Part shown: positions 1-64,000 of the stretch, piece by piece | Layout of the letters: each line of letters starts with the position of its first letter | Position numbering within the stretch: position 1 is the first letter of the stretch | DNA from: Candidatus Omnitrophota bacterium | GTDB lineage: Bacteria; Omnitrophota; Gorgyraeia; JAHJTE01 | NCBI GenBank assembly: GCA_040753675.1 | Contig: JBFMEB010000002.1 | Coordinates: forward strand, 41,888-105,887 | DNA length: 64,000 bases | Direction of reading: 5' to 3' | Translations under genes and position numbers: made by a program | The notes under the pieces: model-generated | What the model was told of the DNA's origin: nothing | Database searches by the model: none | What the model saw: only the letters and a program-made list of their open reading frames with translations

Positions 1-559
1 TACTGATGTAGGTTTAACCGTAGGAGTTTTGCCATTCGAAAAATTAAATTTAGAAGTAGGATTTGATCTTAATGAGCCCACAGACGACCCTCTATCGTTT
101 AATGCTAAATTTGGTACGCCTGAAAATGCATTATTTAAAGATTCGCCAGCATTAAATTTAGGTATTTTTAATGTTGGTACACAGGAGGATGTGACAGACT
201 ACAATATTGTAGATTTTATTGTGGGTAAAACCCTGTCAAAGAAATTAGGCAGGCTTCATGTTGGTGGATATGTGGGTTCTAATACCTTAAAAAATTCAGG
301 CGGACAAGTAAAGAATGAAGGTTTTATGTTGGGTTATGATTATGGGTTTTGTCCGGTCAAGGATGAAAAAGGCGAATTTAATAGATTTGTCCTGGCTGCT
401 GACTATGCCAGCGGCAAGAATGCCATAGGCGGTGGCGGAGTAGGTATGTATACCTATTTTACTCGCAATATTGATTTACTAATGGGGCCAGTTTGGTTTA
501 ATGACCAAGGCTTAAATGGGAACTGGAAGTGGACTGTGCAACTTGATATTAATTTTTAA
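1..559 (+). CDS. outer-membrane beta-barrel/porin-like protein, 5' partial at window edge
   Basis: ORF runs in frame from the window start. Gly/aromatic-rich alternating pattern and C-terminal ...DINF with terminal Phe typical of OMP beta-barrels. Sits upstream of amtB. Confidence 0.45.
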   Translation, partial: TDVGLTVGVLPFEKLNLEVGFDLNEPTDDPLSFNAKFGTPENALFKDSPALNLGIFNVGTQEDVTDYNIVDFIVGKTLSKKLGRLHVGGYVGSNTLKNSGGQVKNEGFMLGYDYGFCPVKDEKGEFNRFVLAADYASGKNAIGGGGVGMYTYFTRNIDLLMGPVWFNDQGLNGNWKWTVQLDINF

Positions 560-588
560 AAGAAAAATAGAAAGGAGGAGAAAATAAA

Positions 589-1914
589 ATGGATATGCAA
601 GTGGTGATGAATACGATTTGGGTTTTAGTTACTGCGAAGTTGGTCTTCTTTATGAATCTGGGCTTTGCTATGGTAGAATCTGGCTTTGCCCGTGTTAAAA
701 ACTGCGTAAACATACTATCTAAGAATTTTATTGTTTTTGCTGTCTCGTCTTTAGGGTTTCTCTTGTTGGGCTGGGGATTGATGTTTGGCGACGGAAGTCC
801 TTTTATTGGATTAAAAGGATTATGGTTTGCAAGTGGTCTAGATAACTCACCTGCGACTGGTAGCGCTTATCAGGGTGTTTATTCATCAATTGCCTGGACA
901 GCTGTGCCTTTCTGGGCAAAATTTTTCTTTCAGCTTGTCTTTTGTGGTACAGCTGCAACCATTGTTTCAGGCGCTGTTGCAGAGCGAATTAAATACAAAT
1001 CATTTATTCTATTTTCATTTATTATGACTATGTTTATCTATCCTATAGTTGGTCATTGGATTTGGGGTGGCGGATGGTTAGCGCAAAAAGGAATGTTTGA
1101 TTTTGCTGGTTCAACGGTGGTCCACTCTGTTGGTGGTTGGGCAGCTTTGGCTGGCGTATTGTTGCTTGGTCCAAGGTTTGGTAAATACAACAATGGTAAG
1201 ATTAATCCTATTCCAGGTCATAATCTTTCCTTAGCGACATTAGGAACGTTTGTATTATGGTTTGGATGGTTCGGTTTTAATCCTGGCTCAACGATGAGCG
1301 CAGATCCTATGGCAATAAGCCATATTGCTATCACTACCAATACTGCAGCTGCAGCAGCAATAATGAGCTCTACTATTATTTCTTGGATTATATTAGGTAA
1401 GCCAGATTTAGGCATGACGCTTAACGGTTGCCTTGCTGGCCTTGTTGCTATAACTGCGCCTTGTGCTTTTGTAAGTGTAGGTAGCTCTATAATTATCGGC
1501 TTGATTGCCGGTATATTAGTGGTGTTGGCAGTTATCTGTTTTGATAAAATAAAAGTTGATGACCCTGTTGGCGCTTTATCTGTACATTTAGTAAATGGTG
1601 TTTTCGGCACTCTGGCTGTTGGATTATTTGCCCAAGATAAACTGACTGGTACAGCCACTGGAAATGGGCTATTTTTTGGAGGTGGACTTAAGTTATTTAA
1701 TGCGCAGTTGATGGCTGTTATTAGCGTTGCCTTATTTACTTTTATTGTCTCACTTATTAGCTGGGCGATTTTAAAAGCAACTATGGGTATTAGAGTGAGT
1801 TTACAAGAAGAGATTGAAGGCTTGGATATTGGAGAACATGGAAATTCTGCCTATCCTGAATTTTTAGGCCGTAAACCAAGCTATTCCTTCTTAGGGATTA
1901 AGGCTGAAGAATAA
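589..1914 (+). CDS. amtB: ammonium transporter AmtB
   Basis: 441 aa, multi-TM. Amt/MEP signature GFAMVESGFARVKN and conserved twin His region. RBS GGAGG upstream. Confidence 0.95.
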   Translation: MDMQVVMNTIWVLVTAKLVFFMNLGFAMVESGFARVKNCVNILSKNFIVFAVSSLGFLLLGWGLMFGDGSPFIGLKGLWFASGLDNSPATGSAYQGVYSSIAWTAVPFWAKFFFQLVFCGTAATIVSGAVAERIKYKSFILFSFIMTMFIYPIVGHWIWGGGWLAQKGMFDFAGSTVVHSVGGWAALAGVLLLGPRFGKYNNGKINPIPGHNLSLATLGTFVLWFGWFGFNPGSTMSADPMAISHIAITTNTAAAAAIMSSTIISWIILGKPDLGMTLNGCLAGLVAITAPCAFVSVGSSIIIGLIAGILVVLAVICFDKIKVDDPVGALSVHLVNGVFGTLAVGLFAQDKLTGTATGNGLFFGGGLKLFNAQLMAVISVALFTFIVSLISWAILKATMGIRVSLQEEIEGLDIGEHGNSAYPEFLGRKPSYSFLGIKAEE

Positions 1915-1956
1915 TTAAATTTTTAGCTCGAGATAATCTATAATTGGAGGTTAAAT

Positions 1957-2295
1957 ATGAAGAAGATTGAAGTGATTATTCGTCCTGAAAAACAAGAGGC
2001 AGTACGGCTTGCTTTAGAAAAAGCAGGATGTTCTGGCCTGATGATTAGCGAGATAGAAGGACATGGCAAACAAAAGGGAGTTGTTCAGCAGTGGCGAGGT
2101 GAGAAGTATAAATTGGAACTCTTGCCAAAGATAAAGATAGAGACTGTGGTTAAAGATTCAGAGGTTGAACGTGTTAGTAAGGTTGTCCTTGAGAGTGCCA
2201 AAACTGGAGAAATAGGGGATGGTAAGATTTTTATCTCGAACATTGAAAATGCAATTAGAATAAGGACTGGCGAGAAAGGAGACACTGCACTTTAA
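1957..2295 (+). CDS. glnK: nitrogen regulatory protein P-II (GlnK/GlnB)
   Basis: 112 aa, MKKIEVIIRPEK...GHGKQKG with T-loop and C-terminal GDGKIF motif. Immediately downstream of amtB. Confidence 0.95.
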   Translation: MKKIEVIIRPEKQEAVRLALEKAGCSGLMISEIEGHGKQKGVVQQWRGEKYKLELLPKIKIETVVKDSEVERVSKVVLESAKTGEIGDGKIFISNIENAIRIRTGEKGDTAL

Positions 2296-2406
2296 AAAAA
2301 TTAGGTTACCAAAACAGGTCAAATTTTACTTAATATATAGTAAGAACAGAGAGCATATAATTTAGGCACATTGTGGTGCTGGCATAAGCAAAATTAGAAG
2401 AACAGA

Positions 2407-2437
2407 GGCGTTCGAGAGAACGCCTTTTTGTTTTTTT
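2407..2437 (+). terminator. rho-independent terminator/attenuator between glnK and glnA
   Basis: GGCGTTC-GAGA-GAACGCC hairpin followed by TTTTTGTTTTTTT. Confidence 0.5.
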
Positions 2438-2471
2438 AGATAAGCAAATCAAATATAGGAGGGAGTTTGAA

Positions 2472-3977
2472 ATGCCAAAAAAAACAAAGCAACTAAAAGA
2501 AGTAAAAACAAAAAATCCGCTCATAAACGGTTCTTGCGATGAGAGAGCAGCCAGAGAAGTGACGAAGCTGATTAAAGATAACAATATCCAAATTGTGGAT
2601 TTGAAATTTAATGACCTGCCTGGATTATGGCAGCACTTTTCTATTCCTGCTACTGAATTATCCGAAATGGATGATATCACTCGCTCTATCTGGGTTGATG
2701 GTATAGGTTTCGACGGTTCTTCCATCCGCGGTTTTCAGAAAATCCAGGAATCAGACATGATTTTAATCCCTGATCCAGCAACAGCAATTATTGACCCTGT
2801 CTGCGAAGTGCCTACATTAAGTATTATCTGCGATATTTACGATCCTTTGACTCGTAAGCCTTATACTCGCGACCCGCGTTATATTGCAAAAAAGGCAGAA
2901 AAATACCTTAAAGATAGCGGCATTGCTGATGCGGTTTACTTTGGGCCTGAGGCAGAGTTTTTTATCTTTAACAGCGTGCGTTTTGACCAGACTGAAAACG
3001 CAGGTTATTACTATATTGATTCGCAGGAAGCAGATTGGAATACGGGAAGAGACGAGAATCCTAACTTGGGATATAAGATTCGTTTTAAAGAGGGGTATTT
3101 TCCTGTTCCGCCGCATGATTCTATTCAGGATTTAAGAAGCAGGATAATCTTGAAAATGAAAGAATCAGGCATTAATGTTGAAGTCCACCATCATGAGGTT
3201 GCTACTGCCGGCCAGTGCGAGATTGATATGAAATTCGATAAACTGACCAAGATGGGTGATAACCTGTTGCTTTACAAATATATTATTAAGAATATGGCAA
3301 GAAAGGCAGGCATGGTTGCCACATTTATGCCTAAGCCGCTTTTTGCAGATAATGGTTCTGGCATGCACTGCCATCAGAGTCTATGGAAGAACGGCGTAAA
3401 CCTGTTTTATGATAAAAAGGGTTATGCTTTGCTTTCGCAGACTGCTAAATATTACATTGGAGGCCTGTTAAAGCATGCCAATAGTTTAATGGCATTCTGT
3501 GCACCGACGACAAATTCCTACAAGAGATTAGTGCCGGGTTATGAGGCGCCGGTAAATTTAGTTTATTCTGCAAGGAATAGGTCCGCAGCAGTAAGAATTC
3601 CTATGTATACGGATAACCCCAAATCAAAGAGAATTGAATTCCGTCCTCCTGATCCTGCCTGTAACGGATACTTAGCTTTCAGCGCTATGCTTATGGCAGG
3701 CCTTGATGGCATACAGCATAAAATTGATCCAGGCGAACCTCTGGATGTTGACCTTTTTGAATTGAGCGAAGAAGAGATGGCTAAGATAGCCACGGTTCCT
3801 TCTTCTTTACGACGGGCAGTAGACGCCCTGGAAACTGACCATGATTATCTTTTAAAAGGCGGAGTATTTACCAAAGATGTTATTGATATCTGGCTTGAGT
3901 ATAAGCGCAAAAAAGAGATAGACCCGGTTAGGATGCGTCCTAATCCGTACGAGTTCTATCTGTACTTCGATATTTAA
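2472..3977 (+). CDS. glnA: glutamine synthetase type I
   Basis: 501 aa. GS beta-grasp and catalytic domain pattern (e.g. ...[10 protein letters not shown], ...[11 protein letters not shown], adenylylation-region-like [10 protein letters not shown]). Confidence 0.9.
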
Positions 3978-4035
3978 TGCACAGATGATCACTGATAAAT
4001 AAACAGATGATCACAGATCTTTATCTGCGATTAAA

Positions 4036-4728
4036 ATGATTTTAATCATCAAGCATATTGAAATAGAGGGGCCAGGCAGTATTGAGGAGTTTTTCCGAAA
4101 TACTAACTGGCGTCTTCAGACTGTTAACTTGGCTCAAGGAGAAAGATTGCCTAATAGCTTTAAAGATATAGAAGCAATAATAACTTTAGGCGGCCCAATG
4201 AATGTTTATGAGGAAGATAAATATCCGTTTTTAAAAGATGAGAATGAATTTTTAAAAAATGCAATTAAAGAACAAGTACCTATCCTAGGAATATGTTTAG
4301 GGGCGCAGCTTTTAGCTAAGGCAGGTGGAGCAAAAGTAAGAAAAGCAGCAAAAGAAGAAATAGGCTGGTATAAAATTAATCTTACAAAAGACGGGTTAAA
4401 AGATAATTTATTTTCAGGACTTAAAGAAAAAATTGACGTATTTCAATGGCATGAAGATACATTTGATATACCAAAACAAGGTGTTTTGTTAGCGAACTCA
4501 GAAACTTGTAAGAATCAGGCTTTTCGCCTGGGGTCTAATGCCTATGGACTACAATTCCATTTTGAGGTAACGGCTGATATGATTGAAGATTGGACTAAAG
4601 AATATAAAAGAAATGGCGAATTTAAAGGAAAGGCATTGGAGATGATTACGTTATACAATAAACTCAAAACGGATTTCGAGTATCAGGCCAATTTAATAAG
4701 CTTAAATTTTAGTAGATTTATAAAATAA
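4036..4728 (+). CDS. class I glutamine amidotransferase (GATase1) family protein
   Basis: 230 aa. Catalytic Cys in ILGICLGAQLL and His in LQFHFE (HPE-like) motif. Confidence 0.75.
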   Translation: MILIIKHIEIEGPGSIEEFFRNTNWRLQTVNLAQGERLPNSFKDIEAIITLGGPMNVYEEDKYPFLKDENEFLKNAIKEQVPILGICLGAQLLAKAGGAKVRKAAKEEIGWYKINLTKDGLKDNLFSGLKEKIDVFQWHEDTFDIPKQGVLLANSETCKNQAFRLGSNAYGLQFHFEVTADMIEDWTKEYKRNGEFKGKALEMITLYNKLKTDFEYQANLISLNFSRFIK

Positions 4729-4780
4729 AATGATGAGTTTTTTTATTTAACCGTGCCCAAAATTTAGGCAGAGGTGAGAG

Positions 4781-5014
4781 ATGGAAGAAAAAGATAATAT
4801 TCACGTAAGTAATGAATGTATTTTTCTTAGCCAGAGGGGACGAGTTTACAGAGAAAGGGTTGAGCAGTTAGAAAAGCAATTAATTGAAAATGCATTGGAA
4901 CATTCTAACGGCAATCAATTATTAGCAGCAAAGATATTAGGGCTTAATCGTAATACGCTGCGCACGAAAATAAAAAAATTAAATATTAATGTAGGCGAAT
5001 TCAAGAGATTATGA
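4781..5014 (+). CDS. Fis/NtrC-C-terminal-type HTH DNA-binding mini-protein
   Basis: 77 aa. C-terminal HTH_8 motif NGNQLLAAKILGLNRNTLRTKIKKL. Stop overlaps the gltB start codon (ATGA), suggesting translational coupling. Confidence 0.5.
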   Translation: MEEKDNIHVSNECIFLSQRGRVYRERVEQLEKQLIENALEHSNGNQLLAAKILGLNRNTLRTKIKKLNINVGEFKRL

Positions 5015-8000
5015 GCAATTATCATTTTCCTAAAAAACAAGGGCTTTATGACCCTATCTTCGAGCATGATAGCTGCGGGGTTGGTTTTGTCTGCGATATC
5101 AAAGGTAGAAAATCCAATGATATTATCAGAAAAGGAATCGAAGTATTAGAGGCACTAAGCCATAGGGGAGCAGTGGGCGCAGACCCCCAGACTGGAGACG
5201 GAGCAGGTGTTTTAATTCAGATTCCGCATGAGTTCTTTTTAAAAGCCTGCAGCGATTCTAAGATTGATTTGCCAAATGCTGGCTCATATGCAACTGGGCT
5301 GGTTTTTTTGCCGACAGATTCAGGGGAACGGCAATTCTGTAAAAATGTTTTTTTAAAAATTATAAAAGAAGAAGGGCAAAATCTGCTTGGTTGGCGCAAA
5401 GTTCCAGTTAATGACTCTTGTATAGGAAAAACTGCCAAAGAAACCCAGCCCATTATCGAACAAGTGTTTATTTCCTTTGCTACTAAAAGTAACATGACAG
5501 AAGAGAATATCCTGGCTTTTGAGCGCAGCCTCTATTGTATTAGAAAACAGATAGAAAATATAATCCGCAATTCTCATTTAAAACAAAAATCTCAATTTTA
5601 TATTACTAATCTTTCCACCCGCACATTTTCTTACAAGGGCTTATTAAAGCCAGAACAGTTGGATAATTTTTTTATCGACCTAAAAGAGCCAAGTATCCAA
5701 AGTTCAATAGCGCTTGTCCATTCTCGCTATAGCACTAATACTTTCCCTACGTGGGATTTAGCTCAGCCATTTCGTTTTCTGGCGCATAATGGAGAAATTA
5801 ATACGCTCCGGGGTAATATAAGCTGGATGAGGGCTAAGGAAAGTCTTTTAAAAAGCAACTTGTTTGGGAAAACAATAGAAAAACTTAAGCCAATAATTAC
5901 CCCTGGCGGAAGCGATTCTGCCAGCTTAGACAATGTATTTGAATTGTTAGTTCTTTCAGGCAGGTCTTTGGCTCATGCGATGATGATGCTTATCCCCTCG
6001 GCCTGGGAACAGAATAATTTTTTAGACGATGAGTTAAGATATTTTTATGAATTCCATGCCTGTTTGATGGAGCCGTGGGATGGTCCGGCGAGCATTGCTT
6101 TTACAGATGGCGTGCGTGTCGGCGCAGTCTTGGATAGAAACGGCCTGAGGCCAGCGCGCTATATTCTGACTAAAGATGATCTTGCGGTAATGGCTTCTGA
6201 AGTTGGGGTGCTTGATATAAAACCGCAGGACATTGCTTATTCCGGAAGGCTTGAGCCGGGAAAGATTTTGTTTGTTGATACTCAACAAGGCCGTATCATT
6301 GAAGATGCCAAACTTAAGGAAAACATCTCTAAGAGAAAACCATATAAAAAATGGATTAAGGAAAATCTGATAGATATTGAGAATTTGCCTGTTGCTAAAG
6401 GAAAAGAAAAGAAGGTAGAGGATATTCTTATTGCTATGAAGGCTTTTGGCTATACAAGAGAAGACTTAAAAGTAATTGTAAAACCTATGGCCGAGAACGG
6501 ATATGAGCCAACCGGCTCTATGGGGAATGATACTCCACATGCCTTGCTTTCACAAAAGCCCAGGATGCTTTACGATTATTTTAAACAGCTTTTTGCTCAG
6601 GTCACCAACCCTGCTATTGATCCAATTCGTGAAGAATTAGTAATGAGTCTGGATTGCTTTATGGGCAGCCATAAAAACCTTCTGGAAGAAACAGCCGGCC
6701 ATTGTCGCAAAATTCACCTTAAAAATCCGATATTGACAAACGAGGAATTAGAAAAACTGCGCCATATTAATCAACCCGGATTTAGAACAAAGACTATTTC
6801 TATTCTGTTTAAAGTGCAAGCTAAAAATGGTCTTAAAGGTGCTCTTTCAAGAATCTGCCGTCAGGCTGAAGCAGCAATCAAAAAAGGTTACAACCTTATT
6901 ATCCTTAGCGACCGTCTGGTTAATAAAGACTATGCTGCTATTCCTGCGCTTTTGGCAATAGGAGCAGTGCATCAATATCTGGTAAAGAAAAGAAATCGTT
7001 CCAAGGTCGCTTTGATTCTAGAGAGTGCTGAACCAAGGGAGGTGCATCATTTTGCACTTCTTTTCGGTTACGGTGCCGGCTGTGTTAATCCTTACCTGGC
7101 GTTTGAAACTATTGAATATCTTTGGAAAAATGGAGAACTTAAACTGGGAAGAAATAAGTCAAAGGACAACTATATCAAAGCCATTAATAAAGGAATTTTA
7201 AAGATTCTCTCGAAAATGGGTATTTCCACATTACAGAGTTACCGCGGAGCACAGATTTTCGAGGCATTAGGAATACACTCTTCTGTAATTGAGCAATGTT
7301 TTGCTGCTACCACCAGCAGAATAGGAGGCGTAACCTTAGAGGTAATTGAGCAAGAGATTATAATTCGGCACAAGCAGGCATATAGCCAATATGGCAGTGA
7401 ATCGGTGCTTTCTAGCGGCGGAAAATATCAATGGAAGAGAGACGGCGAGTTTCATCTGTGGAATCCTGAAACAATCGCATCTTTGCAAGATTCAACCAGG
7501 GAAAATAATTATAATAAGTTCAAAGAATTCAGCCAACTTATAGATGACCAGTCAAAAAATCCGACTACTCTACGCAGTCTATTTAAGTTTTCCGCCACAA
7601 ATCGTGGCGGATCCGCCTCCGGCGGAAAGAGAATAGTTCCAATACCCCTTGAGGAGGTTGAGCCGGTTGAGCATATATTTAGGCGTTTTGCTACAGGAGC
7701 AATGAGTTTTGGTTCGATTAGCCGTGCAACACATGAGACATTAGCCATAGCGATGAATAGATTAAGAGGCCGTTCCAATACCGGCGAAGGAGGAGAAGAT
7801 CCACTGCGGTTTACGCCACTGCCCAATGGCGATTCTACCTGTAGTGCAATAAAACAAGTAGCTTCAGGCAGGTTCGGAGTAACAACTAATTATCTGATTA
7901 ATGCCGAAGAGATACAGATAAAGATTGCGCAGGGCGCCAAGCCAGGCGAAGGGGGCCAGCTCCCTGGACATAAGGTCAGCGCAATAATAGCGCGGACGCG

Positions 8001-9585
8001 CTATACCACTGCTGGCGTAACTTTGATATCTCCACCTCCACATCATGATATTTACTCTATTGAAGATTTGGCACAGTTGATTTTTGATTTAAAGAACGTG
8101 AATCCGCAGGCACGCATAAGCGTAAAATTAGTTTCTGAAATAGGCGTTGGGACTATTGCTGCAGGTGTAGCAAAAGGCCATGCTGATATGATATTGATTT
8201 CAGGAGGTGACGGCGGAACCGGCGCTTCTCCGATAAGTTCTATTATGCATGCAGGCCTGCCTTGGGAATTAGGTTTGTCAGAGACTCATCAGACATTGGT
8301 GCTGAATAATTTAAGAAGCAGGGTACGGCTTCAGACAGATGGCCAGATGAGGACAGCCAGAGACGTTGCCATTGCTGCAATTCTCGGAGCTGAAGAATAT
8401 GGTTTCTGCACAGCGGCTTTAATTGTATTAGGATGCGTGATGTTGCGGCATTGCCACCTTAATAATTGTTCTGTAGGTATTGCAACGCAGGATGAGGTTT
8501 TAGAGGAAAGGTTCGCTGGCAGAGTTGAATACGTGATTAATTATTTTAATTTTGTTGCCAGCCACCTTCGCGAAATTATGGCGAACTTGGGAGTAAGGAC
8601 TATAGACGAATTGATTGGCAGGACTGATCTTTTAGAACTTAATAGAGAGATACTCCCCTGGAAAGCGGGAAAAATTGATTATTCAAACATATTATTTAAA
8701 CCGAAAGTTCCTAAAAGCGTAGGTGTTTATTGCAAGGTTAAACAGGATCATAATATCGAGCATATTTTGGATAGAAAATTAATTTCACTTTCAAAGGCTG
8801 CGTTAGAAAGAAGAGAAACAGTGAGATTAGACTTTCGTATTACAAATTTGGATAGAACTACCGGAGCAATGTTAAGTGGAGAGGTTTGTAAGACTTTTGG
8901 CGAAGAAGGATTACCGCAAGATACTATTAATTGTAAATTCAGAGGTGTTGCTGGCCAGAGTTTTGGAGCATTTTTAGCAAAAGGCATAACTTTCCAACTT
9001 GAGGGTTTAGCCAATGATTATGTAGGAAAAGGAATTTCAGGTGGTAAAATTATTATTTATCCATACGAGACCAGTACGTATATCCCAGAAGAAAATATTA
9101 TTATAGGCAATACTTGTTTTTACGGCGCAATTTGTGGAGAAGCTTATATTAGAGGAATTGCCGGGGAAAGATTTTGCATAAGAAATTCTGGGCTATTGGT
9201 TGTGGTAGAAGGAGTGGGAGACCATGGCTGTGAGTATATGACTAGTGGGAGAGTTGTAATTTTAGGTAAGACTGGCCGCAATTTTGCTGCCGGCATGTCT
9301 GGCGGCATTGCCTATTGTTTTGACGAAGATGAAAATTTTAGAGAAAAGTGCAATATGGATATGGTAGAACTTATGCAGTTGGATAGCGATGATGAAAAAT
9401 TTATTTATAATTTAGTCTATAATCATCACAAATATACACAAAGTAATAAGGCGAAAGATATTCTTGATAATTTTAAACAACAAAAAGAAAAATTTATTAA
9501 AGTTATGCCCAAGGGATATAAGAGAATTTTAGCGGGTAAGCAAGTAGAAGAGAAATTAGGCTTGGCAGAGGTGCTAGATGGCTGA
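5011..9585 (+). CDS. gltB: glutamate synthase large subunit
   Basis: 1524 aa. Ntn-amidotransferase start M-SNY..CGVGF, FMN/Fe-S central domain, C-terminal GXGXG domain (GGIAYCFDED). Confidence 0.95.
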   Translation: MSNYHFPKKQGLYDPIFEHDSCGVGFVCDIKGRKSNDIIRKGIEVLEALSHRGAVGADPQTGDGAGVLIQIPHEFFLKACSDSKIDLPNAGSYATGLVFLPTDSGERQFCKNVFLKIIKEEGQNLLGWRKVPVNDSCIGKTAKETQPIIEQVFISFATKSNMTEENILAFERSLYCIRKQIENIIRNSHLKQKSQFYITNLSTRTFSYKGLLKPEQLDNFFIDLKEPSIQSSIALVHSRYSTNTFPTWDLAQPFRFLAHNGEINTLRGNISWMRAKESLLKSNLFGKTIEKLKPIITPGGSDSASLDNVFELLVLSGRSLAHAMMMLIPSAWEQNNFLDDELRYFYEFHACLMEPWDGPASIAFTDGVRVGAVLDRNGLRPARYILTKDDLAVMASEVGVLDIKPQDIAYSGRLEPGKILFVDTQQGRIIEDAKLKENISKRKPYKKWIKENLIDIENLPVAKGKEKKVEDILIAMKAFGYTREDLKVIVKPMAENGYEPTGSMGNDTPHALLSQKPRMLYDYFKQLFAQVTNPAIDPIREELVMSLDCFMGSHKNLLEETAGHCRKIHLKNPILTNEELEKLRHINQPGFRTKTISILFKVQAKNGLKGALSRICRQAEAAIKKGYNLIILSDRLVNKDYAAIPALLAIGAVHQYLVKKRNRSKVALILESAEPREVHHFALLFGYGAGCVNPYLAFETIEYLWKNGELKLGRNKSKDNYIKAINKGILKILSKMGISTLQSYRGAQIFEALGIHSSVIEQCFAATTSRIGGVTLEVIEQEIIIRHKQAYSQYGSESVLSSGGKYQWKRDGEFHLWNPETIASLQDSTRENNYNKFKEFSQLIDDQSKNPTTLRSLFKFSATNRGGSASGGKRIVPIPLEEVEPVEHIFRRFATGAMSFGSISRATHETLAIAMNRLRGRSNTGEGGEDPLRFTPLPNGDSTCSAIKQVASGRFGVTTNYLINAEEIQIKIAQGAKPGEGGQLPGHKVSAIIARTRYTTAGVTLISPPPHHDIYSIEDLAQLIFDLKNVNPQARISVKLVSEIGVGTIAAGVAKGHADMILISGGDGGTGASPISSIMHAGLPWELGLSETHQTLVLNNLRSRVRLQTDGQMRTARDVAIAAILGAEEYGFCTAALIVLGCVMLRHCHLNNCSVGIATQDEVLEERFAGRVEYVINYFNFVASHLREIMANLGVRTIDELIGRTDLLELNREILPWKAGKIDYSNILFKPKVPKSVGVYCKVKQDHNIEHILDRKLISLSKAALERRETVRLDFRITNLDRTTGAMLSGEVCKTFGEEGLPQDTINCKFRGVAGQSFGAFLAKGITFQLEGLANDYVGKGISGGKIIIYPYETSTYIPEENIIIGNTCFYGAICGEAYIRGIAGERFCIRNSGLLVVVEGVGDHGCEYMTSGRVVILGKTGRNFAAGMSGGIAYCFDEDENFREKCNMDMVELMQLDSDDEKFIYNLVYNHHKYTQSNKAKDILDNFKQQKEKFIKVMPKGYKRILAGKQVEEKLGLAEVLDG

Positions 9586-9695
9586 AAGCACAGATGGGCA
9601 CAGATTTAGAAGTGACAGATTAGCACAGATAAAATTATCTGTGATCATCTGTTCATTTATCTGTGATCATCTGCGTATTCGCCGGAGGCGAAAAG

Positions 9696-11144
9696 ATGGG
9701 TGACATTAGAGGCTTTTTAAAAGTTAAACGAGAGAATTTTGGATACAGGCCAGTTTGCGAGCGAATTAAAGATTTTAAACCTGTTTGCCTATTAGCAAAC
9801 CAAGATTGTTCTAAGGAGCAGGCTTCTCGATGTATGGACTGTGGAACTCCTTTTTGCCACTGGGGTTGTCCCGTCGGCAATTATATACCCGAATGGAATG
9901 ATTTTATGTTTACCAGCCATTGGCAGCAGGCATTTGATTTACTTAATGCTACTAACAATTTACCAGAAATTACCGGGAGGATCTGCCCGGCGCCTTGCGA
10001 ATTTGCCTGTGTTTTAGGGATAAATGATGATGCAGTAACTGTAAGAGAAAACGAACTTGCCATTATTGAATATGCTTTTAAGGCAGGGTTAATAAAAGCA
10101 AATCCTCCCAAGAAACGCACTGGCAAGAAAATTGCAGTTATCGGCTCAGGCCCAGCCGGGCTTTCAGCAGCAAGCCAGTTGAGCAAGGCAGGACACAAGA
10201 TAATAGTATTTGAGAAAGACGATAGACTCGGCGGAATAATGCGTTACGGTATACCTGATTTTAAATTAGAAAAAAATATTTTAGACCGGCGTATTAATCT
10301 ATTAAGAAAAGAAGGAATTGAATTTATTACAAACACAAATGTTGGTGTAGATTATAAGATTAGTAAGTTAAAAAAAGAATTCGATTGTTTAATCCTCGCT
10401 GGTGGATGTCGCGTTGCGCGAGATTTGAAAATTGAAGGCCGCAATTTATCTGGGATTCACTTTGCTATGGATTATTTGATGTATGCAAATAGGCTGGTAG
10501 CCGGTGATCATATACCCGCAGAAAAAAGCATAAATGCGAAAGGTAAAAGAGTAGTGGTTATCGGCGGCGGAGATACTGGCTCTGATTGTGTTGGTACGGC
10601 GCACCGCCAAGGCGCTTCTTGCGTTATTCAAATAGAATTATTAGCTAAGCCCTCAGAATGCAGGCCAAATGATATGCCTTGGCCCAAATACCCGCTTATT
10701 TTAAAAACATCAACCAGCCATGAGGAAGGGGGCCAGCGTCACTGGGCAGTTTTAACCAAAAAATTTATTGGAGAGGGTGGAAAAGTTAAAAAGATATCTT
10801 GTGTAAAGGTAGAGTTTATAGACGAAGGACGCAAAGTAATTTGTCCAGTAATGAAAGAGATTCCTGGAAGCGAATTCGAAATTGAGGCGGATTTGGTTAT
10901 TTTGGCTATGGGCTTTATTCATCCTCAGAAAGACGGATTACTCAGCGAATTAAAACTTCAATTAGACGAACACTCTAATATAAAGACAGACTTAAATTAT
11001 ATGACTTCGGTTAAGGGTGTATTTTCTGCCGGCGATATGAGACGAGGCCAATCTTTAATTGTCTGGGCAATTTCAGAGGGCAGAAGAGCTGCATACTCTG
11101 TTGATAGATACTTGATGAGAGGAAGCGGTTTGCCTATAATATAA
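9696..11144 (+). CDS. gltD: glutamate synthase small subunit (NAD(P)H-dependent)
   Basis: Fe-S Cys cluster CMDCGTPFC..C, FAD/NAD Rossmann GSGPAGLSAA and GGGDTGSD. Start set at ATG 9696 (MGDIRGF) with GGAGG RBS. The track ORF begins earlier, inside the repeat-rich intergenic region. Confidence 0.9.
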   Translation: MGDIRGFLKVKRENFGYRPVCERIKDFKPVCLLANQDCSKEQASRCMDCGTPFCHWGCPVGNYIPEWNDFMFTSHWQQAFDLLNATNNLPEITGRICPAPCEFACVLGINDDAVTVRENELAIIEYAFKAGLIKANPPKKRTGKKIAVIGSGPAGLSAASQLSKAGHKIIVFEKDDRLGGIMRYGIPDFKLEKNILDRRINLLRKEGIEFITNTNVGVDYKISKLKKEFDCLILAGGCRVARDLKIEGRNLSGIHFAMDYLMYANRLVAGDHIPAEKSINAKGKRVVVIGGGDTGSDCVGTAHRQGASCVIQIELLAKPSECRPNDMPWPKYPLILKTSTSHEEGGQRHWAVLTKKFIGEGGKVKKISCVKVEFIDEGRKVICPVMKEIPGSEFEIEADLVILAMGFIHPQKDGLLSELKLQLDEHSNIKTDLNYMTSVKGVFSAGDMRRGQSLIVWAISEGRRAAYSVDRYLMRGSGLPII

Positions 11145-11202
11145 GGTTGGATAATAAAAGTTTTGACTTCTCTTTAATAATTTGATATTATAATAGGGAA
11201 TG

Positions 11203-12889
<1,687 letters not shown>

Positions 12890-12890
12890 G

Positions 12891-13994
12891 ATGCGAGCAA
12901 TATTAGCCTTAGAAGACGGCGCAATTTTCGAGGGAGTCTGTTTTGGCGCAAGCGGCGAGCGCTGTGGAGAGGTTGTTTTTAATACCAGCATGACTGGCTA
13001 TCAGGAAATTCTCACTGACCCTTCCTATAAAGGCCAGATTGTTACCATGACCTATCCTTTGATTGGAAATTATGGAGTAAATCTCGATGATATTGAGTCT
13101 TGTAAGCCATTTGTCGAAGGCTTTGTGGTTAAGGAATGTAGTTCTCTTGCTAGTAATTGGAGAAGCAAAGAGACTTTAGAAAAGTATCTTAAAAAAAATA
13201 AAGTAATCGGAATAGAAGGGGTGGATACTCGCACCTTAACCCGCCATATTCGGCTTGCCGGTGCAATGAAGGGGTGTATTTCAACGCAAGATTTAAATAA
13301 GCATAGTTTAGTTAAGAAGGCTAAAAATTCCCCTGGTTTATTGGGTATAGATTTAGTAAAAGAAGTTACTTGTGATAAACCCTACCTTTGGCAGAAATCG
13401 AGAAGCAGCCAATTAGATGAGAAATTCAAAGTCGTCGTTCTTGATTGCGGGGTAAAATTCAATATTTTGCGAAATCTTGAGAGATTAGGTTGTCGAGTTT
13501 CTGTTATGCCGGCAAGTACTAGGCCAGAACAAATTTTAGAAGAAAAGCCAGATGGCCTGGTTTTGTCAAACGGGCCGGGTGATCCGGCAGCAGTTACTTA
13601 TGTTGTTGAGACTACTAAGAAATTGTTAGGTAAATTACCCATATTTGGGATTTGTCTTGGCCATCAGATGCTCGGCCAGGCATTGGGAGCGAAAACTTAT
13701 AAATTGAAATTCGGCCATCACGGCGCAAATCATCCGGTTAAAGAAATAAGAACTGGCTCCATAGCTATTACAGCCCAAAACCACGGGTTTTGTGTTGATC
13801 CAGAAGAATTAAAAAAATGCGGGGCAGAGATTACACATATAAATCTTTACGACGGCACCTGTGAAGGTATGGCGCATAAAGAATTAAAGGCTTTTTCTGT
13901 GCAATATCACCCAGAAGCCGGGCCGGGTCCGCATGATGCTAATTATTTATTTAAGGAATTCATCAATCTGTTAACTGTAAACAGTAAACTGTAA
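12891..13994 (+). CDS. carA: carbamoyl-phosphate synthase small subunit
   Basis: 367 aa. ALEDGxxFxG N-terminus, GATase ICLGHQ and HPE motifs. Confidence 0.95.
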   Translation: MRAILALEDGAIFEGVCFGASGERCGEVVFNTSMTGYQEILTDPSYKGQIVTMTYPLIGNYGVNLDDIESCKPFVEGFVVKECSSLASNWRSKETLEKYLKKNKVIGIEGVDTRTLTRHIRLAGAMKGCISTQDLNKHSLVKKAKNSPGLLGIDLVKEVTCDKPYLWQKSRSSQLDEKFKVVVLDCGVKFNILRNLERLGCRVSVMPASTRPEQILEEKPDGLVLSNGPGDPAAVTYVVETTKKLLGKLPIFGICLGHQMLGQALGAKTYKLKFGHHGANHPVKEIRTGSIAITAQNHGFCVDPEELKKCGAEITHINLYDGTCEGMAHKELKAFSVQYHPEAGPGPHDANYLFKEFINLLTVNSKL

Positions 13995-14015
13995 ACTCCT
14001 GAACGAAGTGAAGGT

Positions 14016-17000
14016 ATGCCTAAACGAACAGACATAAAGAAAATTTTGATTATCGGCTCAGGTCCGATAGTAATAAGCCAGGCCTGCGAATTTGATTATT
14101 CTGGCACGCAAGCCTGCAAGGCATTGAGAGAAGAAGGTTACAAGGTTATTCTTGTTAATTCAAATCCTGCCACAATTATGACTGACCCGGAAATGGCTGA
14201 TGTGACTTACATTGAGCCTATTACACCCGAAGCGATAGCAAAAATTATTGAAAAAGAACGACCAGATGCGCTTTTGCCTACTTTAGGTGGTCAGACTGGG
14301 CTTAATACAGCGATTAAAGTAGCAGATATGGGAATTTTAGAAAAATATTCCGTTAAAATGATTGGGGCAGATTATCAAGCAATCAAAAAAGCAGAAGATA
14401 GGGAATATTTTAAAAAATCAATGTTAAAGATTGGCTTGGATTTGCCTAAGAGTGCTCTTGCCTACAATATTGAACAGGCTCGTCAGGCGTTAAAAACTGT
14501 AGGACTTCCGGTTATTATCCGGCCAAGTTTTACTTTAGGCGGAACTGGCGGAGGGATTGCTTTTAGCGAAGAAGAGTTTGAAAAAATCGCCTTATTAGGA
14601 TTAAGAAATAGTATGAATAGTGAAATCCTTATTGAGGAATCTGTTTTGGGTTGGAAAGAATATGAGCTTGAGGTTATGCGCGACTTGAAAGATAACGTGG
14701 TTATAATTTGTTCTATTGAGAATTTTGATGCAATGGGTATTCATACCGGCGATTCGATAACAGTTGCGCCTGCTCAAACCTTAACCGACCAGGAATATCA
14801 GAAGATGCGCGATGCTGCAATTGCAATTATCAGAGAGATCGGTGTGGAAACTGGTGGTTCTAACATTCAGTTTGCGGTCAATCCCAAGACTGGTCGGATG
14901 GTCGTAATTGAGATGAACCCAAGAGTTTCACGAAGTTCTGCCTTAGCCAGTAAGGCAACTGGATTTCCTATTGCTAAGATTGCTGCTAAACTTGCTGTGG
15001 GGTTGAGTTTGGATGAGATAAGAAACGATATTACCAAAGAAACCCCGGCATCTTTTGAGCCGACCATAGATTATTGCGTGGTTAAAATCCCCAGATTTAC
15101 TTTTGAAAAATTCCCAGAAGCTGAGGATATTCTGGGAATATCAATGAAATCCGTAGGGGAAACAATGGCAATCGGCCGCACCTTTAAAGAGGCATTGCAA
15201 AAAGGCCTGCGCGGCTTGGAAATTAGCCATTTTGGATTGGATAATAAGCTTGATTTTAATAAAATTCCAGATGCAAAAATTCGCCTGCGCCTCGCTAAAC
15301 CAAACGCCTCCAGAATATTTTATATAAAATATGCACTTCAAAAAGGCTATTCTGTAGAGAGAATTTGTAAACTTACCCATATTGATCCTTGGTTTATTCG
15401 CAATATCAAAGATATTGTCCAGTTAGAGGGGAAGATAAAACAGGAATATAAAAAACAAGGCTCTTTAAGCAAGGCCGGTTTAAAAAAGGCAAAAGAATAT
15501 GGTTTTAGCGACAAGCAGATTGCTGGCTTAATCGGTTCAAATGAATTATCAGTTAGGCGCTTGAGAAAGAAAAAGAAAATTGAGCCGACCTTTAGATTAG
15601 TAGATACCTGCGCAGCAGAGTTTGAGGCATACACGCCATATTATTACTCGACCTATGAAACAGAAGATGAGACGCGCAAGTCTAAGAGAAAAAAGATTAT
15701 GATTTTAGGCGGTGGCCCAAACCGCATTGGCCAGGGTATTGAGTTTGATTATTGTTGTTGCCATGCCTCGTTTGCCTTAAAAGAATTGGGCTTTGAGACA
15801 ATTATGGTTAACTCTAATCCAGAAACAGTTTCAACGGATTATGATACCTCTGACAAATTATATTTTGAATCTCTTACCTTTGAAGATGTAATGAATATTA
15901 TTGATAAAGAAAAACCAAACGGTGTAATCGTCCAATTTGGAGGCCAAACGCCTTTAAACCTAGCGGAAAGATTAGAAAAGGCGGGCGCGCCGATTATCGG
16001 CACTAGCGTTAAATCAATAGATATGGCAGAAGACCGAGAAAAGTTTTCTAAATTAGTTAATAAATTGAAAATCAACCAGCCTGCTAATGGCTCAGCCACT
16101 TCAAAACAAGAGGCAAAAAGAATAGCCAAGAAAATCGGCTATCCTATTTTGGTAAGGCCGTCTTATGTTTTAGGCGGCAGAGCAATGCGTTTAGTTTATG
16201 ACGAGGAAAATTTGTTAGAATTTATTCAAGAGGCGCAAGAAGTTTCCAGCGAGCATCCGATTTTGATTGATAAGTTTTTAGAAGACGCGGTTGAGGTGGA
16301 TGTTGATGCAGTTAGTGATGGCAAGTTAGTTGTAATCGGCGGGATAATGGAACATATTGAATCAGCCGGAATCCACTCCGGTGATTCTGCCTGCGTTTTG
16401 CCGCCTCATACACTTAGCGATGAGATTATTGCCAACATCAGAAAATATACTTTTGATTTAGCAAAGGCATTGAAGGTTAAGGGGCTGATCAATATCCAAT
16501 TCGCGGTTAAGAACGACATAGTTTTTGTATTAGAAGTAAATCCGCGAGCATCTCGGACAGTTCCTTTTGTCAGCAAGGCCACCGGCGTGCCTTTAGCAAA
16601 GATAGCTGCCAAAGTAATGGTAGGGAAAAAATTAAGCGAATTAGGGTTTACCAAAGAGCGTCAGCCAGCTCATATAGCAGTTAAAGAGTCAGTATTGCCT
16701 TTTTCCAGATTTTCCGGAGTAGATATAATTCTTGGCCCGGAGATGAAATCTACGGGAGAAGTTATGGGTATAGATTCATCGTTTGGAAGAGCATTTTATA
16801 AATCTCAGGAAGCAGCTGGCTCTGCGCTTCCCAAAACCGGAACAGTATTTATAAGTGTAAAGAACGGCGATAAAAGAAATATAATATTTATAGCAAAGAA
16901 ACTGTTGGATATGGGTTTTAAAATAGCAGCTACAAAAGGAACTGCCAAGGTATTGTATTCTAATAATATTGATGTTCAAGAAGTTGGGAAAATCGGCGAA

Positions 17001-17246
17001 GGCAGCGATGAGATATTAGAACTCTTGAGAAAAGGAGAAATATCCCTCATTATTAACACACCTTCGGGTTCAAGAGGACAATTCGATATGAAACCCATTA
17101 GAAGCTCGGCAGTTTTGCACGGTATATCCTGTATTACTACTATTCAAGGAGCGCAGGCAGCTGTAAATGGTATTGAGTCGATATTAAAGGGTAAGTTAAG
17201 CGTAAAATCTATCCAAGAATATCACGCCAAAAATCGAGGGACATAG
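14016..17246 (+). CDS. carB: carbamoyl-phosphate synthase large subunit
   Basis: 1076 aa. Duplicated ATP-grasp halves, oligomerisation and MGS-like domains. Confidence 0.95.
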
Positions 17247-17265
17247 TATTTCCCTTTTTTCTAAT

Positions 17266-18432
17266 ATGGCTAAACATAAAAAAAGAAATAAAGTTAAACG
17301 ATATTTGAACGTCTATAAAAGACGTCTTAAACGGGCAAACCGTAAAAAAATAGTCTCTTGGTTTAAGAAAAATTTTAAAGACCACCCCTTTATCCTAGGG
17401 ATTTTATTTTTTATTTGGCTTAATAAGATTTTAATCAGCATATTTTTTGAAAAAAAAGATTTGTTTAAGTTAATAAGATTTCACTTTTTCCTCTTTATCT
17501 CCTGGTTGATTCTGGTTTTTATTTCAAATCTGTTACGCGATAAAAATAAAGTTAAATGGTACTTTAGGAAGCGCTTTATTTTTGTTATGCTCTTATTTTT
17601 TACTCCATTGGGTTTGATTTTTCTCTGGTCAGGCAGCCAATTTAAAAGAATAACCAAGATAACTTTAACTGTAATTTTTATCTCTCTTTTTTTAGCCTCT
17701 CAAATTTATTACAATAAAAAATACGAGAAACTTTTAGCACAGAAACCAGTTGAAAGAATTATTGAGATGATTACTAAGTCAAAGAGAAAAACTTATCTGA
17801 AGGCATCTAAAGTTGATTTATTCAAAGATCTACAACTTACAAAAATTCCCAAAAGGTTAAGGGTTAAGTTGGCTGTTTCTGATATAGCCGCAAGCTCGTT
17901 ACTGGGTACAGTTTCGATAAAAACTAAAGATAGATATGGAAAGGAACTTGGCTTGGGTAGTGGTTTTGTAGTTTCCAAAGAAGGATTTATTGCTACTAAT
18001 TTTCATGTGTTAGAATCAGCGTACAAAATAGTCATAAAAATCGGCGATAAGGAGTTTAAGGATTGTCTCTTGGTTAAAAGTGACCCTAGTTTAGATATTG
18101 CGCTTTTAAAGATTGAATCAAAAGATTTAACTGCCTTACCGATTGGAGACTCTGATGAATTATTAAATGGACAGTTTGTAGTTGTTTTGGGAAATCCCTG
18201 GGGCTTTGAACGGTCGGTTTCAAGCGGAATTATCAGCGGCATTCGCTCAGAAGGCGATATTAAGATTATCCAAATGACTGCTCCGGTTTCACCTGGTTCA
18301 AGCGGCGGTCCGGTAATAAACGAGTATGGCGAGGTCGTTGGAGTGACTACCTTAGCCTCATTTTTAATGGCGCAGAATTTAAATTTTGCCATCCCCATTA
18401 ATTATTTAAAAAAAATAATTAACGAACAATAG
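17266..18432 (+). CDS. membrane-anchored trypsin-like (S1C) serine protease
   Basis: N-terminal basic tail plus TM helices. Catalytic His (ATNFHV), Asp, and Ser in GSSGGPV. No PDZ domain evident. Confidence 0.7.
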   Translation: MAKHKKRNKVKRYLNVYKRRLKRANRKKIVSWFKKNFKDHPFILGILFFIWLNKILISIFFEKKDLFKLIRFHFFLFISWLILVFISNLLRDKNKVKWYFRKRFIFVMLLFFTPLGLIFLWSGSQFKRITKITLTVIFISLFLASQIYYNKKYEKLLAQKPVERIIEMITKSKRKTYLKASKVDLFKDLQLTKIPKRLRVKLAVSDIAASSLLGTVSIKTKDRYGKELGLGSGFVVSKEGFIATNFHVLESAYKIVIKIGDKEFKDCLLVKSDPSLDIALLKIESKDLTALPIGDSDELLNGQFVVVLGNPWGFERSVSSGIISGIRSEGDIKIIQMTAPVSPGSSGGPVINEYGEVVGVTTLASFLMAQNLNFAIPINYLKKIINEQ

Positions 18433-18512
18433 AATCTAAAAGAGCTCAGCCAAAATTTAATTATTTTTTTCTAATCCTTGTTTGGCATTTTTTCTTATGA
18501 TATAATTCTTTT

Positions 18513-19148
18513 ATGTGTAAATACTTAACGATAGGCCTAATTATTCTTGGGTTAATTTTATTCAATATTAACAATGTTTACGCAACTTTTAGTCGGCCAA
18601 ATATTCATTTGCAGCAGACCTATCGCTGGGATGACCGTAGAGATGGCGCCGACCTTTATATTCAAACACTTTCTCTCCCTTTTAGATATAACTTCCTAAA
18701 AGATAAACATAGTATTAAGCTGAACCTATTCTTCCAATGGCGCAGGAATGTTGAGAGAAACTTAACTCAACGTAAGACTTTTGGCTTAGGCTTAGGAAAG
18801 GATTTTAACCGCTGGCTTTCTCTCGGCGCAGATATACAATATAGTTGGTATAATGAGGGCTTCCGAGATTATGGTGTATTTGAAAAGAGGTCTATTCCCG
18901 AAGGCGTGCTTAAGCTCACCCTACAAAAGGAATTGATTGCGAATGGCAAATTCAATATGATCGGCTTTGTGGATAATGGCATTTTCTTTGATCTTAAAAA
19001 TGGCAGAGAAATCTGTAACGAAATTTCCTTAGGCGTAATTTTTCCTTTAGGTAAAAATTTCCAGACACAACTTGATTGGTTGCACATAGACAGAGTGCCT
19101 TATTACGATTCCGATGCCTTTGAAGGCTCTCTAACCATTAAGTTTTGA
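18513..19148 (+). CDS. hypothetical outer-membrane beta-barrel protein
   Basis: Signal peptide, alternating aromatic pattern, C-terminal LTIKF. Confidence 0.45.
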   Translation: MCKYLTIGLIILGLILFNINNVYATFSRPNIHLQQTYRWDDRRDGADLYIQTLSLPFRYNFLKDKHSIKLNLFFQWRRNVERNLTQRKTFGLGLGKDFNRWLSLGADIQYSWYNEGFRDYGVFEKRSIPEGVLKLTLQKELIANGKFNMIGFVDNGIFFDLKNGREICNEISLGVIFPLGKNFQTQLDWLHIDRVPYYDSDAFEGSLTIKF

Positions 19149-19172
19149 AATATTTTAATCCGACCCAATTTT

Positions 19173-20771
19173 ATGTCCTATCTTGTTTTTGCCCGTAAAT
19201 GGCGGCCGCAAAATTTCGAAGAAATTATTGGACAGGACCACATTGTCGCCACCCTAAAAAACGCCATTTCCTCTAAACGCCTTGCCCATGCCTATTTATT
19301 TTCTGGACCCCGAGGAGTGGGCAAAACTTCTACCGCTAGGATTTTAGCCAAAGCCCTGAATTGTCAAAAAGATATATCGGTTAATCCCTGCAATGAATGT
19401 TCCACCTGCAAAGAAATTTCCCAGGGCAGAAATTTAGACGTATTAGAAATAGACGGAGCGTCTAACCGCGGCATTGATGAAATACGGCAATTACGTGAGA
19501 ATGTTAAATTTTCACCTAGTGCGGGCAGATATAAAATATACATTATTGATGAAGTCCATATGCTTACCCCCGAAGCCTTCAATGCTCTACTAAAAACACT
19601 GGAAGAGCCACCCGAGCACGTTAAGTTTATTTTTGCGACCACTCAGCCCCACAAGGTTATCCCTACGATTATTTCCCGTTGTCAACGATTTGATTTTCGT
19701 CGCATACCTATTTTGAAAATAGTAGAGAGATTAAAAGAAATCGTAAAATCCGAGCATATAGATATCGAGGAAAAGGTATTAATTTCGATTGCCAAGGCTT
19801 CAGATGGCTCGTTGCGTGATGCTGAATCAATTCTCGACCAGCTTATCTCTTATAGCGCTGATAAGATTTCGCTTAAGGAGATAAATTCTCTTTTAGGTCT
19901 TATCGAGCAGGATGTGCTCTTCGAGTTCTCTAAACTGGTCATTGACTCGGACAGTTTCTCTTTGATAAGGTTATTAGATACGTTAGTCAGTTCAGGCAAA
20001 GACTTAAGTCAGGTTTTGGATAATTTGATTGAGCATTTTAGAAATTTGATGATAGCTCACATCAGCGATGCTAAGGCATTAACTTCTCTGGTTGACTTAC
20101 CACAAGAGTTTATCGAAGCGATTGCGAAGCAAAGCCGGCAATTGACCAGGGAAAAAATCTTGGAAATTTTACAAACCCTGATTGAGGTCAAAGATTTAGG
20201 TAAGCGTATCAATTCCTTACGTATTCCCCTAGAAGTTGCCATTATAAAGTTGGCCTATAATGCCAATCAGACCAAAATTAACAGTCCCTTAAAAGAGGAA
20301 TTAAAAGATAAGAAAAATCCTTCCGGCGAATCAATTATAAAGACAATACCTGCGGTTATAAAGAACGAACGGGGTTCTTTTAGTATTTCAGATAAAAAAG
20401 AAGAGATTAATCCACTAAAATCTGTTGATGATAAGCCAATTTTGGATATTAATATCATAAATTCCGTTTGGAAAGATTGCCTGACTGAGATTTCCAAGAA
20501 GAAGATGTCTGTAGCCACTTATCTGGCAGATTGCCTGCTTGAGAAATGCGAGAAGAATGTAGTTACCTTTAGTCTGCCTAAATCTGCAGATTTTCATAGG
20601 GAATTTTTAGACAGAAAGGATAATCGTGAACTGGTTGAGAATACATTAGAGAAGTTATTACAGGTAAAAATCAGATTGGCTTTTGTTATCAGCAATAGAG
20701 AGCCTAAAAATGAAGCGCAAGATGCGTTTGTTAAGAGTATATTAGAAACATTTAAAGGCAGGGTAATCTAA
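19173..20771 (+). CDS. dnaX: DNA polymerase III subunit gamma/tau
   Basis: Walker A GPRGVGKTS, clamp-loader motifs, zinc module CxxC..CxxC. Confidence 0.9.
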   Translation: MSYLVFARKWRPQNFEEIIGQDHIVATLKNAISSKRLAHAYLFSGPRGVGKTSTARILAKALNCQKDISVNPCNECSTCKEISQGRNLDVLEIDGASNRGIDEIRQLRENVKFSPSAGRYKIYIIDEVHMLTPEAFNALLKTLEEPPEHVKFIFATTQPHKVIPTIISRCQRFDFRRIPILKIVERLKEIVKSEHIDIEEKVLISIAKASDGSLRDAESILDQLISYSADKISLKEINSLLGLIEQDVLFEFSKLVIDSDSFSLIRLLDTLVSSGKDLSQVLDNLIEHFRNLMIAHISDAKALTSLVDLPQEFIEAIAKQSRQLTREKILEILQTLIEVKDLGKRINSLRIPLEVAIIKLAYNANQTKINSPLKEELKDKKNPSGESIIKTIPAVIKNERGSFSISDKKEEINPLKSVDDKPILDINIINSVWKDCLTEISKKKMSVATYLADCLLEKCEKNVVTFSLPKSADFHREFLDRKDNRELVENTLEKLLQVKIRLAFVISNREPKNEAQDAFVKSILETFKGRVI

Positions 20772-20774
20772 ATT

Positions 20775-21374
20775 ATGGCGAATTTCCCTTTTACTTTAGA
20801 AAATCTTATCAATGAGTTGATAAAGATGCCTGGCATAGGCCGGCGCAGTGCCCAACGCATTGCTTTTTACATCCTGAATTCTCCCAGGCCAGAAATACAA
20901 AAGCTGGTCTCTTGCATTGTGAAGGCAAAGGAGTCCATATGTTTTTGTAAAGTCTGCAACAATTTGAGCGATAAAGAAATCTGCTCTATCTGCCAGGACC
21001 AAAAACGCAATAAACGTAGTCTCTGTATCGTCGAGGGGCCGAATGATGTGGCAGTCATTGAGAATTCCGACATATTTAACGGGCTATACCATGTTTTACT
21101 CGGGGCTATTGCTCCCTTAGACGGGAAAGGCCCGCAGGACTTAAAGATTAACGGATTGTTAAACCGCATAAAGAACGACGCTATTAATGAAGTAATAATT
21201 GCTACTGATGCCGATACAGAAGGAGAGACCACTGCTTTATACTTGACCAAATTACTTAAGCCCACCAATATTAAGATTACCCGCATTGGCTTGGGGATTC
21301 CCATGGGAAGTAATATCGAATACGCAGATTCCCAGACAATAAGCCGCGCCTTCGAGCATAGAAAAGAAATCTAA
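20775..21374 (+). CDS. recR: recombination protein RecR
   Basis: HhH MPGIGRRSAQRIAFYIL, C4 zinc finger, Toprim domain. Confidence 0.9.
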   Translation: MANFPFTLENLINELIKMPGIGRRSAQRIAFYILNSPRPEIQKLVSCIVKAKESICFCKVCNNLSDKEICSICQDQKRNKRSLCIVEGPNDVAVIENSDIFNGLYHVLLGAIAPLDGKGPQDLKINGLLNRIKNDAINEVIIATDADTEGETTALYLTKLLKPTNIKITRIGLGIPMGSNIEYADSQTISRAFEHRKEI

Positions 21375-21382
21375 ATTCTTAG

Positions 21383-22549
21383 ATGCTAAATAATATATTT
21401 AATAAGAAGATATCACGAAGAGATTTTTGCAAGGTTTGTATTTTTAGCGCTTTGGGCCTTGGTATTTCTCCTCTAATTATGGATTTGTTTAAAAATTTTG
21501 CAAACTCAGAAGATGAAAAAGCTGGTATGGGCTTTATTGAGCCTAAGGAAGCAATGTTTTATGAAAAAGTGGATGATGAGACAATTCAATGCCACCTGTG
21601 TCCTCGAAACTGCACTCTTAAACATGGAATGAGAGGTTTCTGCCGTGCTAGAGAATCGCGCAATGGGAAACATTACAGTTTTGTTTATGCAAATCCAACA
21701 GCAGTGCACATTGATCCAATAGAGAAAAAGCCACTTTTTCATTTCTTGCCAGCTACAACTGCTTTTTCTATTGCCACTGCAGGCTGTAATTATCGGTGCA
21801 AATATTGTCAGAACTGGCAGATTTCTCAATTTCCGCCTGAAGAAACATTCAATCAGAATTTAGCACCCAAGGCTGTAGTTGAGCAAGCTAAAAGATTTAA
21901 TTGTCAAACAATCGCTTATACATATAGCGAGCCATCTGTATTCTATGAATATATGTTAGATACTGCAAAAATTGCAAAGATTTATGGCATTAAAAATATT
22001 TATCACTCTAACGGTTCTCTTAACCCTAAGCCAGTAGAGGAATTGTCTGTTTATTTGGACGCTGCTAATATTGACCTTAAAGGCTTCACGCATGAATTCT
22101 ACAAGAATATCCCAGAGGGTGATTTGGACACTGTGTTAAATACGATAAAGATTCTTAAGAAAAAGTCTGTGCATGTAGAGATTACCAACCTAATAGTACC
22201 TTCTCTTAATGATGATATGCAGACAATAAGAAAAATGTGCCTTTGGCTAAGAGATGAGGTAGGTAATGATGTTCCCATACATTTTTCAAGGTTTACTCCT
22301 ACTTACAAGTTAAAAAATCTATCTCCCACCCCAATAAAAACGCTGGAACAAGCAAGAAACATTGCTAAAAAAGAAGGGCTACTCTTCGCTTATATCGGCA
22401 ATGTCCCAGGACATGAAGGGGAAAATACCTATTGTCCGCGGGATGCCAAAGTGTTAATTCGCAGAATTGGCTATACGATAATAGAGAATAATATAGTTGG
22501 CGGAAAATGTAAATTCTGCGGATATCAGATTGCCGGCGTCTGGTCGTAA
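21383..22549 (+). CDS. AmmeMemoRadiSam-system radical SAM enzyme with N-terminal twin-arginine (Tat)-like signal
   Basis: CNYRCKYCQNW (CxxxCxxC) radical SAM motif, PFL-activase-like architecture. N-terminus KKISRRDFCKVCIFSALGLGISPL resembles a Tat signal. Linked with the MEMO1/AMMECR1 gene at 24844-26313. Confidence 0.8.
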   Translation: MLNNIFNKKISRRDFCKVCIFSALGLGISPLIMDLFKNFANSEDEKAGMGFIEPKEAMFYEKVDDETIQCHLCPRNCTLKHGMRGFCRARESRNGKHYSFVYANPTAVHIDPIEKKPLFHFLPATTAFSIATAGCNYRCKYCQNWQISQFPPEETFNQNLAPKAVVEQAKRFNCQTIAYTYSEPSVFYEYMLDTAKIAKIYGIKNIYHSNGSLNPKPVEELSVYLDAANIDLKGFTHEFYKNIPEGDLDTVLNTIKILKKKSVHVEITNLIVPSLNDDMQTIRKMCLWLRDEVGNDVPIHFSRFTPTYKLKNLSPTPIKTLEQARNIAKKEGLLFAYIGNVPGHEGENTYCPRDAKVLIRRIGYTIIENNIVGGKCKFCGYQIAGVWS

Positions 22550-22576
22550 ATTAACTTTAGATAAATTAAACTAAAT

Positions 22577-24877
22577 ATGAAAAAAAATCTCATTTTTTCT
22601 TTGATATTAATTGGCTTTAGTGCTATGGCTGGCCAGATAGTCTTAATGCGCCAGCTTATGGTAATATTCTATGGCAATGAACTTTCTTTAGGCATAACCT
22701 TGGCTATTTGGCTATTTTGGACAGGACTTGGTAGTCTGATAATAGGTAAATGGCTATCAGCAAAGATAAAACAAAAGTTTACTCTTTTTTGTTTTGGAGA
22801 AATTTTATTGGGTTTGCTTTTGCCTTTGAGCCTCTTCGCCGCAAGACTCATTCCTTTATGCTTTAATTATTCAGCCGGAGAGATAATCGGCCTCTTACCT
22901 ATGAGTTTAGCAACATTTTTATTATTAGCGCCTACTTGTATTTTAATAGGTTTTCTTTTTGTTTTAGGTTGCGAGGTTTATGTTAGTTTAGAAAATAGAA
23001 ATCTTGAGAAGGCAAGTGAGATTGGTTATGTATATATCTTAGAGGCGCTGGGTGCTTCTATAGGAGGATTAATAATCAGCTTTTTTCTAATTCGTATACT
23101 TACACCTATTTACATAATGGCTTTAATTACTTTTTTAAATCTTTTAGCTGCCTTTTTGCTTTTAGTAAATAATAAAATTTTAAAAATTTTTACAGGCATT
23201 ATTATCATAACTTTTTTGTTTTTAATTTTCTCTGGCAACTTAGAACTATTGAATCAAAAGACGCTAAATTTAGAGTGGAGAGGTTATGAGCTTCTTGCTT
23301 ACCAGGATTCAATATATGGCAACATTGCTGTTACAAAGAAAGAGGATGTTTTTACTATTTTTAATAATGGGCTGTATGATTTTAGTGTACCTGATGAATT
23401 GAGTAGCGAAAGAATGGCACATTTTCCGTTGTTGGAACACCCTCTACCTAAGAAGGTTTTGCTTATAGGTGGCGGTTCAAGTGGTCAGATAAATGAGGTG
23501 TTAAAACATCCAGTAGACTTAGTAGACTATGTTGAGCTTGACCCTCTTTTAATTAAAATGGCAAAAAAATACCTTTCCTCTACTAAAGCATTCAACGATA
23601 AAAGAGTCAGAGTTATTTCTAATATGGATGCAAGACTATTCATAAAAAGGACAGATAATATTTATGATGTAATTATAATAAGTTTACCAGCTCCAAACAC
23701 TGCCCAGCTTAACAGGTTCTATACCAAGGAATTCTACGAAGAAGCAAAAAAGATTCTGGACGAAAAAGGAGTACTATCTTTCTGCCTTTATTCAAACCCT
23801 AATTATATTAGCTCAGAACAGGCTCAACTTTATATGACATTAAAGAATACGCTTTGGGCTGTTTTTCCTGAAGTAGTGATTACGCCAGGAGAAGTAAATT
23901 ATTTTTTAGCTTCTAATATTAAAGGTCTACTTACTTTAGATTGGCAAAAACTTATACAGCGACTTAAAGAGAGAAACATACAAGCAAAATATATGAGAGA
24001 ATATTATCTTTATAGCGAGCTTAGTAATGAAAGGATTGATGCATTTGGAAAGAATCTACTTCTTGAGTCAACAAGTGTCATAAACAGGGATTTTAAACCA
24101 ATTGCTTATTATTATAATCTGGTTTTATGGAGCACATATTTTAAATACAATCTTAAAAAAGTATTTCAATATATAGATGCCAAGAAGATTTATCTGATAG
24201 TCGCGGCTGTCTTTATTCTTTTGCTTTTACCTTCTTGTTTTAGCAGTTTAAAGAAAAGATTGCCTCATTTTGGGGTGTTAACCTGTGTTAGCACAACTGG
24301 TTTTGCTGAAATAACTTTTCAGATTGTAACCTTGATTTCTTTTCAGGTTATATATGGTTTTGTATATTATAAACTTGGGATTATCTTGACTTCTTATATG
24401 ATTGGCTTGATTTTTGGCAGCTGGCTAATTACAAAAAGATTAGAGAGAAATACAGCGCCTAAGAGAGGATATTATTCTTTATTTCTTAAAACTCAAGTTT
24501 TGATATTTACTTATCCATTAATATTGCTGTTTTTTATTTGGTTATTTTCAAATTTTAAAAAAGGTTTTGGCCTATGGATAGGTTCAAATATCATCTTTCC
24601 ATTTTTGCCAATAATTGCTGGTTTTATAGGTGGCTTTCAATTTCCTTTGGCTAATAAACTTTATCTAAAATCTAATGATTTAGACCTTGCACACTCTGCT
24701 GGCATTACTTATGCTTTAGACCTTTTTGGCTCTTGCATCGGAGCAGTTATTAGCACTGTATTCTTGGTTCCTATTATTGGAATACCATTGACATGCATTT
24801 TAGTGGCGGTTTTAAATCTGGTGGGTTTGATATTGCTTTTGACTTACTCAGCAAAAACCTCGGCGCTAAAAATATAG
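22577..24877 (+). CDS. spermidine-synthase-family (aminopropyltransferase-like) protein with N- and C-terminal polytopic membrane domains
   Basis: 766 aa. Central Rossmann region VLLIGGGSSG...DVIIISLPAP flanked by many TM helices (COG4262-like architecture). Confidence 0.65.
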   Translation: MKKNLIFSLILIGFSAMAGQIVLMRQLMVIFYGNELSLGITLAIWLFWTGLGSLIIGKWLSAKIKQKFTLFCFGEILLGLLLPLSLFAARLIPLCFNYSAGEIIGLLPMSLATFLLLAPTCILIGFLFVLGCEVYVSLENRNLEKASEIGYVYILEALGASIGGLIISFFLIRILTPIYIMALITFLNLLAAFLLLVNNKILKIFTGIIIITFLFLIFSGNLELLNQKTLNLEWRGYELLAYQDSIYGNIAVTKKEDVFTIFNNGLYDFSVPDELSSERMAHFPLLEHPLPKKVLLIGGGSSGQINEVLKHPVDLVDYVELDPLLIKMAKKYLSSTKAFNDKRVRVISNMDARLFIKRTDNIYDVIIISLPAPNTAQLNRFYTKEFYEEAKKILDEKGVLSFCLYSNPNYISSEQAQLYMTLKNTLWAVFPEVVITPGEVNYFLASNIKGLLTLDWQKLIQRLKERNIQAKYMREYYLYSELSNERIDAFGKNLLLESTSVINRDFKPIAYYYNLVLWSTYFKYNLKKVFQYIDAKKIYLIVAAVFILLLLPSCFSSLKKRLPHFGVLTCVSTTGFAEITFQIVTLISFQVIYGFVYYKLGIILTSYMIGLIFGSWLITKRLERNTAPKRGYYSLFLKTQVLIFTYPLILLFFIWLFSNFKKGFGLWIGSNIIFPFLPIIAGFIGGFQFPLANKLYLKSNDLDLAHSAGITYALDLFGSCIGAVISTVFLVPIIGIPLTCILVAVLNLVGLILLLTYSAKTSALKI

Positions 24878-26313
24878 ATATCGCATTTACCTCTTTTCCA
24901 GGCATCTATGCTCATACCGGCTTTTTGACCACAGAGGGAATTCATAAATTCTTCTTTGCTCCAACCTGTTTCGGTTGCTACTTGCGGCAAATAAACTCCG
25001 CTTCTAAAAAAGTCTTTTACAATCACGCCGTGTTTACCCATAATTATTTCATCCGTATTGGTCGTCTTTTTTAAAGGTGAGAGCACTGATATCTCGATGT
25101 GGATATCTTTTAGTTCCTCTTTTGTAACCGGGCTAAACCTCGGGTCTTCAGTGGCTGATGCGATTGCCATATCTCTAACAGTTATATAAAGAGGGCCTAT
25201 GGCTTCAATGTGGCCGATACAACCGCGAAGCTCGCCTTTCTTATGTAAGGTAACAAAAGCACCCATGGGTTTTTTTAATAAAGGGTCATCTTCTTTTACT
25301 TCTAAGACCTTTCCCGTAGTGAGGTAGTGCGTGATTGTATTTCGTGCGATTTTTAAGAGTTTCTGTTTTTGCTCTTTGGTTAACAAATCTTTTTCTTTCA
25401 TTGGATTATTCTCCGAAATGGTTTTATCAGTTTCTTTTAGAAAAGCAGCGCTTAAATAACCTACGACTCTGCTTTTATCAAGCGTAGAATCTCCTGAATT
25501 TGCTTCTCTTAAGATCTCTATGCTGCTTGCTCCTAATTTTTTTGCTGCAATCATAGTGGAAGTAACTGTAGCCAGGCCACACATTCGGTTTTGGTTGGAA
25601 CTTGCTAAGAATAATTTCTCTGGCTCAAATTCTTTTATTAAGTTGATTGCTTCAGAATCAACGCCTATTGCCTGCTCATACGGCAAATAATGGCTCATAT
25701 CGGTGCTTGCTACAATTAAAAAATCTTTTTCACCTTTTAGTATTTCATATAGACTTGTGCCTAAGACTTCGCAACTTTCTAAAGTCTGATTTCCGATGGC
25801 AAGAAGCACTATTTTTGGATTTCCTAAAGCCGCTTGGATAAAAGGTAAAGTAAGTTCAATAGAATTTTCATCTTCGAAGAAAATACTGTTGCCAAAAATC
25901 TTCTTATTAGTCTTTAATAAATTTTCTCTTAATTCTTTGTTAGTATATAAGACGCCTAAGGGAGTTCGTATACCGTCTTTATTAAATACAGCAATACCAT
26001 CATAATCTTTTCTGTGGCTGAAGCCCACAACTATTACTGTGTCTATTTTTTTATTTTGCACAAGTTTAAATCCGTATGCCGCAACAGGCCCGGAATATTG
26101 AAGGCCTGCATGGGGTGAGATGATGGCTAAGACTTCGCCACTTACTTGTGGAGGATTGGCTACCTCTAAATAACCTTTAATCTGATTATAAAGTTTTTGG
26201 CTGTTCGCCGGATACCATGTTCCGGCCAGATCTGAGTCTTTGATGTCTTGGCAAAAGGCAGGAGAGGAGAATAGGAAGAGAAAGAGTAAAATTAAGAATA
26301 ATTTTAAACGCAT
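24844..26313 (-). CDS. MEMO1-like (AmmeMemoRadiSam protein B) fused to AMMECR1 (protein A), with Sec signal peptide
   Basis: Signal peptide MRLKLFLILLFLFLFSSPAFC. MEMO-type His motifs (SPHAGLQYSG, DMSHY). C-terminal AMMECR1 motif LRGCIGHIE. 3' end overlaps the convergent upstream gene by 34 bp. Confidence 0.8.
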   Translation of the reverse strand: MRLKLFLILLFLFLFSSPAFCQDIKDSDLAGTWYPANSQKLYNQIKGYLEVANPPQVSGEVLAIISPHAGLQYSGPVAAYGFKLVQNKKIDTVIVVGFSHRKDYDGIAVFNKDGIRTPLGVLYTNKELRENLLKTNKKIFGNSIFFEDENSIELTLPFIQAALGNPKIVLLAIGNQTLESCEVLGTSLYEILKGEKDFLIVASTDMSHYLPYEQAIGVDSEAINLIKEFEPEKLFLASSNQNRMCGLATVTSTMIAAKKLGASSIEILREANSGDSTLDKSRVVGYLSAAFLKETDKTISENNPMKEKDLLTKEQKQKLLKIARNTITHYLTTGKVLEVKEDDPLLKKPMGAFVTLHKKGELRGCIGHIEAIGPLYITVRDMAIASATEDPRFSPVTKEELKDIHIEISVLSPLKKTTNTDEIIMGKHGVIVKDFFRSGVYLPQVATETGWSKEEFMNSLCGQKAGMSIDAWKRGKCDIYIFSAEVFAE

Positions 26314-26406
26314 TTTAGGTCTTTGTGGTAATTATTTCCCAGAGTTAATGCGCCTGTGCAATCCTATGAAGAAGCTTTGAGATAAAAGTCTGGTACCGGA
26401 TGCCCA

Positions 26407-26568
26407 TTATCTGACCTTTCGCAATGCCTGGCTTGCTGATATGTTTACCACCTTGCCGTTGCGCCATACCGATAGAGGACGGCCAGTACGTTTGTGTTCT
26501 AACACAACTTCATAGACTGCCTCTTTAAGTGCTTTAAAGGCCTTTGCTTGTAACGTTTTCTTAGTCAT
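26407..26568 (-). CDS. small hypothetical protein (53 aa), possible partner of zeta-like kinase
   Basis: Hand-translated ORF MTKKTLQAKAFKALKEAVYEVVLEHKRTGRPLSVWRNGKVVNISASQALRKVR. Starts 7 bp after the zeta-like gene stop. Below the track length cutoff. Confidence 0.35.
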   Translation of the reverse strand: MTKKTLQAKAFKALKEAVYEVVLEHKRTGRPLSVWRNGKVVNISASQALRKVR

Positions 26569-26574
26569 TATGAT

Positions 26575-27147
26575 TTACCTCGCTGCTTTTAGTATCTTTT
26601 CAAATAAATCCTTGTTAACAACTTCTGTCTTTGTGTCCTTCTCGCGGGCAATCAGCTGCGGCACAGCATCTGCATTATTGAATAGCAACCAGGTATCGGC
26701 CAATTGCCTGTAATAAACAAGAAAATTATGCAATCCTCTATAAAATCTCCTTTTTACATCTACAGCCGGTACATCATGTCCGCCAGCAGCAACTCTGTCT
26801 TTTATGCGTTTCAGCGCAAGTTCAGAGTTTGGGATCCAAAGGAAAAATATATTTATAGAATAACCTCTTTTCTTTAACTCTTTCACAAAAGTTACATACG
26901 ATTTACCTGATAAGGTGGTTTCAAAAGCAAAGTCAACATTCTTATCTGCCATATTCCGTATTTGCTCCAACACAAGTCTACCAGCTCTTATAGCTGCTGC
27001 CTTCGGTGAAAATGGCGATAAACCTTGAGCAATTAGATCAGCATTTACGAAATTCTGGCATTTTGCGTAATCCGGAAGGAATTTCTTAGCAAAAGTAGTT
27101 TTGCCGGAACCGTTAGGACCTGCAATTATATAAACGTTCTTAGCCAT
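26575..27147 (-). CDS. zeta-toxin-like P-loop kinase (AAA/zeta_toxin family)
   Basis: Walker A IIAGPNGSGKTT, zeta-toxin-like fold length (190 aa). Confidence 0.65.
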   Translation of the reverse strand: MAKNVYIIAGPNGSGKTTFAKKFLPDYAKCQNFVNADLIAQGLSPFSPKAAAIRAGRLVLEQIRNMADKNVDFAFETTLSGKSYVTFVKELKKRGYSINIFFLWIPNSELALKRIKDRVAAGGHDVPAVDVKRRFYRGLHNFLVYYRQLADTWLLFNNADAVPQLIAREKDTKTEVVNKDLFEKILKAAR

Positions 27148-27380
27148 AGTTAGAATTATATCCTAAACAAAAGCCCTTCGCAAGCGTTTTGCCTGCAAAG
27201 GGCTTTCAGATGATTGGCTCCACCGCGAGGTCGTCGCTCCCTTTCTGTCGCTCCTCTTTAAAAGGAAACCCTGATGGTTTCCTTTTAATATTTTTCTTCC
27301 TTCTGCAGGTAGAAGTAGAATAAGGGGAAAATGCAACATTTTCCCCTTATCATCCCCTTTCTTTTCCTCGCGGGCTCGCC

Positions 27381-27428
27381 AAAAATAAGAAAGGCCCAGA
27401 TTTCTCTGGGCCTATTTTTGGCTCCCCG
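27381..27428 (-). repeat. copy of 'tRNA-Asn 3' end + terminator hairpin' module (att-scar-like)
   Basis: Minus strand reads GGGGAGCCAAAAATAGGCCCAGAGAAATCTGGGCCTTTCTTATTTTT. Near-identical to 59890-59936 with compensatory stem changes. Confidence 0.55.
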
Positions 27429-27844
27429 TGCAACACTCCGAGCGAACAAAAATCCTCAAAGCCATTGCTGAAATTATACCATACCATTATCGTTACTTCA
27501 ATAGAACTAAAACGTTATATTTAGGCGAAAGGCCGTCTTTTATCCCGAAAAATAGGATAATTACGAAAAAAGAGATGCGACATTTTAACTACCTCAACTC
27601 TTATGTAAATCCGATAGTCAGGGCTAAGGAATACCTGGAATTGCTTAAAAAGGAAGGCTTAAGCCAGAATAAGCTGGCTAAGCGGCTTGGAATTTCAAGG
27701 GTAAGGATAACGCAGTTTCTAAACCTGCTTAAACTGCCTAAAAGGCAGCAAAACTATATCTTAAGGCATGGGAAAAAGGAATTGATAACCGAAAGGGCTA
27801 TACGAAAGGGCATATTTGCTGCCAGTGGGGTGCAAAAATTATGA
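27428..27844 (+). CDS. truncated ParB/KorB-like HTH protein
   Basis: LAKRLGISRVRITQFLNLLKLPKRQQ resembles the ParB HTH and 'LLKLP..VQ' motif. No N-terminal ParB/Srx domain. Confidence 0.45.
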   Translation: MQHSERTKILKAIAEIIPYHYRYFNRTKTLYLGERPSFIPKNRIITKKEMRHFNYLNSYVNPIVRAKEYLELLKKEGLSQNKLAKRLGISRVRITQFLNLLKLPKRQQNYILRHGKKELITERAIRKGIFAASGVQKL

Positions 27845-27907
27845 GAACTGCTAAGGTGTGTTGTATCCTCTTTATAAATCAATGAGTTGTGAAAGGAGTA
27901 ATAATTC

Positions 27908-28975
27908 ATGTTTGGCAATAATACTTATACCAAAGATAACTGGATTTTTCAAGAGTTTTTGCTGCTTTTAGGCCATCTGGTCCATAGTAACCTTTTAAGG
28001 CAGATAGATTATCTTAAAGTGGAAAATCGAATACTCCGAAGTAAGTTGGGGCAAAGGGTAAATATCACCATATCAGAGAAACGAAGGCTCATCAAATATG
28101 GTCTGCCTTTAGGTGGGAGTATCAGGAATTTCATATCTATTGTCAGTTATTCTACCTTTCGTAGATGGGTTAGTAACGGCATATCCAAAAATAAAACCAA
28201 TACTGCCAGGGGCAGAAGACGAACTCCTGAGGAGATAAGGGAATTGATCGTAAGGTTAGCCAAGGAGAATAACTGGGGTTACACCAGGATATTGGGTGAA
28301 CTGAAGAAACTACGAATATACAGTATCTCCAGAAATACAGTTAAGAATATCTTGCGCGAAAATGGCCTTGATCCGGCTCCAAGACGCTCTGAGGATACCT
28401 GGGATGCTTTTATCAAGAGGCATTTTAAGACCCTCTGGGCGTGTGATTTCTTTACCAAGACTGTATGGACAATGTTAGGTCCTAAAACCTTCTATTGTTT
28501 ATTCTTCATCAATATCTGGACGCGCAAGGTCCATATCGCAGGGATTACAAAACATCCTGATAAGGAATGGGTAAATGACAAGGCAAGGGCTGTATCTTTC
28601 TTCTTTAAGGCTGACGATGGCTCAAGGAAGCTTTTGATTCGGGACAGCGATACAAAATTCTCAAGGGAATTCGATGAGATAATAAATAGATACGGCGCAG
28701 AGGTTAAAAGAATCCCTTACCGCTCACCAAATCTAAATCCTTACGCTGAAGGATGGGTTGGGACGATCAAACGAGAATGCCTGGATTACTTCTTTGTCTT
28801 CGGTGAAAAACATTTCAGATACCTCGTCAAAGAATACGTCAAATACTACAACACTGTAAGACCACATTCGTCTTTGGATAACATGCCCATAAATTACAGG
28901 GCAAAAAACGGCAACGGAAAACTCAAATGTGATTCACGACTTGGAGGCCTTATCAGGCATTATTACCGCGAATGA
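27908..28975 (+). CDS. DDE transposase, IS3/IS481 family (rve integrase core)
   Basis: N-terminal HTH (GYTRILGELKKLRIYSISRNTVKNIL), DDE core with D..D..E spacing and KYYNTVRPHSSL tail motif. Terminal inverted repeats not identified. Confidence 0.8.
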   Translation: MFGNNTYTKDNWIFQEFLLLLGHLVHSNLLRQIDYLKVENRILRSKLGQRVNITISEKRRLIKYGLPLGGSIRNFISIVSYSTFRRWVSNGISKNKTNTARGRRRTPEEIRELIVRLAKENNWGYTRILGELKKLRIYSISRNTVKNILRENGLDPAPRRSEDTWDAFIKRHFKTLWACDFFTKTVWTMLGPKTFYCLFFINIWTRKVHIAGITKHPDKEWVNDKARAVSFFFKADDGSRKLLIRDSDTKFSREFDEIINRYGAEVKRIPYRSPNLNPYAEGWVGTIKRECLDYFFVFGEKHFRYLVKEYVKYYNTVRPHSSLDNMPINYRAKNGNGKLKCDSRLGGLIRHYYRE

Positions 28976-28991
28976 ACGAAAGGGGTAAACC

Positions 28992-29258
28992 ATGCGATTT
29001 AGAAGAATCGAAGCATATCTGATTTTAGGATGTTACTTGGCAATTGGTGCATTGGCAGGATATTTTGTCGGCAAGGAAAGGCCGGTTACGAAGCCAAACA
29101 CCGTCACCGTGGATGTCGTCAAGGAAGGCGATGAAATTCTGATTTACGAGCATTATTCAGGGGAGTTGGTATTTGAGTATAATAAGAATAAGGAAGTGGA
29201 TAAGACCGCCTATAAGGAATTTGAGGATACATGGGAGGAAATAAAAAGTTTGAAGTAA
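28992..29258 (+). CDS. small hypothetical membrane-anchored protein
   Basis: N-terminal hydrophobic helix. No recognisable domain. Confidence 0.35.
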   Translation: MRFRRIEAYLILGCYLAIGALAGYFVGKERPVTKPNTVTVDVVKEGDEILIYEHYSGELVFEYNKNKEVDKTAYKEFEDTWEEIKSLK

Positions 29259-29321
29259 TTCAAAAACGATTGCCTTCATTTTAGTAATGCAAGCTTATCA
29301 AAACTAGAATATTATCTCCCT

Positions 29322-29999
29322 TTATTTATTGTTTTTTAATTTCTCAGGGTGATGTTTAACGATCTTTGCAGAAACCATATAGATAACATCTTCTGCAATG
29401 TTTGTAGCGTGGTCACAAATGCGCTCTAAATGACGGGCAATCAAGAGTAGGGGCACGGCGCCTGATACAGTAGTTGAATCCTTACTCATATAATCTTCGA
29501 TTAATTCTTTTTGAACCAAATTACGCAATCTATCCGCTTCGCTATCAAGCAAAATTACCTTTCCTGCTAAATCCGCATCCTTATTTACAAAGGCGTCCAA
29601 GGCATCTTTTGTCATCTGTTTAGCGACACTGGTTAATTTTGGAATATCGATAAGAGGTTTAAGTAATGGCTTACCTGCCAGTTCTAAAACGCGCTGAGCG
29701 ATATCTACAGCTAAATCTGCTATTCTCTCTAAATCCGTAGAGATCTTCATCGACATTGTTATGAAGCGCAAATCAACAGCCATTGGTTGCCTTAATGCCA
29801 ATAAATCAAGGCACTTTTCATCAATTTCATTTTCTAATTCATCAATAATCCTATCGTCAGCAATAACCTTATTGGCCTCTTCTATGCTAAGTTGTTTGAG
29901 GGCTTCTATGGAGCTAGATATAGCCTCTTCTACCAACGCGCCCATCTTTAGTAATACTTTCTTTAAATTCGCTAATTCTTCATCAAAATGTCTTTCCAT
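29322..29999 (-). CDS. phoU: phosphate signaling complex protein PhoU
   Basis: 225 aa, duplicated PhoU repeats. Downstream of pstB. Confidence 0.9.
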   Translation of the reverse strand: MERHFDEELANLKKVLLKMGALVEEAISSSIEALKQLSIEEANKVIADDRIIDELENEIDEKCLDLLALRQPMAVDLRFITMSMKISTDLERIADLAVDIAQRVLELAGKPLLKPLIDIPKLTSVAKQMTKDALDAFVNKDADLAGKVILLDSEADRLRNLVQKELIEDYMSKDSTTVSGAVPLLLIARHLERICDHATNIAEDVIYMVSAKIVKHHPEKLKNNK

Positions 30000-30023
30000 C
30001 GACTACCTCTTCTTTTATCTTTT

Positions 30024-30782
30024 TTATCCAAACCTTCCGGTAATATAATCTTCGGTTCTTTTATCCTTTGGCGCTTTAAAAATTTCTTCGGTTTTACCAA
30101 ACTCAATTAACTCGCCAAGTAGGAAAAATCCAGTTTGATCCGAAACCCTTGCTGCCTGTTGCATATTATGGGTCACTATTATTATGGTATAATTTTGTTT
30201 TAGATGAAATATCAACTCTTCAATTTTGCCTGTAGAGATAGGATCCAAGGCAGAGCAGGGCTCATCAAATAAAATTAGTTCCGGCTTAACCGCTAAAGCA
30301 CGCGCAATACACAGCCTCTGCTGCTGGCCTCCGGAAAGACTCACCCCGGAAGCATTGAGCTTATCTTTTACCTCATCCCATAAAGCAGCCATCTTAAGGG
30401 TCTGTTCCACTATTTCATCAAGATTATCCTTTCTTTTAATGCCGTTTAATTTTAGGCCCGCTGCCACATTGTCGTATATAGAGAGCACCGGGAAGGGATT
30501 TGGTTTCTGAAATACCATACCCACCTTTCGCCTTATCTCAATGGGATCAACATCAGCCGAATAAATATCTTTACCATCTAATAAAACTTCTCCCGAAACC
30601 TTGGCGTTCAGCACGACTTCATGCAGCCTGTTTATACAACGAATAAAGGTTGACTTGCCGCAGCCAGAAGGACCGATAATAGCGGTAACCATCTTTTCAG
30701 CAATGGACATATTGATATTCTTTAACGCCTGGGTATTACCAAAATATGCATTCAAGTTGGAAACTATAACTTCTTCTTTCAT
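30024..30782 (-). CDS. pstB: phosphate ABC transporter ATP-binding protein
   Basis: Walker [13 protein letters not shown] signature LSGGQQQR. Confidence 0.95.
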
Positions 30783-30791
30783 GTTAATTCC

Positions 30792-31643
30792 TTATCTTGA
30801 TATTAATGATTTGTAGCGTAATTTAATCACGAACCGGCTGATAAAACTGATTAAGAAAACCATAACAATCAATACAAATGCTCCAGCCCAGGCCTGCCTG
30901 TGCCAGTCATCAAAAGGAGAAATGGCATAGGAGAATATCTGTAATGGAAGCGCTGCAATAGGCTGAGTAAGGTTTTGATGCCAGAACCTGTTGCCTAAAA
31001 CAGTAAAAAGTAACGGCGCAGTCTCACCTGCTATGCGCGCTATAGCCAATAATATCCCCGTAAGTATGCCGGGCAGCGCGGTCTTAAGTACTATACTAAA
31101 CATTGCCCTGAATTGGTTAATGCCCAAAGCCAACGCCGCTTCGCGAATAGTGCGAGGCACCATTAATAACATCTCTTCAGTTGTGCGCATTATCGTTGGG
31201 ATCATAATTATTCCCAAAGCAAAAGCGCCGCTTATCGCTGAAAAGCTTTTCATCGGAATGACAAACAAGGTATAAGCAAATATCCCGATTACAATTGAGG
31301 GGATTCCGTTTAATACGTCCGCTGCGAATCTGACGGTTGTGCCTAATTTATTATTGCCAAATTCAGCCAAATAAATTCCACCTGCTATTCCTAAGGGTAT
31401 TGCCCACAAACTAGAAAGACCAATTAAAATAAGAGTTCCTACGATGGCATTACTCATGCCTCCGCCAACCTCGCCTACTGGCTTTGGCAGATGAGTAAAA
31501 AAATCAAGATTTATACTGGAGATCCCTTTAATGATGACGTAGCCAAAAATGCTTATCAGAGGCACCAAAGTTAAAATCGCGCAGAACAATGTAATTGTGC
31601 ACATTAATTTATTGATGACTTTTCTGTTTTTATAAGTGTTCAT
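30792..31643 (-). CDS. pstA: phosphate ABC transporter permease PstA
   Basis: 6-TM permease with EAA-like loop. Operon position. Confidence 0.9.
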   Translation of the reverse strand: MNTYKNRKVINKLMCTITLFCAILTLVPLISIFGYVIIKGISSINLDFFTHLPKPVGEVGGGMSNAIVGTLILIGLSSLWAIPLGIAGGIYLAEFGNNKLGTTVRFAADVLNGIPSIVIGIFAYTLFVIPMKSFSAISGAFALGIIMIPTIMRTTEEMLLMVPRTIREAALALGINQFRAMFSIVLKTALPGILTGILLAIARIAGETAPLLFTVLGNRFWHQNLTQPIAALPLQIFSYAISPFDDWHRQAWAGAFVLIVMVFLISFISRFVIKLRYKSLISR

Positions 31644-32566
31644 TCTCTAATCTGGCCTTTTACCTTGTTTGAAACTCTCCAAATCAAAAGCCGCGCGATA
31701 ATATTAATGACAAGGGTAACAAAAAACAATACCAGCCCTACTTCGATCAGCGCCGAAAGATACAAGTTGCTGGTAGCTTCAGCAAATTCGTTGGCGATAA
31801 CCGAAGCCATGGTATATGCTGGAGCAAATAATGAAGCGGAGATCTCCGGCCGGTTACCTATTACCATAGTAACTGCCATAGTTTCGCCCAATGCCCTTCC
31901 CAGCCCCAAGATTACTGCGCCCAAAATACCTGTCCGGCTATACCCTAATACCGCAAGTCTGATAACTTCCCAAGGCGTTGCCCCTAACGCTACTGCCGCT
32001 TCTCGCTGAGTAAAAGGCACAACCAGAAAAACTTCTCTGCATACCGAAGAAATAGTCGGTATAATCATGATGCTAAGTATAATACCAGCCGTTAACATAC
32101 CCACACCGTAGAATTGTCCCTGAAATAGAGGAAGAAATCCAAAGTATTTAGTCAAAAACGGCTGGACGGTTATCCTTAAAAATGGCGCCAGAACAAATAT
32201 CCCCCAAAGACCATAGATTACGCTGGGTATGGCGGCTAATAGCTCAATTAAAAAACTCAAAGGCTGCCTTATAAACTGCGGCGCTAATTCAGCCAGATAA
32301 ATGGCAATTCCTAAAGAAACCGGCACAGCAAGTAAAAGCGCTAAGAATGAAGTGACAACCGTTCCGTAAATAAACGGCAGAGCCCCGAATATCTCCTTAA
32401 CCGGATCCCATGTGCTGGTAAATAAAAAATTCCAGCCAAACTTCTGTATTGCAGGTCCAGCATTTCGGCTCATGCTATAAACCAAAAGCAGCGTTAAGGC
32501 AACCACTGACAAGCCCAATACAGTGGTCGTCTTTTTAAACCAGATATCAATAAATCTTATTCTCAT
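31640..32566 (-). CDS. pstC: phosphate ABC transporter permease PstC
   Basis: Polytopic permease. Overlaps pstA start by 4 bp. Confidence 0.9.
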   Translation of the reverse strand: MRIRFIDIWFKKTTTVLGLSVVALTLLLVYSMSRNAGPAIQKFGWNFLFTSTWDPVKEIFGALPFIYGTVVTSFLALLLAVPVSLGIAIYLAELAPQFIRQPLSFLIELLAAIPSVIYGLWGIFVLAPFLRITVQPFLTKYFGFLPLFQGQFYGVGMLTAGIILSIMIIPTISSVCREVFLVVPFTQREAAVALGATPWEVIRLAVLGYSRTGILGAVILGLGRALGETMAVTMVIGNRPEISASLFAPAYTMASVIANEFAEATSNLYLSALIEVGLVLFFVTLVINIIARLLIWRVSNKVKGQIRE

Positions 32567-32582
32567 TACTTAAGTCGCCCAT

Positions 32583-33614
32583 TTAATAATTTATCTGACT
32601 TATTTTTTCTTCTATTTTATTGATCATACTCTTCGGTAAAGGCGCATATAGCAAATCAGCAGAGTAGTCTTGTCCATCGGTAATAGCCCAACGCAAAAAT
32701 TCGACTATTTTTTTGCCTTTTACCGGGTCATTCTGATTCTTATAGACTAAAATCCAGGTAAATCCACTAATAGGATAGGCATCCTTTCCGTCGGGATCTA
32801 CCAAAGAAACCCTAAAATCAGCTGGCATAGAATTGACCTTTCCATTTACTGCCGCTGTAGTTGATTCTATGCTGGGTGCTATGAAATTTCCGGATTTATT
32901 TTTGATATCCGCGTAGGGAAGATTGTTTTTAACAGCATATGCGAGTTCCACATAACCTATCGAGCCAGGCGTCTGTTTAACCAAGCCTGCAACCCCTTCA
33001 TTGCCTTTTCCGCCCAATCCCACAGGCCAGTTAACAGAGGTGCCTTTTCCAACCTTAGACTTCCAAGTTTTCGACACTTCGGAAAGATAATCGGTAAAGA
33101 TATTGGTTGTTCCGCTTCCGTCTGAACGATGGGCAACAATAATATTTTCATTGGGCAGGTTTGCGCCAGGATTATCTTTAGATATCCGCGGGTCACTCCA
33201 TTTGGTGATTTTACCAAGAAAAATATCGGCCAATACATCCGGACTAAACCTTAAGCGTTGGCTTACCTGATTAAGGTTATACGTAACTACTACAGCGCCC
33301 GCAGTCATTGGTATATGGAATAATTCACCGGGAGCTTGTTTTAACTGCTCATCGGTCAGCGCTCCGTCAGATGCGCCAAAATCCACAGTCTGAGCCGTTA
33401 TCTGTTTTATCCCGCCTCCCGAACCAATAGACTGATAGTTAAAATTGACAGTGGGATCGACCTTGGTATATTCATAGAACCACTTTGAATATAGAGGATA
33501 GGGGAAAGTTGCTCCCGCCCCGTTTATCAAAAGCAGTTTTGCAGCTAAAGCTACGCCCCCCATAAGGCCTGTTACTATTAACCCTACAATTAATCCTAAC
33601 AATTTCTTCCTCAT
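32583..33614 (-). CDS. pstS: phosphate-binding protein PstS
   Basis: Signal peptide. PBP fold motifs GAGATFPYP, SDG. Start set at MRKKLLGL rather than the longer track ORF. Confidence 0.9.
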   Translation of the reverse strand: MRKKLLGLIVGLIVTGLMGGVALAAKLLLINGAGATFPYPLYSKWFYEYTKVDPTVNFNYQSIGSGGGIKQITAQTVDFGASDGALTDEQLKQAPGELFHIPMTAGAVVVTYNLNQVSQRLRFSPDVLADIFLGKITKWSDPRISKDNPGANLPNENIIVAHRSDGSGTTNIFTDYLSEVSKTWKSKVGKGTSVNWPVGLGGKGNEGVAGLVKQTPGSIGYVELAYAVKNNLPYADIKNKSGNFIAPSIESTTAAVNGKVNSMPADFRVSLVDPDGKDAYPISGFTWILVYKNQNDPVKGKKIVEFLRWAITDGQDYSADLLYAPLPKSMINKIEEKISQINY

Positions 33615-33718
33615 TTTATAACCCTCCTTTTTGATTTTGCATTTTTCATCTTTTCTTTTCAAAGTTTAACATTCGGCTGTGACAATCCTGTGACAAAAAA
33701 GTAAATTCTTTGAAAACT

Positions 33719-34984
33719 TTAAAATTTGAAATTTAAATCTGCCTGAAAGAGATTCTCTGTCTTATCTGGGGTGCTGGTTAAATCAGTATGATAGTAATCC
33801 AGCTCCAGATTCCAGTTCTTGCCTAAACCATAAGTAAGCAGTACCTCGTGTCCTCTTATGCCAGTTCTGCCGCCGTACCTGTCTGAATCTGGAAATACAT
33901 CTGGCCAGGCATACGTTCCAAGGAGCGTATGGGTGTATCTGAACTGCCATTGGCCAAAATCTTTTACTTTTTTATGGCCAAGCCTAACACCTCCCATATA
34001 CCCATTTTTGGATTGCTTGGCATCGAGATTATGGATGTATTCGCCAAAAAACCCAAGATAAGGCAGAGCACTTAAACCAAGAGGTTCTTTAACTCCTAAT
34101 TCAATAGTGGGACTAATGGAATTAAAATCTCCTCCACCATTTGTCACAGCTGTATTGTTATTTGTGTTATGGTTTAAGGTTGCGCCTCCTACTTTCTTAA
34201 ATCCATAATAGGTTGTTGCTAAATTCAAATCTAAGCCATCGTTTATCTTCCATTTTAAACCTGGTTGGAATACATACATTAATGGGTCAGCAGTTGCAGA
34301 ATTTTCATCCAACAAAAAAAGGGCTGTATTCATGTATGGCTCAAGATTTGGATTTAGTTTCCATTTAAGCTTACCCGCCACACCTTCAGGATGGATATCT
34401 GTATCCCAGAGCATATCACCTGGCTCCCAAATGGGATTTGCCATTCTACCGCCAAAAAATGTTGCCCATTTGAAAGGCGCATATTCAGCATAGGCATAAT
34501 CGAGGCGGATATCTTTAAGCTCAAAGGTGTTTTCTAAGGTCTGATTGGTTGAACGCGGGTCGGTTCCGCCGCTGGCCAATCCAAAATGCGCTTTGATTTG
34601 ATCATTAACCTTGGCCTCTGCGCCAACCCTAAACCTTATCCTTCCTCGCTCCCGCTCAGTAGTATTTCCCATGTTTAGATTGCTTCCTTTTCTCTTTTCA
34701 TTTTGGTAGCGCAACCTGAAATCGCCTTTGAGTTTTATGTTTTTTGCCCAATCAGGCATATTATCTTTTGCCAGTTTTTTATAGTCTTCCTGTTTCTGCT
34801 TTTCCATTTTGGCTATTTCTTCATTCGTCTCGGTTCTAACTTCTTGTGCTTCAGAAGCGCTTAAAATACCTTTTTCTACCAGTTTCTGCAGAAGAACGTC
34901 AACTTCACCGGCATATGACGGTCTTATCCCCAAGCACACCCCTAGAAATCCGATTAACACAAATACAACAAAACTTTTCTTCAT
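33719..34984 (-). CDS. outer-membrane porin, probably phosphate-selective (OprO/P-like)
   Basis: Signal peptide after MKKSFVV, coiled N-terminal region, beta-barrel with C-terminal NFKF. Head of the pst operon. Start set at the internal Met. Confidence 0.55.
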   Translation of the reverse strand: MKKSFVVFVLIGFLGVCLGIRPSYAGEVDVLLQKLVEKGILSASEAQEVRTETNEEIAKMEKQKQEDYKKLAKDNMPDWAKNIKLKGDFRLRYQNEKRKGSNLNMGNTTERERGRIRFRVGAEAKVNDQIKAHFGLASGGTDPRSTNQTLENTFELKDIRLDYAYAEYAPFKWATFFGGRMANPIWEPGDMLWDTDIHPEGVAGKLKWKLNPNLEPYMNTALFLLDENSATADPLMYVFQPGLKWKINDGLDLNLATTYYGFKKVGGATLNHNTNNNTAVTNGGGDFNSISPTIELGVKEPLGLSALPYLGFFGEYIHNLDAKQSKNGYMGGVRLGHKKVKDFGQWQFRYTHTLLGTYAWPDVFPDSDRYGGRTGIRGHEVLLTYGLGKNWNLELDYYHTDLTSTPDKTENLFQADLNFKF

Positions 34985-35042
34985 TTGGCTTCCTCCTTTT
35001 AATGACCAATTTTTCTGATTTGACGTATATTCAACATCTCCT

Positions 35043-35483
35043 TCATTTCGATATACCACCTCCTTCTCCTGAATTGACCGAAAATGTTTTGTCTCTTATC
35101 CCAGTTAATTCCTTAATAATATCCATCAACTTGGCAACACTGAAAGGCTTGGTGAGGTAATAATCTGCACCTATGATGTTGCCGTAAATCTTATCCAGAG
35201 GCTGAACTCTAGCAGTCAAAACTACTACAAATGTCTTGAACGCTGCCGGATTCTCTTTAATAAACTCACATATACGAAAGCCGTCGATTCCCGGAAGCAT
35301 AATATCCAAGACCACTACGTCAAAAATGTCTTTTGAGAGCTTCTCTTTCGCAGAAATCCCATCAAAAACACTCTCAACTGTGTAGCCATTCTTTAAGAGG
35401 TTGTACGAAATGAGCTTGTTGAGGCTTGCGTCGTCCTCGACAACCATTATTCTTTTTGCTTTCTTTGCTATCGCTGTTTTCAT
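35043..35483 (-). CDS. single-domain response regulator (CheY-like receiver)
   Basis: 146 aa. Receiver Asp pocket (VVEDD...D...LPGIDG...K). Confidence 0.8.
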   Translation of the reverse strand: MKTAIAKKAKRIMVVEDDASLNKLISYNLLKNGYTVESVFDGISAKEKLSKDIFDVVVLDIMLPGIDGFRICEFIKENPAAFKTFVVVLTARVQPLDKIYGNIIGADYYLTKPFSVAKLMDIIKELTGIRDKTFSVNSGEGGGISK

Positions 35484-35564
35484 AATCTATTTTACTTTCA
35501 GCATTAAGCTTACAAAATTATTGTTACAAAATCCTTAAACGACTGTGAACTTTCTGCAAACTCT

Positions 35565-36257
35565 TTAAATTTCAACCTTATATCCTTCCCCCTTGATTGT
35601 CTTAATAAATTGAGGATTATTCGGATCTTTTTCTATTTTTTCTCTTAAATGCCTTATATGGACATCGATATTGCCGTACTCAACGATTTTGTCTTGCCAG
35701 ACTGCATCAGAGATTTGTTCATGAGTAAGAAGCTCACCTTTTCTCTCTATAAGCACCTTGAGAATCGCTGCTTCTTTATTTGTAAGGTATATCTCTTTAC
35801 CTTTCACTCTCACTGTAGAATCCACAAAATCAATCTCAATTCCATTAAAAGTATATTTTCTAGGTAACATGGGAGGTTTTTCGGCTCTGGCTAAAACTCT
35901 CTTTACTCTTGCCACAAGCTCCCTGGGGCTAAATGGCTTGGTAACATAATCATCCGCGCCAACCTCAAACCCTTTGAGTTTATCTTCGGTCTCGGCGCGG
36001 CAGGTAAGCATTATTACGAGGATGTCCTTTGTCTTTTGAGTTTCTCTTAAGCGTTTACAAACTTCCCAGCCATCTATCTTGGGAAGCATTAAATCTAAAA
36101 TCATTAGGTCAGGCAATTCTCTTTCGGCTATTTTGAGTGCCTCTTCTCCGTCATCGCAAGATAGAACATCGTAGCCCAACATTTTTATATGCAGGCTCAC
36201 TAAAGCAACTAGTTCCTTCTCATCATCAACGATTAAGATTTTCTTTTTACTAGACAT
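35565..36257 (-). CDS. OmpR-family response regulator (PhoB-like)
   Basis: Receiver plus winged-helix trans_reg_C domain. Confidence 0.85.
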   Translation of the reverse strand: MSSKKKILIVDDEKELVALVSLHIKMLGYDVLSCDDGEEALKIAERELPDLMILDLMLPKIDGWEVCKRLRETQKTKDILVIMLTCRAETEDKLKGFEVGADDYVTKPFSPRELVARVKRVLARAEKPPMLPRKYTFNGIEIDFVDSTVRVKGKEIYLTNKEAAILKVLIERKGELLTHEQISDAVWQDKIVEYGNIDVHIRHLREKIEKDPNNPQFIKTIKGEGYKVEI

Positions 36258-36362
36258 CTTCTTTTATTGTTTTGTCAAGGAAAGTATAACTTATGGGTGT
36301 GACAAAATCCTTAAGGGAATGTAAATTTTGTGTGAAGTTAAGAATGTAGAATTAGGTGAGGA

Positions 36363-37535
36363 TTAAGCTTGAGGAATGGTAAAGCTAAAAGTAGAGCCCT
36401 GGCCAAATTCTGATTTGACCCAGACTTGGCCTTCGTGAGCCTGGACAATGTGCTTTACAATGGAAAGCCCTAATCCAGTCCCACCAAGTTCTCTTGAGCG
36501 GGCTTTATCTACACGATAGAATCTCTCAAAGATGCGAGGAAGGTCTTTTTCCGGAATGCCTATGCCGGTATCTTCTATCTCTACTTGTACGAATCTATCT
36601 TTTTTAGATACAGTGATTGAAACCTTGCCTCCGTCAGGGGTATATTTTATGGCATTGTCCAAGAGATTTAGAACAACCTGGGATATCCTTGTCTCATCAG
36701 CTAAGACCTTAGGTAAACTAGCTGTGACATTTAAACTTATGGAGATAGACTTTCTTTTTGCTTGCGCCTCCAATACCTTCATTGTGCGTTTTATTACCTC
36801 TAAGATATCAACGGGCAAGAAGACCATCTTTAATTTTCCGGATTCTATCTTGGATAGATCCAAAAGGTCGTCAATTAATTTTGCCAAGCGGTCGCTATCG
36901 CGATAAATTATTTCTATAAAATCCTTGGCATTATCTTTATCCTGTATCGCCCCCTCTAAAAGTGTCTCGGCATATCCTTTTATGCTGGTTAAAGGAGTGC
37001 GCAGTTCATGGGAAACATTGGCCACAAAATCCTGACGGATTCTTTCCAGCCGCCTTAATTCAGTAATGTCGTGAAAAACTAAAATTGCGCCTTCTACTGT
37101 ATCATCCCTAACAATGGGAGCACTATTAATTTTGAGCACCTTTTCTTCCGGGGTAAAAAGCTGTATCTCTTCCGAGACTAATTTTTGCTCTCCTTTAAGT
37201 GTCCTGTCTACAATATCACAAACCTTGACATTGCGGATTATTTCTAAGGGTGTTTTGCCTTCAGGAGAGGTATCTATAAAAAATGTCTTTCTTAAAGAGG
37301 AGTTCATCAAGAGGATTTCTCCCGCTTTATTAACTACCAACACCCCTTCGAACATACTTGAAAGCACAGTCTCTAACTTTGCTTGGCCTGTAGAGTGGGT
37401 TTCTATCTTTTCCTTTAATTTCGCCTCCTTCTCCTCCAAGGATAATTTTAGCCTTTGCACAAGCCTGGCTTGCCTGGATTGTTTAAATAATAAGATTAAA
37501 ATTACAAGAATTAAGAAAATTATAAAATAGGGCAT
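36363..37535 (-). CDS. sensor histidine kinase (PhoR-like): TM, PAS, HisKA, HATPase_c
   Basis: H-box SHELRTPL, N/G1/G2 boxes (DTGIGI, GGTGLGL). Confidence 0.85.
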   Translation of the reverse strand: MPYFIIFLILVILILLFKQSRQARLVQRLKLSLEEKEAKLKEKIETHSTGQAKLETVLSSMFEGVLVVNKAGEILLMNSSLRKTFFIDTSPEGKTPLEIIRNVKVCDIVDRTLKGEQKLVSEEIQLFTPEEKVLKINSAPIVRDDTVEGAILVFHDITELRRLERIRQDFVANVSHELRTPLTSIKGYAETLLEGAIQDKDNAKDFIEIIYRDSDRLAKLIDDLLDLSKIESGKLKMVFLPVDILEVIKRTMKVLEAQAKRKSISISLNVTASLPKVLADETRISQVVLNLLDNAIKYTPDGGKVSITVSKKDRFVQVEIEDTGIGIPEKDLPRIFERFYRVDKARSRELGGTGLGLSIVKHIVQAHEGQVWVKSEFGQGSTFSFTIPQA

Positions 37536-37538
37536 ATT

Positions 37539-38225
37539 CTAATCTTCTTCTTTGAACCTGTATCCTAATCCGCGCACAGTCTCAATCAGATTGCCGAGTT
37601 TACCTAATTTCTCTCTTAGGCGTTTAATATGGGTATCTACGGTGCGGGTGTCAACTTCTGCATGGATATCCCAAATATCAGATAATAATCTATCCCTGGT
37701 CTGGACTCGGCCCTGCCTTTCGATGAGGGTAACTAACAACTTAAACTCTAAAGGCGACAGTTCTATCTCTTTTTGATTTATGGTAGCTTTGTGTTTGGGT
37801 ATATCTACAATTAGATTATTTACTTTTAGAATATCCTTTTTTGATTCCTCTAACTTACCTCTTTTTAAAATCGCCTTTACCCTTAAGACTAACTCCCTTG
37901 GACTAAATGGTTTGACTATATAGTCATCTGCCCCAAGCTCTAAACCCACGATCCTATCTACCTCTTCACCCTTAGCCGTAAGCATTACTATCGGGATATT
38001 TTTAAGTTTTGGGTCTTGTTTTATGAGGCGGCAGGTCTCAAATCCATCCATCTTAGGAAGCATAATATCCAGAATAATTAAGTCTATGGGAAATTTACTC
38101 AAGACCTCTAACGCCTCTTCGCCGGTTATGGCTGTAAGACATTCAAAATCTTGCTTCTCTAAATTATATTTGACGAGTTTAGAAATATTTTTATCGTCTT
38201 CGACTATTAAAATCTTTTCTCTCAT
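37539..38225 (-). CDS. OmpR-family response regulator (PhoB/PhoP-like)
   Basis: Receiver plus winged helix. 4 bp from the kinase gene. Confidence 0.85.
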   Translation of the reverse strand: MREKILIVEDDKNISKLVKYNLEKQDFECLTAITGEEALEVLSKFPIDLIILDIMLPKMDGFETCRLIKQDPKLKNIPIVMLTAKGEEVDRIVGLELGADDYIVKPFSPRELVLRVKAILKRGKLEESKKDILKVNNLIVDIPKHKATINQKEIELSPLEFKLLVTLIERQGRVQTRDRLLSDIWDIHAEVDTRTVDTHIKRLREKLGKLGNLIETVRGLGYRFKEED

Positions 38226-38301
38226 TATTTTTGTACTTTTCTATTTATGTACATATTGCTATTGTTTTTCCTTTTGTCCATATTTCAGCATAAACAAAAA
38301 A

Positions 38302-38478
38302 CTACTTATTTGTCCTTACCTTGACAAACTCCTCTAAATCCTCTGGCTTAATCCTCCACTTCTTCATTTTAGTAGCTCTTAGTTGTTTGTTCTGGATAAG
38401 GTCACGAATCCAATCCTCGGTAACATCCAGTCTTTTAGCCACTTCTTTGACAGTAAGATATTTGGTAAGGTCAACCAT
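38302..38478 (-). CDS. excisionase/AlpA-type helix-turn-helix protein (58 aa)
   Basis: Hand-translated MVDLTKYLTVKEVAKRLDVTEDWIRDLIQNKQLRATKMKKWRIKPEDLEEFVKVRTNK. Typical Xis-family HTH. Below the track cutoff. Confidence 0.5.
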   Translation of the reverse strand: MVDLTKYLTVKEVAKRLDVTEDWIRDLIQNKQLRATKMKKWRIKPEDLEEFVKVRTNK

Positions 38479-38584
38479 AGTTTAGACTCCTAATAAATGC
38501 AGGGAAATATACGATTTGGTAACTTCCTATTGCTTACTATTGTATATCTTTAAGGTTGGAATGTCAAATAAACAAATCGTCTCT

Positions 38585-39343
38585 TTACCACCTCTTACAC
38601 AATTCCCTATACCCACATATCCCGCAGAAGTAATTTTCATCCGGGTAGAATATCCCAGTCTTTATCGCTTTAGAGACATAAGCGAGGATTTTAAGGAAGC
38701 GGTCTAAGTCTTGCTGTGTGCGCTGGGTAGTTAGTTGCTGGACTTTAGGCTTTTTGGTTCTGACCATTACATCAAAGCGAAGGGCCTTTTCTTTTAGGCC
38801 TAAGGCATGGCGGTAGGCAAGGGAATAGCAGGTAATCTGAAGGTCTGTGTTGATATTTTCTTCCGGCATAGAGCGCTTGGTAGTTTTATGGTCAATGATA
38901 ATGTCTTGGTTATCTACAAGATCAAGCTTTCCTTTTAAGGTATAGTCAACGTTCTGGAAGGAGAGGTCAAAGTCTTTCTCTACAACTTTGGGCTGAATAG
39001 TAGGTGAGATTTGGTTGTGGTAAGTAGTAATAAGGCCAACTCCTTCGTCTTTGACTTGGCCGGGCTTTTCGCCTTCTTCAAAGACCGTTTCCTTTACCTC
39101 GGATTCCCACAGATCCGAGAATAAGTCAGTTACCTGTTTAACCGGAAGGTCCTGTTTTGTCTTTATCTTTTGGGAATAGTTTATCTCTAAGGCGGAGTGG
39201 ATAGAACGTCCTAAGGTAATAGCACTAACAGGTGGTATCTTTAGTCCGTCAACATAGCGGAACTTATACTGCAAGGGACAGCGAAGATACATTTTAATCT
39301 GAGTTATAGATAAGTGATTGTTATTCATCTTTTTTACCTCCAT
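38585..39343 (-). CDS. PD-(D/E)XK nuclease, Cas4/RecB-like with Fe-S cysteines (phage-type)
   Basis: N-terminal Cys (YLRCPLQY) plus C-terminal CGICGYRELC, as in the Cas4/DUF83 family. Confidence 0.65.
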   Translation of the reverse strand: MEVKKMNNNHLSITQIKMYLRCPLQYKFRYVDGLKIPPVSAITLGRSIHSALEINYSQKIKTKQDLPVKQVTDLFSDLWESEVKETVFEEGEKPGQVKDEGVGLITTYHNQISPTIQPKVVEKDFDLSFQNVDYTLKGKLDLVDNQDIIIDHKTTKRSMPEENINTDLQITCYSLAYRHALGLKEKALRFDVMVRTKKPKVQQLTTQRTQQDLDRFLKILAYVSKAIKTGIFYPDENYFCGICGYRELCKRW

Positions 39344-39421
39344 CTTAATATGTCAATAAAGGGTCATTTTGTGACAGAAAAAGTAGGGCGGGCCCTCGAA
39401 TGAGAACCCGCCCCTTTCAAA

Positions 39422-39835
39422 CTAAACTGCCACTGCCATCAACTCATCGATTTTCTCAGATGCCTCCTGCATCGTGAGATTGTTTAGCCCCTCGATGAAT
39501 TGGCCTCTTTCTTTGGCAAGCCGGATAATAAGCGACTTCTGCTTGCCTGTTGCAGGAGCGTCAGGGTCCTTAAGCTGAGGCTTGCCGTTGCCGTTCTTTT
39601 CCCTTCGACTTTGCTCATGGCGAGTCGGCTGAGGCACCGTAACTTCCTCCTTAGGCGGAAACTCCAAAGGATCAGCGTCAGGATTAAGCTGGCGCTGAAT
39701 GGCGGCCTTTGCCAAAGCGAAGAGCTCATCAACGACTGTGTCAGCTTTATCTTTCGGCACGTCGCCGACTGTTTCAAAAGTGACTGAATAGGTATCACCG
39801 TTATTTTTGTAACCGTAATTCGCTAAGATTCTCAT
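39422..39835 (-). CDS. hypothetical phage protein
   Basis: ORF only. Acidic/Pro-rich centre. Confidence 0.35.
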   Translation of the reverse strand: MRILANYGYKNNGDTYSVTFETVGDVPKDKADTVVDELFALAKAAIQRQLNPDADPLEFPPKEEVTVPQPTRHEQSRREKNGNGKPQLKDPDAPATGKQKSLIIRLAKERGQFIEGLNNLTMQEASEKIDELMAVAV

Positions 39836-39852
39836 GGCATTTACCTCCTGTT

Positions 39853-40080
39853 TTAGAATCCCTTGTACCAGGATTCATTTTTAACGTTATCGCCTTGTCT
39901 GTGTGAACTGATAGGCTTAATTGTGCCAAGGCATTTTTTACACATAAGCCCATACTCCGTAGAAAAGCAATCCTCAACTGCAATGCCATCCTCATCAACG
40001 AGGAATTTATCGCAGTAATCACATACGCGAGGATCGCCTTCCTGAAGCGTTACTTTAATGATGAAAGGGTTATCATCCAT
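39853..40080 (-). CDS. small zinc-ribbon protein
   Basis: CDYC ... CKKC pairs. Confidence 0.3.
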   Translation of the reverse strand: MDDNPFIIKVTLQEGDPRVCDYCDKFLVDEDGIAVEDCFSTEYGLMCKKCLGTIKPISSHRQGDNVKNESWYKGF

Positions 40081-40095
40081 AGACTAATCACCTCT

Positions 40096-40383
40096 TCAAA
40101 GTTCGATTGCCTTGAGGTGGGCAACCGTCCATTTCTCTTTTTCTTCCAAGTTCTTTCCCCAGCCCATACGCAGAGCCTCTTGGTGGGTGGGGATATCGGT
40201 AAGCTCAATGAAAGAGTTAGACTTTACATAGTCAATGTGCTTACAGTGACGATAGTAAAGCCAGCCCTTGCAGTTACAGGAGAGCTCACCGGTAGAAAGC
40301 TTCCGTTTCACGAAATAAACATCACCTCCTTTTTTGGACTTGAATTTCGCTAAGGTCTCATATTTAAGGGCCATCTTCATCAC
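40096..40383 (-). CDS. SWIM zinc-finger protein
   Basis: CxCx(n)CxH pattern SCNCKGWLYYRHCKH. Confidence 0.45.
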   Translation of the reverse strand: MMKMALKYETLAKFKSKKGGDVYFVKRKLSTGELSCNCKGWLYYRHCKHIDYVKSNSFIELTDIPTHQEALRMGWGKNLEEKEKWTVAHLKAIEL

Positions 40384-40850
40384 CTCCCCTCATGAATGAC
40401 TGAGACCTCTAAACCTGCTTTCTGGGCAGCCTCAAAGGTAAATTTAGTACCCCTGGACTTACCGTCCCAGATGGCAAAGCACTCTTTTGATAAGCCGACC
40501 ATATAGAGATTGCGGGCAAGATAGGTAGAAGATAGCCTGATAACTTTACCGACTTTATCTAAAGCAAACTCATTACGGCACCTGCCGTGAGCGCCGACAA
40601 CAGTAACATGCTTGCCATAGCCGCGCCTAATTGCCTCGGCGACAACAAGGCGGTCAACACCGGGAGCATCGCCAACGACAATCTCAACGCCCCTATTGAT
40701 GAGCGTGTCAATGAGGAGCGATATATTTTCAGAGTGCGTAATGCTACGAGAGCCTGTAATAACCACATACTGCTTACTCATCGTTATCACCTCCCATAGT
40801 CTGGCCTTCGCCGTCTCTCTCGAAACCACAGTGCTCACACCAGGAGCCAT
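40380..40850 (-). CDS. SLOG/DUF2493-like Rossmann-fold protein (DprA/LOG superfamily)
   Basis: VVITGSRS...GDAPGVD...VTVVGAHG pattern typical of phage SLOG proteins. Confidence 0.45.
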   Translation of the reverse strand: MAPGVSTVVSRETAKARLWEVITMSKQYVVITGSRSITHSENISLLIDTLINRGVEIVVGDAPGVDRLVVAEAIRRGYGKHVTVVGAHGRCRNEFALDKVGKVIRLSSTYLARNLYMVGLSKECFAIWDGKSRGTKFTFEAAQKAGLEVSVIHEGR

Positions 40851-40902
40851 AACCTGGCATAATGTGGTAATCTGAACTATTGCAGACAGGACAACGCAAC
40901 AT

Positions 40903-41295
40903 CTAAATCACCTCCTCTAAGACATCACTGTGTCCCTGGACAAACTCCTCAAGAGACTCCCAAGCCTGAGGGACAAAGCCAGCTGAGATAAGCCGATGGA
41001 CATCCCTCATAAGACGACGCTCTTCTCTGACAGCAGAGGAACCAAAGGAATACGAAGGTAAATCCTCAAAAGAAGTGCGATACTGAGAATCGCGAGATGT
41101 AGAATATCTTTCCATACACGCATCCACACGCAACATGCCATCCTCAAACTTTCTTTCCTTTGCCGAACTATAAATATTTTTTTGCCGCATGGCGAACCTC
41201 CTTTCTTTTTTCGCCAAAAAAATAAGCCCAAGTATTTGACCCCGAAGGGTTACGCCACGATAGTGGCGTAATACCGAGCCTTTGAGGCAAACCAC
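40903..41295 (-). CDS. hypothetical protein
   Basis: ORF only. Confidence 0.35.
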   Translation of the reverse strand: MVCLKGSVLRHYRGVTLRGQILGLIFLAKKERRFAMRQKNIYSSAKERKFEDGMLRVDACMERYSTSRDSQYRTSFEDLPSYSFGSSAVREERRLMRDVHRLISAGFVPQAWESLEEFVQGHSDVLEEVI

Positions 41296-42124
41296 AAAGG
41301 CGAGGTAGAGATGAATTTTTCTAAAAAATTTTCTTGCACAAAAGTCAAATCTTGGGCATCTCTTAAAGCGAAAAAGAAAGGACGGTGAGGCAGAGGCAAA
41401 AAAGATACCTCAATCCGGTGAGGCAAAGGAAAGGACTAAAGAAGGATGGCGATGGATGCAGGATGAAGGAAAGCCGTTTTGGGGTCTGGGGCATTTTTCA
41501 AAAATGCCCCAGTGGGAGTTCAGAGGGCAAAGCCCTCTGACAGGCAGGCACTCTGCCGAAGACCGCCCTTACCTACTAAAAACTTGTATTTTTAAGGTGG
41601 TGAAATTCAGGTGGGGCGGGCTGAGGCAGAGGTGGACACGAGCGAGGCACAAAAAAGAGACACAAACTTTTCTCCCCTGTTGTTAAGGAACTCTCGGGAG
41701 AAAAGTTTTAGGGTTCGCCTGCTTGTCTTAAAGGCGAACGCTAAAAGTGTCTCTTAGCGAAAGCAAATCTTGCGAGTGAAACGAGCAAGTTTTGCGAAGC
41801 GATTTTTGTGCCGAGTGAGTGGACACGGCTGGCTTCGGCGTCGTTAGATACAGGTGATTTGAGGGATGGTGAGCTTGGTGAGGCGAAAACACCGAAGGTG
41901 GTTGAGCCCCGAGCACGCCAACCCGAAATGAGGAAAGCAGGCTAAGCCGAAGCCAGCCTGCCTGAAGTATATTGTTTATCTTCTATGTATAAATATACAA
42001 CAAAAAATTATCAGGATAAAAAATAGTAGTACTATTAGTGTCGAGAGGATATTCTTCACTTCCCTTTCAGCCTGTCTTTATAACTTTAACTAAGTTACTT
42101 AAACAACTATGCAAGTTAAAAAAG

Positions 42125-42577
42125 TTAGTGGAGTTTCAATTTCTTTACTGGTTCAATCTTTTCTTCAAGTTCCGTGCCACACTTAGGACATTTGCCTGGT
42201 TTTATATCAGAGATTTTACACATTGGGCATTCGTAGCGGACATCCTTCTCAATCAAATCGGATTTACACATCGGACATTTTCCCGGTTTATTCTGTGAGT
42301 AATCGCAAGTTGAACAGGAATATGTGTGGGCAACCTTTACCTTTTTTAGTTCCGTCTTGCAAGTTGGACAAATACCCGGCTTATCTTGTTCATATCCGCA
42401 ATTAGGGCACTGATAAACTTCCTTTATGCTCACCTTTGATTCTACCTCAGTGTCCTTTGTAACACCATTAGCTTCCTGTGCTTGTGCTTTAGGTATACAT
42501 CCTCCGCAGGCAAAAGATTTATACTGAGGACTAAATACTACCAAACCTCCTATTATTAAAATAAACAGCAACTTCAT
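42125..42577 (-). CDS. periplasmic protein with three tandem heavy-metal-binding (HMBD-like, YxCPxC..KPGxCPxC) repeats
   Basis: Signal peptide. Repeats YQCPNCGYEQDKPGICPTC, YSCSTCDYSQNKPGKCPMC, YECPMCKISDIKPGKCPKCG. Confidence 0.55.
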   Translation of the reverse strand: MKLLFILIIGGLVVFSPQYKSFACGGCIPKAQAQEANGVTKDTEVESKVSIKEVYQCPNCGYEQDKPGICPTCKTELKKVKVAHTYSCSTCDYSQNKPGKCPMCKSDLIEKDVRYECPMCKISDIKPGKCPKCGTELEEKIEPVKKLKLH

Positions 42578-42698
42578 AACTTATTCACCTCCTTTTCGAT
42601 TTCTCTTTTATCTCCCGCGCAAGAAAGAAGAAACAGCAGAAAATTATTATTGCAAAAAGCGATGCTCCCATGAAAATTAAAATGGACATTTTCATAAT

Positions 42699-42893
42699 TT
42701 AAGCTCTACATTCTCCACGCATAGATTTGTGAAAACACTCTAAACACTTAGGACACAACCCATCGCTACAGTTCCAATCGGGATGTTTCTTCTTAATCTC
42801 ATCGATAATGTGAAGCTCGGCATGATGAATATATTTTACTAAGTCTCTTTCAACCTTTTGGTTGCAGGTTGAGCAGATGTAGTATTCCGGCAT
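42699..42893 (-). CDS. small Cys-rich (zinc-ribbon-like) protein
   Basis: CSTC...CSDGLCPKCLEC pattern. Confidence 0.3.
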   Translation of the reverse strand: MPEYYICSTCNQKVERDLVKYIHHAELHIIDEIKKKHPDWNCSDGLCPKCLECFHKSMRGECRA

Positions 42894-42905
42894 TTTCTAT
42901 TTCCC

Positions 42906-44321
42906 CTATTCCACGCAACAGCTCATTCTTTTAGGATCATGTTTAAAGGATTGAGCAACAATTTTTATCGCTTCCGAAAAAGCGGGAAAGATATGCACGG
43001 TATCAATAATCTCATCTATGGTGAGACCAAATTTTACGGCTAAAGTTGCCTCATGAATTATCTCTGAGGCAAGGCTGGAAACTATATGCACACCCAAAAT
43101 TTTCTTTGTCTCATGGTCAAGCACCATAAAGATAAGACCTCTTGTATCTTTTATTGCTTTCGCCTTAGGAATTCTGTCCATCTTAACCGTTGAACATAAG
43201 CAGGTGCCGAATTTAACCATATAATCAGATTCTTTTATCCCCACACTGGCAACCTGTGGAGAGGTAAAGACAGCATAAGGGATACTATTAAAATCCATCT
43301 TAATCTTTGAATCTTTAAGCGCATTCTGCGTGGCAATATTTCCTTCTTTGGCAGCTACGGTCTCAAGCCACGGCGCTCCAATTATATCTCCTGCGGCATA
43401 AATATGAGGTTTTGCTGTCTGTAGGTAATCATTTACCTTAACAAATCCATTTTTATCCACTTCAATTGCGGTATTTTCTAATCCCAATTCTTGACTGTTT
43501 CCCATAACGCCCGTAGCTAATAAAATTTCTTCTGTTTCAATATTCTCAATATTCCCCTCCTTTTCAATCTGCACAATCTTTTTCTTATCCTTGCGAACGT
43601 TTTTTGTTTTTGCGCCGGTAATTATCCTTATTCCTTCATCCTCAAGAGACTTTCTTAATTCCTCAGAAACTACTGGCTCTGATTGGGGTAGAATGCGCTC
43701 CATTAACTCCACAATCGTAACTCGACTGCCTAATCTAGAAAAAATCTGTCCAAATTCCAAACCAATAGGGCCTGCCCCAATTACAATCAGGCTTTCGGGC
43801 AAACTCTTCAGTTCCAAGGCGGTGCGATTTGTTAAAAATCCAACCTCTTTTAACCCTTCGATGGGGATAATCTTCGTAGATGAACCGGTAGCGATGATAA
43901 ACTTAGAAGCAGAGAATTTATCGCCGTTTATTTCTATTTCATTTTGGGATATGAAATGTGCCTTACCTTCTTTAAAAGTTACTTTAGGTAGATTTTTAAG
44001 TACATCTTCGTAGTTAGATTTTCTTAAGGAATCGACCAAGATATTTTTCTCTTCAATAAGTTTAGTAAAATCGATCTTAGCAGAGGAAACTAAAGAATCA
44101 AAACGACTGTGATTTGCGTTATGATAATCACTTGCTACTTCTAATAAAAACTTTGTGGGCACACAGCCGACATTTACACATGTACCACCCATAGGCAAAC
44201 CTGAATTTACCATTAAGGTCTTGGCCCCTAATTCATCTGCCTTAATTGCTGCAGCAAAACCCGCAGCGCCACCACCAATAATGATTAAATCAAATTTATT
44301 ATCTGAAATAGAACAGCACAT
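42906..44321 (-). CDS. merA: mercuric reductase-like class I pyridine nucleotide-disulfide oxidoreductase
   Basis: Redox-active GGTCVNVGCVPTK, FAD/NAD Rossmann motifs, and a C-terminal vicinal Cys pair (...RMSCCVE) characteristic of MerA. No NmerA domain. Confidence 0.65.
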   Translation of the reverse strand: MCCSISDNKFDLIIIGGGAAGFAAAIKADELGAKTLMVNSGLPMGGTCVNVGCVPTKFLLEVASDYHNANHSRFDSLVSSAKIDFTKLIEEKNILVDSLRKSNYEDVLKNLPKVTFKEGKAHFISQNEIEINGDKFSASKFIIATGSSTKIIPIEGLKEVGFLTNRTALELKSLPESLIVIGAGPIGLEFGQIFSRLGSRVTIVELMERILPQSEPVVSEELRKSLEDEGIRIITGAKTKNVRKDKKKIVQIEKEGNIENIETEEILLATGVMGNSQELGLENTAIEVDKNGFVKVNDYLQTAKPHIYAAGDIIGAPWLETVAAKEGNIATQNALKDSKIKMDFNSIPYAVFTSPQVASVGIKESDYMVKFGTCLCSTVKMDRIPKAKAIKDTRGLIFMVLDHETKKILGVHIVSSLASEIIHEATLAVKFGLTIDEIIDTVHIFPAFSEAIKIVAQSFKHDPKRMSCCVE

Positions 44322-44340
44322 TTGCTTTCCTCCTTGCTTT

Positions 44341-44898
44341 TTAAGGCTGACAAATTTTCAATCCTTTTCTTACAAATCTCTCAAAATCTTTTAAGGCTTT
44401 CTTCTGAATCGGGTTGATATGAACTTCTGGCCGCTTATCTTTTACGAAATTAATTGCATCTTTTGTATTCATCTTCTGCGTTAGAATTAAAAAACTTGCT
44501 ACAAAGGTTAGAGAGCGGCTGTGGCCGTGTTCGCAATGGACATAGGTTTTTATCTTCTGGTCAGTTAAAGATTTTAAGAAACAGCTACCAGCTAAAAGCT
44601 GTTCAGGCGAAAGCGGCTTGTGCTCTTTTGTAGGAAGCCACAAGTAAAATTTTACCCCGAAAGGCGTATCAATCTTCTCTCTTTCTAAACTTATATCTGC
44701 CCTTATTCCTTTTTTAAGTAATTCTTTAATAAACCTCTTTTCTTCACAGCATTTGTTTGTGCCTATGTAGATATATTTGGTAATCTTAGAATAGCCAAAA
44801 GGCAAATCATCCGGATGGCGCATTATTTCCTCCCCAAGAATAGATGAAAGAAGCAACAAAGAAACAATAAAATCACCGCGATTAGATAAATTATCCAA
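44341..44898 (-). CDS. dual-specificity/protein-tyrosine phosphatase-like protein
   Basis: CX5R P-loop VHCEHGHSRS. Confidence 0.55.
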   Translation of the reverse strand: MDNLSNRGDFIVSLLLLSSILGEEIMRHPDDLPFGYSKITKYIYIGTNKCCEEKRFIKELLKKGIRADISLEREKIDTPFGVKFYLWLPTKEHKPLSPEQLLAGSCFLKSLTDQKIKTYVHCEHGHSRSLTFVASFLILTQKMNTKDAINFVKDKRPEVHINPIQKKALKDFERFVRKGLKICQP

Positions 44899-44902
44899 TC
44901 TT

Positions 44903-45490
44903 TCATTCCGCAGTCTCTTTTATTTCTCCGGGCGCACTGGCTTTATAACCAGTTTTATTTACGGCTTCAATGAGCTTGTTTAAATTTGTCTTTTTAGGGT
45001 CGAAGGCAACCTTAACTTTTCCTTCTTTAGCTGAGGCAGTGGCTTCAATTACACCATCTACTTTTTTAAGGCTAGATGAAACAGTAAGTTCACAAGTCAA
45101 ACAAGTCATTCCTTTAACTGGAATAATAATACTTTCAAGATTAGCTACAGAGGTTTTTGGGATAATACTGCTTGGCTTAGCTGTATAGGTATACAAATTT
45201 AAACCTACAAAGAAGGCGACAATAATAGTTGCCACTATTAAAGTGATTAGAGTTGCTTGCTTATTCTCCATCTGGCAACCTTTTAAGTTACAGGCCCTTC
45301 TTTCCTTAAAATAGTACTTCCAAGCAATGATAATTAACAAAACACCCGCACCCACAAACCACCAGTGATATTTCCCAATCACTGCGCCTATGCCAAGACT
45401 CCCTAATCCTACCATAACCAGCAAAAGTGGTCCCACACAACAAATCGAAGCAAAGATCGCTGAAAATATACCTAAATTTTTTGCTTTCAT
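44903..45490 (-). CDS. MerT-like membrane protein fused to C-terminal HMA (MerP-like) domain
   Basis: N-terminal TM with vicinal CC (ASICCVGPLL). C-terminal GMTCLTCE heavy-metal-associated fold. Confidence 0.55.
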   Translation of the reverse strand: MKAKNLGIFSAIFASICCVGPLLLVMVGLGSLGIGAVIGKYHWWFVGAGVLLIIIAWKYYFKERRACNLKGCQMENKQATLITLIVATIIVAFFVGLNLYTYTAKPSSIIPKTSVANLESIIIPVKGMTCLTCELTVSSSLKKVDGVIEATASAKEGKVKVAFDPKKTNLNKLIEAVNKTGYKASAPGEIKETAE

Positions 45491-45556
45491 AGAATACCTC
45501 CAACCCGCAGGAGGAAAGGAAACACCCTTAAAATGCTCCTATCCTCCTTCTAGAAT

Positions 45557-45805
45557 TTACGCAAAGAGACTTTTTACTTCTGCCAAACTCGGCTTTCCCA
45601 TCAGTCTAATCTTACCATCCACAACTACCGTAGGAACAGCCTTGATTCTATAATCCAAGGCTGGCTCACAGCATTCATCACCTTGGCATCTTCTTTCAAT
45701 TATCTCGCATTCACTACAAGCCTCTTGCCTTAAGATGCGTAATGTATCTTTGCAAAGAGGACAATCTGCTGTGAATACCTCAATTTTTCTCTTCATTTGA
45801 AACAC
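45557..45805 (-). CDS. glutaredoxin/thioredoxin-like small redox protein
   Basis: CPLC active-site-like motif near the N-terminus, 82 aa. Confidence 0.45.
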   Translation of the reverse strand: MFQMKRKIEVFTADCPLCKDTLRILRQEACSECEIIERRCQGDECCEPALDYRIKAVPTVVVDGKIRLMGKPSLAEVKSLFA

Positions 45806-45810
45806 CTCCT

Positions 45811-46107
45811 TTACTTTGCAAACTTATAGATTATATCCATAAGTTCATTATAGATTTCTTCTTGTTTCTCCTTACGTTTAGACTGCATTGCATCGGTAGC
45901 ACATATCTCTAAATAATTTCGCATCAGAACCTTACTTACACCTCTTAGGGCTTCGAAGGTAGAGGAGACCTGTTGCAGTATATCCAAACAGTAACGTTCA
46001 TCTTCTATCATATTTTTCATACCTTTAATTTGCCCCTCAATACGGCTTAAACGATCTAAAAGTTCCGATTTTCTTTCTTTGGAAATACAGCCTTTTTTTG
46101 TAGCCAT
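45811..46107 (-). CDS. CsoR/RcnR/FrmR-family metal-sensing transcriptional repressor
   Basis: LDRLSRIEGQIKGMKNMIEDERYCLDILQQ... matches the DUF156 signature including the conserved Cys. Confidence 0.8.
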   Translation of the reverse strand: MATKKGCISKERKSELLDRLSRIEGQIKGMKNMIEDERYCLDILQQVSSTFEALRGVSKVLMRNYLEICATDAMQSKRKEKQEEIYNELMDIIYKFAK

Positions 46108-46212
46108 TTTTAGCCTCCTATATAGATATACTCCCTACCACTATAAGTATACCCTATAAAAAAGATTTGTCAAGAGAATTCTTTTCTTGGATATTGAGTG
46201 TAGCAAACCGAG

Positions 46213-46446
46213 CTAAAGCCTGCCTAATGAGAGCCTTATAGACATTACTAGATACTCAAGACATCTATCACAACCAAGTAAATGTTTTATAATTCTGTTT
46301 CGTTCTTTTCTACTTAATAATCCCTCTACAAAGCAGGCCAAAGTTTCTTCATCTGGACATCTCCTCTTGCGCTGAGGGAGATTCTTCTTCCAATGCCTGT
46401 AGACAACCCGAATAAGGTTTTCTAAGTGACTATTCTTTAATTTCAT
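46213..46446 (-). CDS. zf-HC2 (anti-sigma-factor-type) zinc-finger protein
   Basis: CPDEETLACFVEGLLSRKERNRIIKHLLGCDRC matches the H-x3-C-x2-C anti-sigma zinc finger. No TM segment. Confidence 0.45.
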   Translation of the reverse strand: MKLKNSHLENLIRVVYRHWKKNLPQRKRRCPDEETLACFVEGLLSRKERNRIIKHLLGCDRCLEYLVMSIRLSLGRL

Positions 46447-46805
46447 TTAGACAAAAATATCATAAGAAGTATCCGTCGTAATCTCTTCTTCCATTTATTC
46501 CAGGCCAAGAGATTTGGATTCCTTCTTCGCCTTTTACCTACTTTGCTAAATCTTTCCAGCCAGCGGTCAAATCTTATGGAGAGGATATCGCCAATGCCAT
46601 TGCCACAGCCATAGATGAGGATTAACCAGACATGGTGCAAATTCTCTACCACAATCACGATTACATAGTACCAAAGTAAAATTGAGATAACTGAAACGAT
46701 AAAGCTTAAAATCTGCCTATTCTTTTGTATCGTCTTGGTGTTGAAGGCAGAGAAAAAACTTTCCAGTGCTCCTACAATAAAAATCTTGATAGCATTTAGA
46801 ATCAT
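46443..46805 (-). CDS. hypothetical membrane protein
   Basis: Hydrophobic helices, basic C-terminus. 4-bp overlap with the downstream gene. Confidence 0.35.
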   Translation of the reverse strand: MILNAIKIFIVGALESFFSAFNTKTIQKNRQILSFIVSVISILLWYYVIVIVVENLHHVWLILIYGCGNGIGDILSIRFDRWLERFSKVGKRRRRNPNLLAWNKWKKRLRRILLMIFLSK

Positions 46806-46808
46806 AGA

Positions 46809-47174
46809 TTATCTTTTTCCTTCATTAGCAATTCTATCGCCGATAAAGTAAACAATCGCCGCATCACGTATAAATCCGATTATCTCTTTGAAGTCATCTT
46901 TTAAGGTATGATATTTCGAGACCATTACGGTTGTCTCGGCTTCATATTTCTGGCTTAATTCTTTGCTTAATTCTTCAGGGGTCTTATTCTTGCAGGATAT
47001 CTCCCCTGCTAAAGGAAGGCTTATCTTCTGGTCTGGGCGGACGATAGTCTTTTCATCTAATTTCTTCCAGATGACAACCCTTAATTCGTCTCCCACTCTT
47101 AAGCGATAGTCGCCTGCTGTGGCGCAGCCGGAAATAATAATTGAAATGCATAAAATTAAAGCAACATGTTTCAT
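46809..47174 (-). CDS. lipoprotein with polysaccharide-export (Wza N-terminal, Poly_export)-like domain
   Basis: Lipobox IISGC. YRLRVGDELRVVIW...ISLPLAGEIS pattern. Confidence 0.5.
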   Translation of the reverse strand: MKHVALILCISIIISGCATAGDYRLRVGDELRVVIWKKLDEKTIVRPDQKISLPLAGEISCKNKTPEELSKELSQKYEAETTVMVSKYHTLKDDFKEIIGFIRDAAIVYFIGDRIANEGKR

Positions 47175-48223
47175 CTCGATATCTCCTTAAATTCCGTTAT
47201 GGTTAAATCTGCATGGGCAACATAAAGGCTCTGATTCTTTAATTTCTCTAAGAATTCACTTGGACAATAGGAAAGGATGAGTTTATTTCCTTGATTGGGG
47301 TCTATTCTGATGACTTTGTATTCCTTCTCCTCGAATGACCAGAGGATGTCTTTTATGTTCTCGTAGCCTTCGTAGAAGATAAAGCCAGAGATTATGGAGT
47401 TTTTAGGAATATCTATTGAGTCAAAGAGGCAGTAGGAGTATTCCTTGTCTGAGACCTGTTTTTGGATTTTCTTTCCTAAGATGACATTTATCTTGTTTAT
47501 GATGATGGCTGAGTAGGCCCTATAGGTTACAAGGTAGATTCTGTCTTTGTTGTCTTCTATGATTAGGCCTTCATCTAAGACAGCTAATACAGAGAATTCC
47601 TCATCTACCGGCATCTGGGATTCAGCCCAGATGCCTTTTATTCTTACTTTGATGAGGTAATTCTCGGAGTATTTCTTTGCTTCCTCTATGGCGCCGTAGG
47701 TGGTCTGGGAAATTCTATAGAATAAAGACTTATAGCCGATAAAGGATAAGGGTGTGGTTATAGTTACAAGGAAAATCAATATGGCAAGCAGGATATATTC
47801 CCTCTTTGAGTTTACCTCAATACGCAAGGATTTATTCTCTGGAAAGACAAATCTTGAGGGGCTTGGGTAAAAGAAGGGAACTCCAGATATATTCGCCATA
47901 TCGAGCATAATATGGGAGATAATGCCTATGATTAGGCCTGCGTATTTAAGCAATCCTAAAAAGAAGATAAAGGGACTGAAAAGAAATAGGCTTATTATGA
48001 TAAATATCCAAGAATGGGTAATCTGTCTGTGGCCATATTTCTGCTCAATTATCTTAGAAGGTGGGAATATCTTGCCTATGGCTGATTTAGGGGTGTCTAT
48101 ATCTGGTAAAAGAGAGCCTATACCGCTTAATGCTAAGGTTGTGGTATTTGGCTCTATTCCTAAGCTGGTTAGGATAAACTCTGTTAAAAGCACTCCAAAG
48201 GATATATGGGTAACTGAGATCAT
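47171..48223 (-). CDS. membrane protein, N-terminal DUF457/YdjM-like metal-dependent hydrolase region
   Basis: MISVTHISFGVLL...LLPDIDTPKS start typical of the DUF457 family. Several TM helices. Confidence 0.4.
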   Translation of the reverse strand: MISVTHISFGVLLTEFILTSLGIEPNTTTLALSGIGSLLPDIDTPKSAIGKIFPPSKIIEQKYGHRQITHSWIFIIISLFLFSPFIFFLGLLKYAGLIIGIISHIMLDMANISGVPFFYPSPSRFVFPENKSLRIEVNSKREYILLAILIFLVTITTPLSFIGYKSLFYRISQTTYGAIEEAKKYSENYLIKVRIKGIWAESQMPVDEEFSVLAVLDEGLIIEDNKDRIYLVTYRAYSAIIINKINVILGKKIQKQVSDKEYSYCLFDSIDIPKNSIISGFIFYEGYENIKDILWSFEEKEYKVIRIDPNQGNKLILSYCPSEFLEKLKNQSLYVAHADLTITEFKEISR

Positions 48224-49179
48224 TGCTGGGCTCCTCTTCTTGCCTGTCTGTAAAGTAGATACCGGATAAATATGCCTATGCCTGTTAAGGCGCCAAATAA
48301 GGCGTAACCTTGGTATTCGCCAAAGCCTCTGTATACGAATCTCATCACGATAAAGAAGGCAAAGATTAGAATCACAAATGGCGAGGCATCAATCTCTTTT
48401 ATGCCGCTTCCGTGGATGAACATCTCTCTGACATAGGATTTTGTTATAACTTTTTGGGTCTTGGCGCGGTTTAGGGTTTCAACGATTGATAAGGGTATGC
48501 CTGAGGTATTGGCTATGACTTGATTGATGAAGAAGTCTCTGCATTTGACTTTTAGACGTTTTAATCTGATCAATCTATCTACAAGCAGTTTTGATTCATC
48601 CTTTGTTAGGGGTTCTATTTCGATGATATCAAACTGCCAGAAGAATCTTCGTAAGGTCCTTATTCTTCTTATGAATTGGCAGGCGCCGAAGATAATGCAG
48701 AGGCTTGAGAGCTCTTGTAATATGTCTGCGGTAGATGAGGTGATTTCCTCTAAGTGGTCAAAGATGAGGATAAAGGGCCTGGTTTTTGATTTTTCTTCTA
48801 GAAGTAGGATTACCTCCTCAGTAAGTTCTGTGACGGTTAAGCGTTTAATCTGTTTTTGTTGTTTCTGGGAGACTTTTTTCTTTAAGGTTATGTAAAGATT
48901 GATAAGCGTTTCTTTGACGGGTTTGAATTTCTCGATATAAAGATAAGGCCTTCTTTTTTCTTTAAGATGCTGGCAGAGGAGCTTTAAGATATGGGTCTTA
49001 CCTGTGCCGGGCTTTCCTAAAAGAAGGGTAGGAATTCCTTCATCTAAATTCTTGATGAGCTTCTTTAGTTCTTCTTCTCTGCCTATTGTGAAGTTAAGGA
49101 GATGTTGATCCATTGGTAAAGTCTTCCTTTCTAAAGGAGAAGGAAAATACCTTGTCGTAGACAGCGCCTTGGAATACAT
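48220..49179 (-). CDS. AAA family ATPase (ExeA/TniB-like) with C-terminal membrane helices
   Basis: Walker A LLLGKPGTGKTH, Walker B LIFDHLEE. Confidence 0.6.
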   Translation of the reverse strand: MYSKALSTTRYFPSPLERKTLPMDQHLLNFTIGREEELKKLIKNLDEGIPTLLLGKPGTGKTHILKLLCQHLKEKRRPYLYIEKFKPVKETLINLYITLKKKVSQKQQKQIKRLTVTELTEEVILLLEEKSKTRPFILIFDHLEEITSSTADILQELSSLCIIFGACQFIRRIRTLRRFFWQFDIIEIEPLTKDESKLLVDRLIRLKRLKVKCRDFFINQVIANTSGIPLSIVETLNRAKTQKVITKSYVREMFIHGSGIKEIDASPFVILIFAFFIVMRFVYRGFGEYQGYALFGALTGIGIFIRYLLYRQARRGAQQ

Positions 49180-49762
49180 AAGTTATCTGGATTGAGACTT
49201 TGTAGTAGGGCTGGTCTGTTATAAGATAGAGTTTAAAGTCTGCCTCTGGGCCTCTTTTTAGGTTCTGGCCTACTACCCCTACGCTTGAAAGGACATATCT
49301 TATCCTGTCATTTGAGATTTTTACAGAGATATCGGATAAGATTTCGATGAAGATATCTTGTATCTTCTCAGCTGATGAGACTTTAATTTTCAAGATATCG
49401 CCTTTTAGGTCTGCCTTTACATCTAAGCCGACATCAGGGCCTTTTGGTTCGATTAAGGGAACGAAGGTTTCTTTCATAGTCTTATATTCTCCTATCCATT
49501 CTTTTACTGTGTATTGGACTGTGAATTTGGTTTTTATGTTAGATACATTTATCCTCTGCCCTTGCTTTAGGCCTCCTAAGTAGCGGTAGAAGGGAAAAAT
49601 TATTTCCAGGTGAAGAATATCCTTTTTTCCTGTGTTTATGAGGTATCTTCCATCGTAGATGAGCTTGGATTTTGGAGAATAGGTCTTCTGTTCTTCTTCG
49701 GCATAGAGAAGGCTTGTTGCGATAAAGAGAATTAGGATCAAGGTTATCCATTTTGGCTTCAT
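49094..49762 (-). CDS. secreted hypothetical protein
   Basis: Signal peptide MKPKWITLILILFIATSLLYA. Confidence 0.4.
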   Translation of the reverse strand: MKPKWITLILILFIATSLLYAEEEQKTYSPKSKLIYDGRYLINTGKKDILHLEIIFPFYRYLGGLKQGQRINVSNIKTKFTVQYTVKEWIGEYKTMKETFVPLIEPKGPDVGLDVKADLKGDILKIKVSSAEKIQDIFIEILSDISVKISNDRIRYVLSSVGVVGQNLKRGPEADFKLYLITDQPYYKVSIQITYVFQGAVYDKVFSFSFRKEDFTNGSTSP

Positions 49763-49967
49763 TTAGTTCTCCTGATTGTCTATATCTACGATATATTCAG
49801 AGCTCTGATAGTGGATTGAGATTACCCTTGAGTCACGAATTTCGATGATTATCATTCCCCTTTTTGTGCCTTCAATCTTCGATTTAATCCAAACGATTAA
49901 TTTGTTGTGTAAGGGTGCATGTGTTGTGTTCCAGTCCTTGGTCATTTTAGAACCCTCCTTTCGTTTT

Positions 49968-50510
49968 TTATTTGCAGTCTTCCAAGAGAGAATTGAAATA
50001 CCGGATAAATTCCTCTGCGACTTGTTTTGATTTAATGAGCACATTCGATTCGTTGTTCTTGGATAAGGCGTAATAAGACCAGTTTGTGCTTCCTATGATT
50101 GTGATGTAGCGGTCTATGACGATGAGTTTGTTGTGGGTTGAGGTATAAAGGCTGTCGTAGTAGACTTTGATACCTCTATTTTCAAGCACCTCTCCTGTTT
50201 CATAGTTTTTGTCTGAGTTAGCTTTTCCGAAGTCTTTTGACTGTTCAAGGATAACTATTACTTTAACTCCCCTTTGAGTTGCATCGGCTAATGCTTCGAT
50301 AAGAAGATTTGTGGGGGTTGAATAATATTTACGATAATACCTTGCCTCATACATAACGATATAGATTGATTCCTTGGCTCCAGATATAGCCTTGTGCACT
50401 ACCTCAAAGTAGTCTTGATTATTCAAAGGCAATACATCATCGGCTGGAAGGGCGAATACAATTTGAGTGATGGTAAGTAATGCTACTAAGGTTAATATTA
50501 ACTTTCTCAT
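49968..50510 (-). CDS. secreted phospholipase-D-family (Nuc-like) endonuclease
   Basis: Signal peptide. HKD motif HNKLIVID...GSTNWS. Confidence 0.75.
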   Translation of the reverse strand: MRKLILTLVALLTITQIVFALPADDVLPLNNQDYFEVVHKAISGAKESIYIVMYEARYYRKYYSTPTNLLIEALADATQRGVKVIVILEQSKDFGKANSDKNYETGEVLENRGIKVYYDSLYTSTHNKLIVIDRYITIIGSTNWSYYALSKNNESNVLIKSKQVAEEFIRYFNSLLEDCK

Positions 50511-50512
50511 TT

Positions 50513-50833
50513 TTAGGGCCTCCTTTGAATTAAGTTAAGAAAATCTTTTAGGTTTAAGATTATGTAGTTGGCCTTATCGTTTTTGTACTTAAAGACCAGA
50601 AGCGGTATCCTGCCCTGAGCTTGTGCTTCTTTTTCAATTTTCTTAAGCCAATCTTTTTCTATCGCAATCTGCTTCTTGCCAGATGAGCCGCGAAGTTTAC
50701 ATTCAATTAAAAACTTATCTGTAATCACATCACCAGGCATAGAAGACAAGCTTCCACTTAAAGGAATTCTTTTACCTCCTATGAGTCTTGCTATTCTTCT
50801 TTCCATTGCTTTGTGGGTATTTTTGTGTGTCAT
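50513..50833 (-). CDS. Hjc-like Holliday-junction resolvase / PD-(D/E)XK nuclease
   Basis: GxERRxARLIGG...GS...DV...IECK...pattern of archaeal-type Hjc resolvases. Confidence 0.45.
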   Translation of the reverse strand: MTHKNTHKAMERRIARLIGGKRIPLSGSLSSMPGDVITDKFLIECKLRGSSGKKQIAIEKDWLKKIEKEAQAQGRIPLLVFKYKNDKANYIILNLKDFLNLIQRRP

Positions 50834-50931
50834 TTGTGTTTGTGTGTTTTAAATATAAATATAAAGCGAAAATCTTGAGATACCTCCAAAACCCTCCCAC
50901 CCATCGCATACTTTTTAAAAAACTATCCCAC

Positions 50932-51270
50932 TCATTGCACAGTTTTAGGGGTAATCTCACCTTGGCAGTGGTTGATATTGGCTAATGTGCCTTTACCTTG
51001 TCTATTAGGGTTCTTTCCTAACCGGTAAGGATAAAGAGCGCAGTCTGTAAAATTGCACTCTTTGACTTCCTTCCATTCAAACCCAGAGCAGTCATAACAG
51101 CGCATCTTTATTGCTTTAAGGACCGGCTCTTTAAAGCCTTCTGCTCTTTTTCCCTGTCTTAAAGGATGGATGGGGCAATCTTCAGCCGGGCAAAGTTTTA
51201 CTTCCTTTGGCTGATCACCACAGCACCAGAAGCAATACTTTTTAACTGCGTATAATGGACCTGTTCTCAT
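50932..51270 (-). CDS. Cys-rich hypothetical phage protein
   Basis: Multiple CxxC/CxxxC motifs. Confidence 0.3.
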   Translation of the reverse strand: MRTGPLYAVKKYCFWCCGDQPKEVKLCPAEDCPIHPLRQGKRAEGFKEPVLKAIKMRCYDCSGFEWKEVKECNFTDCALYPYRLGKNPNRQGKGTLANINHCQGEITPKTVQ

Positions 51271-51896
51271 CTTGCCACCTCCTCGCCAAATTCCTGCCTT
51301 ATAACTTCGCCTATAAGAACCGGCTCTTTTAGGCGCTCTTTAAAATTGGATTTTCTGTTTTTAAAGAATTGAGATTGAGAAAAATTCCCCTTTTCTTTAA
51401 TACTTTCTTTATATATATTTCTTTCTTTATTTTGTGTGGTGTCCTGCAAGACACCTTTTAAGGTGTCTTGGGGGACACCACCTGGTGTCTTACAGGACAC
51501 CTCTGGGGTGTCTCTCAAGACACCACCTTTTAAAGTTATCCACAACTTCCACTGTGGATATCTCTTATTTAAGCCAAGGATGTTTTTGGTTCTATTTTTC
51601 TCTTTGACAAGCACTCGGTCGTTGATTAACTGCTCTACTACCTTTTTGACATAGCGCTTGTTTAAGCCGGTTAGATAAGAGATAACTCCGTAACTTATCT
51701 CTGATTTTTTCTTACGCCAGCCATAGGTCTTTCTCATAACGACCAAGAGCACTTTAATCTGGGCAGCAGTGAAAGGATAAGCGATAATTGCCTCTAAAAG
51801 CTCATTGGCAATTCGCGTATGACCTTTCTCAAGCTGGGGGCTACCTATTCTCAAAGTCAAACTCCTTCTGATACCTGATGCCAAATTTATCCTCAA
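51267..51896 (-). CDS. phage replisome-organizer/replication initiator (lambda O-like N-terminal HTH)
   Basis: N-terminal HTH region (VISYLTGLNKRYVKKVVEQLINDRVL). Gene body contains four ori-type iterons. Confidence 0.55.
   Translation of the reverse strand: MRINLASGIRRSLTLRIGSPQLEKGHTRIANELLEAIIAYPFTAAQIKVLLVVMRKTYGWRKKKSEISYGVISYLTGLNKRYVKKVVEQLINDRVLVKEKNRTKNILGLNKRYPQWKLWITLKGGVLRDTPEVSCKTPGGVPQDTLKGVLQDTTQNKERNIYKESIKEKGNFSQSQFFKNRKSNFKERLKEPVLIGEVIRQEFGEEVAR
51438..51524. repeat. four iterons GGTGTC-N6-GACACC (putative phage origin)
   Basis: 18-bp units at 51438, 51462, 51484 and 51507, spacing 22-24 bp. Each unit has perfect 6-bp inverted arms. Confidence 0.7.
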
Positions 51897-52197
51897 CTGC
51901 CTTGCTTAATCTCTTGGCCCTGTTGGCCACTTCTTTTACTCTTGACCAGTACTGCCTTAGACATTGGAGCGCTTCATCTTTATCTGTGATAAGGTAGAAG
52001 CCGTAAGGGTAATTGACTGATGAGGCAATGGGTATCTCGTGGTAAATGACAAGATTTGCTACTGCTTTTCTAATCTTACGCGATGAGGCTAGGGTCATCC
52101 TTTCTAACTCCTGAACTGTAATAGGATTATCCTTACCCTTATGGCACTCAAGAATATGAAGAATTGTCTGCTCTAAACTGTTCATCTTAGGAGGCAT
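51841..52197 (-). CDS. hypothetical phage protein
   Basis: ORF only. Confidence 0.3.
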   Translation of the reverse strand: MPPKMNSLEQTILHILECHKGKDNPITVQELERMTLASSRKIRKAVANLVIYHEIPIASSVNYPYGFYLITDKDEALQCLRQYWSRVKEVANRAKRLSKAVEDKFGIRYQKEFDFENR

Positions 52198-52822
52198 TTT
52201 GTAAGTAACCTTTCAAGATATCGATGAATTTTGAGGCTTGGGATTTAGTTAAATCAGCTGATGAGATAACTCCGAAGTTCTTCTCTAAGATTTCCATATA
52301 GTCCTCATCAGTTAGGTTAAGCCTCAGGCTAAGCATATGGATGTATTTGCTCTGTGAAGGAGTTATCTTTTCTTCATCTGATTTTGGCTTAGGAATTACC
52401 GGCTCTTCTGTATTTGGTTGTCTTGAAAGCGCGTCTTTTACTTCCTCTGCTGTTGCTATACCTCCACCTAAAAGACCAATCCCAAAGAAACCTAAACATC
52501 TGCCGTAGGCGGAGGTCTCAGCATTCTCATAGGGGTTGGATTTATCAACTGTAGTCTGACCATAGGCACCGGCAGAGGCTTCGGCTACTCCGAAGATTTC
52601 TGAGAAAACCTTGACGTAGCAAATGATGTTTCCTTCCGGGTCTTTTTCAAATCTTCTTGAGAATTTGAATTTCTTATTCTGTTCTTTATGTATATCAGTA
52701 AATTCCTTGACTCTGCCGTCGACCATCATATATTCGTTGGTTACGGTCTTATAACTTCCGTCTTCTTGTTTTTGTTTATGGGTTAGCTTCTGGATGAACT
52801 TGGAGTAGTCTTTCTTTTCCAT
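52187..52822 (-). CDS. possible phage single-strand annealing protein (Erf/Rad52-like)
   Basis: Weak resemblance (…AYGRCLGFFGIG…). Position beside the replication module. Confidence 0.3.
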   Translation of the reverse strand: MEKKDYSKFIQKLTHKQKQEDGSYKTVTNEYMMVDGRVKEFTDIHKEQNKKFKFSRRFEKDPEGNIICYVKVFSEIFGVAEASAGAYGQTTVDKSNPYENAETSAYGRCLGFFGIGLLGGGIATAEEVKDALSRQPNTEEPVIPKPKSDEEKITPSQSKYIHMLSLRLNLTDEDYMEILEKNFGVISSADLTKSQASKFIDILKGYLQNAS

Positions 52823-52833
52823 TGGGGGCCTCC

Positions 52834-53160
52834 TTATTTTGATTTTGTTGTCCCTGGTTTAAAATTTATGGTCCTCAGTAAACCTTCTATTGCCGGATGA
52901 GGATGAAGATTTTTCTTGTCATCTTTTAGGTCAAAGATAATCCCTGCGCCGAGGATAGTTTCTAACCTGTCCATTGACTTGTAGTAGATATCCTCAATGG
53001 AGTTGGCTATCTCCCAGATGAGTTTATTATCGGCTTTCCGGGTCAGGAATATCCCGCCTAAGCATAATGCGATGTCTTTAAAAGTGTCATTGACTAGTTC
53101 ATAGATTTGGTATTCTTTTGAGCTACGCATCTTGTCACCTCCGCTTTTTGTTGCTCTCAC
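52834..53160 (-). CDS. hypothetical protein
   Basis: ORF only. Confidence 0.3.
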   Translation of the reverse strand: MRATKSGGDKMRSSKEYQIYELVNDTFKDIALCLGGIFLTRKADNKLIWEIANSIEDIYYKSMDRLETILGAGIIFDLKDDKKNLHPHPAIEGLLRTINFKPGTTKSK

Positions 53161-53202
53161 CCTTAATATGTCAATCTTGGGGCAAATTGTGACAAAGAAT
53201 TT

Positions 53203-53955
53203 TTAAAATTTTTCCTTGCCAAGATATGTTCGTATGGCTTTTTGTGCCCTTGCTTTCTTTTGGCGGATTGCTGCATAAGATAGACCCTTTAGTTCTTGGG
53301 ATACATCTTTCATGGACCTGCCATAGACCTTGGTAGCCAGAAGGATATATTTATCAGTTTCAGAGATAACGCCTAATTTGACTAAATTATCAAGTAAAGA
53401 AATAATCTCTTGAGGGTCAACTTTAGCCGGTATAGAGGGAATGCATTCTGGATGTATCGCCAATTCCTGCTCAGAGCCGAGTTCTTTAAAAAGGGCTGTA
53501 AAATAATCCCTTAACTTGTTACGCAGCCTGCCTAAGACTTTTGAGGCGAGCTTTGTTTTGTCTTTGTTTAAGTCAATCTGGCTTAATTCTTCAAAGAATA
53601 AGGTTACAATCTGACACCAAAGGTCCAATTCTCCATACGAAGCAAATTGTTTTGCCCTTGATTTAAATTGAAAGAATATCTTGAGCAAACCGGGCCTAAA
53701 AAGAATTAGTAAATATGAACCGACTGACTTAGATTCCTCTTGGGACTGATATTCCAAGATAAGGCTTGATAGGATTTCATCGTTGAGTTTGAAGTTAGGA
53801 TTTCTCTGGTTATGCAGGCAATCTATAAGATCCTGTGGTGTAGGATAGGATTTAATTGAGACGTGTTTTTCTCTGATTGTTTCGTAGAGTGCGATAAATT
53901 TTTCTGATGAGATTTCATTTTCTACTTCCCTTAGAAGCTTTCTGATAGACTCCAT
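53203..53955 (-). CDS. HTH protein with sigma-70 region-4-like C-terminus (possible phage sigma/regulator)
   Basis: C-terminal LKGLSYAAIRQKKARAQKAIRTYL. Confidence 0.35.
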   Translation of the reverse strand: MESIRKLLREVENEISSEKFIALYETIREKHVSIKSYPTPQDLIDCLHNQRNPNFKLNDEILSSLILEYQSQEESKSVGSYLLILFRPGLLKIFFQFKSRAKQFASYGELDLWCQIVTLFFEELSQIDLNKDKTKLASKVLGRLRNKLRDYFTALFKELGSEQELAIHPECIPSIPAKVDPQEIISLLDNLVKLGVISETDKYILLATKVYGRSMKDVSQELKGLSYAAIRQKKARAQKAIRTYLGKEKF

Positions 53956-54037
53956 AGTTCTCCTCGCCTAGAAAGCCCGCCTGTGGCGGACAGGCAGGGT
54001 CTCGGAGAACCTCGGAGCTTTCTTTTTTAGTTAGTTT

Positions 54038-54265
54038 TTAGAATTTGGTTATGGTTTTACATTTTTTGCATTTGATAGATACTAAGTATCTAGTTTGACG
54101 TTCTGCTATCACATCCTTTCTGTGTTCATTTGCGTCAGAAATAATTTTTCTGGTAGTCTCTGCTAATTTTCTATTACATTTCGGGCAGCGGATTTCATAC
54201 ATTGGTAAATCTCTATAAAAAGAAAAAGCCCAACCCCAGGCTATTACCTGAAATTGGGCCTTCAA
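54038..54265 (-). CDS. zinc-ribbon (Com-like) small protein
   Basis: CPKCNRKL...CKKCKT. Confidence 0.4.
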   Translation of the reverse strand: MKAQFQVIAWGWAFSFYRDLPMYEIRCPKCNRKLAETTRKIISDANEHRKDVIAERQTRYLVSIKCKKCKTITKF

Positions 54266-54301
54266 ACCTAAATAATTGGCTATGGACCTATAAAGACTTT
54301 A

Positions 54302-54448
54302 TTATTTCATAATCTCAACTTTATGTTCGCGCTTACAGCGCTTGCATTTAACATAGATTTCTTTGCCTTTTATAGTAAATAAATACCGGTTACAATCGCA
54401 ACGGACCTCTTTAGTATCAGTGCTTTTGTCTTTAACTAGTACCTTCAT
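54302..54448 (-). CDS. zinc-ribbon small protein (48 aa), paralogous in style to 54038-54265
   Basis: Hand-translated MKVLVKDKSTDTKEVRCDCNRYLFTIKGKEIYVKCKRCKREHKVEIMK. Confidence 0.3.
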   Translation of the reverse strand: MKVLVKDKSTDTKEVRCDCNRYLFTIKGKEIYVKCKRCKREHKVEIMK

Positions 54449-54553
54449 AGCAAAATCCTCCTTTCAGCGTGAATATCTTCCAATGGGATTTTGCCAGGGA
54501 GGGGTAGCGTTTCCCGGGAATTCGGGAAGGGCTGGTTCATCTAGCAAGTCAGG

Positions 54554-55168
54554 TTAATATTTTCTGTAGACTCCGATTACTTTGCCAAGGATGCTTATTG
54601 TAGCGTCTTCGGGATGAAAGGCAAAAGGCGGTATTGCAGGGTTTTCCGCCTTTAGGGTTATAGTATCATCATTTTTATAAAAACGCTTTACAGTTGCCTC
54701 ATCATTTATTAAGGCAACCACAATTTCGCCATTTTCTGCTATTGGCTGTTGTTTGACAATTACAAAGTCACCGTTATAGATACCAGCGTTTATCATACTA
54801 TCACCCTGAACTTTTAAGGCAAAAATATTCTCTCCTTTAGCCCAAGTTTTATCTATGGCGACATAGCCTTCGATATTCTCAACAGCTAAGATAGGACTTC
54901 CTGCTGCAACTCTACCTAAAACCGGAACCTCCACTATATCACGTAAGGTCTTTCTAATTCCTGTAAGAAAAATGGCTCGCGCTTTATCTCTTTCTCTCTT
55001 TATATATCCCTTTTTTTCTAAAACAGCCAGGTAATCCTGGGCCGTGCCGAGAGCTTTAAACCCAAAGTGGGCCATTATTTCACGCAGTGTAGGCGTGGAA
55101 TTATTCTTCAGCCAACAGTCTTTAATGAAGTTTAGAATTTGCTTCTGTTTCCTGGTTAGGTCCTGCAT
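54554..55168 (-). CDS. LexA-family (S24 peptidase) repressor, prophage CI-like
   Basis: LexA DNA-binding domain (LTRKQKQILNFIKD..PTLREI...LEKKGYI), Ala-Gly cleavage site (VAAGSP), and Ser/Lys S24 domain. Start set at MQDLTRKQ with GGAGG RBS. The track ORF extends further. Confidence 0.8.
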   Translation of the reverse strand: MQDLTRKQKQILNFIKDCWLKNNSTPTLREIMAHFGFKALGTAQDYLAVLEKKGYIKRERDKARAIFLTGIRKTLRDIVEVPVLGRVAAGSPILAVENIEGYVAIDKTWAKGENIFALKVQGDSMINAGIYNGDFVIVKQQPIAENGEIVVALINDEATVKRFYKNDDTITLKAENPAIPPFAFHPEDATISILGKVIGVYRKY

Positions 55169-55297
55169 TAGAATCTGCCTCCTTCCAGCAAAAGTAATAT
55201 ACCATACATTTGTCTGGGATGTCAAGAAAAAAAATTTCACCCCCTCTGTCACAATTCCCATGTTTCTTGACATACTGTATATGAGGAAGGTAAATCA

Positions 55298-55504
55298 ATG
55301 GAAACCGGGAAAATAGCAAACAAAAAGGGTAGGCCAAGGGGCTCTAAAAAAGAATTCCGTATTACATACGAAATAGTGCCTCCTGGCACTATAAAAAGCG
55401 ACCTACCCATACCTCAGAAAACTCCCGACGAACGTTGGGAAGAAATAGTCGAAATTTGTTCTGCCATTATAGCCGAAGCTTATCAGAAAAAAGATTTTAA
55501 TTGA
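55298..55504 (+). CDS. small hypothetical protein divergent from repressor (Cro/Xis position)
   Basis: 68 aa, basic N-terminus. Confidence 0.35.
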   Translation: METGKIANKKGRPRGSKKEFRITYEIVPPGTIKSDLPIPQKTPDERWEEIVEICSAIIAEAYQKKDFN

Positions 55505-55560
55505 CATTTAGATACGTTCGGTTTACCATATGGTATCGTATATAACAATTAGGGAATTAG

Positions 55561-57210
55561 ATGAGCATAAAAAAGTGCGCACTATACATAAGGGTCTCTA
55601 CCTCACGACAGGCAAGTGTTGAAGATGGTTCTTTAAAGGCTCAGGAAGCCAGATTAAAAGCCTATGTAGATTATGAAAATACCAATAAAGGCGGCGACTG
55701 GGAAATAGCCGATATATATCGTGAGGAAGGGCGCTCAGCCAAAGATCTAAAACGACCTGAGTTTCAACGGCTTTTAGTAGATATAGAAGCCGGTAAAATA
55801 AACACCATTGTAATCTGGAAGATAGACCGCCTTACCAGATCCCTAAAGGACTTCTCCACCCTCTGGGAATTATTCAAAGAAAAAGGAATCCAGCTTATCT
55901 CCCTCAATGAAAAATTTGATACGAGCACAGCCCTGGGAAGGGCAATGATTAGCATTATCCTTGTTTTCGCCCAGCTTGAGCGAGAACAAACCGGAGAAAG
56001 AACTGCTGCAACAATGCAATACAGGGCGGAAAAGGGACTCTGGAATGGCGGTAGGATAATCGGCTATGACCTCGACCCAAACAATAAGGGCTCCCTTAAA
56101 ATAAATCGTGAGCAAATGGCAATAGTAAAAAAGGCCTTTGACCTTTGTATAGAAAAGGGTTCAGCAGGACAAGTGCAAAGAACACTTAACGACCTCGGCT
56201 ATAGAATGCCTACCTATAAATCAAGGCGCGGCAAAGAGCACGGCAACAACCTCTTTACCAAGCAGGCAGTTATAAGAATGCTTACTAACTCTGTTTATGT
56301 TGGTAAAATAAACTGGGGTGGTAAACTTTATCAAGGAAAACACCAAGGAACAATAGATGAAAAGAAATTTTTGAAGATACAGGAAATACTACGACAAAAT
56401 AGAAAGAGAAAGACTAATGATAAGTTACCACGGCAACACGTATATCTCTTGCAAGGCATTCTCCGCTGTGGAAAATGCGGTTCAATGATGACACCAAAAG
56501 GTGGCATAAACGGTTCCGGACACCCATACCACTATTATCAATGTACAAAAAATAGCCATATAGGGAATATTGCCTGCAAAGCTAAATACGTCCCGGCAAA
56601 ATCAATCGAGAATTTTGTCGTAGAAAGAGTAAAAGAGCTGACTACAAACGAAGAAGAAATTGCAAAGATGGTAAAAAATGCTAATAAATATAGTGATACA
56701 CAATTAAAGAAATTAATTGAAGATAAACAGAGCTTACAGAAGGCTATCCACCAAGTAAAAGAGAAACTTAACGCAATGGTCGACACTATAGAGAACGAAG
56801 GCGCTAAAGCTTTTAAGACTTTGCAAGAAAGAATGGCTGCATTGGAAAAACAGCGTGAAGAGTTAGAAAAGAAACTTGAGGTAATAGACTTTGAGGCTAC
56901 AAAAATCGAGCAGGAAAGAGTCAGTGCAGAAATAATGCAGGAGCACTTTAAATCCTTTAGGGATGTCGTTAAAAAGGCTGATGCTCAAAAACTAAAAGAG
57001 CTTCTTTTTCAAATCATAGAAATCATACAATGGCATGAAAATCCTGATGATAGCTCCTCAGGACACTGCAAGATTAGTTATTTCGAACAACCCCGCTTAA
57101 TTATTCCCCAAAATAAACTGAGCGAACAAGGTGGTAACCTACTGTTCGCTCAGAGTGACAACTGGCTCCCCCGCGAGGACTCGAACCTCGGACATGGTGG
57201 TTACACTTAA
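55561..57210 (+). CDS. large serine recombinase (integrase)
   Basis: Resolvase catalytic N-terminus (ALYIRVSTSRQ), recombinase domain, zinc ribbon (CGKCGS...C), coiled coil. The last ~20 codons are antisense to tRNA exon 2, so the true C-terminus is uncertain. Confidence 0.85.
   Translation: MSIKKCALYIRVSTSRQASVEDGSLKAQEARLKAYVDYENTNKGGDWEIADIYREEGRSAKDLKRPEFQRLLVDIEAGKINTIVIWKIDRLTRSLKDFSTLWELFKEKGIQLISLNEKFDTSTALGRAMISIILVFAQLEREQTGERTAATMQYRAEKGLWNGGRIIGYDLDPNNKGSLKINREQMAIVKKAFDLCIEKGSAGQVQRTLNDLGYRMPTYKSRRGKEHGNNLFTKQAVIRMLTNSVYVGKINWGGKLYQGKHQGTIDEKKFLKIQEILRQNRKRKTNDKLPRQHVYLLQGILRCGKCGSMMTPKGGINGSGHPYHYYQCTKNSHIGNIACKAKYVPAKSIENFVVERVKELTTNEEEIAKMVKNANKYSDTQLKKLIEDKQSLQKAIHQVKEKLNAMVDTIENEGAKAFKTLQERMAALEKQREELEKKLEVIDFEATKIEQERVSAEIMQEHFKSFRDVVKKADAQKLKELLFQIIEIIQWHENPDDSSSGHCKISYFEQPRLIIPQNKLSEQGGNLLFAQSDNWLPREDSNLGHGGYT
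57098..57142 (-). terminator. terminator downstream of tRNA-Asn
   Basis: Minus strand CTGAGCGAACA-N14-TGTTCGCTCAG followed by TTTATTTTGGGG. Confidence 0.5.
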
Positions 57211-57513
57211 CCCGAAATTACTTTCGGAAGTGGACTATATTATTGCCGGCGACTTTACGTTTCGGCAGCGGGTATATAGTCTCTGCACATTTACTCCGAT
57301 TTCTCGAAGACTTAGCTCAGGATTACCCCTGCTGTTTCGTTTTGCTTCGCAAAAGCGAAACAAAACGACAGGGGTTTCCCTGAATTAGCCCGCTTTTTCA
57401 TCTACGGTTTCCCGTAGAAGCTGCCATTTAAGATCCCTCGGCTTCGCCTCGGGATCAAATCCGCCTTTGGCGGATTTGACAGCCACCCGCTCTACCAACT
57501 GAGCTACAGGGGA
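57143..57513 (-). tRNA. tRNA-Asn(GUU) interrupted by a group I intron (exon1 57479-57513, exon2 57143-57183, CCA encoded)
   Basis: Exon1 is TCCCCTG-TA-GCTCAGTTGGTAGAGC-G-GGTGG-CTGT. Exon2 is TAA-CCACC-ATGTC-CGAGGTTCGAGTCCTCG-CGGGGGA-G-CCA. Acceptor and anticodon stems pair perfectly across the 295-nt insertion. U1-A72 and loop CUGUUAA match Asn. Confidence 0.75.
57184..57478 (-). ncRNA. group I self-splicing intron (no ORF)
   Basis: Core R element GTGCAGAGACTATA and S element AATATAGTCC (P7 pairing). P4-like GCGGG/AATCC. 5' exon ends in U, intron ends in G. Candidate IGS GCAGCU pairs with exon GGCUGU. Confidence 0.7.
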
Positions 57514-57530
57514 ATTATTTTTTGTTCTAT

Positions 57531-57560
57531 TATTTTATCTCAATGGGTGGATTAGTCAAG
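57531..57560 (-). promoter_or_regulatory. putative sigma70-type promoter for tRNA-Asn
   Basis: Minus strand TTGACT-16nt-TAAAAT, about 20 nt upstream of tRNA position 1. Confidence 0.4.
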
Positions 57561-57677
57561 CAGAAAACCGGAGGCGCCGAGTCCGAGCGGGGGGAGTTTC
57601 CATTTTTTAACCCACTATGATATAATATATTGCAGTGGGTTTTTCTTTTAGCCAAGGTTTAAAGAGGAGAGGAAAAG

Positions 57678-58931
57678 ATGAATATTAAAATTCGTTATCT
57701 ATTGTGGTTTATTGTTGTTTCTCTTTGTTTCTCGGTAATATCCTTAAGCTTAGCGGCAGAAGGTTCTAAATATAGTGTTACTTCAAAGGAAATAATTTTT
57801 TTCCGCAATGAGGGTGCTCATTCTCCTTTTGAGTTTATTGAAGTTTCAATACGAGCTGACGGTTCGGGCGTAACCATATTTGAGCGTTATGGCGAGAAGA
57901 GTGTAGAGACATCCTTTAAGCTGAACCAGTACGAGATGGATGAATTAAAGGCACTTGTTTATGAAGTAAATTTCTTTTCACAATCAGATCAACAAACTAC
58001 TTTTATTGAGGACACCGGTAAGTCAACTCTTCGTATTTCGCTTGAGGACAAACAGAAAGAAATCATGTTTTTTAGCCTGCCAGAAATTCAACCTCTTATT
58101 TCTTCCCTTTGGAAACTGATAAATCAAGGTGTTATTTTATGGGGTCTTAATGAGAAGGATGATGTATATCCTGTTAATGTGGCACTATCAGGACACCTTG
58201 TAGGACAGAAAGTTTTCCAGCCGCAAGTTTTCCGCGATCCTTTGATGAAATTCATAAGTAGATCTAATGATCGCCAAAAGCTTATTTGGAGTTTTGAAGC
58301 GCTCTCATGGGTAATGACGCCAGAAGAATGGACAAGCTTTTTATCTGCAGAATTAGGCAAAGCTAAGGACACACGCAAGAGCTTGCTTCTCGAAGCTCTA
58401 TCTTCTCATCCATTTACAGGAAACATTTTGAAGCCGCACCGTCAAGCATTACTATCTTTACTTCTTAAGAATCTTCAACTTGAATATATAAGATGGCCTC
58501 AATTTTCCAAAGAGAAAAAGGAGTCCTATGAATCTATTATAAGGTTTTTAGGCTACGAGCGCTATGCTCCAGCAACGCCGATCTTAATATCGATGATAGA
58601 AAAGCCATACAGATGGGATATTTCGTGGCTTAGAAACTCTTTATCTCTTATGGGGATGGAAGCGATTAAGCCTTTAGAGCATTTACTTAATGATCCTGAG
58701 TCCGATGTGCGCGCTGTTGCCACAGATATGTTAGGCGAAATATTAAGAGCGAATCCTGATTGGCCTACAAAGGGCTCTGTTTCCGAAGAAGAACAGAAAC
58801 GCATTTTAAATACATTAGAAACATCTATCTTACCCAAACTTAAGAGAATGATTGATAAAGATCCTGATGATTCAGTTCGAAAGGCAGCCCAGCAATCTGT
58901 CCAACAAATAAAGCAGGGTTGGTGTAAGTAA
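57678..58931 (+). CDS. secreted HEAT/PBS-lyase-repeat protein
   Basis: Signal peptide. C-terminal HEAT-like repeats (ESDVRAVATDMLGEI, DPDDSVRKAAQQSV). Confidence 0.55.
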   Translation: MNIKIRYLLWFIVVSLCFSVISLSLAAEGSKYSVTSKEIIFFRNEGAHSPFEFIEVSIRADGSGVTIFERYGEKSVETSFKLNQYEMDELKALVYEVNFFSQSDQQTTFIEDTGKSTLRISLEDKQKEIMFFSLPEIQPLISSLWKLINQGVILWGLNEKDDVYPVNVALSGHLVGQKVFQPQVFRDPLMKFISRSNDRQKLIWSFEALSWVMTPEEWTSFLSAELGKAKDTRKSLLLEALSSHPFTGNILKPHRQALLSLLLKNLQLEYIRWPQFSKEKKESYESIIRFLGYERYAPATPILISMIEKPYRWDISWLRNSLSLMGMEAIKPLEHLLNDPESDVRAVATDMLGEILRANPDWPTKGSVSEEEQKRILNTLETSILPKLKRMIDKDPDDSVRKAAQQSVQQIKQGWCK

Positions 58932-59161
58932 AGATTAAAATGACTTATTTAACTGATAATTACCAAATCTATTATCAGCTTGCCTGATTCTTCTGAGTAG
59001 AGCCAGTTGCGAAACTCGTCCAATACGGGGAGCTAAAAGGGAACGACGACCTCGCGGGGGGAGGCCAGAAGCGAGGACTCGAAAAGAACGAACATGAATT
59101 TTCCCTCTTGACAATACAACTATTTAGTTGTATACTTTATTTGGATAAAGAGAGGATATAA

Positions 59162-59515
59162 GTGGCTAACTATTCGTGCTTTTACTTTACAACCGAATCA
59201 GGAAAGGCACCAGTTGAGGAATTTATAGATTCATTAGATTATTCAAGTCAGAGGAAGTTCTTTTTTAAGAAAGGGCTATTAGAGGAATTTGGACCAAGAT
59301 TACCCTTTCCACATGCGAAATACATAGGCAGTGAGATTTATGAATTAAGATTTGAAGGCAAAGAAGGGGCTATACGAGTTCTATATTTCTTTTATTACAA
59401 AAACGAGGTCATATTTACGAACGGCTTTATTAAGAAATCGAATAAGACTCCGAAGGGAGAGAAAGAATTAGCTATTGAGAGAAGAAAATTATTCCTAGAA
59501 AGAAGAGGTGGTTAA
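59162..59515 (+). CDS. HigB-like (Gp49/RelE-ParE superfamily) toxin
   Basis: Gp49-family pattern: FIDSLD, YELRF.., IRVLYFF, FIKKSNKTPKGE. Confidence 0.65.
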   Translation: MANYSCFYFTTESGKAPVEEFIDSLDYSSQRKFFFKKGLLEEFGPRLPFPHAKYIGSEIYELRFEGKEGAIRVLYFFYYKNEVIFTNGFIKKSNKTPKGEKELAIERRKLFLERRGG

Positions 59516-59855
59516 AATGAGACAGGTAAATAAACACTTAGAACAGAAACTGAAAGATCCATACTTCAAAGAGCTTTATGAGCTGGAAGAGCAAAAATTA
59601 AATATTGTCAAACGCATCATTGATTATCGCGTCAAAAACAATCTTACCCAGGGCCAATTAGCTAAAAAGATAGGGATTAGCCAGCAGCACATATCCAAGA
59701 TTGAGAATGGTGAGTTTAGCAATATCGTTACTCTTGAGAAGATTCTCTTAGCTATTGGTTTTAAGGTAAAGATTGAAGTTGCACCTTTGCATAAAAGAAT
59801 CAGAGACCAAATTCTGAAGATGCGGCCATTAAAAATGCATCATCAAATGGCCTGA
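59508..59855 (+). CDS. XRE-family HTH antitoxin (HigA-like)
   Basis: LTQGQLAKKIGISQQHISKIENGE HTH. 8-bp overlap with the toxin gene. Confidence 0.7.
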   Translation: MVKMRQVNKHLEQKLKDPYFKELYELEEQKLNIVKRIIDYRVKNNLTQGQLAKKIGISQQHISKIENGEFSNIVTLEKILLAIGFKVKIEVAPLHKRIRDQILKMRPLKMHHQMA

Positions 59856-59889
59856 TTTCAATTAAGGAGTTTCTAAACTCAGTTACGAA

Positions 59890-59936
59890 GGGGAGCCAAA
59901 AATAGGCCCGGAGAAATCCGGGCCTTTCTTATTTTT
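59890..59936 (+). repeat. copy of 'tRNA-Asn 3' end + terminator hairpin' module; also functions as terminator after higA
   Basis: GGGGAGCCAAAAATAGGCCCGGAGAAATCCGGGCCTTTCTTATTTTT. 8-bp stem plus T tract. Paralog of 27381-27428. Confidence 0.6.
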
Positions 59937-59977
59937 AGGGAGTCTGCGAGTAGCGAAAAATCAGTTAAATATTTTCT

Positions 59978-60006
59978 TGACTCGATACTTAAAAAGGAAT
60001 ATAAAT
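59978..60006 (+). promoter_or_regulatory. putative sigma70 promoter of mgtE
   Basis: TTGACT-17nt-TATAAA. Confidence 0.4.
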
Positions 60007-60019
60007 AAAAAATAGGCAA

Positions 60020-61453
60020 ATGACTTTGGAAGGTGGAAATATTATGTCTCCCAATAGAAAAAATGGCTTGAAACAACTGGATGTGTTCGCACTTTTTCTT
60101 CCGGACATAAAAGAGCTCATTGCAGCGAAGAATTTTACTGACCTTAAAGAATTTATCAAGAAGATAAATTCTATAGATATTGCAGAGGGTTGGTCAAAAC
60201 TTACCCTTCAGGAGAGCCTGCTTTTATTTAAACTTCTTTCTCCTAAGAGAGCAGTAGAGGTATTCGAAGACCTGCGCTTCGAAGACCAATCCCGTCTTTT
60301 AAGCAACCTCAATAGCGAAGAAGCTTCGAGCATATTAAACGAGATGGCTCCTGATGACAGGTCACGGCTATTCAAAGACCTCTCTCCCAAGCTAATGAAA
60401 AAATTCCTTAATCTTCTCAAGAGCGAAGAGATATCCAATGTTAAGGAGCTTCTTACTTACCGCCATGGAACCGCAGGCAGCTTAATGACTACTGATGTAA
60501 TTGAAATTAAAAAGGACATGACTGCCAGAAAAGCCCTTCTCACTCTGCAGGAGCGCCTTACGAGCGGCCATACCAAAGATATATATTCTATATATGTTAC
60601 AGATGACGAGCATGTCCTTATAGGAGCAGTTGGCCTTCAGCTTCTTCTTAAGGCACCTCAGGACATTCTGATAAAGGATATAATGACCGGGATTGACGAT
60701 ATTAAGGTCAATGCCAAGCTTAGCAAAGGAGCAGTGGCAAAACATTTCTCAAAGTATGATTTATTGGATGCGCCGGTTGTTGACGATAATGGTCAACTTC
60801 TGGGAGTTATAACTGTTGACGACGTAGTCGAGCTCATAGAGCGCCAGGCAACAAGCGATATGTATGGGGTAGGCAAAATGAGTTCAGCTGAAGGTGAGAT
60901 TATACGTTACCAGACAGCCACGGTCACAGAACTTGTTAAAAGGCGCGCGGGTTGGCTTATTGCCCTTTTGATATTTGATTTCTTGACAGGCACTGTCTTA
61001 AAAAACTTTGAGGCAACCTTAAGTGCTGTTGTATCGCTGACATTTTTTATACCAATGCTTCTTGATACAGGAGGCAATGCCGGCGCCCAGACTTCAATTA
61101 CCATAATCCGGGGACTTGCTACTGGCGATGTCTCATTTAAAAATGTTTGGAAAGTAATTAGACTTGAAATTTTTGCTGCTTTTCTCATGGCAGCGATAGT
61201 TGGTAGTGTTGCCCTCAGCAGAGCTTTCTTGTTGCAGAAAGATTTCTGGCTTGCCTCGGTAGTAGGAATTACTATGTTCCTGATAGTGCTTGTGGCAATC
61301 TCTACTGGTATTACCTTGCCTCTTCTCTCGAAGCGAGTAGGACTAGATCCAGCAGCACTGGCAGGGCCCATAACCACAAGCATTGTAGATGTAATTGGTC
61401 TCATAGTATATTTTAAAGTAGCTCAGGCCTTTATTCCTGCCTTAAGATTTTAG
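60020..61453 (+). CDS. mgtE: magnesium transporter MgtE
   Basis: MgtE N-domain, tandem CBS (GVITVDDVVELIE), C-terminal 5-TM domain. True start may be Met at 60044. Confidence 0.9.
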   Translation: MTLEGGNIMSPNRKNGLKQLDVFALFLPDIKELIAAKNFTDLKEFIKKINSIDIAEGWSKLTLQESLLLFKLLSPKRAVEVFEDLRFEDQSRLLSNLNSEEASSILNEMAPDDRSRLFKDLSPKLMKKFLNLLKSEEISNVKELLTYRHGTAGSLMTTDVIEIKKDMTARKALLTLQERLTSGHTKDIYSIYVTDDEHVLIGAVGLQLLLKAPQDILIKDIMTGIDDIKVNAKLSKGAVAKHFSKYDLLDAPVVDDNGQLLGVITVDDVVELIERQATSDMYGVGKMSSAEGEIIRYQTATVTELVKRRAGWLIALLIFDFLTGTVLKNFEATLSAVVSLTFFIPMLLDTGGNAGAQTSITIIRGLATGDVSFKNVWKVIRLEIFAAFLMAAIVGSVALSRAFLLQKDFWLASVVGITMFLIVLVAISTGITLPLLSKRVGLDPAALAGPITTSIVDVIGLIVYFKVAQAFIPALRF

Positions 61454-61523
61454 TTTCAATTCAAGATGGTTTTATAAATCTTTCTCCTTGTAAGCAAAAA
61501 GAAGCTTTGTTAAGATAGTTTTT

Positions 61524-62162
61524 ATGTTCGAAGATAGAGAGGATGCAGGAAGAAATCTTGCCAAGGCATTAGAAAAATACAAAGATAAAGGAGTCATTGT
61601 TCTTGCCATACCCCGGGGCGGAGTTGAAGTCGGATACGAAGTAGCCAGATATCTCAACGCAGATTTTTCAATTATAATTTCCAGAAAACTGCCCTTTCCC
61701 GATAACCCTGAATCCGGTTTTGGAGCAGTTGCCGAGGATGGAAGTTTATTTCTCTTTGCCGGCTTTGAGGCATTGCTCTCGAAAGAGGAAGTTAATCGGA
61801 TAATCAGCGAGCAGAAATCAGAAATTATTAGGCGCATAACAGTTCTGCGCGCTGGAAAGCCGCTGCCCAATATTAGAGAAAAAATCGTAATACTGGTGGA
61901 TGATGGAATTGCTATGGGTTCTACAATGCGCTCAGCAATAACCTTATGTAAAAATAAAAAAGCAAAAAGAATCGTAGTGGCTGTTCCTGTTTCAGGAGAA
62001 GAGGCAGAAAGGGATTTCGCTGCCCTTGTTGATGAGGTGATAATTTTGGAAAAGCCGCATTTTTTTCAGGCAGTAGCTCAGGCGTATAAAAATTGGCATG
62101 ACGTAAGGGATAAAGAAGTTATATCTATATTAGAAAAGTGGGGAAGCAAAAAATATGAATAA
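61524..62162 (+). CDS. type I phosphoribosyltransferase-domain protein
   Basis: PRPP-binding motif VILVDDGIAMGSTM. Confidence 0.75.
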   Translation: MFEDREDAGRNLAKALEKYKDKGVIVLAIPRGGVEVGYEVARYLNADFSIIISRKLPFPDNPESGFGAVAEDGSLFLFAGFEALLSKEEVNRIISEQKSEIIRRITVLRAGKPLPNIREKIVILVDDGIAMGSTMRSAITLCKNKKAKRIVVAVPVSGEEAERDFAALVDEVIILEKPHFFQAVAQAYKNWHDVRDKEVISILEKWGSKKYE

Positions 62163-62661
62163 GAAGAGGAGGAATGCTGACATGTTAATTCCGACCATAA
62201 TTATGGGGTTATTGGCAATTATCTTGATTTTTATAGGATATCTTAAAGGCCAGCATATTGAGGGAATAAAATCCGCCTTAAATATGACTATTCAGATTTT
62301 GCCGATATTATTATTTTCATTCATAGTAGCAAGTATGGTTCAGTTGTTGATACCTCGCGAAGTTTTAACTAATTTGGTAGGCAAGGAGTCGGGCCTAAGG
62401 GGAATATTTATTGGCACAATAGCCGGGGCATTTTCTCCGGGCGGGCCTTATATAAGTTTGCCTATTGTTGCGGCGCTACTACGCGCTGGTGCAAGCATAG
62501 GGACTTCAGTAGCATTCCTTACTGGGTGGTCATTATGGGCTGTAAGCCGCCTGCCTATGGAGGTTGGGATATTAGGTTGGAGATTTACGCTTATAAGACT
62601 TATCAGTGTTTTCTTTTTCCCACCAATTGCCGGCCTGATTGCTCAGGCGTTAACGAAATAA
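62155..62661 (+). CDS. small polytopic membrane protein (putative permease)
   Basis: 4-5 TM helices. 8-bp overlap with the upstream gene. Confidence 0.45.
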   Translation: MNKKRRNADMLIPTIIMGLLAIILIFIGYLKGQHIEGIKSALNMTIQILPILLFSFIVASMVQLLIPREVLTNLVGKESGLRGIFIGTIAGAFSPGGPYISLPIVAALLRAGASIGTSVAFLTGWSLWAVSRLPMEVGILGWRFTLIRLISVFFFPPIAGLIAQALTK

Positions 62662-62668
62662 AAGTATA

Positions 62669-63790
62669 ATGGAAAAGATAGAAATTAGTATTGTGGGTGC
62701 TGGGGTTATAGGTCTGGCTATTGGCTTAGAGCTATCTAAGAGCAATAGCAATATTTTTTTGATTGAGAAAAATTTCTCCTTTGGCCAAGAAATAAGTTCA
62801 CGAAATAGCGAGGTAATCCATGCGGGAATTTACTACCCAAAGGATTCTCTAAAGACCAAGACCTGCATAGAAGGCAGGGATTTGCTTTACGAATTTTGTG
62901 CTAAAAATAATATTAATCACAAAAAGATAGGAAAGCTTATCGTGGCTATAAATAATAATGAGATAAGCGACTTAGAAAATCTTTTTAAACATGCAAGCGA
63001 AAATGAAGTTGCCGGCTTAAAATTTCTTTCAAAAAGCGAGGTAAAAAAAATTGAGCCCAACATAGAAGCGCAAGCAGCTATATATTCAGCATCTACAGGC
63101 ATTTTAGATTCCCATAATTTAATGAAAAATATAGCGCTACAATTTGAAAGTGAAGGCGGCACCATTGCCTATAATACAGAGGTAATCGGCGTAGAAAAGG
63201 TTAAAAACGGATTTGAAGTTGCAGTTAGCGATAAGCGGGAAGGTGCTTTTAAATTCTTTAGCCATATTTTAATCAATGCCGCAGGTTTAAATTCAGACAA
63301 GATATCGAGTATGGCTGGCTTTGCAAAGGACGAATACAGATTAAAATACTGTAAAGGCGATTATTTTCGGGTTAATAAAGATAAGGCAAGATTCATCAAT
63401 AGGCTCGTGTATCCTGTTCCTAAAAAAGACAGAGCTGGATTAGGAATACATGCGACTTTAGACTTGGCAGGAGGTTTGCGTTTAGGCCCGGATGATGAAT
63501 ATGTGAGAGAGATAGATTATAATGTCGATTCTTCTAAAAGAGAAATTTTTTACGAAAGTGTAAAGACATTTTTACCTTTTATTGATTTAGAAGATTTAAG
63601 CCCGGATATAGCCGGTATCAGGCCAAAACTCCAAGGGCCAGGAGAGGATTTTAGAGATTTTATTATTAAGGAGGAAAGCAATAACGACCTGCCCGGCCTT
63701 ATAAACCTTATCGGCATCGAATCCCCTGGTTTAACCAGCTCATTTTCTGTTGCAAAAATAGTTAGAGACATGGTTTTGAATTTGAGATAG
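62669..63790 (+). CDS. FAD-dependent oxidoreductase (L-2-hydroxyglutarate oxidase/LhgO-like)
   Basis: GAGVIGLAIG dinucleotide motif, HAGIYYP, DAO family length. Confidence 0.7.
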   Translation: MEKIEISIVGAGVIGLAIGLELSKSNSNIFLIEKNFSFGQEISSRNSEVIHAGIYYPKDSLKTKTCIEGRDLLYEFCAKNNINHKKIGKLIVAINNNEISDLENLFKHASENEVAGLKFLSKSEVKKIEPNIEAQAAIYSASTGILDSHNLMKNIALQFESEGGTIAYNTEVIGVEKVKNGFEVAVSDKREGAFKFFSHILINAAGLNSDKISSMAGFAKDEYRLKYCKGDYFRVNKDKARFINRLVYPVPKKDRAGLGIHATLDLAGGLRLGPDDEYVREIDYNVDSSKREIFYESVKTFLPFIDLEDLSPDIAGIRPKLQGPGEDFRDFIIKEESNNDLPGLINLIGIESPGLTSSFSVAKIVRDMVLNLR

Positions 63791-63811
63791 AATTAATACA
63801 AGGAGGTAGTT

Positions 63812-64000
63812 ATGGCTAAAAAAATAATTTCATTTATATTTTGTGCGTTACTATTAGTCAACATGTGTGGTTGTGTAGCTCTTTTAGCCGGAGCAGCAGG
63901 AGGCGCAGGCACGGCAACATGGCTTTCTGGAAAATTAAGCCAAGAAGTAAATGCCTCATTTGAAAAGAGCCTGAAGGCTAGCCGGACCGCTTTAAAGTCG
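63812..64000 (+). CDS. lipoprotein, 3' partial at window edge
   Basis: Signal peptide with lipobox-like NMCGC. Runs off the window. Confidence 0.35.
   Translation, partial: MAKKIISFIFCALLLVNMCGCVALLAGAAGGAGTATWLSGKLSQEVNASFEKSLKASRTALKS

What the first reader, a model, noticed from the sequence alone, without database searches (positions are those of the whole stretch)
21383..26313. AmmeMemoRadiSam system that appears extracytoplasmic, with an inserted membrane aminopropyltransferase-like gene
The radical SAM enzyme (CNYRCKYCQNW) starts with a Tat-like signal (SRRDFCK plus hydrophobic helix). The MEMO1 and AMMECR1 partners are fused in one 489-aa protein with a Sec signal peptide. A 766-aa spermidine-synthase-fold protein flanked by polytopic membrane domains lies between them. 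The convergent genes overlap by 34 bp at their 3' ends. The substrate of AmmeMemoRadiSam systems is unknown. A periplasm-targeted version with a membrane aminopropyltransferase partner suggests an envelope-associated modification.
Basis: partly seen in the sequence, partly recalled or inferred. Interest (0 to 1): 0.65.

Follow-up and report, generated by a model that had tools for sequence, protein, structure and literature searches.

The report
Exported radical-SAM/MEMO/AMMECR1 membrane module
An uncultured Omnitrophota bacterium encodes a radical-SAM enzyme, a MEMO–AMMECR1 fusion and a transporter-like membrane protein that all carry conserved signals placing them outside the cytoplasm, where radical-SAM chemistry has never been shown, and the same gene set recurs in many uncultured bacteria.

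Summary
The three ORFs, their family memberships (TIGR04337, TIGR04336 and TIGR04335, all above cut-off) and the 34-bp 3' overlap are real. The export signals are conserved family features, not start-codon artefacts. 104 of 106 full-length rSAM homologs have a twin-arginine-type signal. 105 of 107 fusion homologs have a Sec-type signal.

The 766-aa gene is not an insertion. It is a conserved partner: the rSAM is adjacent in 56 of 72 loci anchored on this gene, and it is present in 15 of 20 well-flanked loci from distant lineages anchored on Tat-type rSAMs. It is an MFS-type 6+6-helix transporter. Two extra helices display a SpeE-like domain on the predicted periplasmic face. That domain keeps its adenosyl-binding residues but lacks the aminopropyltransferase Asp residues.

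Relatives add independent support for export. tatC abuts the rSAM in four loci. Sec-type rSAM variants co-occur with a CcdA/DsbD-like gene. Some relatives are fused to FMN_bind or NapH-like domains.

Best reading: an extracytoplasmic AmmeMemoRadiSam variant. Its MFS–SpeE-like partner supplies SAM, or the substrate, across the membrane. Everything here is prediction and the chemistry is unknown. This is a new variant of a known kind, of high interest.

The parts
21383..22549 (+). AmmeMemoRadiSam radical SAM enzyme (388 aa) with an N-terminal export signal
   Evidence: TIGR04337 361.9 bits, cut-off 220. Pfam Radical_SAM. 100 % identical to an NCBI Candidatus Omnitrophota MAG protein.
21383..21511 (+). 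Twin-arginine (Tat-type) signal, aa 1-43: n-region with S-R-R-D-F-C-K (RR = aa 12-13), moderately hydrophobic h-region, c-region K-N-F-A|N
   Evidence: Lies upstream of the TIGR04337 core, which starts at aa 58. Conserved in 104 of 106 full-length homologs, median h-region hydropathy 1.9. It is the only Tat-type N-terminus among 94 window ORFs of at least 100 aa.
21590..21643 (+). N-terminal Cx2Cx3Cx9C motif (aa 70-87), a candidate auxiliary Fe-S site
   Evidence: CHLCPRNCTLKHGMRGFC. Conserved in Tat-type and Sec-type relatives; the no-signal relatives carry the same motif.
21785..21808 (+). Radical SAM CX3CX2C motif (CNYRCKYC, aa 135-142)
   Evidence: Aligns with the PflA cluster motif (3C8F).
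22577..24877 (+). 'sp': 766-aa MFS-type membrane protein with an inserted SpeE-like domain, starting 27 bp after the rSAM stop
   Evidence: NF037959 'fused MFS/spermidine synthase' 60.2 bits, cut-off 40. PRK03612 only 173 bits against a cut-off of 472. AF2 pLDDT 88, pTM 0.88. 350 species-representative genomes encode a relative.
22580..23161 (+). MFS-like N-terminal six-helix bundle (TM1-6, aa 2-195)
   Evidence: AF2 helices. Foldseek top hits are almost all MFS transporters, TM-score about 0.5. Homologous to TM9-14 by hhalign, 97.3 %, E = 2e-11.
23174..23230 (+). Linker helix TM7 (aa 200-218), predicted to run from inside to outside
   Evidence: AF2 and positive-inside analysis.
23288..24076 (+). 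SpeE-like (class I Rossmann) domain, aa 238-500, predicted periplasmic. Gly loop GGGSSG, E320 and D351 are kept. The canonical Asp residues are replaced (S301, S369, A372).
   Evidence: 1INL E = 6.6e-23. Foldseek 1UIR and 1INL, TM-score about 0.72 on the target. Residue frequencies in 105 relatives. Topology.
24179..24238 (+). Linker helix TM8 (aa 535-554), predicted to run from outside to inside
   Evidence: AF2. The loop after it is K/R-rich, mean 2.8.
24269..24847 (+). MFS-like C-terminal six-helix bundle (TM9-14, aa 565-757), containing the GGFQFPLAN motif
24844..26313 (-). MEMO-AMMECR1 fusion protein (489 aa) with a signal peptide
   Evidence: TIGR04336 232 bits and TIGR04335 183 bits. 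Pfam Memo and AMMECR1.
26251..26313 (-). Sec-type signal peptide, aa 1-21 (MRLK + L/F-rich core + A-F-C|Q)
   Evidence: 105 of 107 homologs have a K/R n-region and an h-region with median hydropathy 3.15. The first Met lies 6 codons into the stop-to-stop ORF.
25441..26232 (-). MEMO domain (aa 28-291). Metal-site residues are kept (PHAG His, GFSH His, D..SH).
   Evidence: Aligns with human MEMO1 7KQ8/3BCZ, E = 1.4e-14.
24853..25362 (-). AMMECR1 domain (aa 318-487) with a conserved LRGCIG motif
   Evidence: Aligns with PH0010 (1VAJ) and MM0484 (1ZQ7), E about 2e-30.
24844..24877 (.). 34-bp overlap of the convergent 3' ends
   Evidence: ORF coordinates. Not conserved in relatives. The sp tail aa 760-766 has pLDDT below 50. 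No terminator-like site lies there.

Best explanation
This is an extracytoplasmic variant of the AmmeMemoRadiSam system, built from three conserved parts.

(i) The radical SAM enzyme is folded and loaded with its Fe-S clusters in the cytoplasm. It is then exported by the Tat pathway.

(ii) The MEMO-AMMECR1 fusion is exported by Sec.

(iii) The co-transcribed 766-aa protein is an MFS-type carrier. Two extra helices hold a SpeE-like, adenosyl-ligand-binding domain on the periplasmic face.

I propose that this carrier moves across the membrane what the exported enzymes lack. Most likely that is S-adenosylmethionine, perhaps in exchange for 5'-deoxyadenosine or methionine. It then presents the cofactor to the rSAM at the membrane surface. 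The three proteins together would modify a substrate in the cell envelope.

Shown here:
- family memberships;
- conservation of the signals;
- 7 + domain + 7 architecture;
- the 6+6 internal repeat and MFS fold;
- loss of the aminopropyltransferase residues with retention of the adenosyl-binding ones;
- bidirectional gene linkage across lineages;
- linkage to tatC, DsbD_2 and FMN_bind in relatives.

Inferred, not shown:
- actual export;
- the side on which the SpeE-like domain sits;
- SAM as the transported ligand;
- the nature of the substrate.
For: Signals:
- A twin-arginine-type motif is present in 104 of 106 full-length rSAM homologs, with a Tat-like h-region (median hydropathy 1.9).
- A Sec-like signal (median 3.15) is present in 105 of 107 fusion homologs.
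- Tat-type N-termini also occur on distant TIGR04337 representatives, including Desulfatibacillaceae and Planctomycetota MAGs.

Linkage:
- The rSAM lies immediately upstream of sp on the same strand in 51 loci, and convergent in 5 more, out of 72 sp-anchored genome loci with enough flank.
- In metagenome loci anchored on a distant rSAM (GC 0.33-0.67), sp lies within 8 kb in 15 of 20 Tat-type loci with at least 4 kb of flank. Gene orders vary.

Topology:
- Family-mean K+R is 1.9/3.0/2.0/2.5 and 2.8/2.4/3.2/1.7 in alternate loops, against 0/0.7/0.95 and 0/0.9/0 in the others.
- AF2 gives 7 + 7 helices.
- TM1-6 is homologous to TM9-14, so the two halves are parallel and the insert faces away from both termini.
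- The N-half has an MFS fold.

SpeE-like domain:
- E320 is kept in 104 of 105 relatives and D351 in 105 of 105, and the Gly loop is kept.
- The dcSAM-selective Asp is never present.
- The catalytic Asp is present in only 7 of 105.
- N379-R380 is invariant.

Independent support for export:
- tatC (± tatA) abuts the Tat-signal rSAM in L005, L009, L017 and L032.
- DsbD_2/CcdA-like genes lie within 3 kb of 14 of 28 Sec-type rSAMs, against 2 of 84 Tat-type and 0 of 20 signal-less ones.
- P0378 is anchor + FMN_bind + rSAM with no intervening TM helix. P0376 is DsbD_2 + FMN_bind + Fer4_5 + rSAM. FMN_bind/NapH-like modules are extracytosolic electron conduits (PMC8238504).
- A Tat-signal DUF362 protein is a fourth neighbour in 27 loci.
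Against: - No periplasmic SAM pool or low-potential reductant is known (established knowledge). The window encodes no NapH-like, DsbD_2, DUF362 or tatC gene within 64 kb.
- One clade has an rSAM with no signal next to sp and a lipoprotein-type fusion. So sp cannot serve only an exported rSAM.
- 16 of 72 sp loci lack an adjacent rSAM.
- One representative, P0485, reads as an rSAM-sp fusion. If real, it would put the rSAM on the cytoplasmic side, but it looks like two merged overlapping ORFs.
- No MFS SAM carrier is known.
- The invariant N-R-x-Y and the mostly acidic position 372 could equally mean the SpeE-like domain is an active enzyme, not a cofactor receiver.
- Dedicated signal and topology predictors were not available. 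There are no experimental data for any member.
Confidence: 0.5

Rival explanations
1. The export and topology are the same, but sp is a pathway enzyme or substrate carrier, not a cofactor supplier. Its MFS part would flip or export the substrate, for example a lipid or isoprenoid-linked molecule. Its periplasmic SpeE-like domain would be an active alkyl-transferase on that substrate, working before or after the rSAM, MEMO and AMMECR1 steps.
For: - The SpeE-like domain is under strong purifying selection beyond the cofactor site. N379-R380-x-Y382-T383 in the gate loop is invariant, and position 372 is Asp/Glu in 94 of 105 relatives.
- Invariant residues cluster in predicted periplasmic loops of the membrane part (FYGNE at aa 31-35, GEIIG at aa 101-105). 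This is the pattern seen in enzymes that act at the membrane surface.
- MFS members include lipid flippases; Spns1 is among the fold hits.
- sp persists in the clade whose rSAM has no signal.
- From memory, Burroughs et al. 2019 (JBC; not held) linked Memo contexts to isoprenoid modification.
Against: - The window's own protein has Ala at position 372 and Ser at position 369, so it lacks both acidic residues.
- This domain would still need SAM or dcSAM outside the cell, so the supply problem remains.
- No lipid-biosynthesis genes recur in the neighbourhood.
Confidence: 0.27
2. The signals do not lead to export. On this view the twin-arginine N-terminus is a membrane anchor or a chaperone-binding remnant, as in NarG. 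The true topology of sp is inverted, so the rSAM and the SpeE-like domain work at the cytoplasmic face where SAM and reductants exist. Only MEMO-AMMECR1 would be outside, or none of the proteins.
For: - Radical SAM chemistry needs SAM and a low-potential electron donor, which are known only in the cytoplasm (established knowledge).
- Signal-less rSAMs occur in otherwise identical modules.
- NapH-like-rSAM fusions with 6 predicted TM helices would place the rSAM inside.
- The apparent fusion P0485.
- The Omnitrophota signal region is unusually conserved and contains a CxxC.
Against: - The charge bias puts the N-terminus inside and the enzyme outside. A small-x-small cleavage site is conserved in 103 of 104 homologs with a twin-arginine-type motif.
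- Both halves of sp independently obey positive-inside with the domain outside.
- tatC is operonic with the rSAM.
- Sec-type variants co-vary with a CcdA-like reductant carrier, which only makes sense for a periplasmic target.
- P0378 fuses the rSAM to an extracytosolic-type FMN_bind domain with no TM helix between them.
- Partners DUF362 and MEMO-AMMECR1 carry their own signals.
Confidence: 0.15
3. The adjacency is inherited synteny with no shared function. On this view sp is an unrelated polyamine or MFS transporter gene that merely sits beside an AmmeMemoRadiSam operon in Omnitrophota.
For: - Most of the 80 genome loci come from one phylum, so their counts are not independent.
- Several other neighbours (pstB, trxB, yggS and others) are plainly syntenic.
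Against: - The pairing recurs in loci with GC from 0.33 to 0.67.
- It recurs in at least six different gene orders and orientations.
- The genes are often separated by less than 30 bp or overlap.
- The linkage holds in both directions.
Confidence: 0.05

Closest known systems
AmmeMemoRadiSam system (NCBIfam/TIGRFAMs TIGR04335 protein A = AMMECR1, TIGR04336 protein B = Memo, TIGR04337 radical SAM enzyme)
   Same: All three components are present and score above the curated cut-offs. The Cys motifs, the MEMO metal site and the AMMECR1 LRGCIG motif are conserved. Rosetta-stone fusions of the three domains exist in relatives.
   Different: Here A and B are fused. The fusion carries a Sec signal and the rSAM a Tat signal. 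A fourth, MFS-SpeE-like membrane component is the tightest neighbour. About half of the closest 150 cluster representatives have no N-terminal extension. The system's biochemical function is unknown in every version: no functional paper was found in the held library.
NCBIfam NF037959 'fused MFS/spermidine synthase', and PRK03612 membrane-anchored polyamine aminopropyltransferase (COG4262-type)
   Same: An N-terminal polytopic domain followed by a SpeE-fold domain. NF037959 scores 60 bits against a cut-off of 40. The fold matches SpeE structures 1INL and 1UIR.
   Different: It has a second six-helix bundle after the domain, giving 6+1 | domain | 1+6. It scores far below the PRK03612 (173 vs 472) and TIGR00417 (101 vs 250) cut-offs. 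The dcSAM-selective and catalytic Asp residues are absent. The domain is predicted periplasmic. I found no experimental work on NF037959 proteins.
Pyruvate formate-lyase activating enzyme (PflA) and other glycyl-radical-enzyme activases
   Same: The closest solved radical SAM structure (3C8F, E = 4e-7) and the best non-family NCBIfam hits. JGI names many homologs 'pyruvate formate lyase activating enzyme'.
   Different: All scores fall far below the equivalog cut-offs. This enzyme has an extra N-terminal 4-Cys motif and a C-terminal Cys-ribbon. No glycyl-radical enzyme partner is present. It carries an export signal.
ApbE-flavinylated NapH-like / DsbD-like extracytosolic electron-transfer modules (Meheust et al. 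2021, PMC8238504)
   Same: Relatives of this rSAM are fused to, or encoded beside, FMN_bind + Fer4_5 (PF12801) and DsbD_2 membrane modules. These are the kind of conduit that paper describes for unknown extracytosolic redox enzymes.
   Different: The window itself has no such gene within 64 kb. The paper's main text does not mention Memo, AMMECR1 or DUF362.
Tat-exported Fe-S/cofactor enzymes (for example [NiFe]-hydrogenase small subunits, DMSO-reductase family) - an analogy for the export route only
   Same: S/T-R-R-x-F-L-K motif, a mildly hydrophobic h-region and an A-x-A site on a protein that must fold around Fe-S clusters before export. tatC is operonic in relatives.
   Different: None of those enzymes uses SAM. 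I know of no radical SAM enzyme shown to be a Tat substrate, and a search for radical SAM + twin-arginine + periplasmic gave 14 papers, none of whose listed titles or abstracts (13 shown) describes one; only the top hit was opened.

Membership tests
AmmeMemoRadiSam radical SAM enzyme (TIGR04337) | Whole-protein HMM score at or above the curated cut-off (220 bits) | tested here: met
   361.9 bits, E = 2.7e-108, aa 58-387 on profile positions 2-333 of 349.
AmmeMemoRadiSam radical SAM enzyme (TIGR04337) | Radical SAM CX3CX2C cluster motif | tested here: met
   CNYRCKYC at aa 135-142. Pfam Radical_SAM 77.5 bits.
AmmeMemoRadiSam radical SAM enzyme (TIGR04337) | Genomic co-occurrence with AMMECR1 and Memo homologs | tested here: met
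   The fusion gene lies 2.3 kb downstream in the window. It is also present in about half of the 80 metagenome loci. Triple fusions occur in relatives.
AmmeMemoRadiSam radical SAM enzyme (TIGR04337) | Reductive cleavage of SAM (enzyme activity) | not testable with these tools
   Needs biochemistry.
AmmeMemoRadiSam protein B (Memo, TIGR04336 / PF01875) | HMM score above the cut-off, and His/Asp/His metal-site residues | tested here: met
   232.1 bits against a cut-off of 26. The PHAG, GFSH and D..SH residues align with human MEMO1.
AmmeMemoRadiSam protein A (AMMECR1, TIGR04335 / PF01871) | HMM score above the cut-off, and the LRGCIG motif | tested here: met
   182.6 bits against a cut-off of 99. 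ELRGCIGH aligns with PH0010 and MM0484.
Polyamine aminopropyltransferase / spermidine synthase (TIGR00417, PRK00811, PRK03612) | Equivalog HMM score above the cut-off | tested here: not met
   100.9 vs 249.6, 115.3 vs 260 and 173.1 vs 472.
Polyamine aminopropyltransferase / spermidine synthase (TIGR00417, PRK00811, PRK03612) | GGGDGG loop Asp (selects dcSAM) and the two Asp of the D-S-x-D-P catalytic/amine-binding motif | tested here: not met
   The window has GGGSSG and S-L-P-A-P. In 105 relatives, position 301 is V/I/A/L/S, position 369 is Asp in only 7, and position 372 is D/E in 94 but Ala in the window.
Polyamine aminopropyltransferase / spermidine synthase (TIGR00417, PRK00811, PRK03612) | SpeE fold (N-terminal beta-hairpin domain plus Rossmann domain) with ribose-binding Glu and adenine-binding Asp | tested here: met
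   Foldseek 1UIR/1INL/6BQ2, TM-score 0.71-0.76 on the target. E320 and D351 are near-invariant.
Fused MFS/spermidine synthase (NCBIfam NF037959, subfamily) | HMM score above the cut-off (40 bits) | tested here: met
   60.2 bits, aa 103-435. NCBI gives the identical protein this name.
Major facilitator superfamily (fold) | Two homologous six-helix bundles of the same orientation | tested here: met
   hhalign of TM1-6 against TM9-14: 97.3 %, E = 2e-11. AF2 helix map.
Major facilitator superfamily (fold) | Structural similarity to solved MFS transporters | tested here: inconclusive
Tat substrate | S/T-R-R-x-F-L-K motif, mildly hydrophobic h-region, A-x-A c-region | tested here: met
   ISRRDFCK in the window. 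92 RR + 10 RK + 2 KR among 106 homologs, and 103 with a small-x-small site. The window's own c-region is N-F-A.
Tat substrate | Tat-dependent translocation | not testable with these tools
   Indirect only: tatC/tatA are operonic with the rSAM in L005, L009, L017 and L032. There is no tatC in the window.
Sec/SPase I secreted protein (the fusion) | Positive n-region, strongly hydrophobic h-region, small -3/-1 residues | tested here: met
   MRLK / LFLILLFLFLF / A-F-C|Q. 105 of 107 homologs qualify. One clade has lipoboxes instead.

The most novel reading that the evidence does not exclude
This would be the first radical SAM system that works outside the cytoplasm. A Tat-exported (in some clades Sec-exported) rSAM would act with exported MEMO and AMMECR1 domains on an envelope substrate. 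It would be kept supplied with SAM by a dedicated MFS carrier whose periplasmic SpeE-derived domain has been re-purposed as an adenosyl-cofactor receiver. In other lineages it would be supplied with electrons or thiol reductant by NapH-like/FMN_bind or CcdA-like conduits. That would imply a periplasmic SAM economy. For the Sec-type clade it would also imply Fe-S cluster insertion outside the cytoplasm.
Probability: 0.3. Interest if true: 0.9.

Novelty: new variant of a known kind. Interest (0 to 1): 0.74.

Why it matters
MEMO1 and AMMECR1 are conserved from archaea to humans and are linked to human disease. The reaction catalysed by either protein, or by their bacterial radical-SAM partner, is unknown.

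A widespread version in which the whole system is addressed to the cell envelope narrows the search. It comes with a transporter-like partner and, in relatives, dedicated Tat, CcdA-like and flavin-based electron conduits. For this clade a nucleic-acid substrate becomes unlikely and an envelope or membrane substrate likely. It also supplies concrete handles for experiments: a soluble SpeE-like domain to test for ligand binding, a two-gene rSAM–carrier operon to express, and natural fusions to study.

If export is real, it also breaks the working assumption that radical SAM chemistry is confined to the cytoplasm. It would then raise the question of how SAM and low-potential electrons reach the periplasm.

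Tried and rejected
- **Mis-called start codons: rejected.** An in-frame stop directly precedes the rSAM ATG. Only 6 codons precede the fusion's first Met and 4 precede the sp start. The extensions are conserved at protein level.
- **sp as a bona fide spermidine synthase: rejected** on HMM cut-offs and active-site residues.
- **sp as an inverted 7+7 repeat carrier (UraA/SLC26-like): rejected.** The repeat is 6+6 and parallel.
- **Lipoprotein reading of the window fusion: rejected.** Phe sits at -1, and the Cys position varies among homologs. A sister clade does have lipoboxes.
- **Functional meaning of the 34-bp overlap:** no support. It is not conserved and there is no terminator there.
- **Riboswitch or leader RNA on the operon:** none found in the window, L005, L039 or L104.
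- **Promoter and terminator scan:** nothing above shuffled expectation.
- **DUF362, NapH-like, DsbD_2 and tatC genes in the window:** none.
- **Literature:** no functional study of the bacterial system was found. No Tat/rSAM precedent was found among the listed hits, only one of which was opened. Nothing was found on membrane SpeE-like proteins or on Omnitrophota with Tat. Burroughs et al. 2019 could not be read.
- **Foldseek with the full-length model** returned only SpeE hits, so the N-terminal membrane half was modelled separately.
- **P0485** as an rSAM–sp fusion was judged a probable merge of overlapping ORFs.

Full report
**What is there**

The window comes from an uncultured Candidatus Omnitrophota bacterium. 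All three proteins are 100 % identical to NCBI MAG proteins on a 110,862-bp contig.
- a 388-aa radical SAM protein, 21383-22549 (+);
- a 766-aa membrane protein, 22577-24877 (+), starting 27 bp after the rSAM stop;
- a convergent 489-aa protein, 24844-26313 (-), whose 3' end overlaps the 766-aa gene by 34 bp.

Curated HMMs confirm AmmeMemoRadiSam membership:
- TIGR04337: 361.9 bits, cut-off 220;
- TIGR04336: 232.1 bits, cut-off 26, aa 28-291;
- TIGR04335: 182.6 bits, cut-off 99, aa 318-487.

The catalytic signatures are intact:
- CX3CX2C, an N-terminal Cx2Cx3Cx9C motif and a C-terminal Cys-ribbon in the rSAM;
- the His/Asp/His metal site of MEMO;
- LRGCIG in AMMECR1.

**Are the signals real?**

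The starts cannot be moved upstream. An in-frame TAG directly precedes the rSAM ATG. Only a few codons precede the other two starts.

The TIGR04337 core begins at aa 58. The preceding 57 residues read n-region–S-R-R-D-F-C-K–hydrophobic stretch–K-N-F-A|N.
- Of 106 homologs with a complete N-terminus, 104 carry RR (92), RK (10) or KR (2) in this position.
- 103 have a small-x-small site 17-35 residues later.
- The hydrophobic core is only moderately hydrophobic (median 1.9), as expected for Tat signals.

The fusion starts MRLK–L/F-rich core–A-F-C|Q. Of 107 homologs, 105 have the same design with a much more hydrophobic core (median 3.15), as expected for Sec signals.

So both signals are conserved family features. 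Dedicated predictors were not available, and these statements rest on motif and hydropathy analysis. The window rSAM's cleavage site (N-F-A) is weaker than the A-x-A of most homologs, so it could stay membrane-anchored.

**The 766-aa protein ('sp')**

It is not a canonical aminopropyltransferase.
- It scores far below the equivalog cut-offs: TIGR00417 101 vs 250, PRK03612 173 vs 472. It does pass NF037959 'fused MFS/spermidine synthase' (60 vs 40).
- Its central domain has the SpeE fold: 1INL E = 6.6e-23 and Foldseek TM-score about 0.72.
- Across 105 relatives, the ribose-binding Glu (E320) and adenine-binding Asp (D351) are essentially invariant.
- The Asp that makes SpeE select decarboxylated SAM is never present. 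The loop reads G-G-G-[VIALS]-[GSN]-G.
- The catalytic Asp is present in only 7 of 105.
- The second Asp is D/E in 94 relatives but Ala in the window protein.
- A family-specific N379-R380-x-Y382 motif is invariant.

An AlphaFold2 model (pLDDT 88, pTM 0.88) shows 7 TM helices, then the soluble domain, then 7 TM helices. Profile-profile comparison shows that TM1-6 is homologous to TM9-14 (97.3 %, E = 2e-11). The core is therefore a parallel 6+6 duplication, with TM7 and TM8 as extra linkers.

A separate model of the N-terminal half (pLDDT 86) matches almost exclusively MFS transporters. The scores are modest (TM-score about 0.5, E = 0.03-0.6).

Family-averaged K+R counts are high in the N-terminus and every second loop (1.9/3.0/2.0/2.5 in the first half, 2.8/2.4/3.2/1.7 in the second). 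They are near zero in the alternate loops. With both halves oriented alike and both termini inside, the SpeE-like domain falls on the periplasmic face.

**Is it a partner or an insertion?**

I fetched 80 species-representative genome loci anchored on sp, out of 350 genomes that encode a relative.
- The rSAM lies immediately upstream on the same strand in 51 loci.
- It lies in a convergent arrangement in 5 more.
- That is 56 of the 72 loci with enough flank.
- The MEMO-AMMECR1 fusion is adjacent in only about 8.

I then fetched 80 metagenome loci anchored on distant Tat-bearing rSAMs, about 50 % identical to the window enzyme, with locus GC from 0.33 to 0.67.
- sp reappears in 28 of them, in at least six gene orders.
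- Among loci with at least 4 kb on both sides, sp is present in 15 of 20 Tat-type loci. The fusion is present in 13 of 20.
- In these loci the rSAMs again carry twin-arginine motifs and nearly all the fusions carry signal peptides.

The linkage is therefore bidirectional and crosses lineages. sp is a core component, not an insertion.

**How widespread are exported versions?**

A full scan of 1.84 billion cluster representatives found 1,447 relatives at E ≤ 1e-30. The best 150 break down as follows:
- 76 have no N-terminal extension;
- at least 21 have strict Tat signals, and several more have clear xRRxF motifs;
- 6 are Sec-like;
- 16 have long N-terminal fusions.

Named members include Desulfatibacillaceae and Planctomycetota MAGs.

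**Independent lines that bear on export**

1. Using E. coli TatC and TatA as probes, I found tatC (± tatA) directly abutting the Tat-signal rSAM on the same strand in L005, L009, L017 and L032. It lies within a few kb in L125 and L086. L005 reads tatC–rSAM–sp–DUF362.
2. A Tat-signal DUF362 protein is a fourth neighbour in 27 loci.
3. A clade of rSAMs has plain Sec-type signals yet keeps every metal-binding Cys. In that clade a CcdA/DsbD_2 gene sits between the rSAM and sp, and feoAB lies upstream.
   - DsbD_2 lies within 3 kb of 14 of 28 Sec-type rSAMs, against 2 of 84 Tat-type and 0 of 20 signal-less ones.
   - Fisher p = 1.5e-8. The loci are not independent, but three separate metagenome lineages show the pattern.
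   - A transmembrane thiol-reductant carrier makes sense only if the Cys-rich enzyme is outside.
4. Natural fusions:
   - P0378 is membrane anchor + FMN_bind + rSAM with no TM helix between them (TM map);
   - P0376 is DsbD_2 + FMN_bind + Fer4_5 + rSAM;
   - P0362 and P0363 are FMN_bind + Fer4_5 + rSAM;
   - P0368 carries a CBM_11 and P0364 a beta-propeller behind a signal anchor.
   FMN_bind/NapH-like modules are documented conduits to mostly unknown extracytosolic redox enzymes (PMC8238504). That paper does not mention this system.

**What does not fit**

- No periplasmic SAM pool or suitable reductant is known.
- The window lacks tatC, DsbD_2, NapH-like and DUF362 genes within 64 kb.
- One clade pairs a signal-less 324-aa rSAM with sp, a lipoprotein-type fusion and a NapH-like gene. 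So the rSAM can apparently sit on either side of the membrane.
- 16 of 72 sp loci lack an adjacent rSAM.
- One apparent rSAM-sp fusion, P0485, looks like a merge of overlapping ORFs.

**Mechanism**

I favour the following model, with about 0.5 confidence for the whole chain. The rSAM is exported by Tat with its clusters in place. The fusion is exported by Sec. The MFS-SpeE-like protein is co-transcribed with the rSAM. It carries SAM across the membrane and presents it at the periplasmic face, possibly in exchange for 5'-deoxyadenosine or methionine. Together the proteins modify an envelope substrate.

The main rival (0.27) keeps the same topology. It makes sp the carrier and an active transferase for the substrate, for example a lipid.

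A cytoplasmic-face reading (0.15) is disfavoured by the charge bias, the cleavage sites, the tatC and DsbD_2 linkages and the FMN_bind fusion.

Mere synteny (0.05) is disfavoured by the varied gene orders across GC classes.

**Comparison and novelty**

The parts belong to known families: AmmeMemoRadiSam and NF037959. I found no description of any of the following in the held literature:
- an exported version;
- the MFS-SpeE-like partner;
- the Tat, CcdA or NapH links.

The one paper likely to discuss Memo gene contexts (Burroughs et al. 2019) could not be read. From memory, its abstract links Memo to nucleotide-base and isoprenoid modification.

I rate this a new variant of a known kind. Interest is high because a periplasm-addressed radical SAM enzyme is unexpected. 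The module also offers experimental handles on the long-standing question of what MEMO and AMMECR1 do.

Noticed in passing
window 57211-57440 (-): Confident Rfam group I intron hit (RF00028, 79.8 bits, full-length model). It directly abuts the 3' end of a 549-aa large serine recombinase gene (55561-57210, +). ARAGORN finds no tRNA anywhere in the window, so the host gene of the intron is unknown.
   Followed up: partly
window 26575-28975: Just beyond the fusion gene lies a small mobile or addiction-type island. It holds a Zeta_toxin-family P-loop protein (26575-27147, -), a ParB-HTH protein (27428-27844, +) and an rve_3 integrase-core transposase (27908-28975, +).
   Followed up: partly
L005 10136-11308; L010, L018, L078; 23 metagenome loci (e.g. 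L137 13476-14486): A DUF362 (PF04015) protein, usually carrying its own twin-arginine signal, lies directly beside the rSAM/sp module in 27 loci. It is a candidate fourth component and is absent from the window.
   Followed up: partly
L033 7300-8001, L039 7339-8001, L074 7277-7951 and 7 similar loci; L101, L105, L138: A CcdA/DsbD_2-like membrane protein of about 220 aa is encoded between the rSAM and sp, specifically where the rSAM has a Sec-type signal instead of a Tat-type one. FeoA and FeoB genes lie directly upstream in the same clade.
   Followed up: yes
L005 6018-6737, L009 4907-5683, L017 5612-6515, L032 2830-3597: tatC (and tatA in L017) lies immediately upstream of the Tat-signal rSAM on the same strand. 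This suggests a Tat translocase dedicated to, or co-regulated with, the module.
   Followed up: partly
P0362, P0363, P0376, P0378 (protein representatives); L047, L055, L060, L069, L070 (neighbouring genes): The same rSAM family is fused to, or encoded next to, NapH-like FMN_bind + Fer4_5 (and once DsbD_2) membrane modules. These are the type described as extracytosolic electron conduits with unknown terminal enzymes.
   Followed up: partly
L047, L055, L060, L069, L070 (also L065, L076): A clade arranged sp> <fusion <rSAM. The rSAM has no signal at all (324 aa, starts MSKVKCLLCP). The MEMO-AMMECR1 fusion has a lipoprotein-type signal (..LFLFSC|). The enzyme and its partners are predicted to lie on opposite sides of the membrane.
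   Followed up: partly
P0424, P0438, P0448, P0456, P0469 and others; P0384; P0377; P0419, P0441, P0464, P0490: Among the family representatives are many rSAM-AMMECR1-MEMO triple fusions of 900-1150 aa and one MEMO-AMMECR1-rSAM fusion. Several rSAMs are split by insertions of about 430 aa that look like inteins.
   Followed up: no
window 21413-21440 (rSAM aa 11-20) and homologs P0002-P0060: The Omnitrophota Tat signals are unusually conserved for signal peptides. They contain a CxxC (S-R-R-x-F-C-K-x-C) at the n/h-region boundary and a conserved SPLLxDLFKK stretch. This hints at a role beyond targeting.
   Followed up: no
window ~22000-32000: Cumulative GC skew peaks around 22-30 kb and the coding strand switches from + to - at the convergent gene pair. 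This is consistent with a replication-related strand switch near the module.
   Followed up: no
window 21375-21382: Only 8 bp separate the recR stop codon (ORF 20775-21374) from the rSAM start codon at 21383. No promoter-like site stands out, so the rSAM-sp pair may be co-transcribed with dnaX-recR.
   Followed up: no

What the first reader, a model, noticed from the sequence alone, without database searches (positions are those of the whole stretch)
27381..59936. Two near-identical 'tRNA 3' end + terminator' modules (att-scar-like) bracket a ~32-kb region, with compensatory stem mutations
Position 59890-59936 (+) reads GGGGAGCCAAAAATAGGCCCGGAGAAATCCGGGCCTTTCTTATTTTT. The minus strand of 27381-27428 reads GGGGAGCCAAAAATAGGCCCAGAGAAATCTGGGCCTTTCTTATTTTT. 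The two differ by one G/C to A/T pair that preserves the 8-bp stem. GGGGAGCCA equals the 3' acceptor end plus CCA of the intron-bearing tRNA-Asn. Neither copy has a tRNA body upstream. A further 15/16 match to the tRNA 3' end (TGGCTCCACCGCGAGG) sits at 27215-27230, and looser echoes occur at 57575-57600 and 59041-59078. This pattern is expected from repeated site-specific integration into tRNA-Asn that displaces the native 3' end and terminator. It implies that much of 27.2-59.9 kb may be horizontally acquired in layers.
Basis: seen in the sequence. Interest (0 to 1): 0.6.

Follow-up and report, generated by a model that had tools for sequence, protein, structure and literature searches.

The report
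Serine-recombinase island split across tRNA-Asn
One repeat marks the far end of a 29.7-kb mobile island inserted into an intron-bearing tRNA-Asn gene by a serine recombinase whose recombination site lies inside its own gene; the other repeat is a second, tRNA-less copy of the same terminator in front of mgtE.

Summary
A 47-nt module (GGGGAGCCA plus a 9-bp hairpin terminator, "T1") occurs at 27381-27427(-) and 59890-59936(+). It matches 45/47, and the two differences form one compensatory stem pair. GGGGAGCCA is the 3' end of a genuine tRNA-Asn(GUU) gene at 57163-57513(-), which a group I intron interrupts.

The 27.4-kb copy is a true attR. A large serine recombinase (LSR, 55561-57210) ends in the antisense of the tRNA 3' exon. 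The ORF that starts in frame at the 27.4-kb core (27428-27844) is homologous to the C-terminal ParB-like HTH domain of long-form LSR homologues. So attP lies inside the LSR gene, and integration split that gene around a 29.7-kb element (27428-57162). The native terminator was displaced to 27.4 kb, and a replacement terminator is encoded antisense within the LSR gene.

The 59.9-kb copy is not explained that way. It lies on the 5' side of the tRNA, inverted, at the right edge of a ~0.85-kb HigBA cassette upstream of mgtE. Why two T1 copies exist is unresolved.

Integration did displace a tRNA 3' end and terminator, but this is not one simple layered series.

An intragenic attP in a bacterial serine recombinase appears undescribed. 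Its closest analogue is the archaeal SSV-type tyrosine integrases.

The parts
27381..27427 (-). Module copy 1. Core GGGGAGCCA (27419-27427) plus bidirectional terminator T1 (stem-loop 27392-27413). This is the host-side half (B') of attR of the LSR element.
   Evidence: it directly abuts the P arm and the C-terminal-domain ORF
59890..59936 (+). Module copy 2. Core GGGGAGCCA (59890-59898) plus T1 (stem-loop 59904-59925). It terminates the HigBA cassette and precedes the mgtE promoter. It is not a cognate att site of the LSR element.
   Evidence: the flank has no homology to the P arm or the C-terminal domain
57163..57513 (-). tRNA-Asn(GUU) gene interrupted by a group I intron. Exon 1 is 57479-57513, the intron is 57204-57478, and exon 2 is 57163-57203. 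Its promoter is at 57532-57559. Its 3' end is attL.
   Evidence: the same gene with its intron occurs in L001
55561..57210 (+). Large serine recombinase, 549 aa (Resolvase + Recombinase + Zn-ribbon). Its last 16 codons (WLPREDSNLGHGGYT + stop) read the antisense of tRNA exon 2 and 7 nt of the intron.
27428..27844 (+). Detached C-terminal ParB-like HTH domain of the LSR, 138 codons. It is in frame with the core TGGCTCCCC at 27419-27427.
57118..57162 (-). P' arm of attP plus a replacement terminator for the tRNA. The hairpin is CUGAGCGAACA...UGUUCGCUCAG followed by UUUAUUUU. It is encoded antisense to LSR codons SEQGGNLLFAQS.
   Evidence: conserved in L001 and L116
27428..27460 (+). P arm of attP (GTGCAACACTCCGAGCGAACAAAAATCC). 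It is an inverted repeat of the P' arm (TGTTCGCTC[A/G]GAGTG).
   Evidence: conserved in L029 and L030
27428..57162 (.). Integrated element E1, 29.7 kb. It carries the HTH-domain ORF, an rve-family gene (27908-28975), a Pst/PhoU/PhoBR/porin block (29322-38225), an HTH_17 excisionase-like ORF (38302-38478), a PD-(D/E)XK nuclease, mer genes (42.1-46.1 kb), a replication module (Rep O, GemA-like), a LexA-like repressor (54554-55273) and the LSR.
   Evidence: composition
27165..27244 (-). Second scar. AAAGGGAGCGACGA + CCTCGCGGTGGAGCCA (a 15/16 match to the tRNA 3' end) followed by a different terminator (27165-27214).
59003..59095 (+). Cluster of att-like fragments. X1 (59003-59028) is shared with L031. 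It is followed by the degenerate core GGGGAGCTAAAAG, then GGAACGACGACCTCGCGGGGGGAGGCCA (a partner of the 27.2-kb scar), then GCGAGGACTCGAA, which is antisense tRNA T-arm-like.
59162..59855 (+). HigB-like (Gp49/DUF891) toxin and HTH antitoxin cassette with its own promoter (59108-59136). It is bounded by imperfect direct repeats ending in GGGGAGCYAAAA (59028 and 59890).
26407..27147 (-). Zeta-toxin-like ATPase plus a small upstream partner ORF, just outside attR. A 62%-identical zeta gene also sits beside the attR-type junction in L030.
57568..57649 (+). Degenerate tRNA 3'-end-like sequence (CGAGTCCGAGCGGGGGGAG) followed by a terminator hairpin. It lies divergent from, and immediately upstream of, the tRNA-Asn promoter.
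59944..60019 (+). mgtE promoter region (X3), conserved with L031. This is the host backbone to the right of copy 2.

Best explanation
The 47-nt module is the host-side half of a tRNA-Asn attachment site. It holds the last bases of tRNA-Asn(GUU) plus its intrinsic, bidirectional terminator T1.

Shown for the left copy:
- A 29.7-kb element (27428-57162) is integrated into the 3' end of the intron-bearing tRNA-Asn gene by a large serine recombinase.
- Its attP lies inside the recombinase's own ORF. In the free form the ORF is 675 codons: catalytic and DNA-binding domains, then W-L-P encoded by the core TGGCTCCCC, then a ParB-like HTH domain.
- Integration leaves the first 537 codons at attL, where the ORF now reads the antisense of the tRNA 3' exon and stops in the intron.
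- Integration moves the HTH-domain codons 29.7 kb away to attR, next to the displaced GGGGAGCCA+T1.
- The element restores the tRNA 3' end and supplies a new terminator hairpin, encoded antisense within the recombinase gene.

Inferred: the crossover is at the TC/GA dinucleotide in the centre of the core (GGG[GA]GCCA).

Less certain, for the right copy: it is a second, tRNA-less copy of core+T1 in front of the mgtE promoter. It now forms the right junction of a ~0.85-kb HigBA cassette bounded by imperfect direct repeats of the core. Both copies are kept as working terminators, which would explain the preserved stem. How the duplication arose is not resolved.
For: Module and terminator:
- Two copies at 45/47, with 0 expected by chance.
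- Both are scored as bidirectional terminators, and the hairpin is stable: -20.7 and -26.3 kcal/mol.

tRNA: Rfam group I intron at 79.8 bits; the spliced exons give tRNA-Asn(gtt).

LSR: Pfam Resolvase + Recombinase + Zn_ribbon_recom; PDB hits to the TP901-1, A118 and SPbeta integrases.

Split gene:
- The ORF 27419/27428-27844 aligns from W-L-P onward with residues 535-668 of long-form homologue P0007 (E 8e-24) and with P0026 (E 2e-23).
- Joining 55561-57171 to 27428-27847 gives an uninterrupted 675-aa ORF. It aligns to P0007 in one HSP (1-663 vs 1-668, 60.5% identity).

att arms:
- TGTTCGCTCaGAGTG (57143-57157) and its inverted partner at 27435-27449 flank the core, as in LSR attP sites.
- The free-form attP in L003 has the same core.
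- The P arm is conserved in L029 and L030, while the host side differs to the left of ...(C)TCCCC. This places the crossover in the core.

Family pattern:
- About 50 of the first 96 homologues end in W/R-L-P-x-x-D-S-N, the antisense translation of a tRNA 3' end.
- L116 and L001 LSR genes overlap tRNA-Asn genes.

Native terminator: an unoccupied tRNA-Asn in L114 is followed by a T1-like terminator...AGGCCC..GGGCCTTTCTATTT.

Replacement terminator: hairpin plus U-run after attL in the window, L001 and L116 (z -2.9 to -5.8).

Right copy: L031 (MgtE 88% identical) has X1, a core-like GGAAGCCAA, a terminator, a gene cassette, a second near-identical terminator, then the same mgtE promoter, with no tRNA. 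The window's HigBA cassette sits between GGGGAGCTAAAA and GGGGAGCCAAAA.
Against: - No empty attB and no circular form of this particular element were seen. The window's genome and its closest relatives are barely represented. DNA pattern scans of the GTDB genomes, JGI metagenomes and IMG/VR found no other T1 copy.
- The element contains a 9-kb Pst/Pho block whose tetranucleotide signature is indistinguishable from the flanking chromosome (r = 0.969). It may therefore be host DNA captured or rearranged into the element.
- Compared with L001, the tRNA plus element is inverted relative to the conserved Memo/AMMECR1 neighbourhood. A rearrangement not included in this model may have occurred.
- The origin of the second T1 copy is unexplained. 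The two shared sub-modules (61-nt and 25-nt pairs) occur in permuted rather than mirrored order.
- The compensatory pair could arise by hairpin-templated mutation rather than by selection.
Confidence: 0.72

Rival explanations
1. Both modules are displaced native 3' ends left by repeated integration into the single tRNA-Asn, and everything between them was acquired in layers.
For: The core equals the tRNA 3' end. The left copy is a true attR. Extra scars and toxin-antitoxin cassettes lie on both sides.
Against: Serial integration at a tRNA 3' end stacks scars downstream of the tRNA in the tRNA's own orientation. The right copy is upstream of the tRNA 5' end and inverted. Integration does not duplicate the host half-site, so one tRNA gives only one T1. 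The Pst block is host-like in composition. L031 has the equivalent unit before mgtE with no tRNA.
Confidence: 0.08
2. The ~32.5-kb segment between the two inverted modules has flipped by recombination between them, or between two inverted tRNA-Asn/T1 loci. Before the flip, tRNA-Asn(+) lay near Memo/AMMECR1 as in L001, and the element's attR abutted T1-mgtE. Under this view the right copy is the original native terminator.
For: In L001 the identical tRNA-Asn lies ~750 nt from the Memo/AMMECR1 gene and points away from it. The window has the opposite polarity. Inverting 27428-59889 restores that polarity and keeps attL and attR in direct orientation. Related loci carry two tRNA-Asn-like copies (L114, L116). 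Integrase-driven inversions between tRNA-derived sites are known in Thermococcales (PMC5495485, listed).
Against: The closer relative L031 keeps X1 within ~0.7 kb upstream of mgtE in the same orientation as the window, so the present right junction looks ancestral. The longest perfect identity between the copies is only 20 nt. An inversion still needs two pre-existing T1 copies. Coding-strand GC3 skew is too noisy to show a recent flip.
Confidence: 0.2
3. The tRNA-Asn(-), its T1, the nearby scars and zeta cassette, and E1 all arrived together as one larger island carrying its own tRNA-Asn. This island inserted into or replaced the host's original tRNA-Asn(+). The degenerate remnant of that gene is at 57568-57597, followed by a terminator. 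The mgtE-proximal T1 would be a separate host copy.
For: A degenerate tRNA 3'-end-like sequence plus terminator, in + orientation, sits directly beside the tRNA(-) promoter. This model satisfies the synteny of both L001 and L031. A zeta cassette sits beside the same type of junction in L030.
Against: The remnant is only a ~16/20 match. No second integrase or island boundary was found next to Memo. The model does not explain 96% identity between an island-borne T1 and a host T1.
Confidence: 0.15
4. The module is a REP/MITE-like dispersed palindromic terminator family. Its first 9 nt match the tRNA only by coincidence.
For: The module is an extended palindrome (GCCAAAAATA...TATTTTTGGC). L031 also has two near-identical terminators flanking a cassette.
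Against: There are only two copies in 64 kb and none in three public collections. The left copy joins exactly at the LSR core with a conserved P arm and an in-frame gene continuation. A similar terminator follows an intact tRNA-Asn in L114.
Confidence: 0.05

Closest known systems
Large serine recombinase (serine integrase) prophages and islands, e.g. phiC31, Bxb1, TP901-1, A118, SPbeta SprA
   Same: Same domain set: Resolvase + Recombinase + zinc ribbon + coiled coil. The attP is ~50 bp with imperfect inverted arms around a short core. Identity between attP and attB is very short. attL and attR are in direct orientation around the element.
   Different: attP lies inside the recombinase ORF, so integration changes the protein's C-terminus. 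The target is the 3' end of a tRNA gene; from my own knowledge, the characterised serine integrases mostly target protein-coding genes or intergenic sites. The free form carries an extra ParB-like HTH domain. The 3' end of the gene is dual-coding: protein on one strand, and tRNA end plus terminator on the other.
SSV-type ('suicidal', type I) tyrosine integrases of archaeal viruses and plasmids (SSV1, pTN3, pT26-2)
   Same: attP lies within the integrase ORF. The target is a tRNA gene. Integration partitions the gene to the two ends of the element, and the att site is translated as part of the protein (PMC7253208).
   Different: Those are tyrosine recombinases and are described as 'so far restricted to archaea' (PMC7253208). 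Their split yields two inactive halves. Here the enzyme is a serine recombinase in bacteria (Omnitrophota and others). All catalytic and known DNA-binding domains stay in one piece, and only a C-terminal HTH domain is detached.
Integration-dependent immunity of cluster G/N/P mycobacteriophages (attP inside the repressor gene)
   Same: Integration through an intragenic attP changes the C-terminus of a phage protein, giving different free and integrated forms (my own knowledge; not tested here).
   Different: There the split gene is the repressor and the integrase is a tyrosine recombinase. Here the recombinase gene itself is split.
tRNA-gene genomic islands with displaced 3' ends (tyrosine-integrase type)
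   Same: The element restores the tRNA 3' end and pushes the native downstream sequence to the far junction. Scars and toxin-antitoxin cassettes accumulate at the hotspot.
   Different: The shared identity is only 9 nt, and no tyrosine integrase was found among the ORFs scanned.

Membership tests
Large serine recombinase integrative element | Recombinase with an N-terminal resolvase catalytic domain, a recombinase domain and a zinc-ribbon domain | tested here: met
   Pfam PF00239 (8.5e-38), PF07508 (1.3e-16), PF13408 (6e-15); PDB sequence hits to TP901-1, A118 and SPbeta integrases; the catalytic-region motif RVST is nearly invariant in the alignment
Large serine recombinase integrative element | attP of ~50 bp with imperfect inverted-repeat arms around a short core shared with attB | tested here: met
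   Reconstructed TGTTCGCTCAGAGTGACAAC-TGGCTCCCC-GTGCAACACTCCGAGCGAACA; the same layout occurs in the free-form L003
Large serine recombinase integrative element | attL and attR in direct orientation bounding the element, each a hybrid of host and element half-sites | tested here: met
   attL is tRNA + core + P' at 57.16 kb. attR is P + core + T1 at 27.4 kb. Both are on the minus strand.
Large serine recombinase integrative element | Empty attB in genomes lacking the element, or a circular attP form of the same element | tested here: inconclusive
   No close relative with an empty site was found. Indirect support: L114 has an unoccupied tRNA-Asn with a T1-like terminator, and L003-L005 carry the free long-form gene with no tRNA nearby.
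Large serine recombinase integrative element | Recombination activity and a 2-bp crossover | not testable with these tools
   The crossover at TC/GA is inferred from the symmetry centre and from the host-side differences in L029 and L030.
SSV-type 'suicidal' integrase systems | attP located within the integrase ORF, so integration partitions the gene | tested here: met
SSV-type 'suicidal' integrase systems | Tyrosine recombinase fold | tested here: not met
   The enzyme is a serine recombinase.
SSV-type 'suicidal' integrase systems | Integration yields two inactive gene fragments | tested here: not met
   The 549-aa attL product keeps all three Pfam domains and the region conserved to residue 537. 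Only the HTH domain is removed.
SSV-type 'suicidal' integrase systems | Target is a tRNA gene | tested here: met
   tRNA-Asn in the window, L001 and L116
Intrinsic (rho-independent) terminator | G+C-rich hairpin followed by a U-run | tested here: met
   Both copies were detected on both strands. The MFE hairpins are 9 bp. Function was not tested.
Group I intron in a bacterial tRNA anticodon loop | Match to the group I covariance model, and exons that splice to a canonical tRNA | tested here: met
   RF00028 at 79.8 bits against a cutoff of 50. Exon 1 ends in U and the intron ends in G. The spliced product is tRNA-Asn(gtt). The same arrangement occurs in L001 at 84 bits.
REP/MITE-like dispersed repeat | Many dispersed copies per genome | tested here: not met
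   2 copies in 64 kb and 0 in the GTDB, JGI and IMG/VR scans. The rest of this genome could not be searched.

The most novel reading that the evidence does not exclude
This is a bacterial, serine-recombinase counterpart of the archaeal SSV-type systems. It is a widespread LSR clade, found in Omnitrophota, CPR-labelled and other MAGs, whose attP sits inside the recombinase ORF and targets tRNA 3' ends.

Integration would swap a ParB-like HTH domain for a tRNA-antisense tail. The swap, or the separately expressed HTH fragment, would act as the directionality or regulatory switch, so that the long form integrates and the short form plus the detached domain governs excision.

The same ~60 bp of the gene also encodes, on the other strand, the tRNA 3' end and a replacement terminator.
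Probability: 0.35. Interest if true: 0.8.

Novelty: new variant of a known kind. Interest (0 to 1): 0.62.

Why it matters
If confirmed, this extends the 'integrase that splits its own gene' design from archaeal tyrosine integrases to bacterial serine recombinases. That would be an independent invention of the same solution.

It would define a tRNA-Asn-targeting LSR clade with readable att sites. It would also supply a natural pair of recombinase isoforms, with and without an HTH domain, that could be tested for control of directionality. This bears on genome-engineering uses of serine integrases.

Practically, it shows that tRNA finders miss the intron-bearing tRNA-Asn that anchors the island. 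It also shows that W-L-P-x-x-D-S-N C-termini are a simple signature for finding integrated members of the family.

The element carries mercury-resistance genes and a full high-affinity phosphate uptake and regulation set. It may therefore move ecologically relevant traits among Omnitrophota.

Tried and rejected
- Chance or low-complexity match: rejected.
- Exact-pattern scans for T1 found nothing in GTDB genomes, JGI metagenomes or IMG/VR. The window's own genome is visible only through two 100%-identical proteins from a 110,862-bp NCBI Omnitrophota MAG contig, and their loci could not be fetched.
- Empty-site search through Memo/AMMECR1 neighbours in GTDB: 22 loci at 39-60% identity, with no tRNA-Asn nearby and no synteny on that side.
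- MgtE search in metagenome contigs gave one distant hit. The 85% MgtE relative L156 has an unrelated upstream region.
- IMG/VR search with an LSR alignment gave only two moderately related loci. One of them, L035, has the LSR and the ParB-HTH protein as separate adjacent genes.
- Second LSR or second HTH-domain remnant near the 59.9-kb copy: none found by tblastn.
- The rve gene as an IS with a second copy flanking the Pst block: rejected, because the 23-nt match at 39.6 kb is not a gene copy. The rve gene is instead conserved next to the HTH-domain ORF in L029 and L030.
- The 'scar 2' pattern CGACGACCTCGCGGKGG in IMG/VR gave 36 hits, all unrelated high-GC coding sequence.
- GC-skew and GC3-skew evidence for a recent inversion: too noisy.
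- A detailed event-by-event history of the att fragments at 59.0-59.1 kb was attempted and abandoned as under-determined.

Full report
**1. The observation**

The 47-nt sequence GGGGAGCCAAAAATAGGCCC[G/A]GAGAAATC[C/T]GGGCCTTTCTTATTTTT occurs at 59890-59936(+) and 27381-27427(-). No match appeared in 100 shuffles. The two differences fall on paired positions of a 9-bp stem, turning G-C into A-T. Both versions fold into the same hairpin followed by a T-run, and both are scored as terminators on both strands. Weaker similarity extends the pair to 61 nt at 90%. The copies are inverted relative to each other.

Rfam detects a group I intron at 57211-57440(-) with 79.8 bits. Joining 57479-57513 to 57163-57203 gives a canonical 76-nt tRNA-Asn(gtt) ending in GGGGAGCCA. 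The 15/16 match at 27230-27215 and the weaker echoes near 57.58 and 59.05-59.08 kb are also present.

**2. What the left copy is**

A 549-aa ORF at 55561-57210(+) is a large serine recombinase (LSR). It has the Resolvase, Recombinase and Zn-ribbon domains and matches the TP901-1, A118 and SPbeta integrases in the PDB. Its last 16 codons, W-L-P-R-E-D-S-N-L-G-H-G-G-Y-T plus the stop, are the antisense of tRNA exon 2 and of 7 nt of the intron.

This is a family trait. About 50 of the first 96 homologues end in W/R-L-P-x-x-D-S-N, where TGG is the antisense of CCA and D-S-N is the antisense of the T-loop. Direct checks agree:
- L116 overlaps an intron-less tRNA-Asn.
- L001 overlaps the same intron-bearing tRNA-Asn as the window.

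Two homologues are longer: P0007 (691 aa) and P0026 (621 aa). After W-L-P they continue into a ~140-aa domain. The window ORF that begins in frame at the core of the 27.4-kb module (27419/27428-27844, +) is 35-38% identical to that extension, starting at W-L-P (E 8e-24 and 2e-23). It carries a ParB/Spo0J/Noc-type HTH. Joining 55561-57171 to 27428-27847 gives an uninterrupted 675-codon ORF that aligns to P0007 in a single HSP (1-663 vs 1-668, 60.5%).

The DNA on the two sides of the core forms the imperfect inverted repeat expected of an LSR attP. TGTTCGCTCAGAGTG (57143-57157) pairs with CACTCCGAGCGAACA (27435-27449). The free-form attP in L003 has the same core and layout and has no tRNA nearby.

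I conclude that attP lies inside the recombinase gene, attL is at the tRNA 3' end, and attR is the 27.4-kb module. Here GGGGAGCCA+T1 is the displaced end and terminator of tRNA-Asn. The integrated element is 27428-57162.

In two other attR-type junctions (L029, L030) the P arm is conserved but the host side differs to the left of (C)TCCCC. Together with the symmetry centre of attP, this places the crossover at the TC/GA dinucleotide of GGG[GA]GCCA. That placement is an inference.

An unoccupied tRNA-Asn in L114 is followed by a similar terminator, GGGGAGCCAaattttAAAGGCCCAATCaaaaGATTGGGCCTTTCTATTT. This supports T1 as the native tRNA-Asn terminator type.

**3. How the element repairs the tRNA**

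After attL, the element sequence reads GUUGUCACU-CUGAGCGAACA...UGUUCGCUCAG-UUUAUUUU. This is a strong hairpin with a U-run, and it is conserved in L001 and L116 (z -2.9 to -5.8). It lies antisense to the LSR codons S-E-Q...F-A-Q-S. The last ~60 bp of the gene therefore encode protein on one strand and, on the other, part of attP, the restored tRNA end and a replacement terminator. Terminator function is inferred, not shown.

**4. Contents of the element**

From attR to attL:
- the HTH-domain ORF;
- an rve-family gene (27908-28975), which also lies next to the HTH ORF in L029 and L030;
- PhoU, PstBACS, a porin and two response-regulator/PhoR-type genes (29.3-38.2 kb);
- an HTH_17 excisionase-like ORF (38302-38478);
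- a PD-(D/E)XK nuclease;
- a higher-GC stretch (39-42 kb);
- mer-type genes: an HMBD protein, MerA-like reductase, MerT/HMA and a CsoR-type repressor;
- a phage-like replication module (Rep O, GemA-like);
- a LexA-like repressor;
- the LSR.

The Pst/Pho block has the same tetranucleotide signature as the flanking chromosome (r = 0.969). By contrast, 38.3-42 kb and 46.4-55.5 kb deviate (r = 0.71 and 0.89). The block may be captured or rearranged host DNA, or cargo from a related host. This is unresolved.

**5. The right copy**

It lies 2.4 kb upstream of the tRNA's 5' end and in the opposite orientation. It therefore cannot be a 3' end displaced from this tRNA by simple integration. Its flank has no similarity to the P arm or the HTH domain.

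The closest relative found, L031 (MgtE 88% identical), has the following order upstream of mgtE:
- X1 (CCAGTTGCGAAACTCGTCCAACAC);
- a core-like GGAAGCCAA;
- a terminator;
- a cupin gene;
- a second, near-identical terminator;
- the same mgtE promoter, with no tRNA.

In the window, X1 (59003-59028) is followed by GGGGAGCTAAAAG and then a ~0.85-kb insert. The insert holds a partner of the 27.2-kb scar, a promoter and a HigB/HigA-like pair. After the insert come GGGGAGCCAAAAAT-T1 and the mgtE promoter.

So the right copy is the right junction of a small cassette sitting in a 'core + terminator' site in front of mgtE. This part rests on one relative and on short motifs.

**6. What remains unexplained**

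Integration does not duplicate the host half-site, so two 96%-identical T1 copies need a duplication, a second tRNA-Asn locus or gene conversion. Several observations bear on this:
- Relative to L001, which shares DnaX-RecR-radical SAM-spermine synthase-like-Memo/AMMECR1 synteny at 63-81% identity, the tRNA plus element is inverted. Flipping 27428-59889 would restore that polarity.
- However, L031 suggests that the present mgtE-side junction is ancestral.
- The two shared sub-modules are in permuted, not mirrored, order.
- Skew data are uninformative.
- A degenerate tRNA 3'-end-like sequence with its own terminator sits back-to-back with the tRNA promoter (57568-57649). This hints at an older, oppositely oriented tRNA-Asn.

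I rank the alternatives in the rival explanations but cannot decide among them.

**7. Comparison with known systems**

The element is a member of the LSR integrative elements by every feature that could be tested. It departs from the characterised ones in three ways: an intragenic attP, a tRNA target, and a detachable ParB-like HTH domain.

The intragenic attP with a tRNA target is the hallmark of the SSV-type 'suicidal' tyrosine integrases, which are stated to be 'so far restricted to archaea' (PMC7253208). In the library searched, no paper other than the archaeal review links serine recombinases with that design.

The system is not a member of the SSV-type family. The fold differs, and the catalytic part is not destroyed. 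It works like that family only in that integration remodels the recombinase gene. In a more distant viral-contig relative (L035), the LSR and the HTH protein are separate adjacent genes across the same core. The fusion is therefore a variable feature of the clade.

**8. Verdict**

The ordinary part is a tRNA-linked genomic island with displaced terminators, toxin-antitoxin cassettes and scars.

The unusual part is the split, dual-coding serine recombinase gene and the family-wide tRNA-antisense tails. I rate this a new variant of a known kind, of moderate to high interest.

Noticed in passing
window 57204-57478 (-); L001 11647-11898 (-): A group I intron interrupts tRNA-Asn(GUU) after the second anticodon base in two Omnitrophota genomes, and ARAGORN reports no tRNA there. 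From my own knowledge, bacterial tRNA group I introns are known mainly for tRNA-Leu(UAA), tRNA-fMet, tRNA-Ile and tRNA-Arg. A literature search for tRNA-Asn returned only organellar papers.
   Followed up: partly
L114 11600-12200 (-): The order here is: an intact tRNA-Asn, a T1-like terminator, a 90-aa GIY-YIG nuclease ORF, a partial tRNA-Asn copy whose anticodon arm is replaced by the hairpin TCCGCCGCAGGCGGA, and then the LSR element. A further pseudo-tRNA of the same type lies upstream. L116 has the same odd tRNA-like unit.
   Followed up: no
L031 4084-4700: Two near-identical terminators in direct orientation (AGCCCATCTTTAACCAGGTGGGCT and AGCCCATCTCTAACCAGATGGGCT, with paired differences) flank a single cupin gene upstream of mgtE. 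This resembles the window's duplicated terminator around a cassette.
   Followed up: partly
window 39344-39381 and 53162-53199: A 38-nt direct repeat at 79% (CTTAATATGTCAAT...TTGTGACA) lies upstream of two minus-strand genes of the element. It may be a shared operator or promoter, perhaps for the LexA-like repressor at 54554-55273.
   Followed up: no
window 51436-51481: A near-perfect 22+22-nt palindrome (GTGGTGTCCTGCAAGACACCTT / AAGGTGTCTTGGGGGACACCAC) lies inside the Rep O-like gene. It may be a replication origin.
   Followed up: no
window 47171-50510 (-): Four consecutive genes (YdjM-like, AAA/STAND-like ATPase, an unknown, PLD-like nuclease) have strongly negative coding-strand GC3 skew (about -0.4), unlike all their neighbours. 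This is a compositionally distinct sub-block inside the element, perhaps a defence cassette.
   Followed up: no
window 58946-58957 and 59960-59971: A perfect 12-bp inverted repeat (TATTTAACTGAT / ATCAGTTAAATA) brackets the whole att-fragment + HigBA + T1 segment. It may be chance (E about 0.4) or the ends of a small element.
   Followed up: no
window 27908-28975; L029 6590-6943; L030 2234-2674: An rve/HTH_32 'transposase-like' gene lies directly downstream of the detached HTH-domain ORF in three independent loci (79-81% aa identity). It looks like a conserved component of this element subfamily rather than a stray IS.
   Followed up: partly
window 21383-26313; L001 12677-17683: The left flank carries a conserved AmmeMemoRadiSam-type cluster: a radical SAM gene, a spermine-synthase-like gene and a fused Memo+AMMECR1 gene. 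It is syntenic across Omnitrophota and some Deltaproteobacteria MAGs.
   Followed up: no
L030 4702-5120: In this locus the detached HTH-domain ORF is frameshifted (two tblastn segments in different frames), whereas it is intact in the window and L029. The detached part seems to decay in some integrated copies.
   Followed up: no

What the first reader, a model, noticed from the sequence alone, without database searches (positions are those of the whole stretch)
38302..57210. Prophage-like integrative element next to tRNA-Asn with large serine recombinase, LexA-type repressor and cargo modules
Minus-strand phage-like genes include excisionase-like HTH, Cas4-like nuclease, SWIM, SLOG, Hjc-like resolvase, a replisome organizer with iterons, a possible SSAP and Com-like zinc ribbons. 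These are combined with a LexA/CI-type repressor divergent from a small gene, and a 549-aa serine recombinase whose 3' end runs antisense into tRNA exon 2. No capsid, terminase or tail genes are present. The element is therefore a satellite, a degraded prophage or a recombinase-mobilised island, not a complete phage.
Basis: partly seen in the sequence, partly recalled or inferred. Interest (0 to 1): 0.55.

Follow-up and report, generated by a model that had tools for sequence, protein, structure and literature searches.

The report
Island that splits its own recombinase
A phage-like mobile island without virion genes sits in the tRNA-Asn gene of a Candidatus Omnitrophota genome, and it was inserted by a large serine recombinase whose own gene is cut in two by the insertion, a design shared by relatives in many bacterial phyla.

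Summary
Region 38302-57210 carries phage-type regulation, replication and recombination genes, a LexA-type repressor and a large serine recombinase (LSR) whose last 16 codons run antisense through exon 2 of tRNA-Asn(GUU). That tRNA is split by a group I intron. No virion, packaging or lysis genes are detectable.

- The overlap with the tRNA is a family trait. In at least 33 of 80 related genome loci, from at least 8 phyla, the LSR stop lies 39-41 nt inside an opposed tRNA-Asn.
- The attachment site lies inside the LSR gene. The 549-aa ORF is only the 5' part. The missing 138 codons (a ParB-type HTH domain) lie at 27428-27844, in frame behind a second copy of the 9-bp core TGGCTCCCC and an inverted copy of the arm motif. 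Joining the halves in silico gives a 676-aa protein. It aligns end to end with intact 691-aa homologues.
- The unit bounded by att sites is therefore 27419-57171 (29.75 kb), not 18.9 kb. It also holds an IS-type transposase and a host-like pst-pho regulon. The mer operon is cargo absent from the one related element that spans this position.

Verdict: a recombinase-mobilised, phage-like island. It is a new variant of a known kind.

The parts
27419..27450 (+). attL. It consists of the 9-bp core TGGCTCCCC (27419-27427), a 6-bp spacer, and the P' arm CACTCCGAGCGAACA (27434-27448). To its left lies a host intrinsic terminator that would follow tRNA-Asn after excision.
   Evidence: Core plus P' is the only such combination in the window besides attR, and none was found in 39 other loci. 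The P' arm is an inverted copy of the P arm (15/18 in the register, 14/18 in that).
27428..27844 (+). The 3' part of the LSR gene (138 codons, a ParB-type HTH domain). It is in frame with the core and was separated from the rest of the gene by integration.
   Evidence: PF17762 HTH_ParB 2e-10. It is 37% identical over 129 aa (E 3e-23) to the C-terminal extension of the intact homologue P0007. The in-silico fusion aligns with P0007 over 669 aa.
27908..28975 (+). IS3/IS481-type DDE (rve) transposase.
   Evidence: Pfam rve_3 and HTH_32; NCBIfam IS3 and IS481, both below their cut-offs.
29322..38225 (-). A host-like pst-pho regulon inside the att-bounded unit: phoU, pstB, pstA, pstC, pstS, a porin, two response regulators, phoR/pnpS and phoB.
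   Evidence: Pfam (phoB itself, 37539-38225, was read from its translation and from its 46% match to a response regulator in L042). The same cluster order occurs in the Omnitrophota relatives L102 and L103 without LSR genes. Its tetranucleotide profile matches the host flanks (r 0.89-0.91).
38302..39376 (-). An operon of the PD-(D/E)XK/Cas4-like nuclease (38585-39343) and the HTH_17 excisionase-like protein (38302-38478). It is preceded by motif copy 1 (39349-39376).
   Evidence: HTH_17 homologues (60% identity) sit near the LSR in L082 and L027.
39422..41645 (-). Backbone small genes: a 137-aa ORF, a 75-aa ORF, a 95-aa ORF with a SWIM-like motif, SLOG/DprA-like (40380-40850) and a 130-aa ORF. 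A conserved promoter-like non-coding stretch lies at 41298-41645.
   Evidence: The region is collinear with L095, L096 and L099 at 75-92% DNA identity.
42125..46107 (-). Mercury-resistance cargo: an HMBD protein, a 64-aa ORF, MerA, a dual-specificity phosphatase, a MerT-MerP fusion, a thioredoxin-like protein and a CsoR-type regulator.
   Evidence: MerA scores 542 bits on TIGR02053 against a cut-off of 454. Pfam. The operon is absent from the related element L096, where about 1.5 kb of other DNA takes its place.
46213..50510 (-). A conserved accessory block: zf-HC2, a DUF5698 membrane protein, a Poly_export-like lipoprotein, YdjM, an AAA_16 ATPase, a 222-aa ORF, a 93-aa ORF and a PLD-family nuclease.
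   Evidence: Pfam. PADLOC gives only generic DrmC-like and ATPase hits and no known system. DUF5698, zf-HC2, YdjM and the AAA protein have counterparts in L096.
50513..53194 (-). Replication and recombination module: a Holliday-junction resolvase, a 112-aa zinc protein, RepO (51267-51896) with iterons at 51462-51528, a 118-aa ORF (phrog_2113), a 211-aa possible SSAP and a 108-aa ORF. It is preceded by motif copy 2 (53167-53194).
   Evidence: It is 69-89% identical at the protein level to L096.
53203..55273 (-). Regulatory module: a 250-aa protein with weak similarity to sigma-70 region 4, a Com-like zinc ribbon, and the LexA-type S24 repressor (its likely true start is at 55168).
   Evidence: The module is collinear with L005, where the 250-aa protein is 62% and LexA 72% identical.
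55247..55504 (+). Motif copy 3 (55247-55274) and a 68-aa ORF that is conserved upstream of the LSR in relatives. The ORF is a candidate directionality factor or partner of the LSR.
55561..57210 (+). The 5' part of the LSR gene as it reads in the integrated state. Codons 1-537 belong to the element. Codons 538-549 and the stop are read antisense from tRNA-Asn exon 2 and the intron end.
57110..57171 (.). The element side of attR. On the minus strand there is a hairpin (57153-57118) and a T-run (57117-57110), which form the replacement terminator for tRNA-Asn. The P arm TGTTCGCTCAGAGTG (57143-57157) doubles as one stem of that hairpin. A spacer ACAAC follows, then the core TGGCTCCCC (57163-57171).
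57163..57513 (-). tRNA-Asn(GUU): exon 1 at 57513-57479, a group I intron at 57478-57204, and exon 2 at 57203-57163 including the encoded CCA.

Best explanation
This is an integrated, non-virion, phage-like genomic island of a Candidatus Omnitrophota bacterium. It was inserted into the 3' end of tRNA-Asn by its own large serine recombinase.

Excised form (inferred): the circular element carries an intact LSR gene of about 676 codons. attP lies inside that gene, at codons 535-537 (TGG CTC CCC). Two 15-bp inverted arm motifs flank it, 5-6 bp from the core.

Integration: attB is the last 9 nt of the tRNA-Asn gene (GGGGAGCCA, with the CCA encoded) plus its flanks. Crossover within the 9-bp identity has four effects.
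- The tRNA sequence is left intact.
- The tRNA's own terminator is replaced by an element hairpin and T-run, which lie antisense inside the LSR coding region.
- The LSR gene is cut. The 5' 537 codons stay at attR and gain 12 codons and a stop read antisense from the tRNA.
- The 3' 138 codons, encoding a ParB-type HTH domain, end up at attL, 29.7 kb away.

Maintenance and induction (inferred): a LexA-type S24 repressor, divergent from the 68-aa-ORF/LSR operon, holds the element silent. Three transcription units share the motif TGTCACAA-N12-TTGACATA: the 68-aa ORF with the LSR, the replication module, and the nuclease with HTH_17. They are probably switched on together, for example after RecA-stimulated cleavage of the repressor. 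Excision would then restore the full-length LSR, and RepO would fire at its iterons.

Transfer: the element has no virion or conjugation genes, so movement between cells must rely on a helper or another route (unknown).

Cargo: a mer operon absent from the one related element that spans this position, a conserved YdjM/AAA/PLD block, and a host-like pst-pho regulon.

Shown by sequence: the att architecture, the split gene, the family-wide link to tRNA-Asn, and the conserved backbone with variable cargo. Inferred: the regulation, the identity of the directionality factor, current mobility, and the role of the HTH domain.
For: 1. Split gene.
- ORF 27428-27844 is in frame behind a second TGGCTCCCC.
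- The fusion of LSR residues 1-537 with this ORF aligns over 669 aa (60.5% identity) with the 691-aa homologue P0007. It also aligns with P0026, P0059 and P0077.
- The C-terminal piece alone matches P0007's extension at E 3e-23.

2. att sites.
- The core is invariant in the loci examined.
- The P' arm at attL is an inverted copy of the P arm. Core plus P' was found only once in the window and in none of 39 other loci.
- Loci L012, L020, L073 and L078 carry a contiguous P-core-P' site with no tRNA.
- L070 (long form) and L072 (tRNA form) are 91% identical up to the core and unrelated after it.

3. tRNA-Asn specificity.
- In 33 of 80 genome loci, from at least 8 phyla, the LSR stop lies 39-41 nt inside an opposed tRNA-Asn(GTT).
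- Eight more loci have tRNA-Asn at other offsets, and 8 loci in all, the window included, have intron-split copies.
- The C-terminal residues W, L, P, S and N are nearly invariant.

4. Synteny. Removing 27428-57162 places tRNA-Asn plus a terminator about 1.1 kb from the Memo/AMMECR1 gene. L001 has the same neighbourhood.

5. Backbone. The window is collinear with L005 from 53.3 to 57.2 kb, and with L095, L096 and L099 from 38.5 to 52.6 kb. The cargo between differs.

6. Regulatory motif. It occurs exactly 3 times in 64 kb (0.05 expected), all inside the element, and is conserved at the same positions in L005, L095, L096 and L099.

7. Gene content. Phage families are hit for regulation, replication and recombination. 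None is hit for virion parts.
Against: - The pst-pho segment (29.3-38.2 kb) looks like native chromosome. It has the same gene order in relatives without LSR genes and a host-like composition. The att-bounded unit may therefore owe part of its content to a later rearrangement or to a MAG misassembly, not to cargo capture.
- No attL was found within 10 kb of the LSR in any other integrated locus. The window is thus the only complete integrated example.
- tRNA-Asn is inverted relative to dnaX-recR compared with other Omnitrophota. Extra tRNA-end fragments lie at 27.2-27.4 kb and at 59.0 kb. Both point to an unresolved history of rearrangement.
- No junction reads, circular form or empty site of this exact element were available.
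- Whether the truncated LSR is active is unknown.
Confidence: 0.78

Rival explanations
1. The mobile element proper is only the phage-like backbone, 38.3-57.2 kb. On this reading, the IS and the pst-pho regulon are host DNA placed between the backbone and attL after integration, for example by an IS-mediated event or an inversion. The present 29.75-kb unit would then be an accident of rearrangement.
For: - The pst-pho cluster has a conserved chromosomal order in Omnitrophota relatives that lack LSR genes.
- Its composition matches the host flanks (r 0.89-0.91). The backbone correlates at only 0.62-0.79.
- An IS-type transposase lies at the junction.
- The regulatory motif is absent from 27-38 kb.
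- Local synteny around tRNA-Asn is visibly rearranged.
Against: - No att core or P'-like sequence lies at the phoB/HTH_17 junction.
- Only one IS copy is present.
- Related LSR elements also carry large blocks of host-like genes next to the LSR (L001, L003, L082).
- Nutrient-acquisition cargo is reported for tRNA-integrating tycheposons (my recollection, prompted by the 'cargo-carrying tycheposons' passage of doi 10.1101/2020.12.28.424599).
- Either way, excision between the mapped att sites would now take the regulon along.
Confidence: 0.4
2. It is a degraded prophage. On this reading, a once complete temperate phage lost its virion, packaging and lysis genes, and what remains is an immobile relic.
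For: - There is a phage-type repressor/integrase switch, a RepO with iterons, a resolvase and an exonuclease.
- The LSR gene is interrupted and an IS is present.
- tRNA-end fragments nearby suggest decay.
Against: - All backbone genes are intact ORFs.
- The related elements L096 (10.8 kb of backbone), L104-L106 (18-22 kb contigs with an intact LSR), L001 and L082 show no virion genes either.
- The LSR interruption is the designed consequence of attP lying inside the gene. It is not decay.
- No close relatives were found among 2.9 million viral contigs.
Confidence: 0.12
3. It is a phage satellite (PICI-like). On this reading, the element stays integrated until a helper phage infects, then excises, replicates from its RepO origin and is packaged in the helper's capsids.
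For: - The layout is integrase, repressor, divergent regulators, replication module and accessory genes, with no virion genes.
- The Com-like and sigma-like regulators could sense or redirect a helper.
Against: - No small terminase, capsid-remodelling or other packaging-redirection gene was recognised.
- At 18.9 or 29.75 kb it exceeds typical satellites.
- The repressor is an SOS-type LexA, not a helper-sensing Stl-like protein.
- No helper is known for Omnitrophota.
Confidence: 0.2
4. It is a MAG assembly artefact. On this reading, the contig joins strain variants or the integrated and excised forms at repeated att or IS sequences, so the apparent structure is chimeric.
For: - The window comes from a metagenome-assembled genome. 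Identical proteins are named 'MAG: Candidatus Omnitrophota bacterium' on a 110,862-bp contig.
- att cores and IS copies are classic points of misjoining.
Against: - The only repeat shared by the two ends is 9 bp, too short to mislead an assembler.
- The attL and attR structure is exactly reciprocal and keeps the reading frame.
- After removal of the element, synteny matches L001.
Confidence: 0.07

Closest known systems
Phage and island large serine integrases (phiC31, Bxb1, A118, CcrAB, XisF)
   Same: - The same three-domain enzyme: Resolvase, Recombinase and zinc ribbon. The best NCBIfam matches are CcrB and XisF, both below their cut-offs.
- Short att sites with a small core and imperfect inverted arms.
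- No long direct repeat is produced.
- A small partner gene lies beside the integrase.
   Different: - The target is a tRNA gene end. [quoted passage not shown]
- attP lies inside the integrase ORF, so integration truncates the enzyme and removes a C-terminal ParB-type HTH domain.
- I know of no described LSR with either property. That rests on my own knowledge and on searches of a limited library.
SSV1-type archaeal integrases, whose gene is partitioned on integration
   Same: - attP lies within the integrase ORF.
- Integration into a tRNA gene splits the integrase gene into two parts at the two ends of the provirus.
- Excision restores the gene.
   Different: Those are tyrosine recombinases of archaeal viruses. 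Here the enzyme is a bacterial serine recombinase, and only a C-terminal accessory domain is removed. All catalytic and DNA-binding domains of the LSR stay together. The resemblance rests on established knowledge of SSV1, not on a test made here.
Mycobacteriophage integration-dependent immunity
   Same: attP lies inside a regulatory gene's 3' end, so integration changes the C-terminus of the product. In some cases a few residues are added from bacterial sequence next to a tRNA (PMC8092301).
   Different: There the gene cut is the repressor and the integrase is a tyrosine recombinase. Here the integrase gene itself is cut.
Tycheposons and related cryptic elements of Prochlorococcus
   Same: - They are tRNA-integrating elements with a site-specific integrase.
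- They have their own replication genes and cargo modules, and they lack virion genes or are PICI-like.
- 27 of 937 carry a large serine recombinase instead of a tyrosine one (doi 10.1101/2020.12.28.424599).
   Different: - The host phylum differs.
- The replication module here is RepO with iterons, not a primase/helicase.
- Homology of the LSRs was not tested.
- No split integrase is described for them in the text read.
tRNA-gene genomic islands as defined by Islander
   Same: The island lies between an intact tRNA gene and a displaced 3' fragment followed by the old terminator, and the element restores the gene.
   Different: - The displaced fragment is only 9 nt.
- The integrase is of the serine family, which Islander excludes by design (PMC4383910).
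- The tRNA carries a group I intron, so standard tRNA finders miss it.

Membership tests
Large serine recombinase (serine integrase) | An N-terminal resolvase catalytic domain with the serine nucleophile. | tested here: met
   PF00239 8.5e-38, residues 7-160. R11, S13 and the other active-site positions are invariant in a 32-sequence alignment.
Large serine recombinase (serine integrase) | A Recombinase domain and a zinc-ribbon domain following the catalytic domain. | tested here: met
   PF07508 1.3e-16 and PF13408 6e-15. The phrog_95 integrase match is 2.3e-121 over residues 3-497.
Large serine recombinase (serine integrase) | Short att sites with a small common core, imperfect inverted arms and no long direct repeat. 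| tested here: met
   A 9-bp core and 15-bp inverted arms 5-6 bp from it. No direct repeat of 12 nt or more was found in 38 loci.
Large serine recombinase (serine integrase) | Demonstrated attP x attB recombination. | not testable with these tools
   This needs an assay. The indirect evidence is that closely related genes in the attP form (L070) and the attR form (L072) diverge exactly at the core.
Complete temperate prophage | Virion structural and packaging genes: capsid, portal, terminase and tail. | tested here: not met
   No Pfam or PHROG hit to any such family among the ORFs scanned in 27.4-57.2 kb. No unannotated ORF exceeds 250 aa.
Complete temperate prophage | A lysogeny switch (repressor plus integrase) and a replication module. 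| tested here: met
   A LexA-type repressor, the divergent 68-aa ORF with the LSR, and RepO with iterons.
Phage satellite (PICI-like) | Genes that hijack a helper's packaging: a small terminase, capsid-size redirection or similar. | tested here: inconclusive
   None was recognised by Pfam or PHROGs. Several small ORFs have no annotation.
Phage satellite (PICI-like) | Induction and packaging that depend on a helper phage. | not testable with these tools
   No culture and no known helper.
tRNA-integrated genomic island (Islander definition) | An intact tRNA gene at one end and a displaced tRNA fragment at the other. | tested here: met
   tRNA-Asn lies at 57163-57513. The displaced 9 nt GGGGAGCCA plus the old terminator lie at 27419-27427 and leftward.
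tRNA-integrated genomic island (Islander definition) | A tyrosine-family integrase. | tested here: not met
   The integrase is of the serine family. No PF00589 protein was found in the element.
Split-integrase elements (SSV1 type) | attP inside the integrase ORF, so that integration partitions the gene. | tested here: met
Split-integrase elements (SSV1 type) | A tyrosine recombinase of an archaeal virus. | tested here: not met
   A serine recombinase in a bacterial host, Candidatus Omnitrophota.
LexA repressor | A LexA DNA-binding domain plus an S24 peptidase with the Ala-Gly cleavage site and the Ser/Lys dyad. | tested here: met
   TIGR00498 equivalog, 216 bits against a cut-off of 111. PF01726 and PF00717. 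VAAG, GDSM and VKRF are read directly in the translation.
Group I intron in a tRNA anticodon loop | A match to RF00028 above the gathering score, flanked by exons that splice to a canonical tRNA. | tested here: met
   79.8 bits against a gathering score of 50. The spliced exons give tRNA-Asn(GTT). The 5' exon ends in U and the intron ends in G.

The most novel reading that the evidence does not exclude
The cut through the recombinase gene may be a built-in state switch. On this reading, the full-length enzyme with its ParB-type HTH domain exists only on the excised circle and drives or regulates integration. The truncated enzyme, made from the integrated copy, would have different activity, stability or directionality. 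It ends in a tRNA-antisense tail and faces convergent tRNA transcription. If so, a serine integrase senses its own integration state without a separate factor. The family would also be the first well-defined lineage of serine integrases dedicated to a tRNA gene. It is spread over at least eight bacterial phyla, and its conserved 9-bp core would be useful as a portable landing site.
Probability: 0.3. Interest if true: 0.85.

Novelty: new variant of a known kind. Interest (0 to 1): 0.64.

Why it matters
Serine integrases are the workhorses of genome engineering. They are generally thought to insert into protein-coding or intergenic sites, while tRNA genes are the preserve of tyrosine integrases (PMC4383910, 2014).

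- This family of serine integrases targets the invariant 3' end of tRNA-Asn in many phyla.
- It keeps its attachment site inside its own gene.
- That offers a natural example of self-sensing integration, so far described for archaeal tyrosine integrases and for mycobacteriophage repressors.
- The att sites are predictable from sequence: the core TGGCTCCCC plus arm motifs.
- It also explains why such islands are missed. The displaced tRNA fragment is only 9 nt, the integrase is of the 'wrong' family for island finders, and in several hosts a group I intron hides the tRNA.
- For Omnitrophota, the element is a candidate vehicle for mercury resistance and possibly for phosphate-uptake genes.

Tried and rejected
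- ARAGORN on the window found no tRNA. The group I intron explains this.
- Long direct repeats of the tRNA 3' half were sought in the window and in 38 loci. None was found. I dropped the idea of a tyrosine-style duplication.
- The phoB/HTH_17 junction (38226-38301) was tested as attL. It has no core and no arm-like sequence beyond background. Rejected.
- An inverted pair at 27354-27373 and 28966-28985 was considered as the IS ends. It is 16/20 complementary, which is about what chance gives. Not used.
- The palindrome TACCATATGGTA at the LSR promoter was tested as a repeated operator. It is not enriched.
- Exact-sequence look-ups of window proteins failed.
- The HEAT-protein scan of reference genomes found nothing. 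Its distant homologues sit next to guaB-guaA and gave no usable empty site.
- Viral-contig scans with the LSR, nuclease, RepO and the 250-aa protein found no close relatives.
- PADLOC found no known defence system in the YdjM/AAA/PLD block.
- Rfam found nothing credible in the ORF-free stretch 41.3-42.1 kb. Part of it is a conserved promoter-like region.
- SSAP and SWIM assignments could not be confirmed.
- A single inversion that would explain both the host-like pst-pho segment and the reversed tRNA orientation could not be constructed.
- The L003 arrangement (GIY-YIG ORF and repeated tRNA-like fragments) was left unresolved.

Full report
**1. Checking the observation**

Pfam, PHROG and NCBIfam searches confirm these genes:
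- an HTH_17 excisionase-like protein (38302-38478);
- a PD-(D/E)XK/Cas4-like nuclease (38585-39343);
- a SLOG/DprA-like protein (40380-40850);
- a Holliday-junction resolvase (50513-50833);
- a lambda-O-type replication initiator (51267-51896), with three 22-bp iterons inside the gene at 51462-51528;
- a weak Com-like zinc ribbon (54038-54265);
- a bona fide LexA-type repressor (54554-55273; TIGR00498 at 216 bits against a cut-off of 111; the Ala-Gly site and the Ser/Lys dyad are readable);
- a divergent 68-aa ORF (55298-55504);
- a large serine recombinase, LSR (55561-57210).

No HMM supports the SWIM and SSAP labels.

The cargo includes a true MerA (TIGR02053 at 542 bits against a cut-off of 454). 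With it come a MerT-MerP fusion, a CsoR-type regulator, a thioredoxin-like protein and a heavy-metal-binding protein.

No capsid, portal, terminase, tail or lysis family is hit. No unannotated ORF is longer than 250 aa.

**2. The tRNA**

ARAGORN reports no tRNA anywhere in the window. Rfam finds a group I intron at 57211-57440 on the minus strand (79.8 bits). Reading the flanks gives exon 1 at 57513-57479 and exon 2 at 57203-57163, with the CCA encoded. The 5' exon ends in U and the intron ends in G. Joined in silico, the exons fold as a canonical tRNA-Asn(GTT). The intron sits between anticodon positions 35 and 36.

The LSR ORF crosses all 41 nt of exon 2 on the other strand and stops 7 nt into the intron.

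**3. The overlap with the tRNA is a family property**

A protein search with the LSR returned hundreds of homologues. Most are about 547 aa and cover the query fully. Their C-termini nearly all read WLPxxDSNxxPxG. W, L, P, S and N are almost invariant in a 32-sequence alignment. This is the antisense translation of a tRNA 3' half: TGG is the complement of CCA, and DSN is the complement of the T-loop.

A scan of one genome per species returned 80 loci. They come from Omnitrophota, Desulfobacterota, Planctomycetota, Hydrogenedentota, Nitrospirota, Geobacter, Thermodesulfobacteria, KSB1, Latescibacterota and others.
- In 33 loci the LSR stop lies 39-41 nt inside an opposed tRNA-Asn(GTT). The stop codon TAA is the complement of anticodon-loop bases U35-U36-A37.
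- Eight more loci have tRNA-Asn at other offsets.
- A few use tRNA-Gln, Arg, Glu, Met or Asp.
- In seven loci besides the window the adjacent tRNA-Asn is intron-split like the window's.

The closest genome locus is L005, Candidatus Omnitrophota isolate AUK026, with an LSR 84% identical. Proteins identical to the window's are labelled 'MAG: Candidatus Omnitrophota bacterium' on a 110,862-bp contig.

**4. Finding the other end**

No direct repeat of 12 nt or more of the tRNA 3' half occurs elsewhere in the window or in 38 loci. The phoB/HTH_17 junction at 38.2-38.3 kb shows nothing resembling the right end.

The 9-mer TGGCTCCCC is the complement of the last 9 nt of tRNA-Asn. It is invariant directly after the LSR tail in the loci examined. 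That includes loci where no tRNA follows: L012, L020, L054 and L078, with near-copies in L073 and L034. In L020, L012, L078 and L073 the 9-mer is followed by an inverted copy of the motif that precedes it. This is a contiguous attP: P arm, core, P' arm.

In the window the same structure is split.
- At 57143-57171 lie the P arm TGTTCGCTCAGAGTG, the spacer ACAAC and the core.
- At 27419-27448 lie the core, the spacer GTGCAA and CACTCCGAGCGAACA, the inverted P arm.

A search for a core (at most 1 mismatch) followed within 2-12 nt by the inverted arm found this one site in the window. It had 0 and 4 mismatches. The same search found nothing comparable in 39 other loci. I estimate the chance probability below 1e-3.

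Left of the 27419 core lies an intrinsic terminator. Excision would therefore rebuild tRNA-Asn followed by a terminator.

**5. The recombinase gene is split**

The ORF called at 27428-27844 is 138 aa and matches HTH_ParB at 2e-10. It starts in frame directly after the attL core. Joining LSR residues 1-537 to it gives a 676-aa protein.
- It aligns in one piece with the 691-aa homologue P0007 (60.5% identity over 669 aa).
- It also aligns with P0026, P0059 and the distant 710-aa P0077.
- The C-terminal piece alone matches P0007's extension at 37% identity, E 3e-23.

In P0007's contigs (18-22 kb, seen in several samples) the LSR gene is intact and no tRNA adjoins it.

In one MAG bin, L070 carries the long form and L072 the tRNA-Asn form. 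The two are 91% identical up to the core (11642-11650) and unrelated beyond it.

So attP lies inside the LSR ORF. Integration leaves a 549-aa enzyme with all canonical LSR domains and a tail encoded by the tRNA's opposite strand. The ParB-type HTH domain is sent to the far end of the element.

The P arm also forms one stem of a hairpin (57153-57118, minus strand) followed by a T-run. This hairpin replaces the tRNA's displaced terminator and is encoded antisense within the LSR tail. The residues SEQ...FAQS that encode the hairpin are conserved in the closer homologues.

**6. Extent and composition of the element**

The att-bounded unit is 27419-57171, 29.75 kb. It has three parts.

(a) A phage-like backbone, 38.3-57.2 kb.
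- It is collinear with L005 from 53.3 to 57.2 kb. There the 250-aa protein is 62% identical and LexA 72%, and the small ORF and the LSR follow.
- It is collinear with the metagenome contigs L095, L096 and L099 from 38.5 to 52.6 kb.
- In L096 the mer operon is absent, and the YdjM/AAA/PLD block is replaced by diverged counterparts. The backbone is thus conserved and the cargo variable.

(b) The motif TGTCACAA-N12-TTGACATA.
- It occurs exactly three times in 64 kb, against 0.05 expected.
- Each copy lies directly upstream of a transcription unit: the nuclease with HTH_17, the replication module, and the 68-aa ORF with the LSR.
- It is conserved at the same places in L005, L095, L096 and L099.
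- This ties the two ends of the backbone into one regulatory unit.

(c) A 10.9-kb left arm.
- It holds the LSR 3' fragment, an IS3/IS481-type transposase and a complete pst-pho regulon.
- That regulon has the same gene order in Omnitrophota relatives without LSR genes.
- Its tetranucleotide profile matches the host flanks (r 0.89-0.91). The backbone correlates at only 0.62-0.79.

I cannot tell whether the regulon was captured as cargo or was placed there by a later rearrangement. As the DNA now stands, excision would carry it.

**7. Context and unresolved history**

In other Omnitrophota loci tRNA-Asn lies beside recR-dnaX. In L001 the radical-SAM, spermine-synthase-like and Memo/AMMECR1 genes lie between, exactly the window's genes at 19-26 kb. 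Removing the element puts the window's tRNA-Asn about 1.1 kb from Memo, which fits. Its orientation, however, is reversed.

Further short fragments resembling the tRNA end lie at 27215-27232, 27365-27381 and 59044-59083. They suggest earlier events at this site. I could not reconstruct those events.

**8. How it most likely works**

Shown by sequence:
- the att architecture;
- the split gene;
- restoration of the tRNA and replacement of its terminator;
- the conserved backbone and shared motif;
- the absence of virion and conjugation genes.

Inferred:
- The LexA-type repressor keeps the three motif-bearing units off until it is cleaved.
- The LSR, perhaps with the 68-aa ORF or HTH_17 as directionality factor, then excises the element and regains its full length.
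- RepO replicates the circle from its iterons.
- Spread between cells needs a helper or another route.
- Convergent transcription of the tRNA into the LSR 3' end may also dampen LSR expression in the integrated state.

**9. Comparison with what is known**

The enzyme is a member of the large serine recombinases, and every domain test is met. The element fails the test for a complete prophage (no virion genes). It fails one test of the Islander island definition (no tyrosine integrase).

It works like the SSV1-type archaeal proviruses, whose integrase gene is partitioned by integration. It also works like mycobacteriophage integration-dependent immunity, where attP lies in the repressor gene (PMC8092301). 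Both of those use tyrosine recombinases.

[quoted passage not shown] The tycheposon study reports 27 of 937 tRNA-associated elements with a large serine recombinase (doi 10.1101/2020.12.28.424599). LSRs at tRNA sites are therefore rare but not unheard of.

My literature searches found no description of a serine integrase with attP inside its own ORF. The library is incomplete, so priority remains to be checked.

**10. Verdict**

The element is a recombinase-mobilised, phage-like island and not a complete phage.

The interesting part lies in the recombinase. It belongs to a widespread tRNA-Asn-specific family, and its gene is cut by its own integration.
- Novelty: a new variant of a known kind.
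- Interest: 0.64.
- Confidence: 0.78 in the main explanation, and about 0.6 that the pst-pho regulon is genuine cargo and not a later rearrangement or an artefact.

Noticed in passing
window 57204-57478 (-); also L001, L024, L025, L033, L035, L037, L043: tRNA-Asn(GUU) is interrupted by a group I intron between anticodon positions 35 and 36 in the window and in seven related loci (Omnitrophota and Planctomycetota MAGs). ARAGORN misses all of them. A library search found no report of a bacterial tRNA-Asn group I intron.
   Followed up: partly
window 27215-27232, 27365-27381, 59044-59083: Short fragments resemble the 3' end of tRNA-Asn, in both orientations, and two are followed by terminators. 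The fragment at 27215-27232 (TGGCTCCACCGCGAGGTC) matches 16 of 18 bases of the tRNA side of attR. They may be relics of earlier integrations or inversions.
   Followed up: partly
L070 and L072 (contigs of one MAG bin, SRP323723_co1_89): The same bin holds a long-form LSR with intact attP and a 91%-identical LSR joined to tRNA-Asn. Similarity stops exactly at the 9-bp core.
   Followed up: yes
window 19173-26313 compared with L001 12677-19960: The block dnaX-recR-radical SAM-spermine synthase-like-Memo/AMMECR1 is syntenic with L001. In the window, however, tRNA-Asn is inverted relative to this block. In the distant relatives L085 and L087-L090 the HEAT-repeat gene on the tRNA's other side follows guaB (L085) or guaB-guaA (L087-L090) directly.
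   Followed up: partly
L003 11600-12350: A complete tRNA-Asn with its own terminator is followed by a GIY-YIG ORF. Next comes a partial tRNA-like copy (D-arm, a hairpin resembling the intron's first hairpin, and the 3' half) abutting the LSR. Two more copies of that fragment lie upstream.
   Followed up: no
window 27908-28975; L023 11790-12875: Homologous rve-type transposases (43% identity) sit directly beyond the LSR att core in two unrelated elements. In L023 the tRNA is missing. The IS may prefer this site.
   Followed up: no
window 41298-41645 (-): An ORF-free, G+C-richer stretch is conserved at up to 92% identity in L096 and L099, more than the neighbouring genes. It looks like a promoter region with hairpins upstream of the 130-aa ORF. 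Rfam finds nothing credible in it.
   Followed up: partly
window 55501-55535 and L005 2325-2360: The LSR has its own promoter-like site (TTGACA-17-TACCAT) that overlaps a perfect 12-bp palindrome, TACCATATGGTA. The site is conserved in L005. The palindrome is not repeated elsewhere in the window.
   Followed up: partly
window 26575-27147 (-) and 59162-59855 (+): A zeta-toxin-like P-loop kinase lies just outside attL. A Gp49/HigB-like toxin with an HTH antitoxin lies about 1.6 kb beyond the tRNA. Both are outside the att-bounded unit.
   Followed up: no
L104-L106 (contigs carrying P0007): The element with the intact long-form LSR carries defence-type cargo: an E2-CBASS-like protein, a ThiF/E1-like protein, a PIN-MazE pair and a 787-aa AAA_13 protein. 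No virion genes are recognisable. The contigs of 18-22 kb recur in several samples and may be the free circular form.
   Followed up: no
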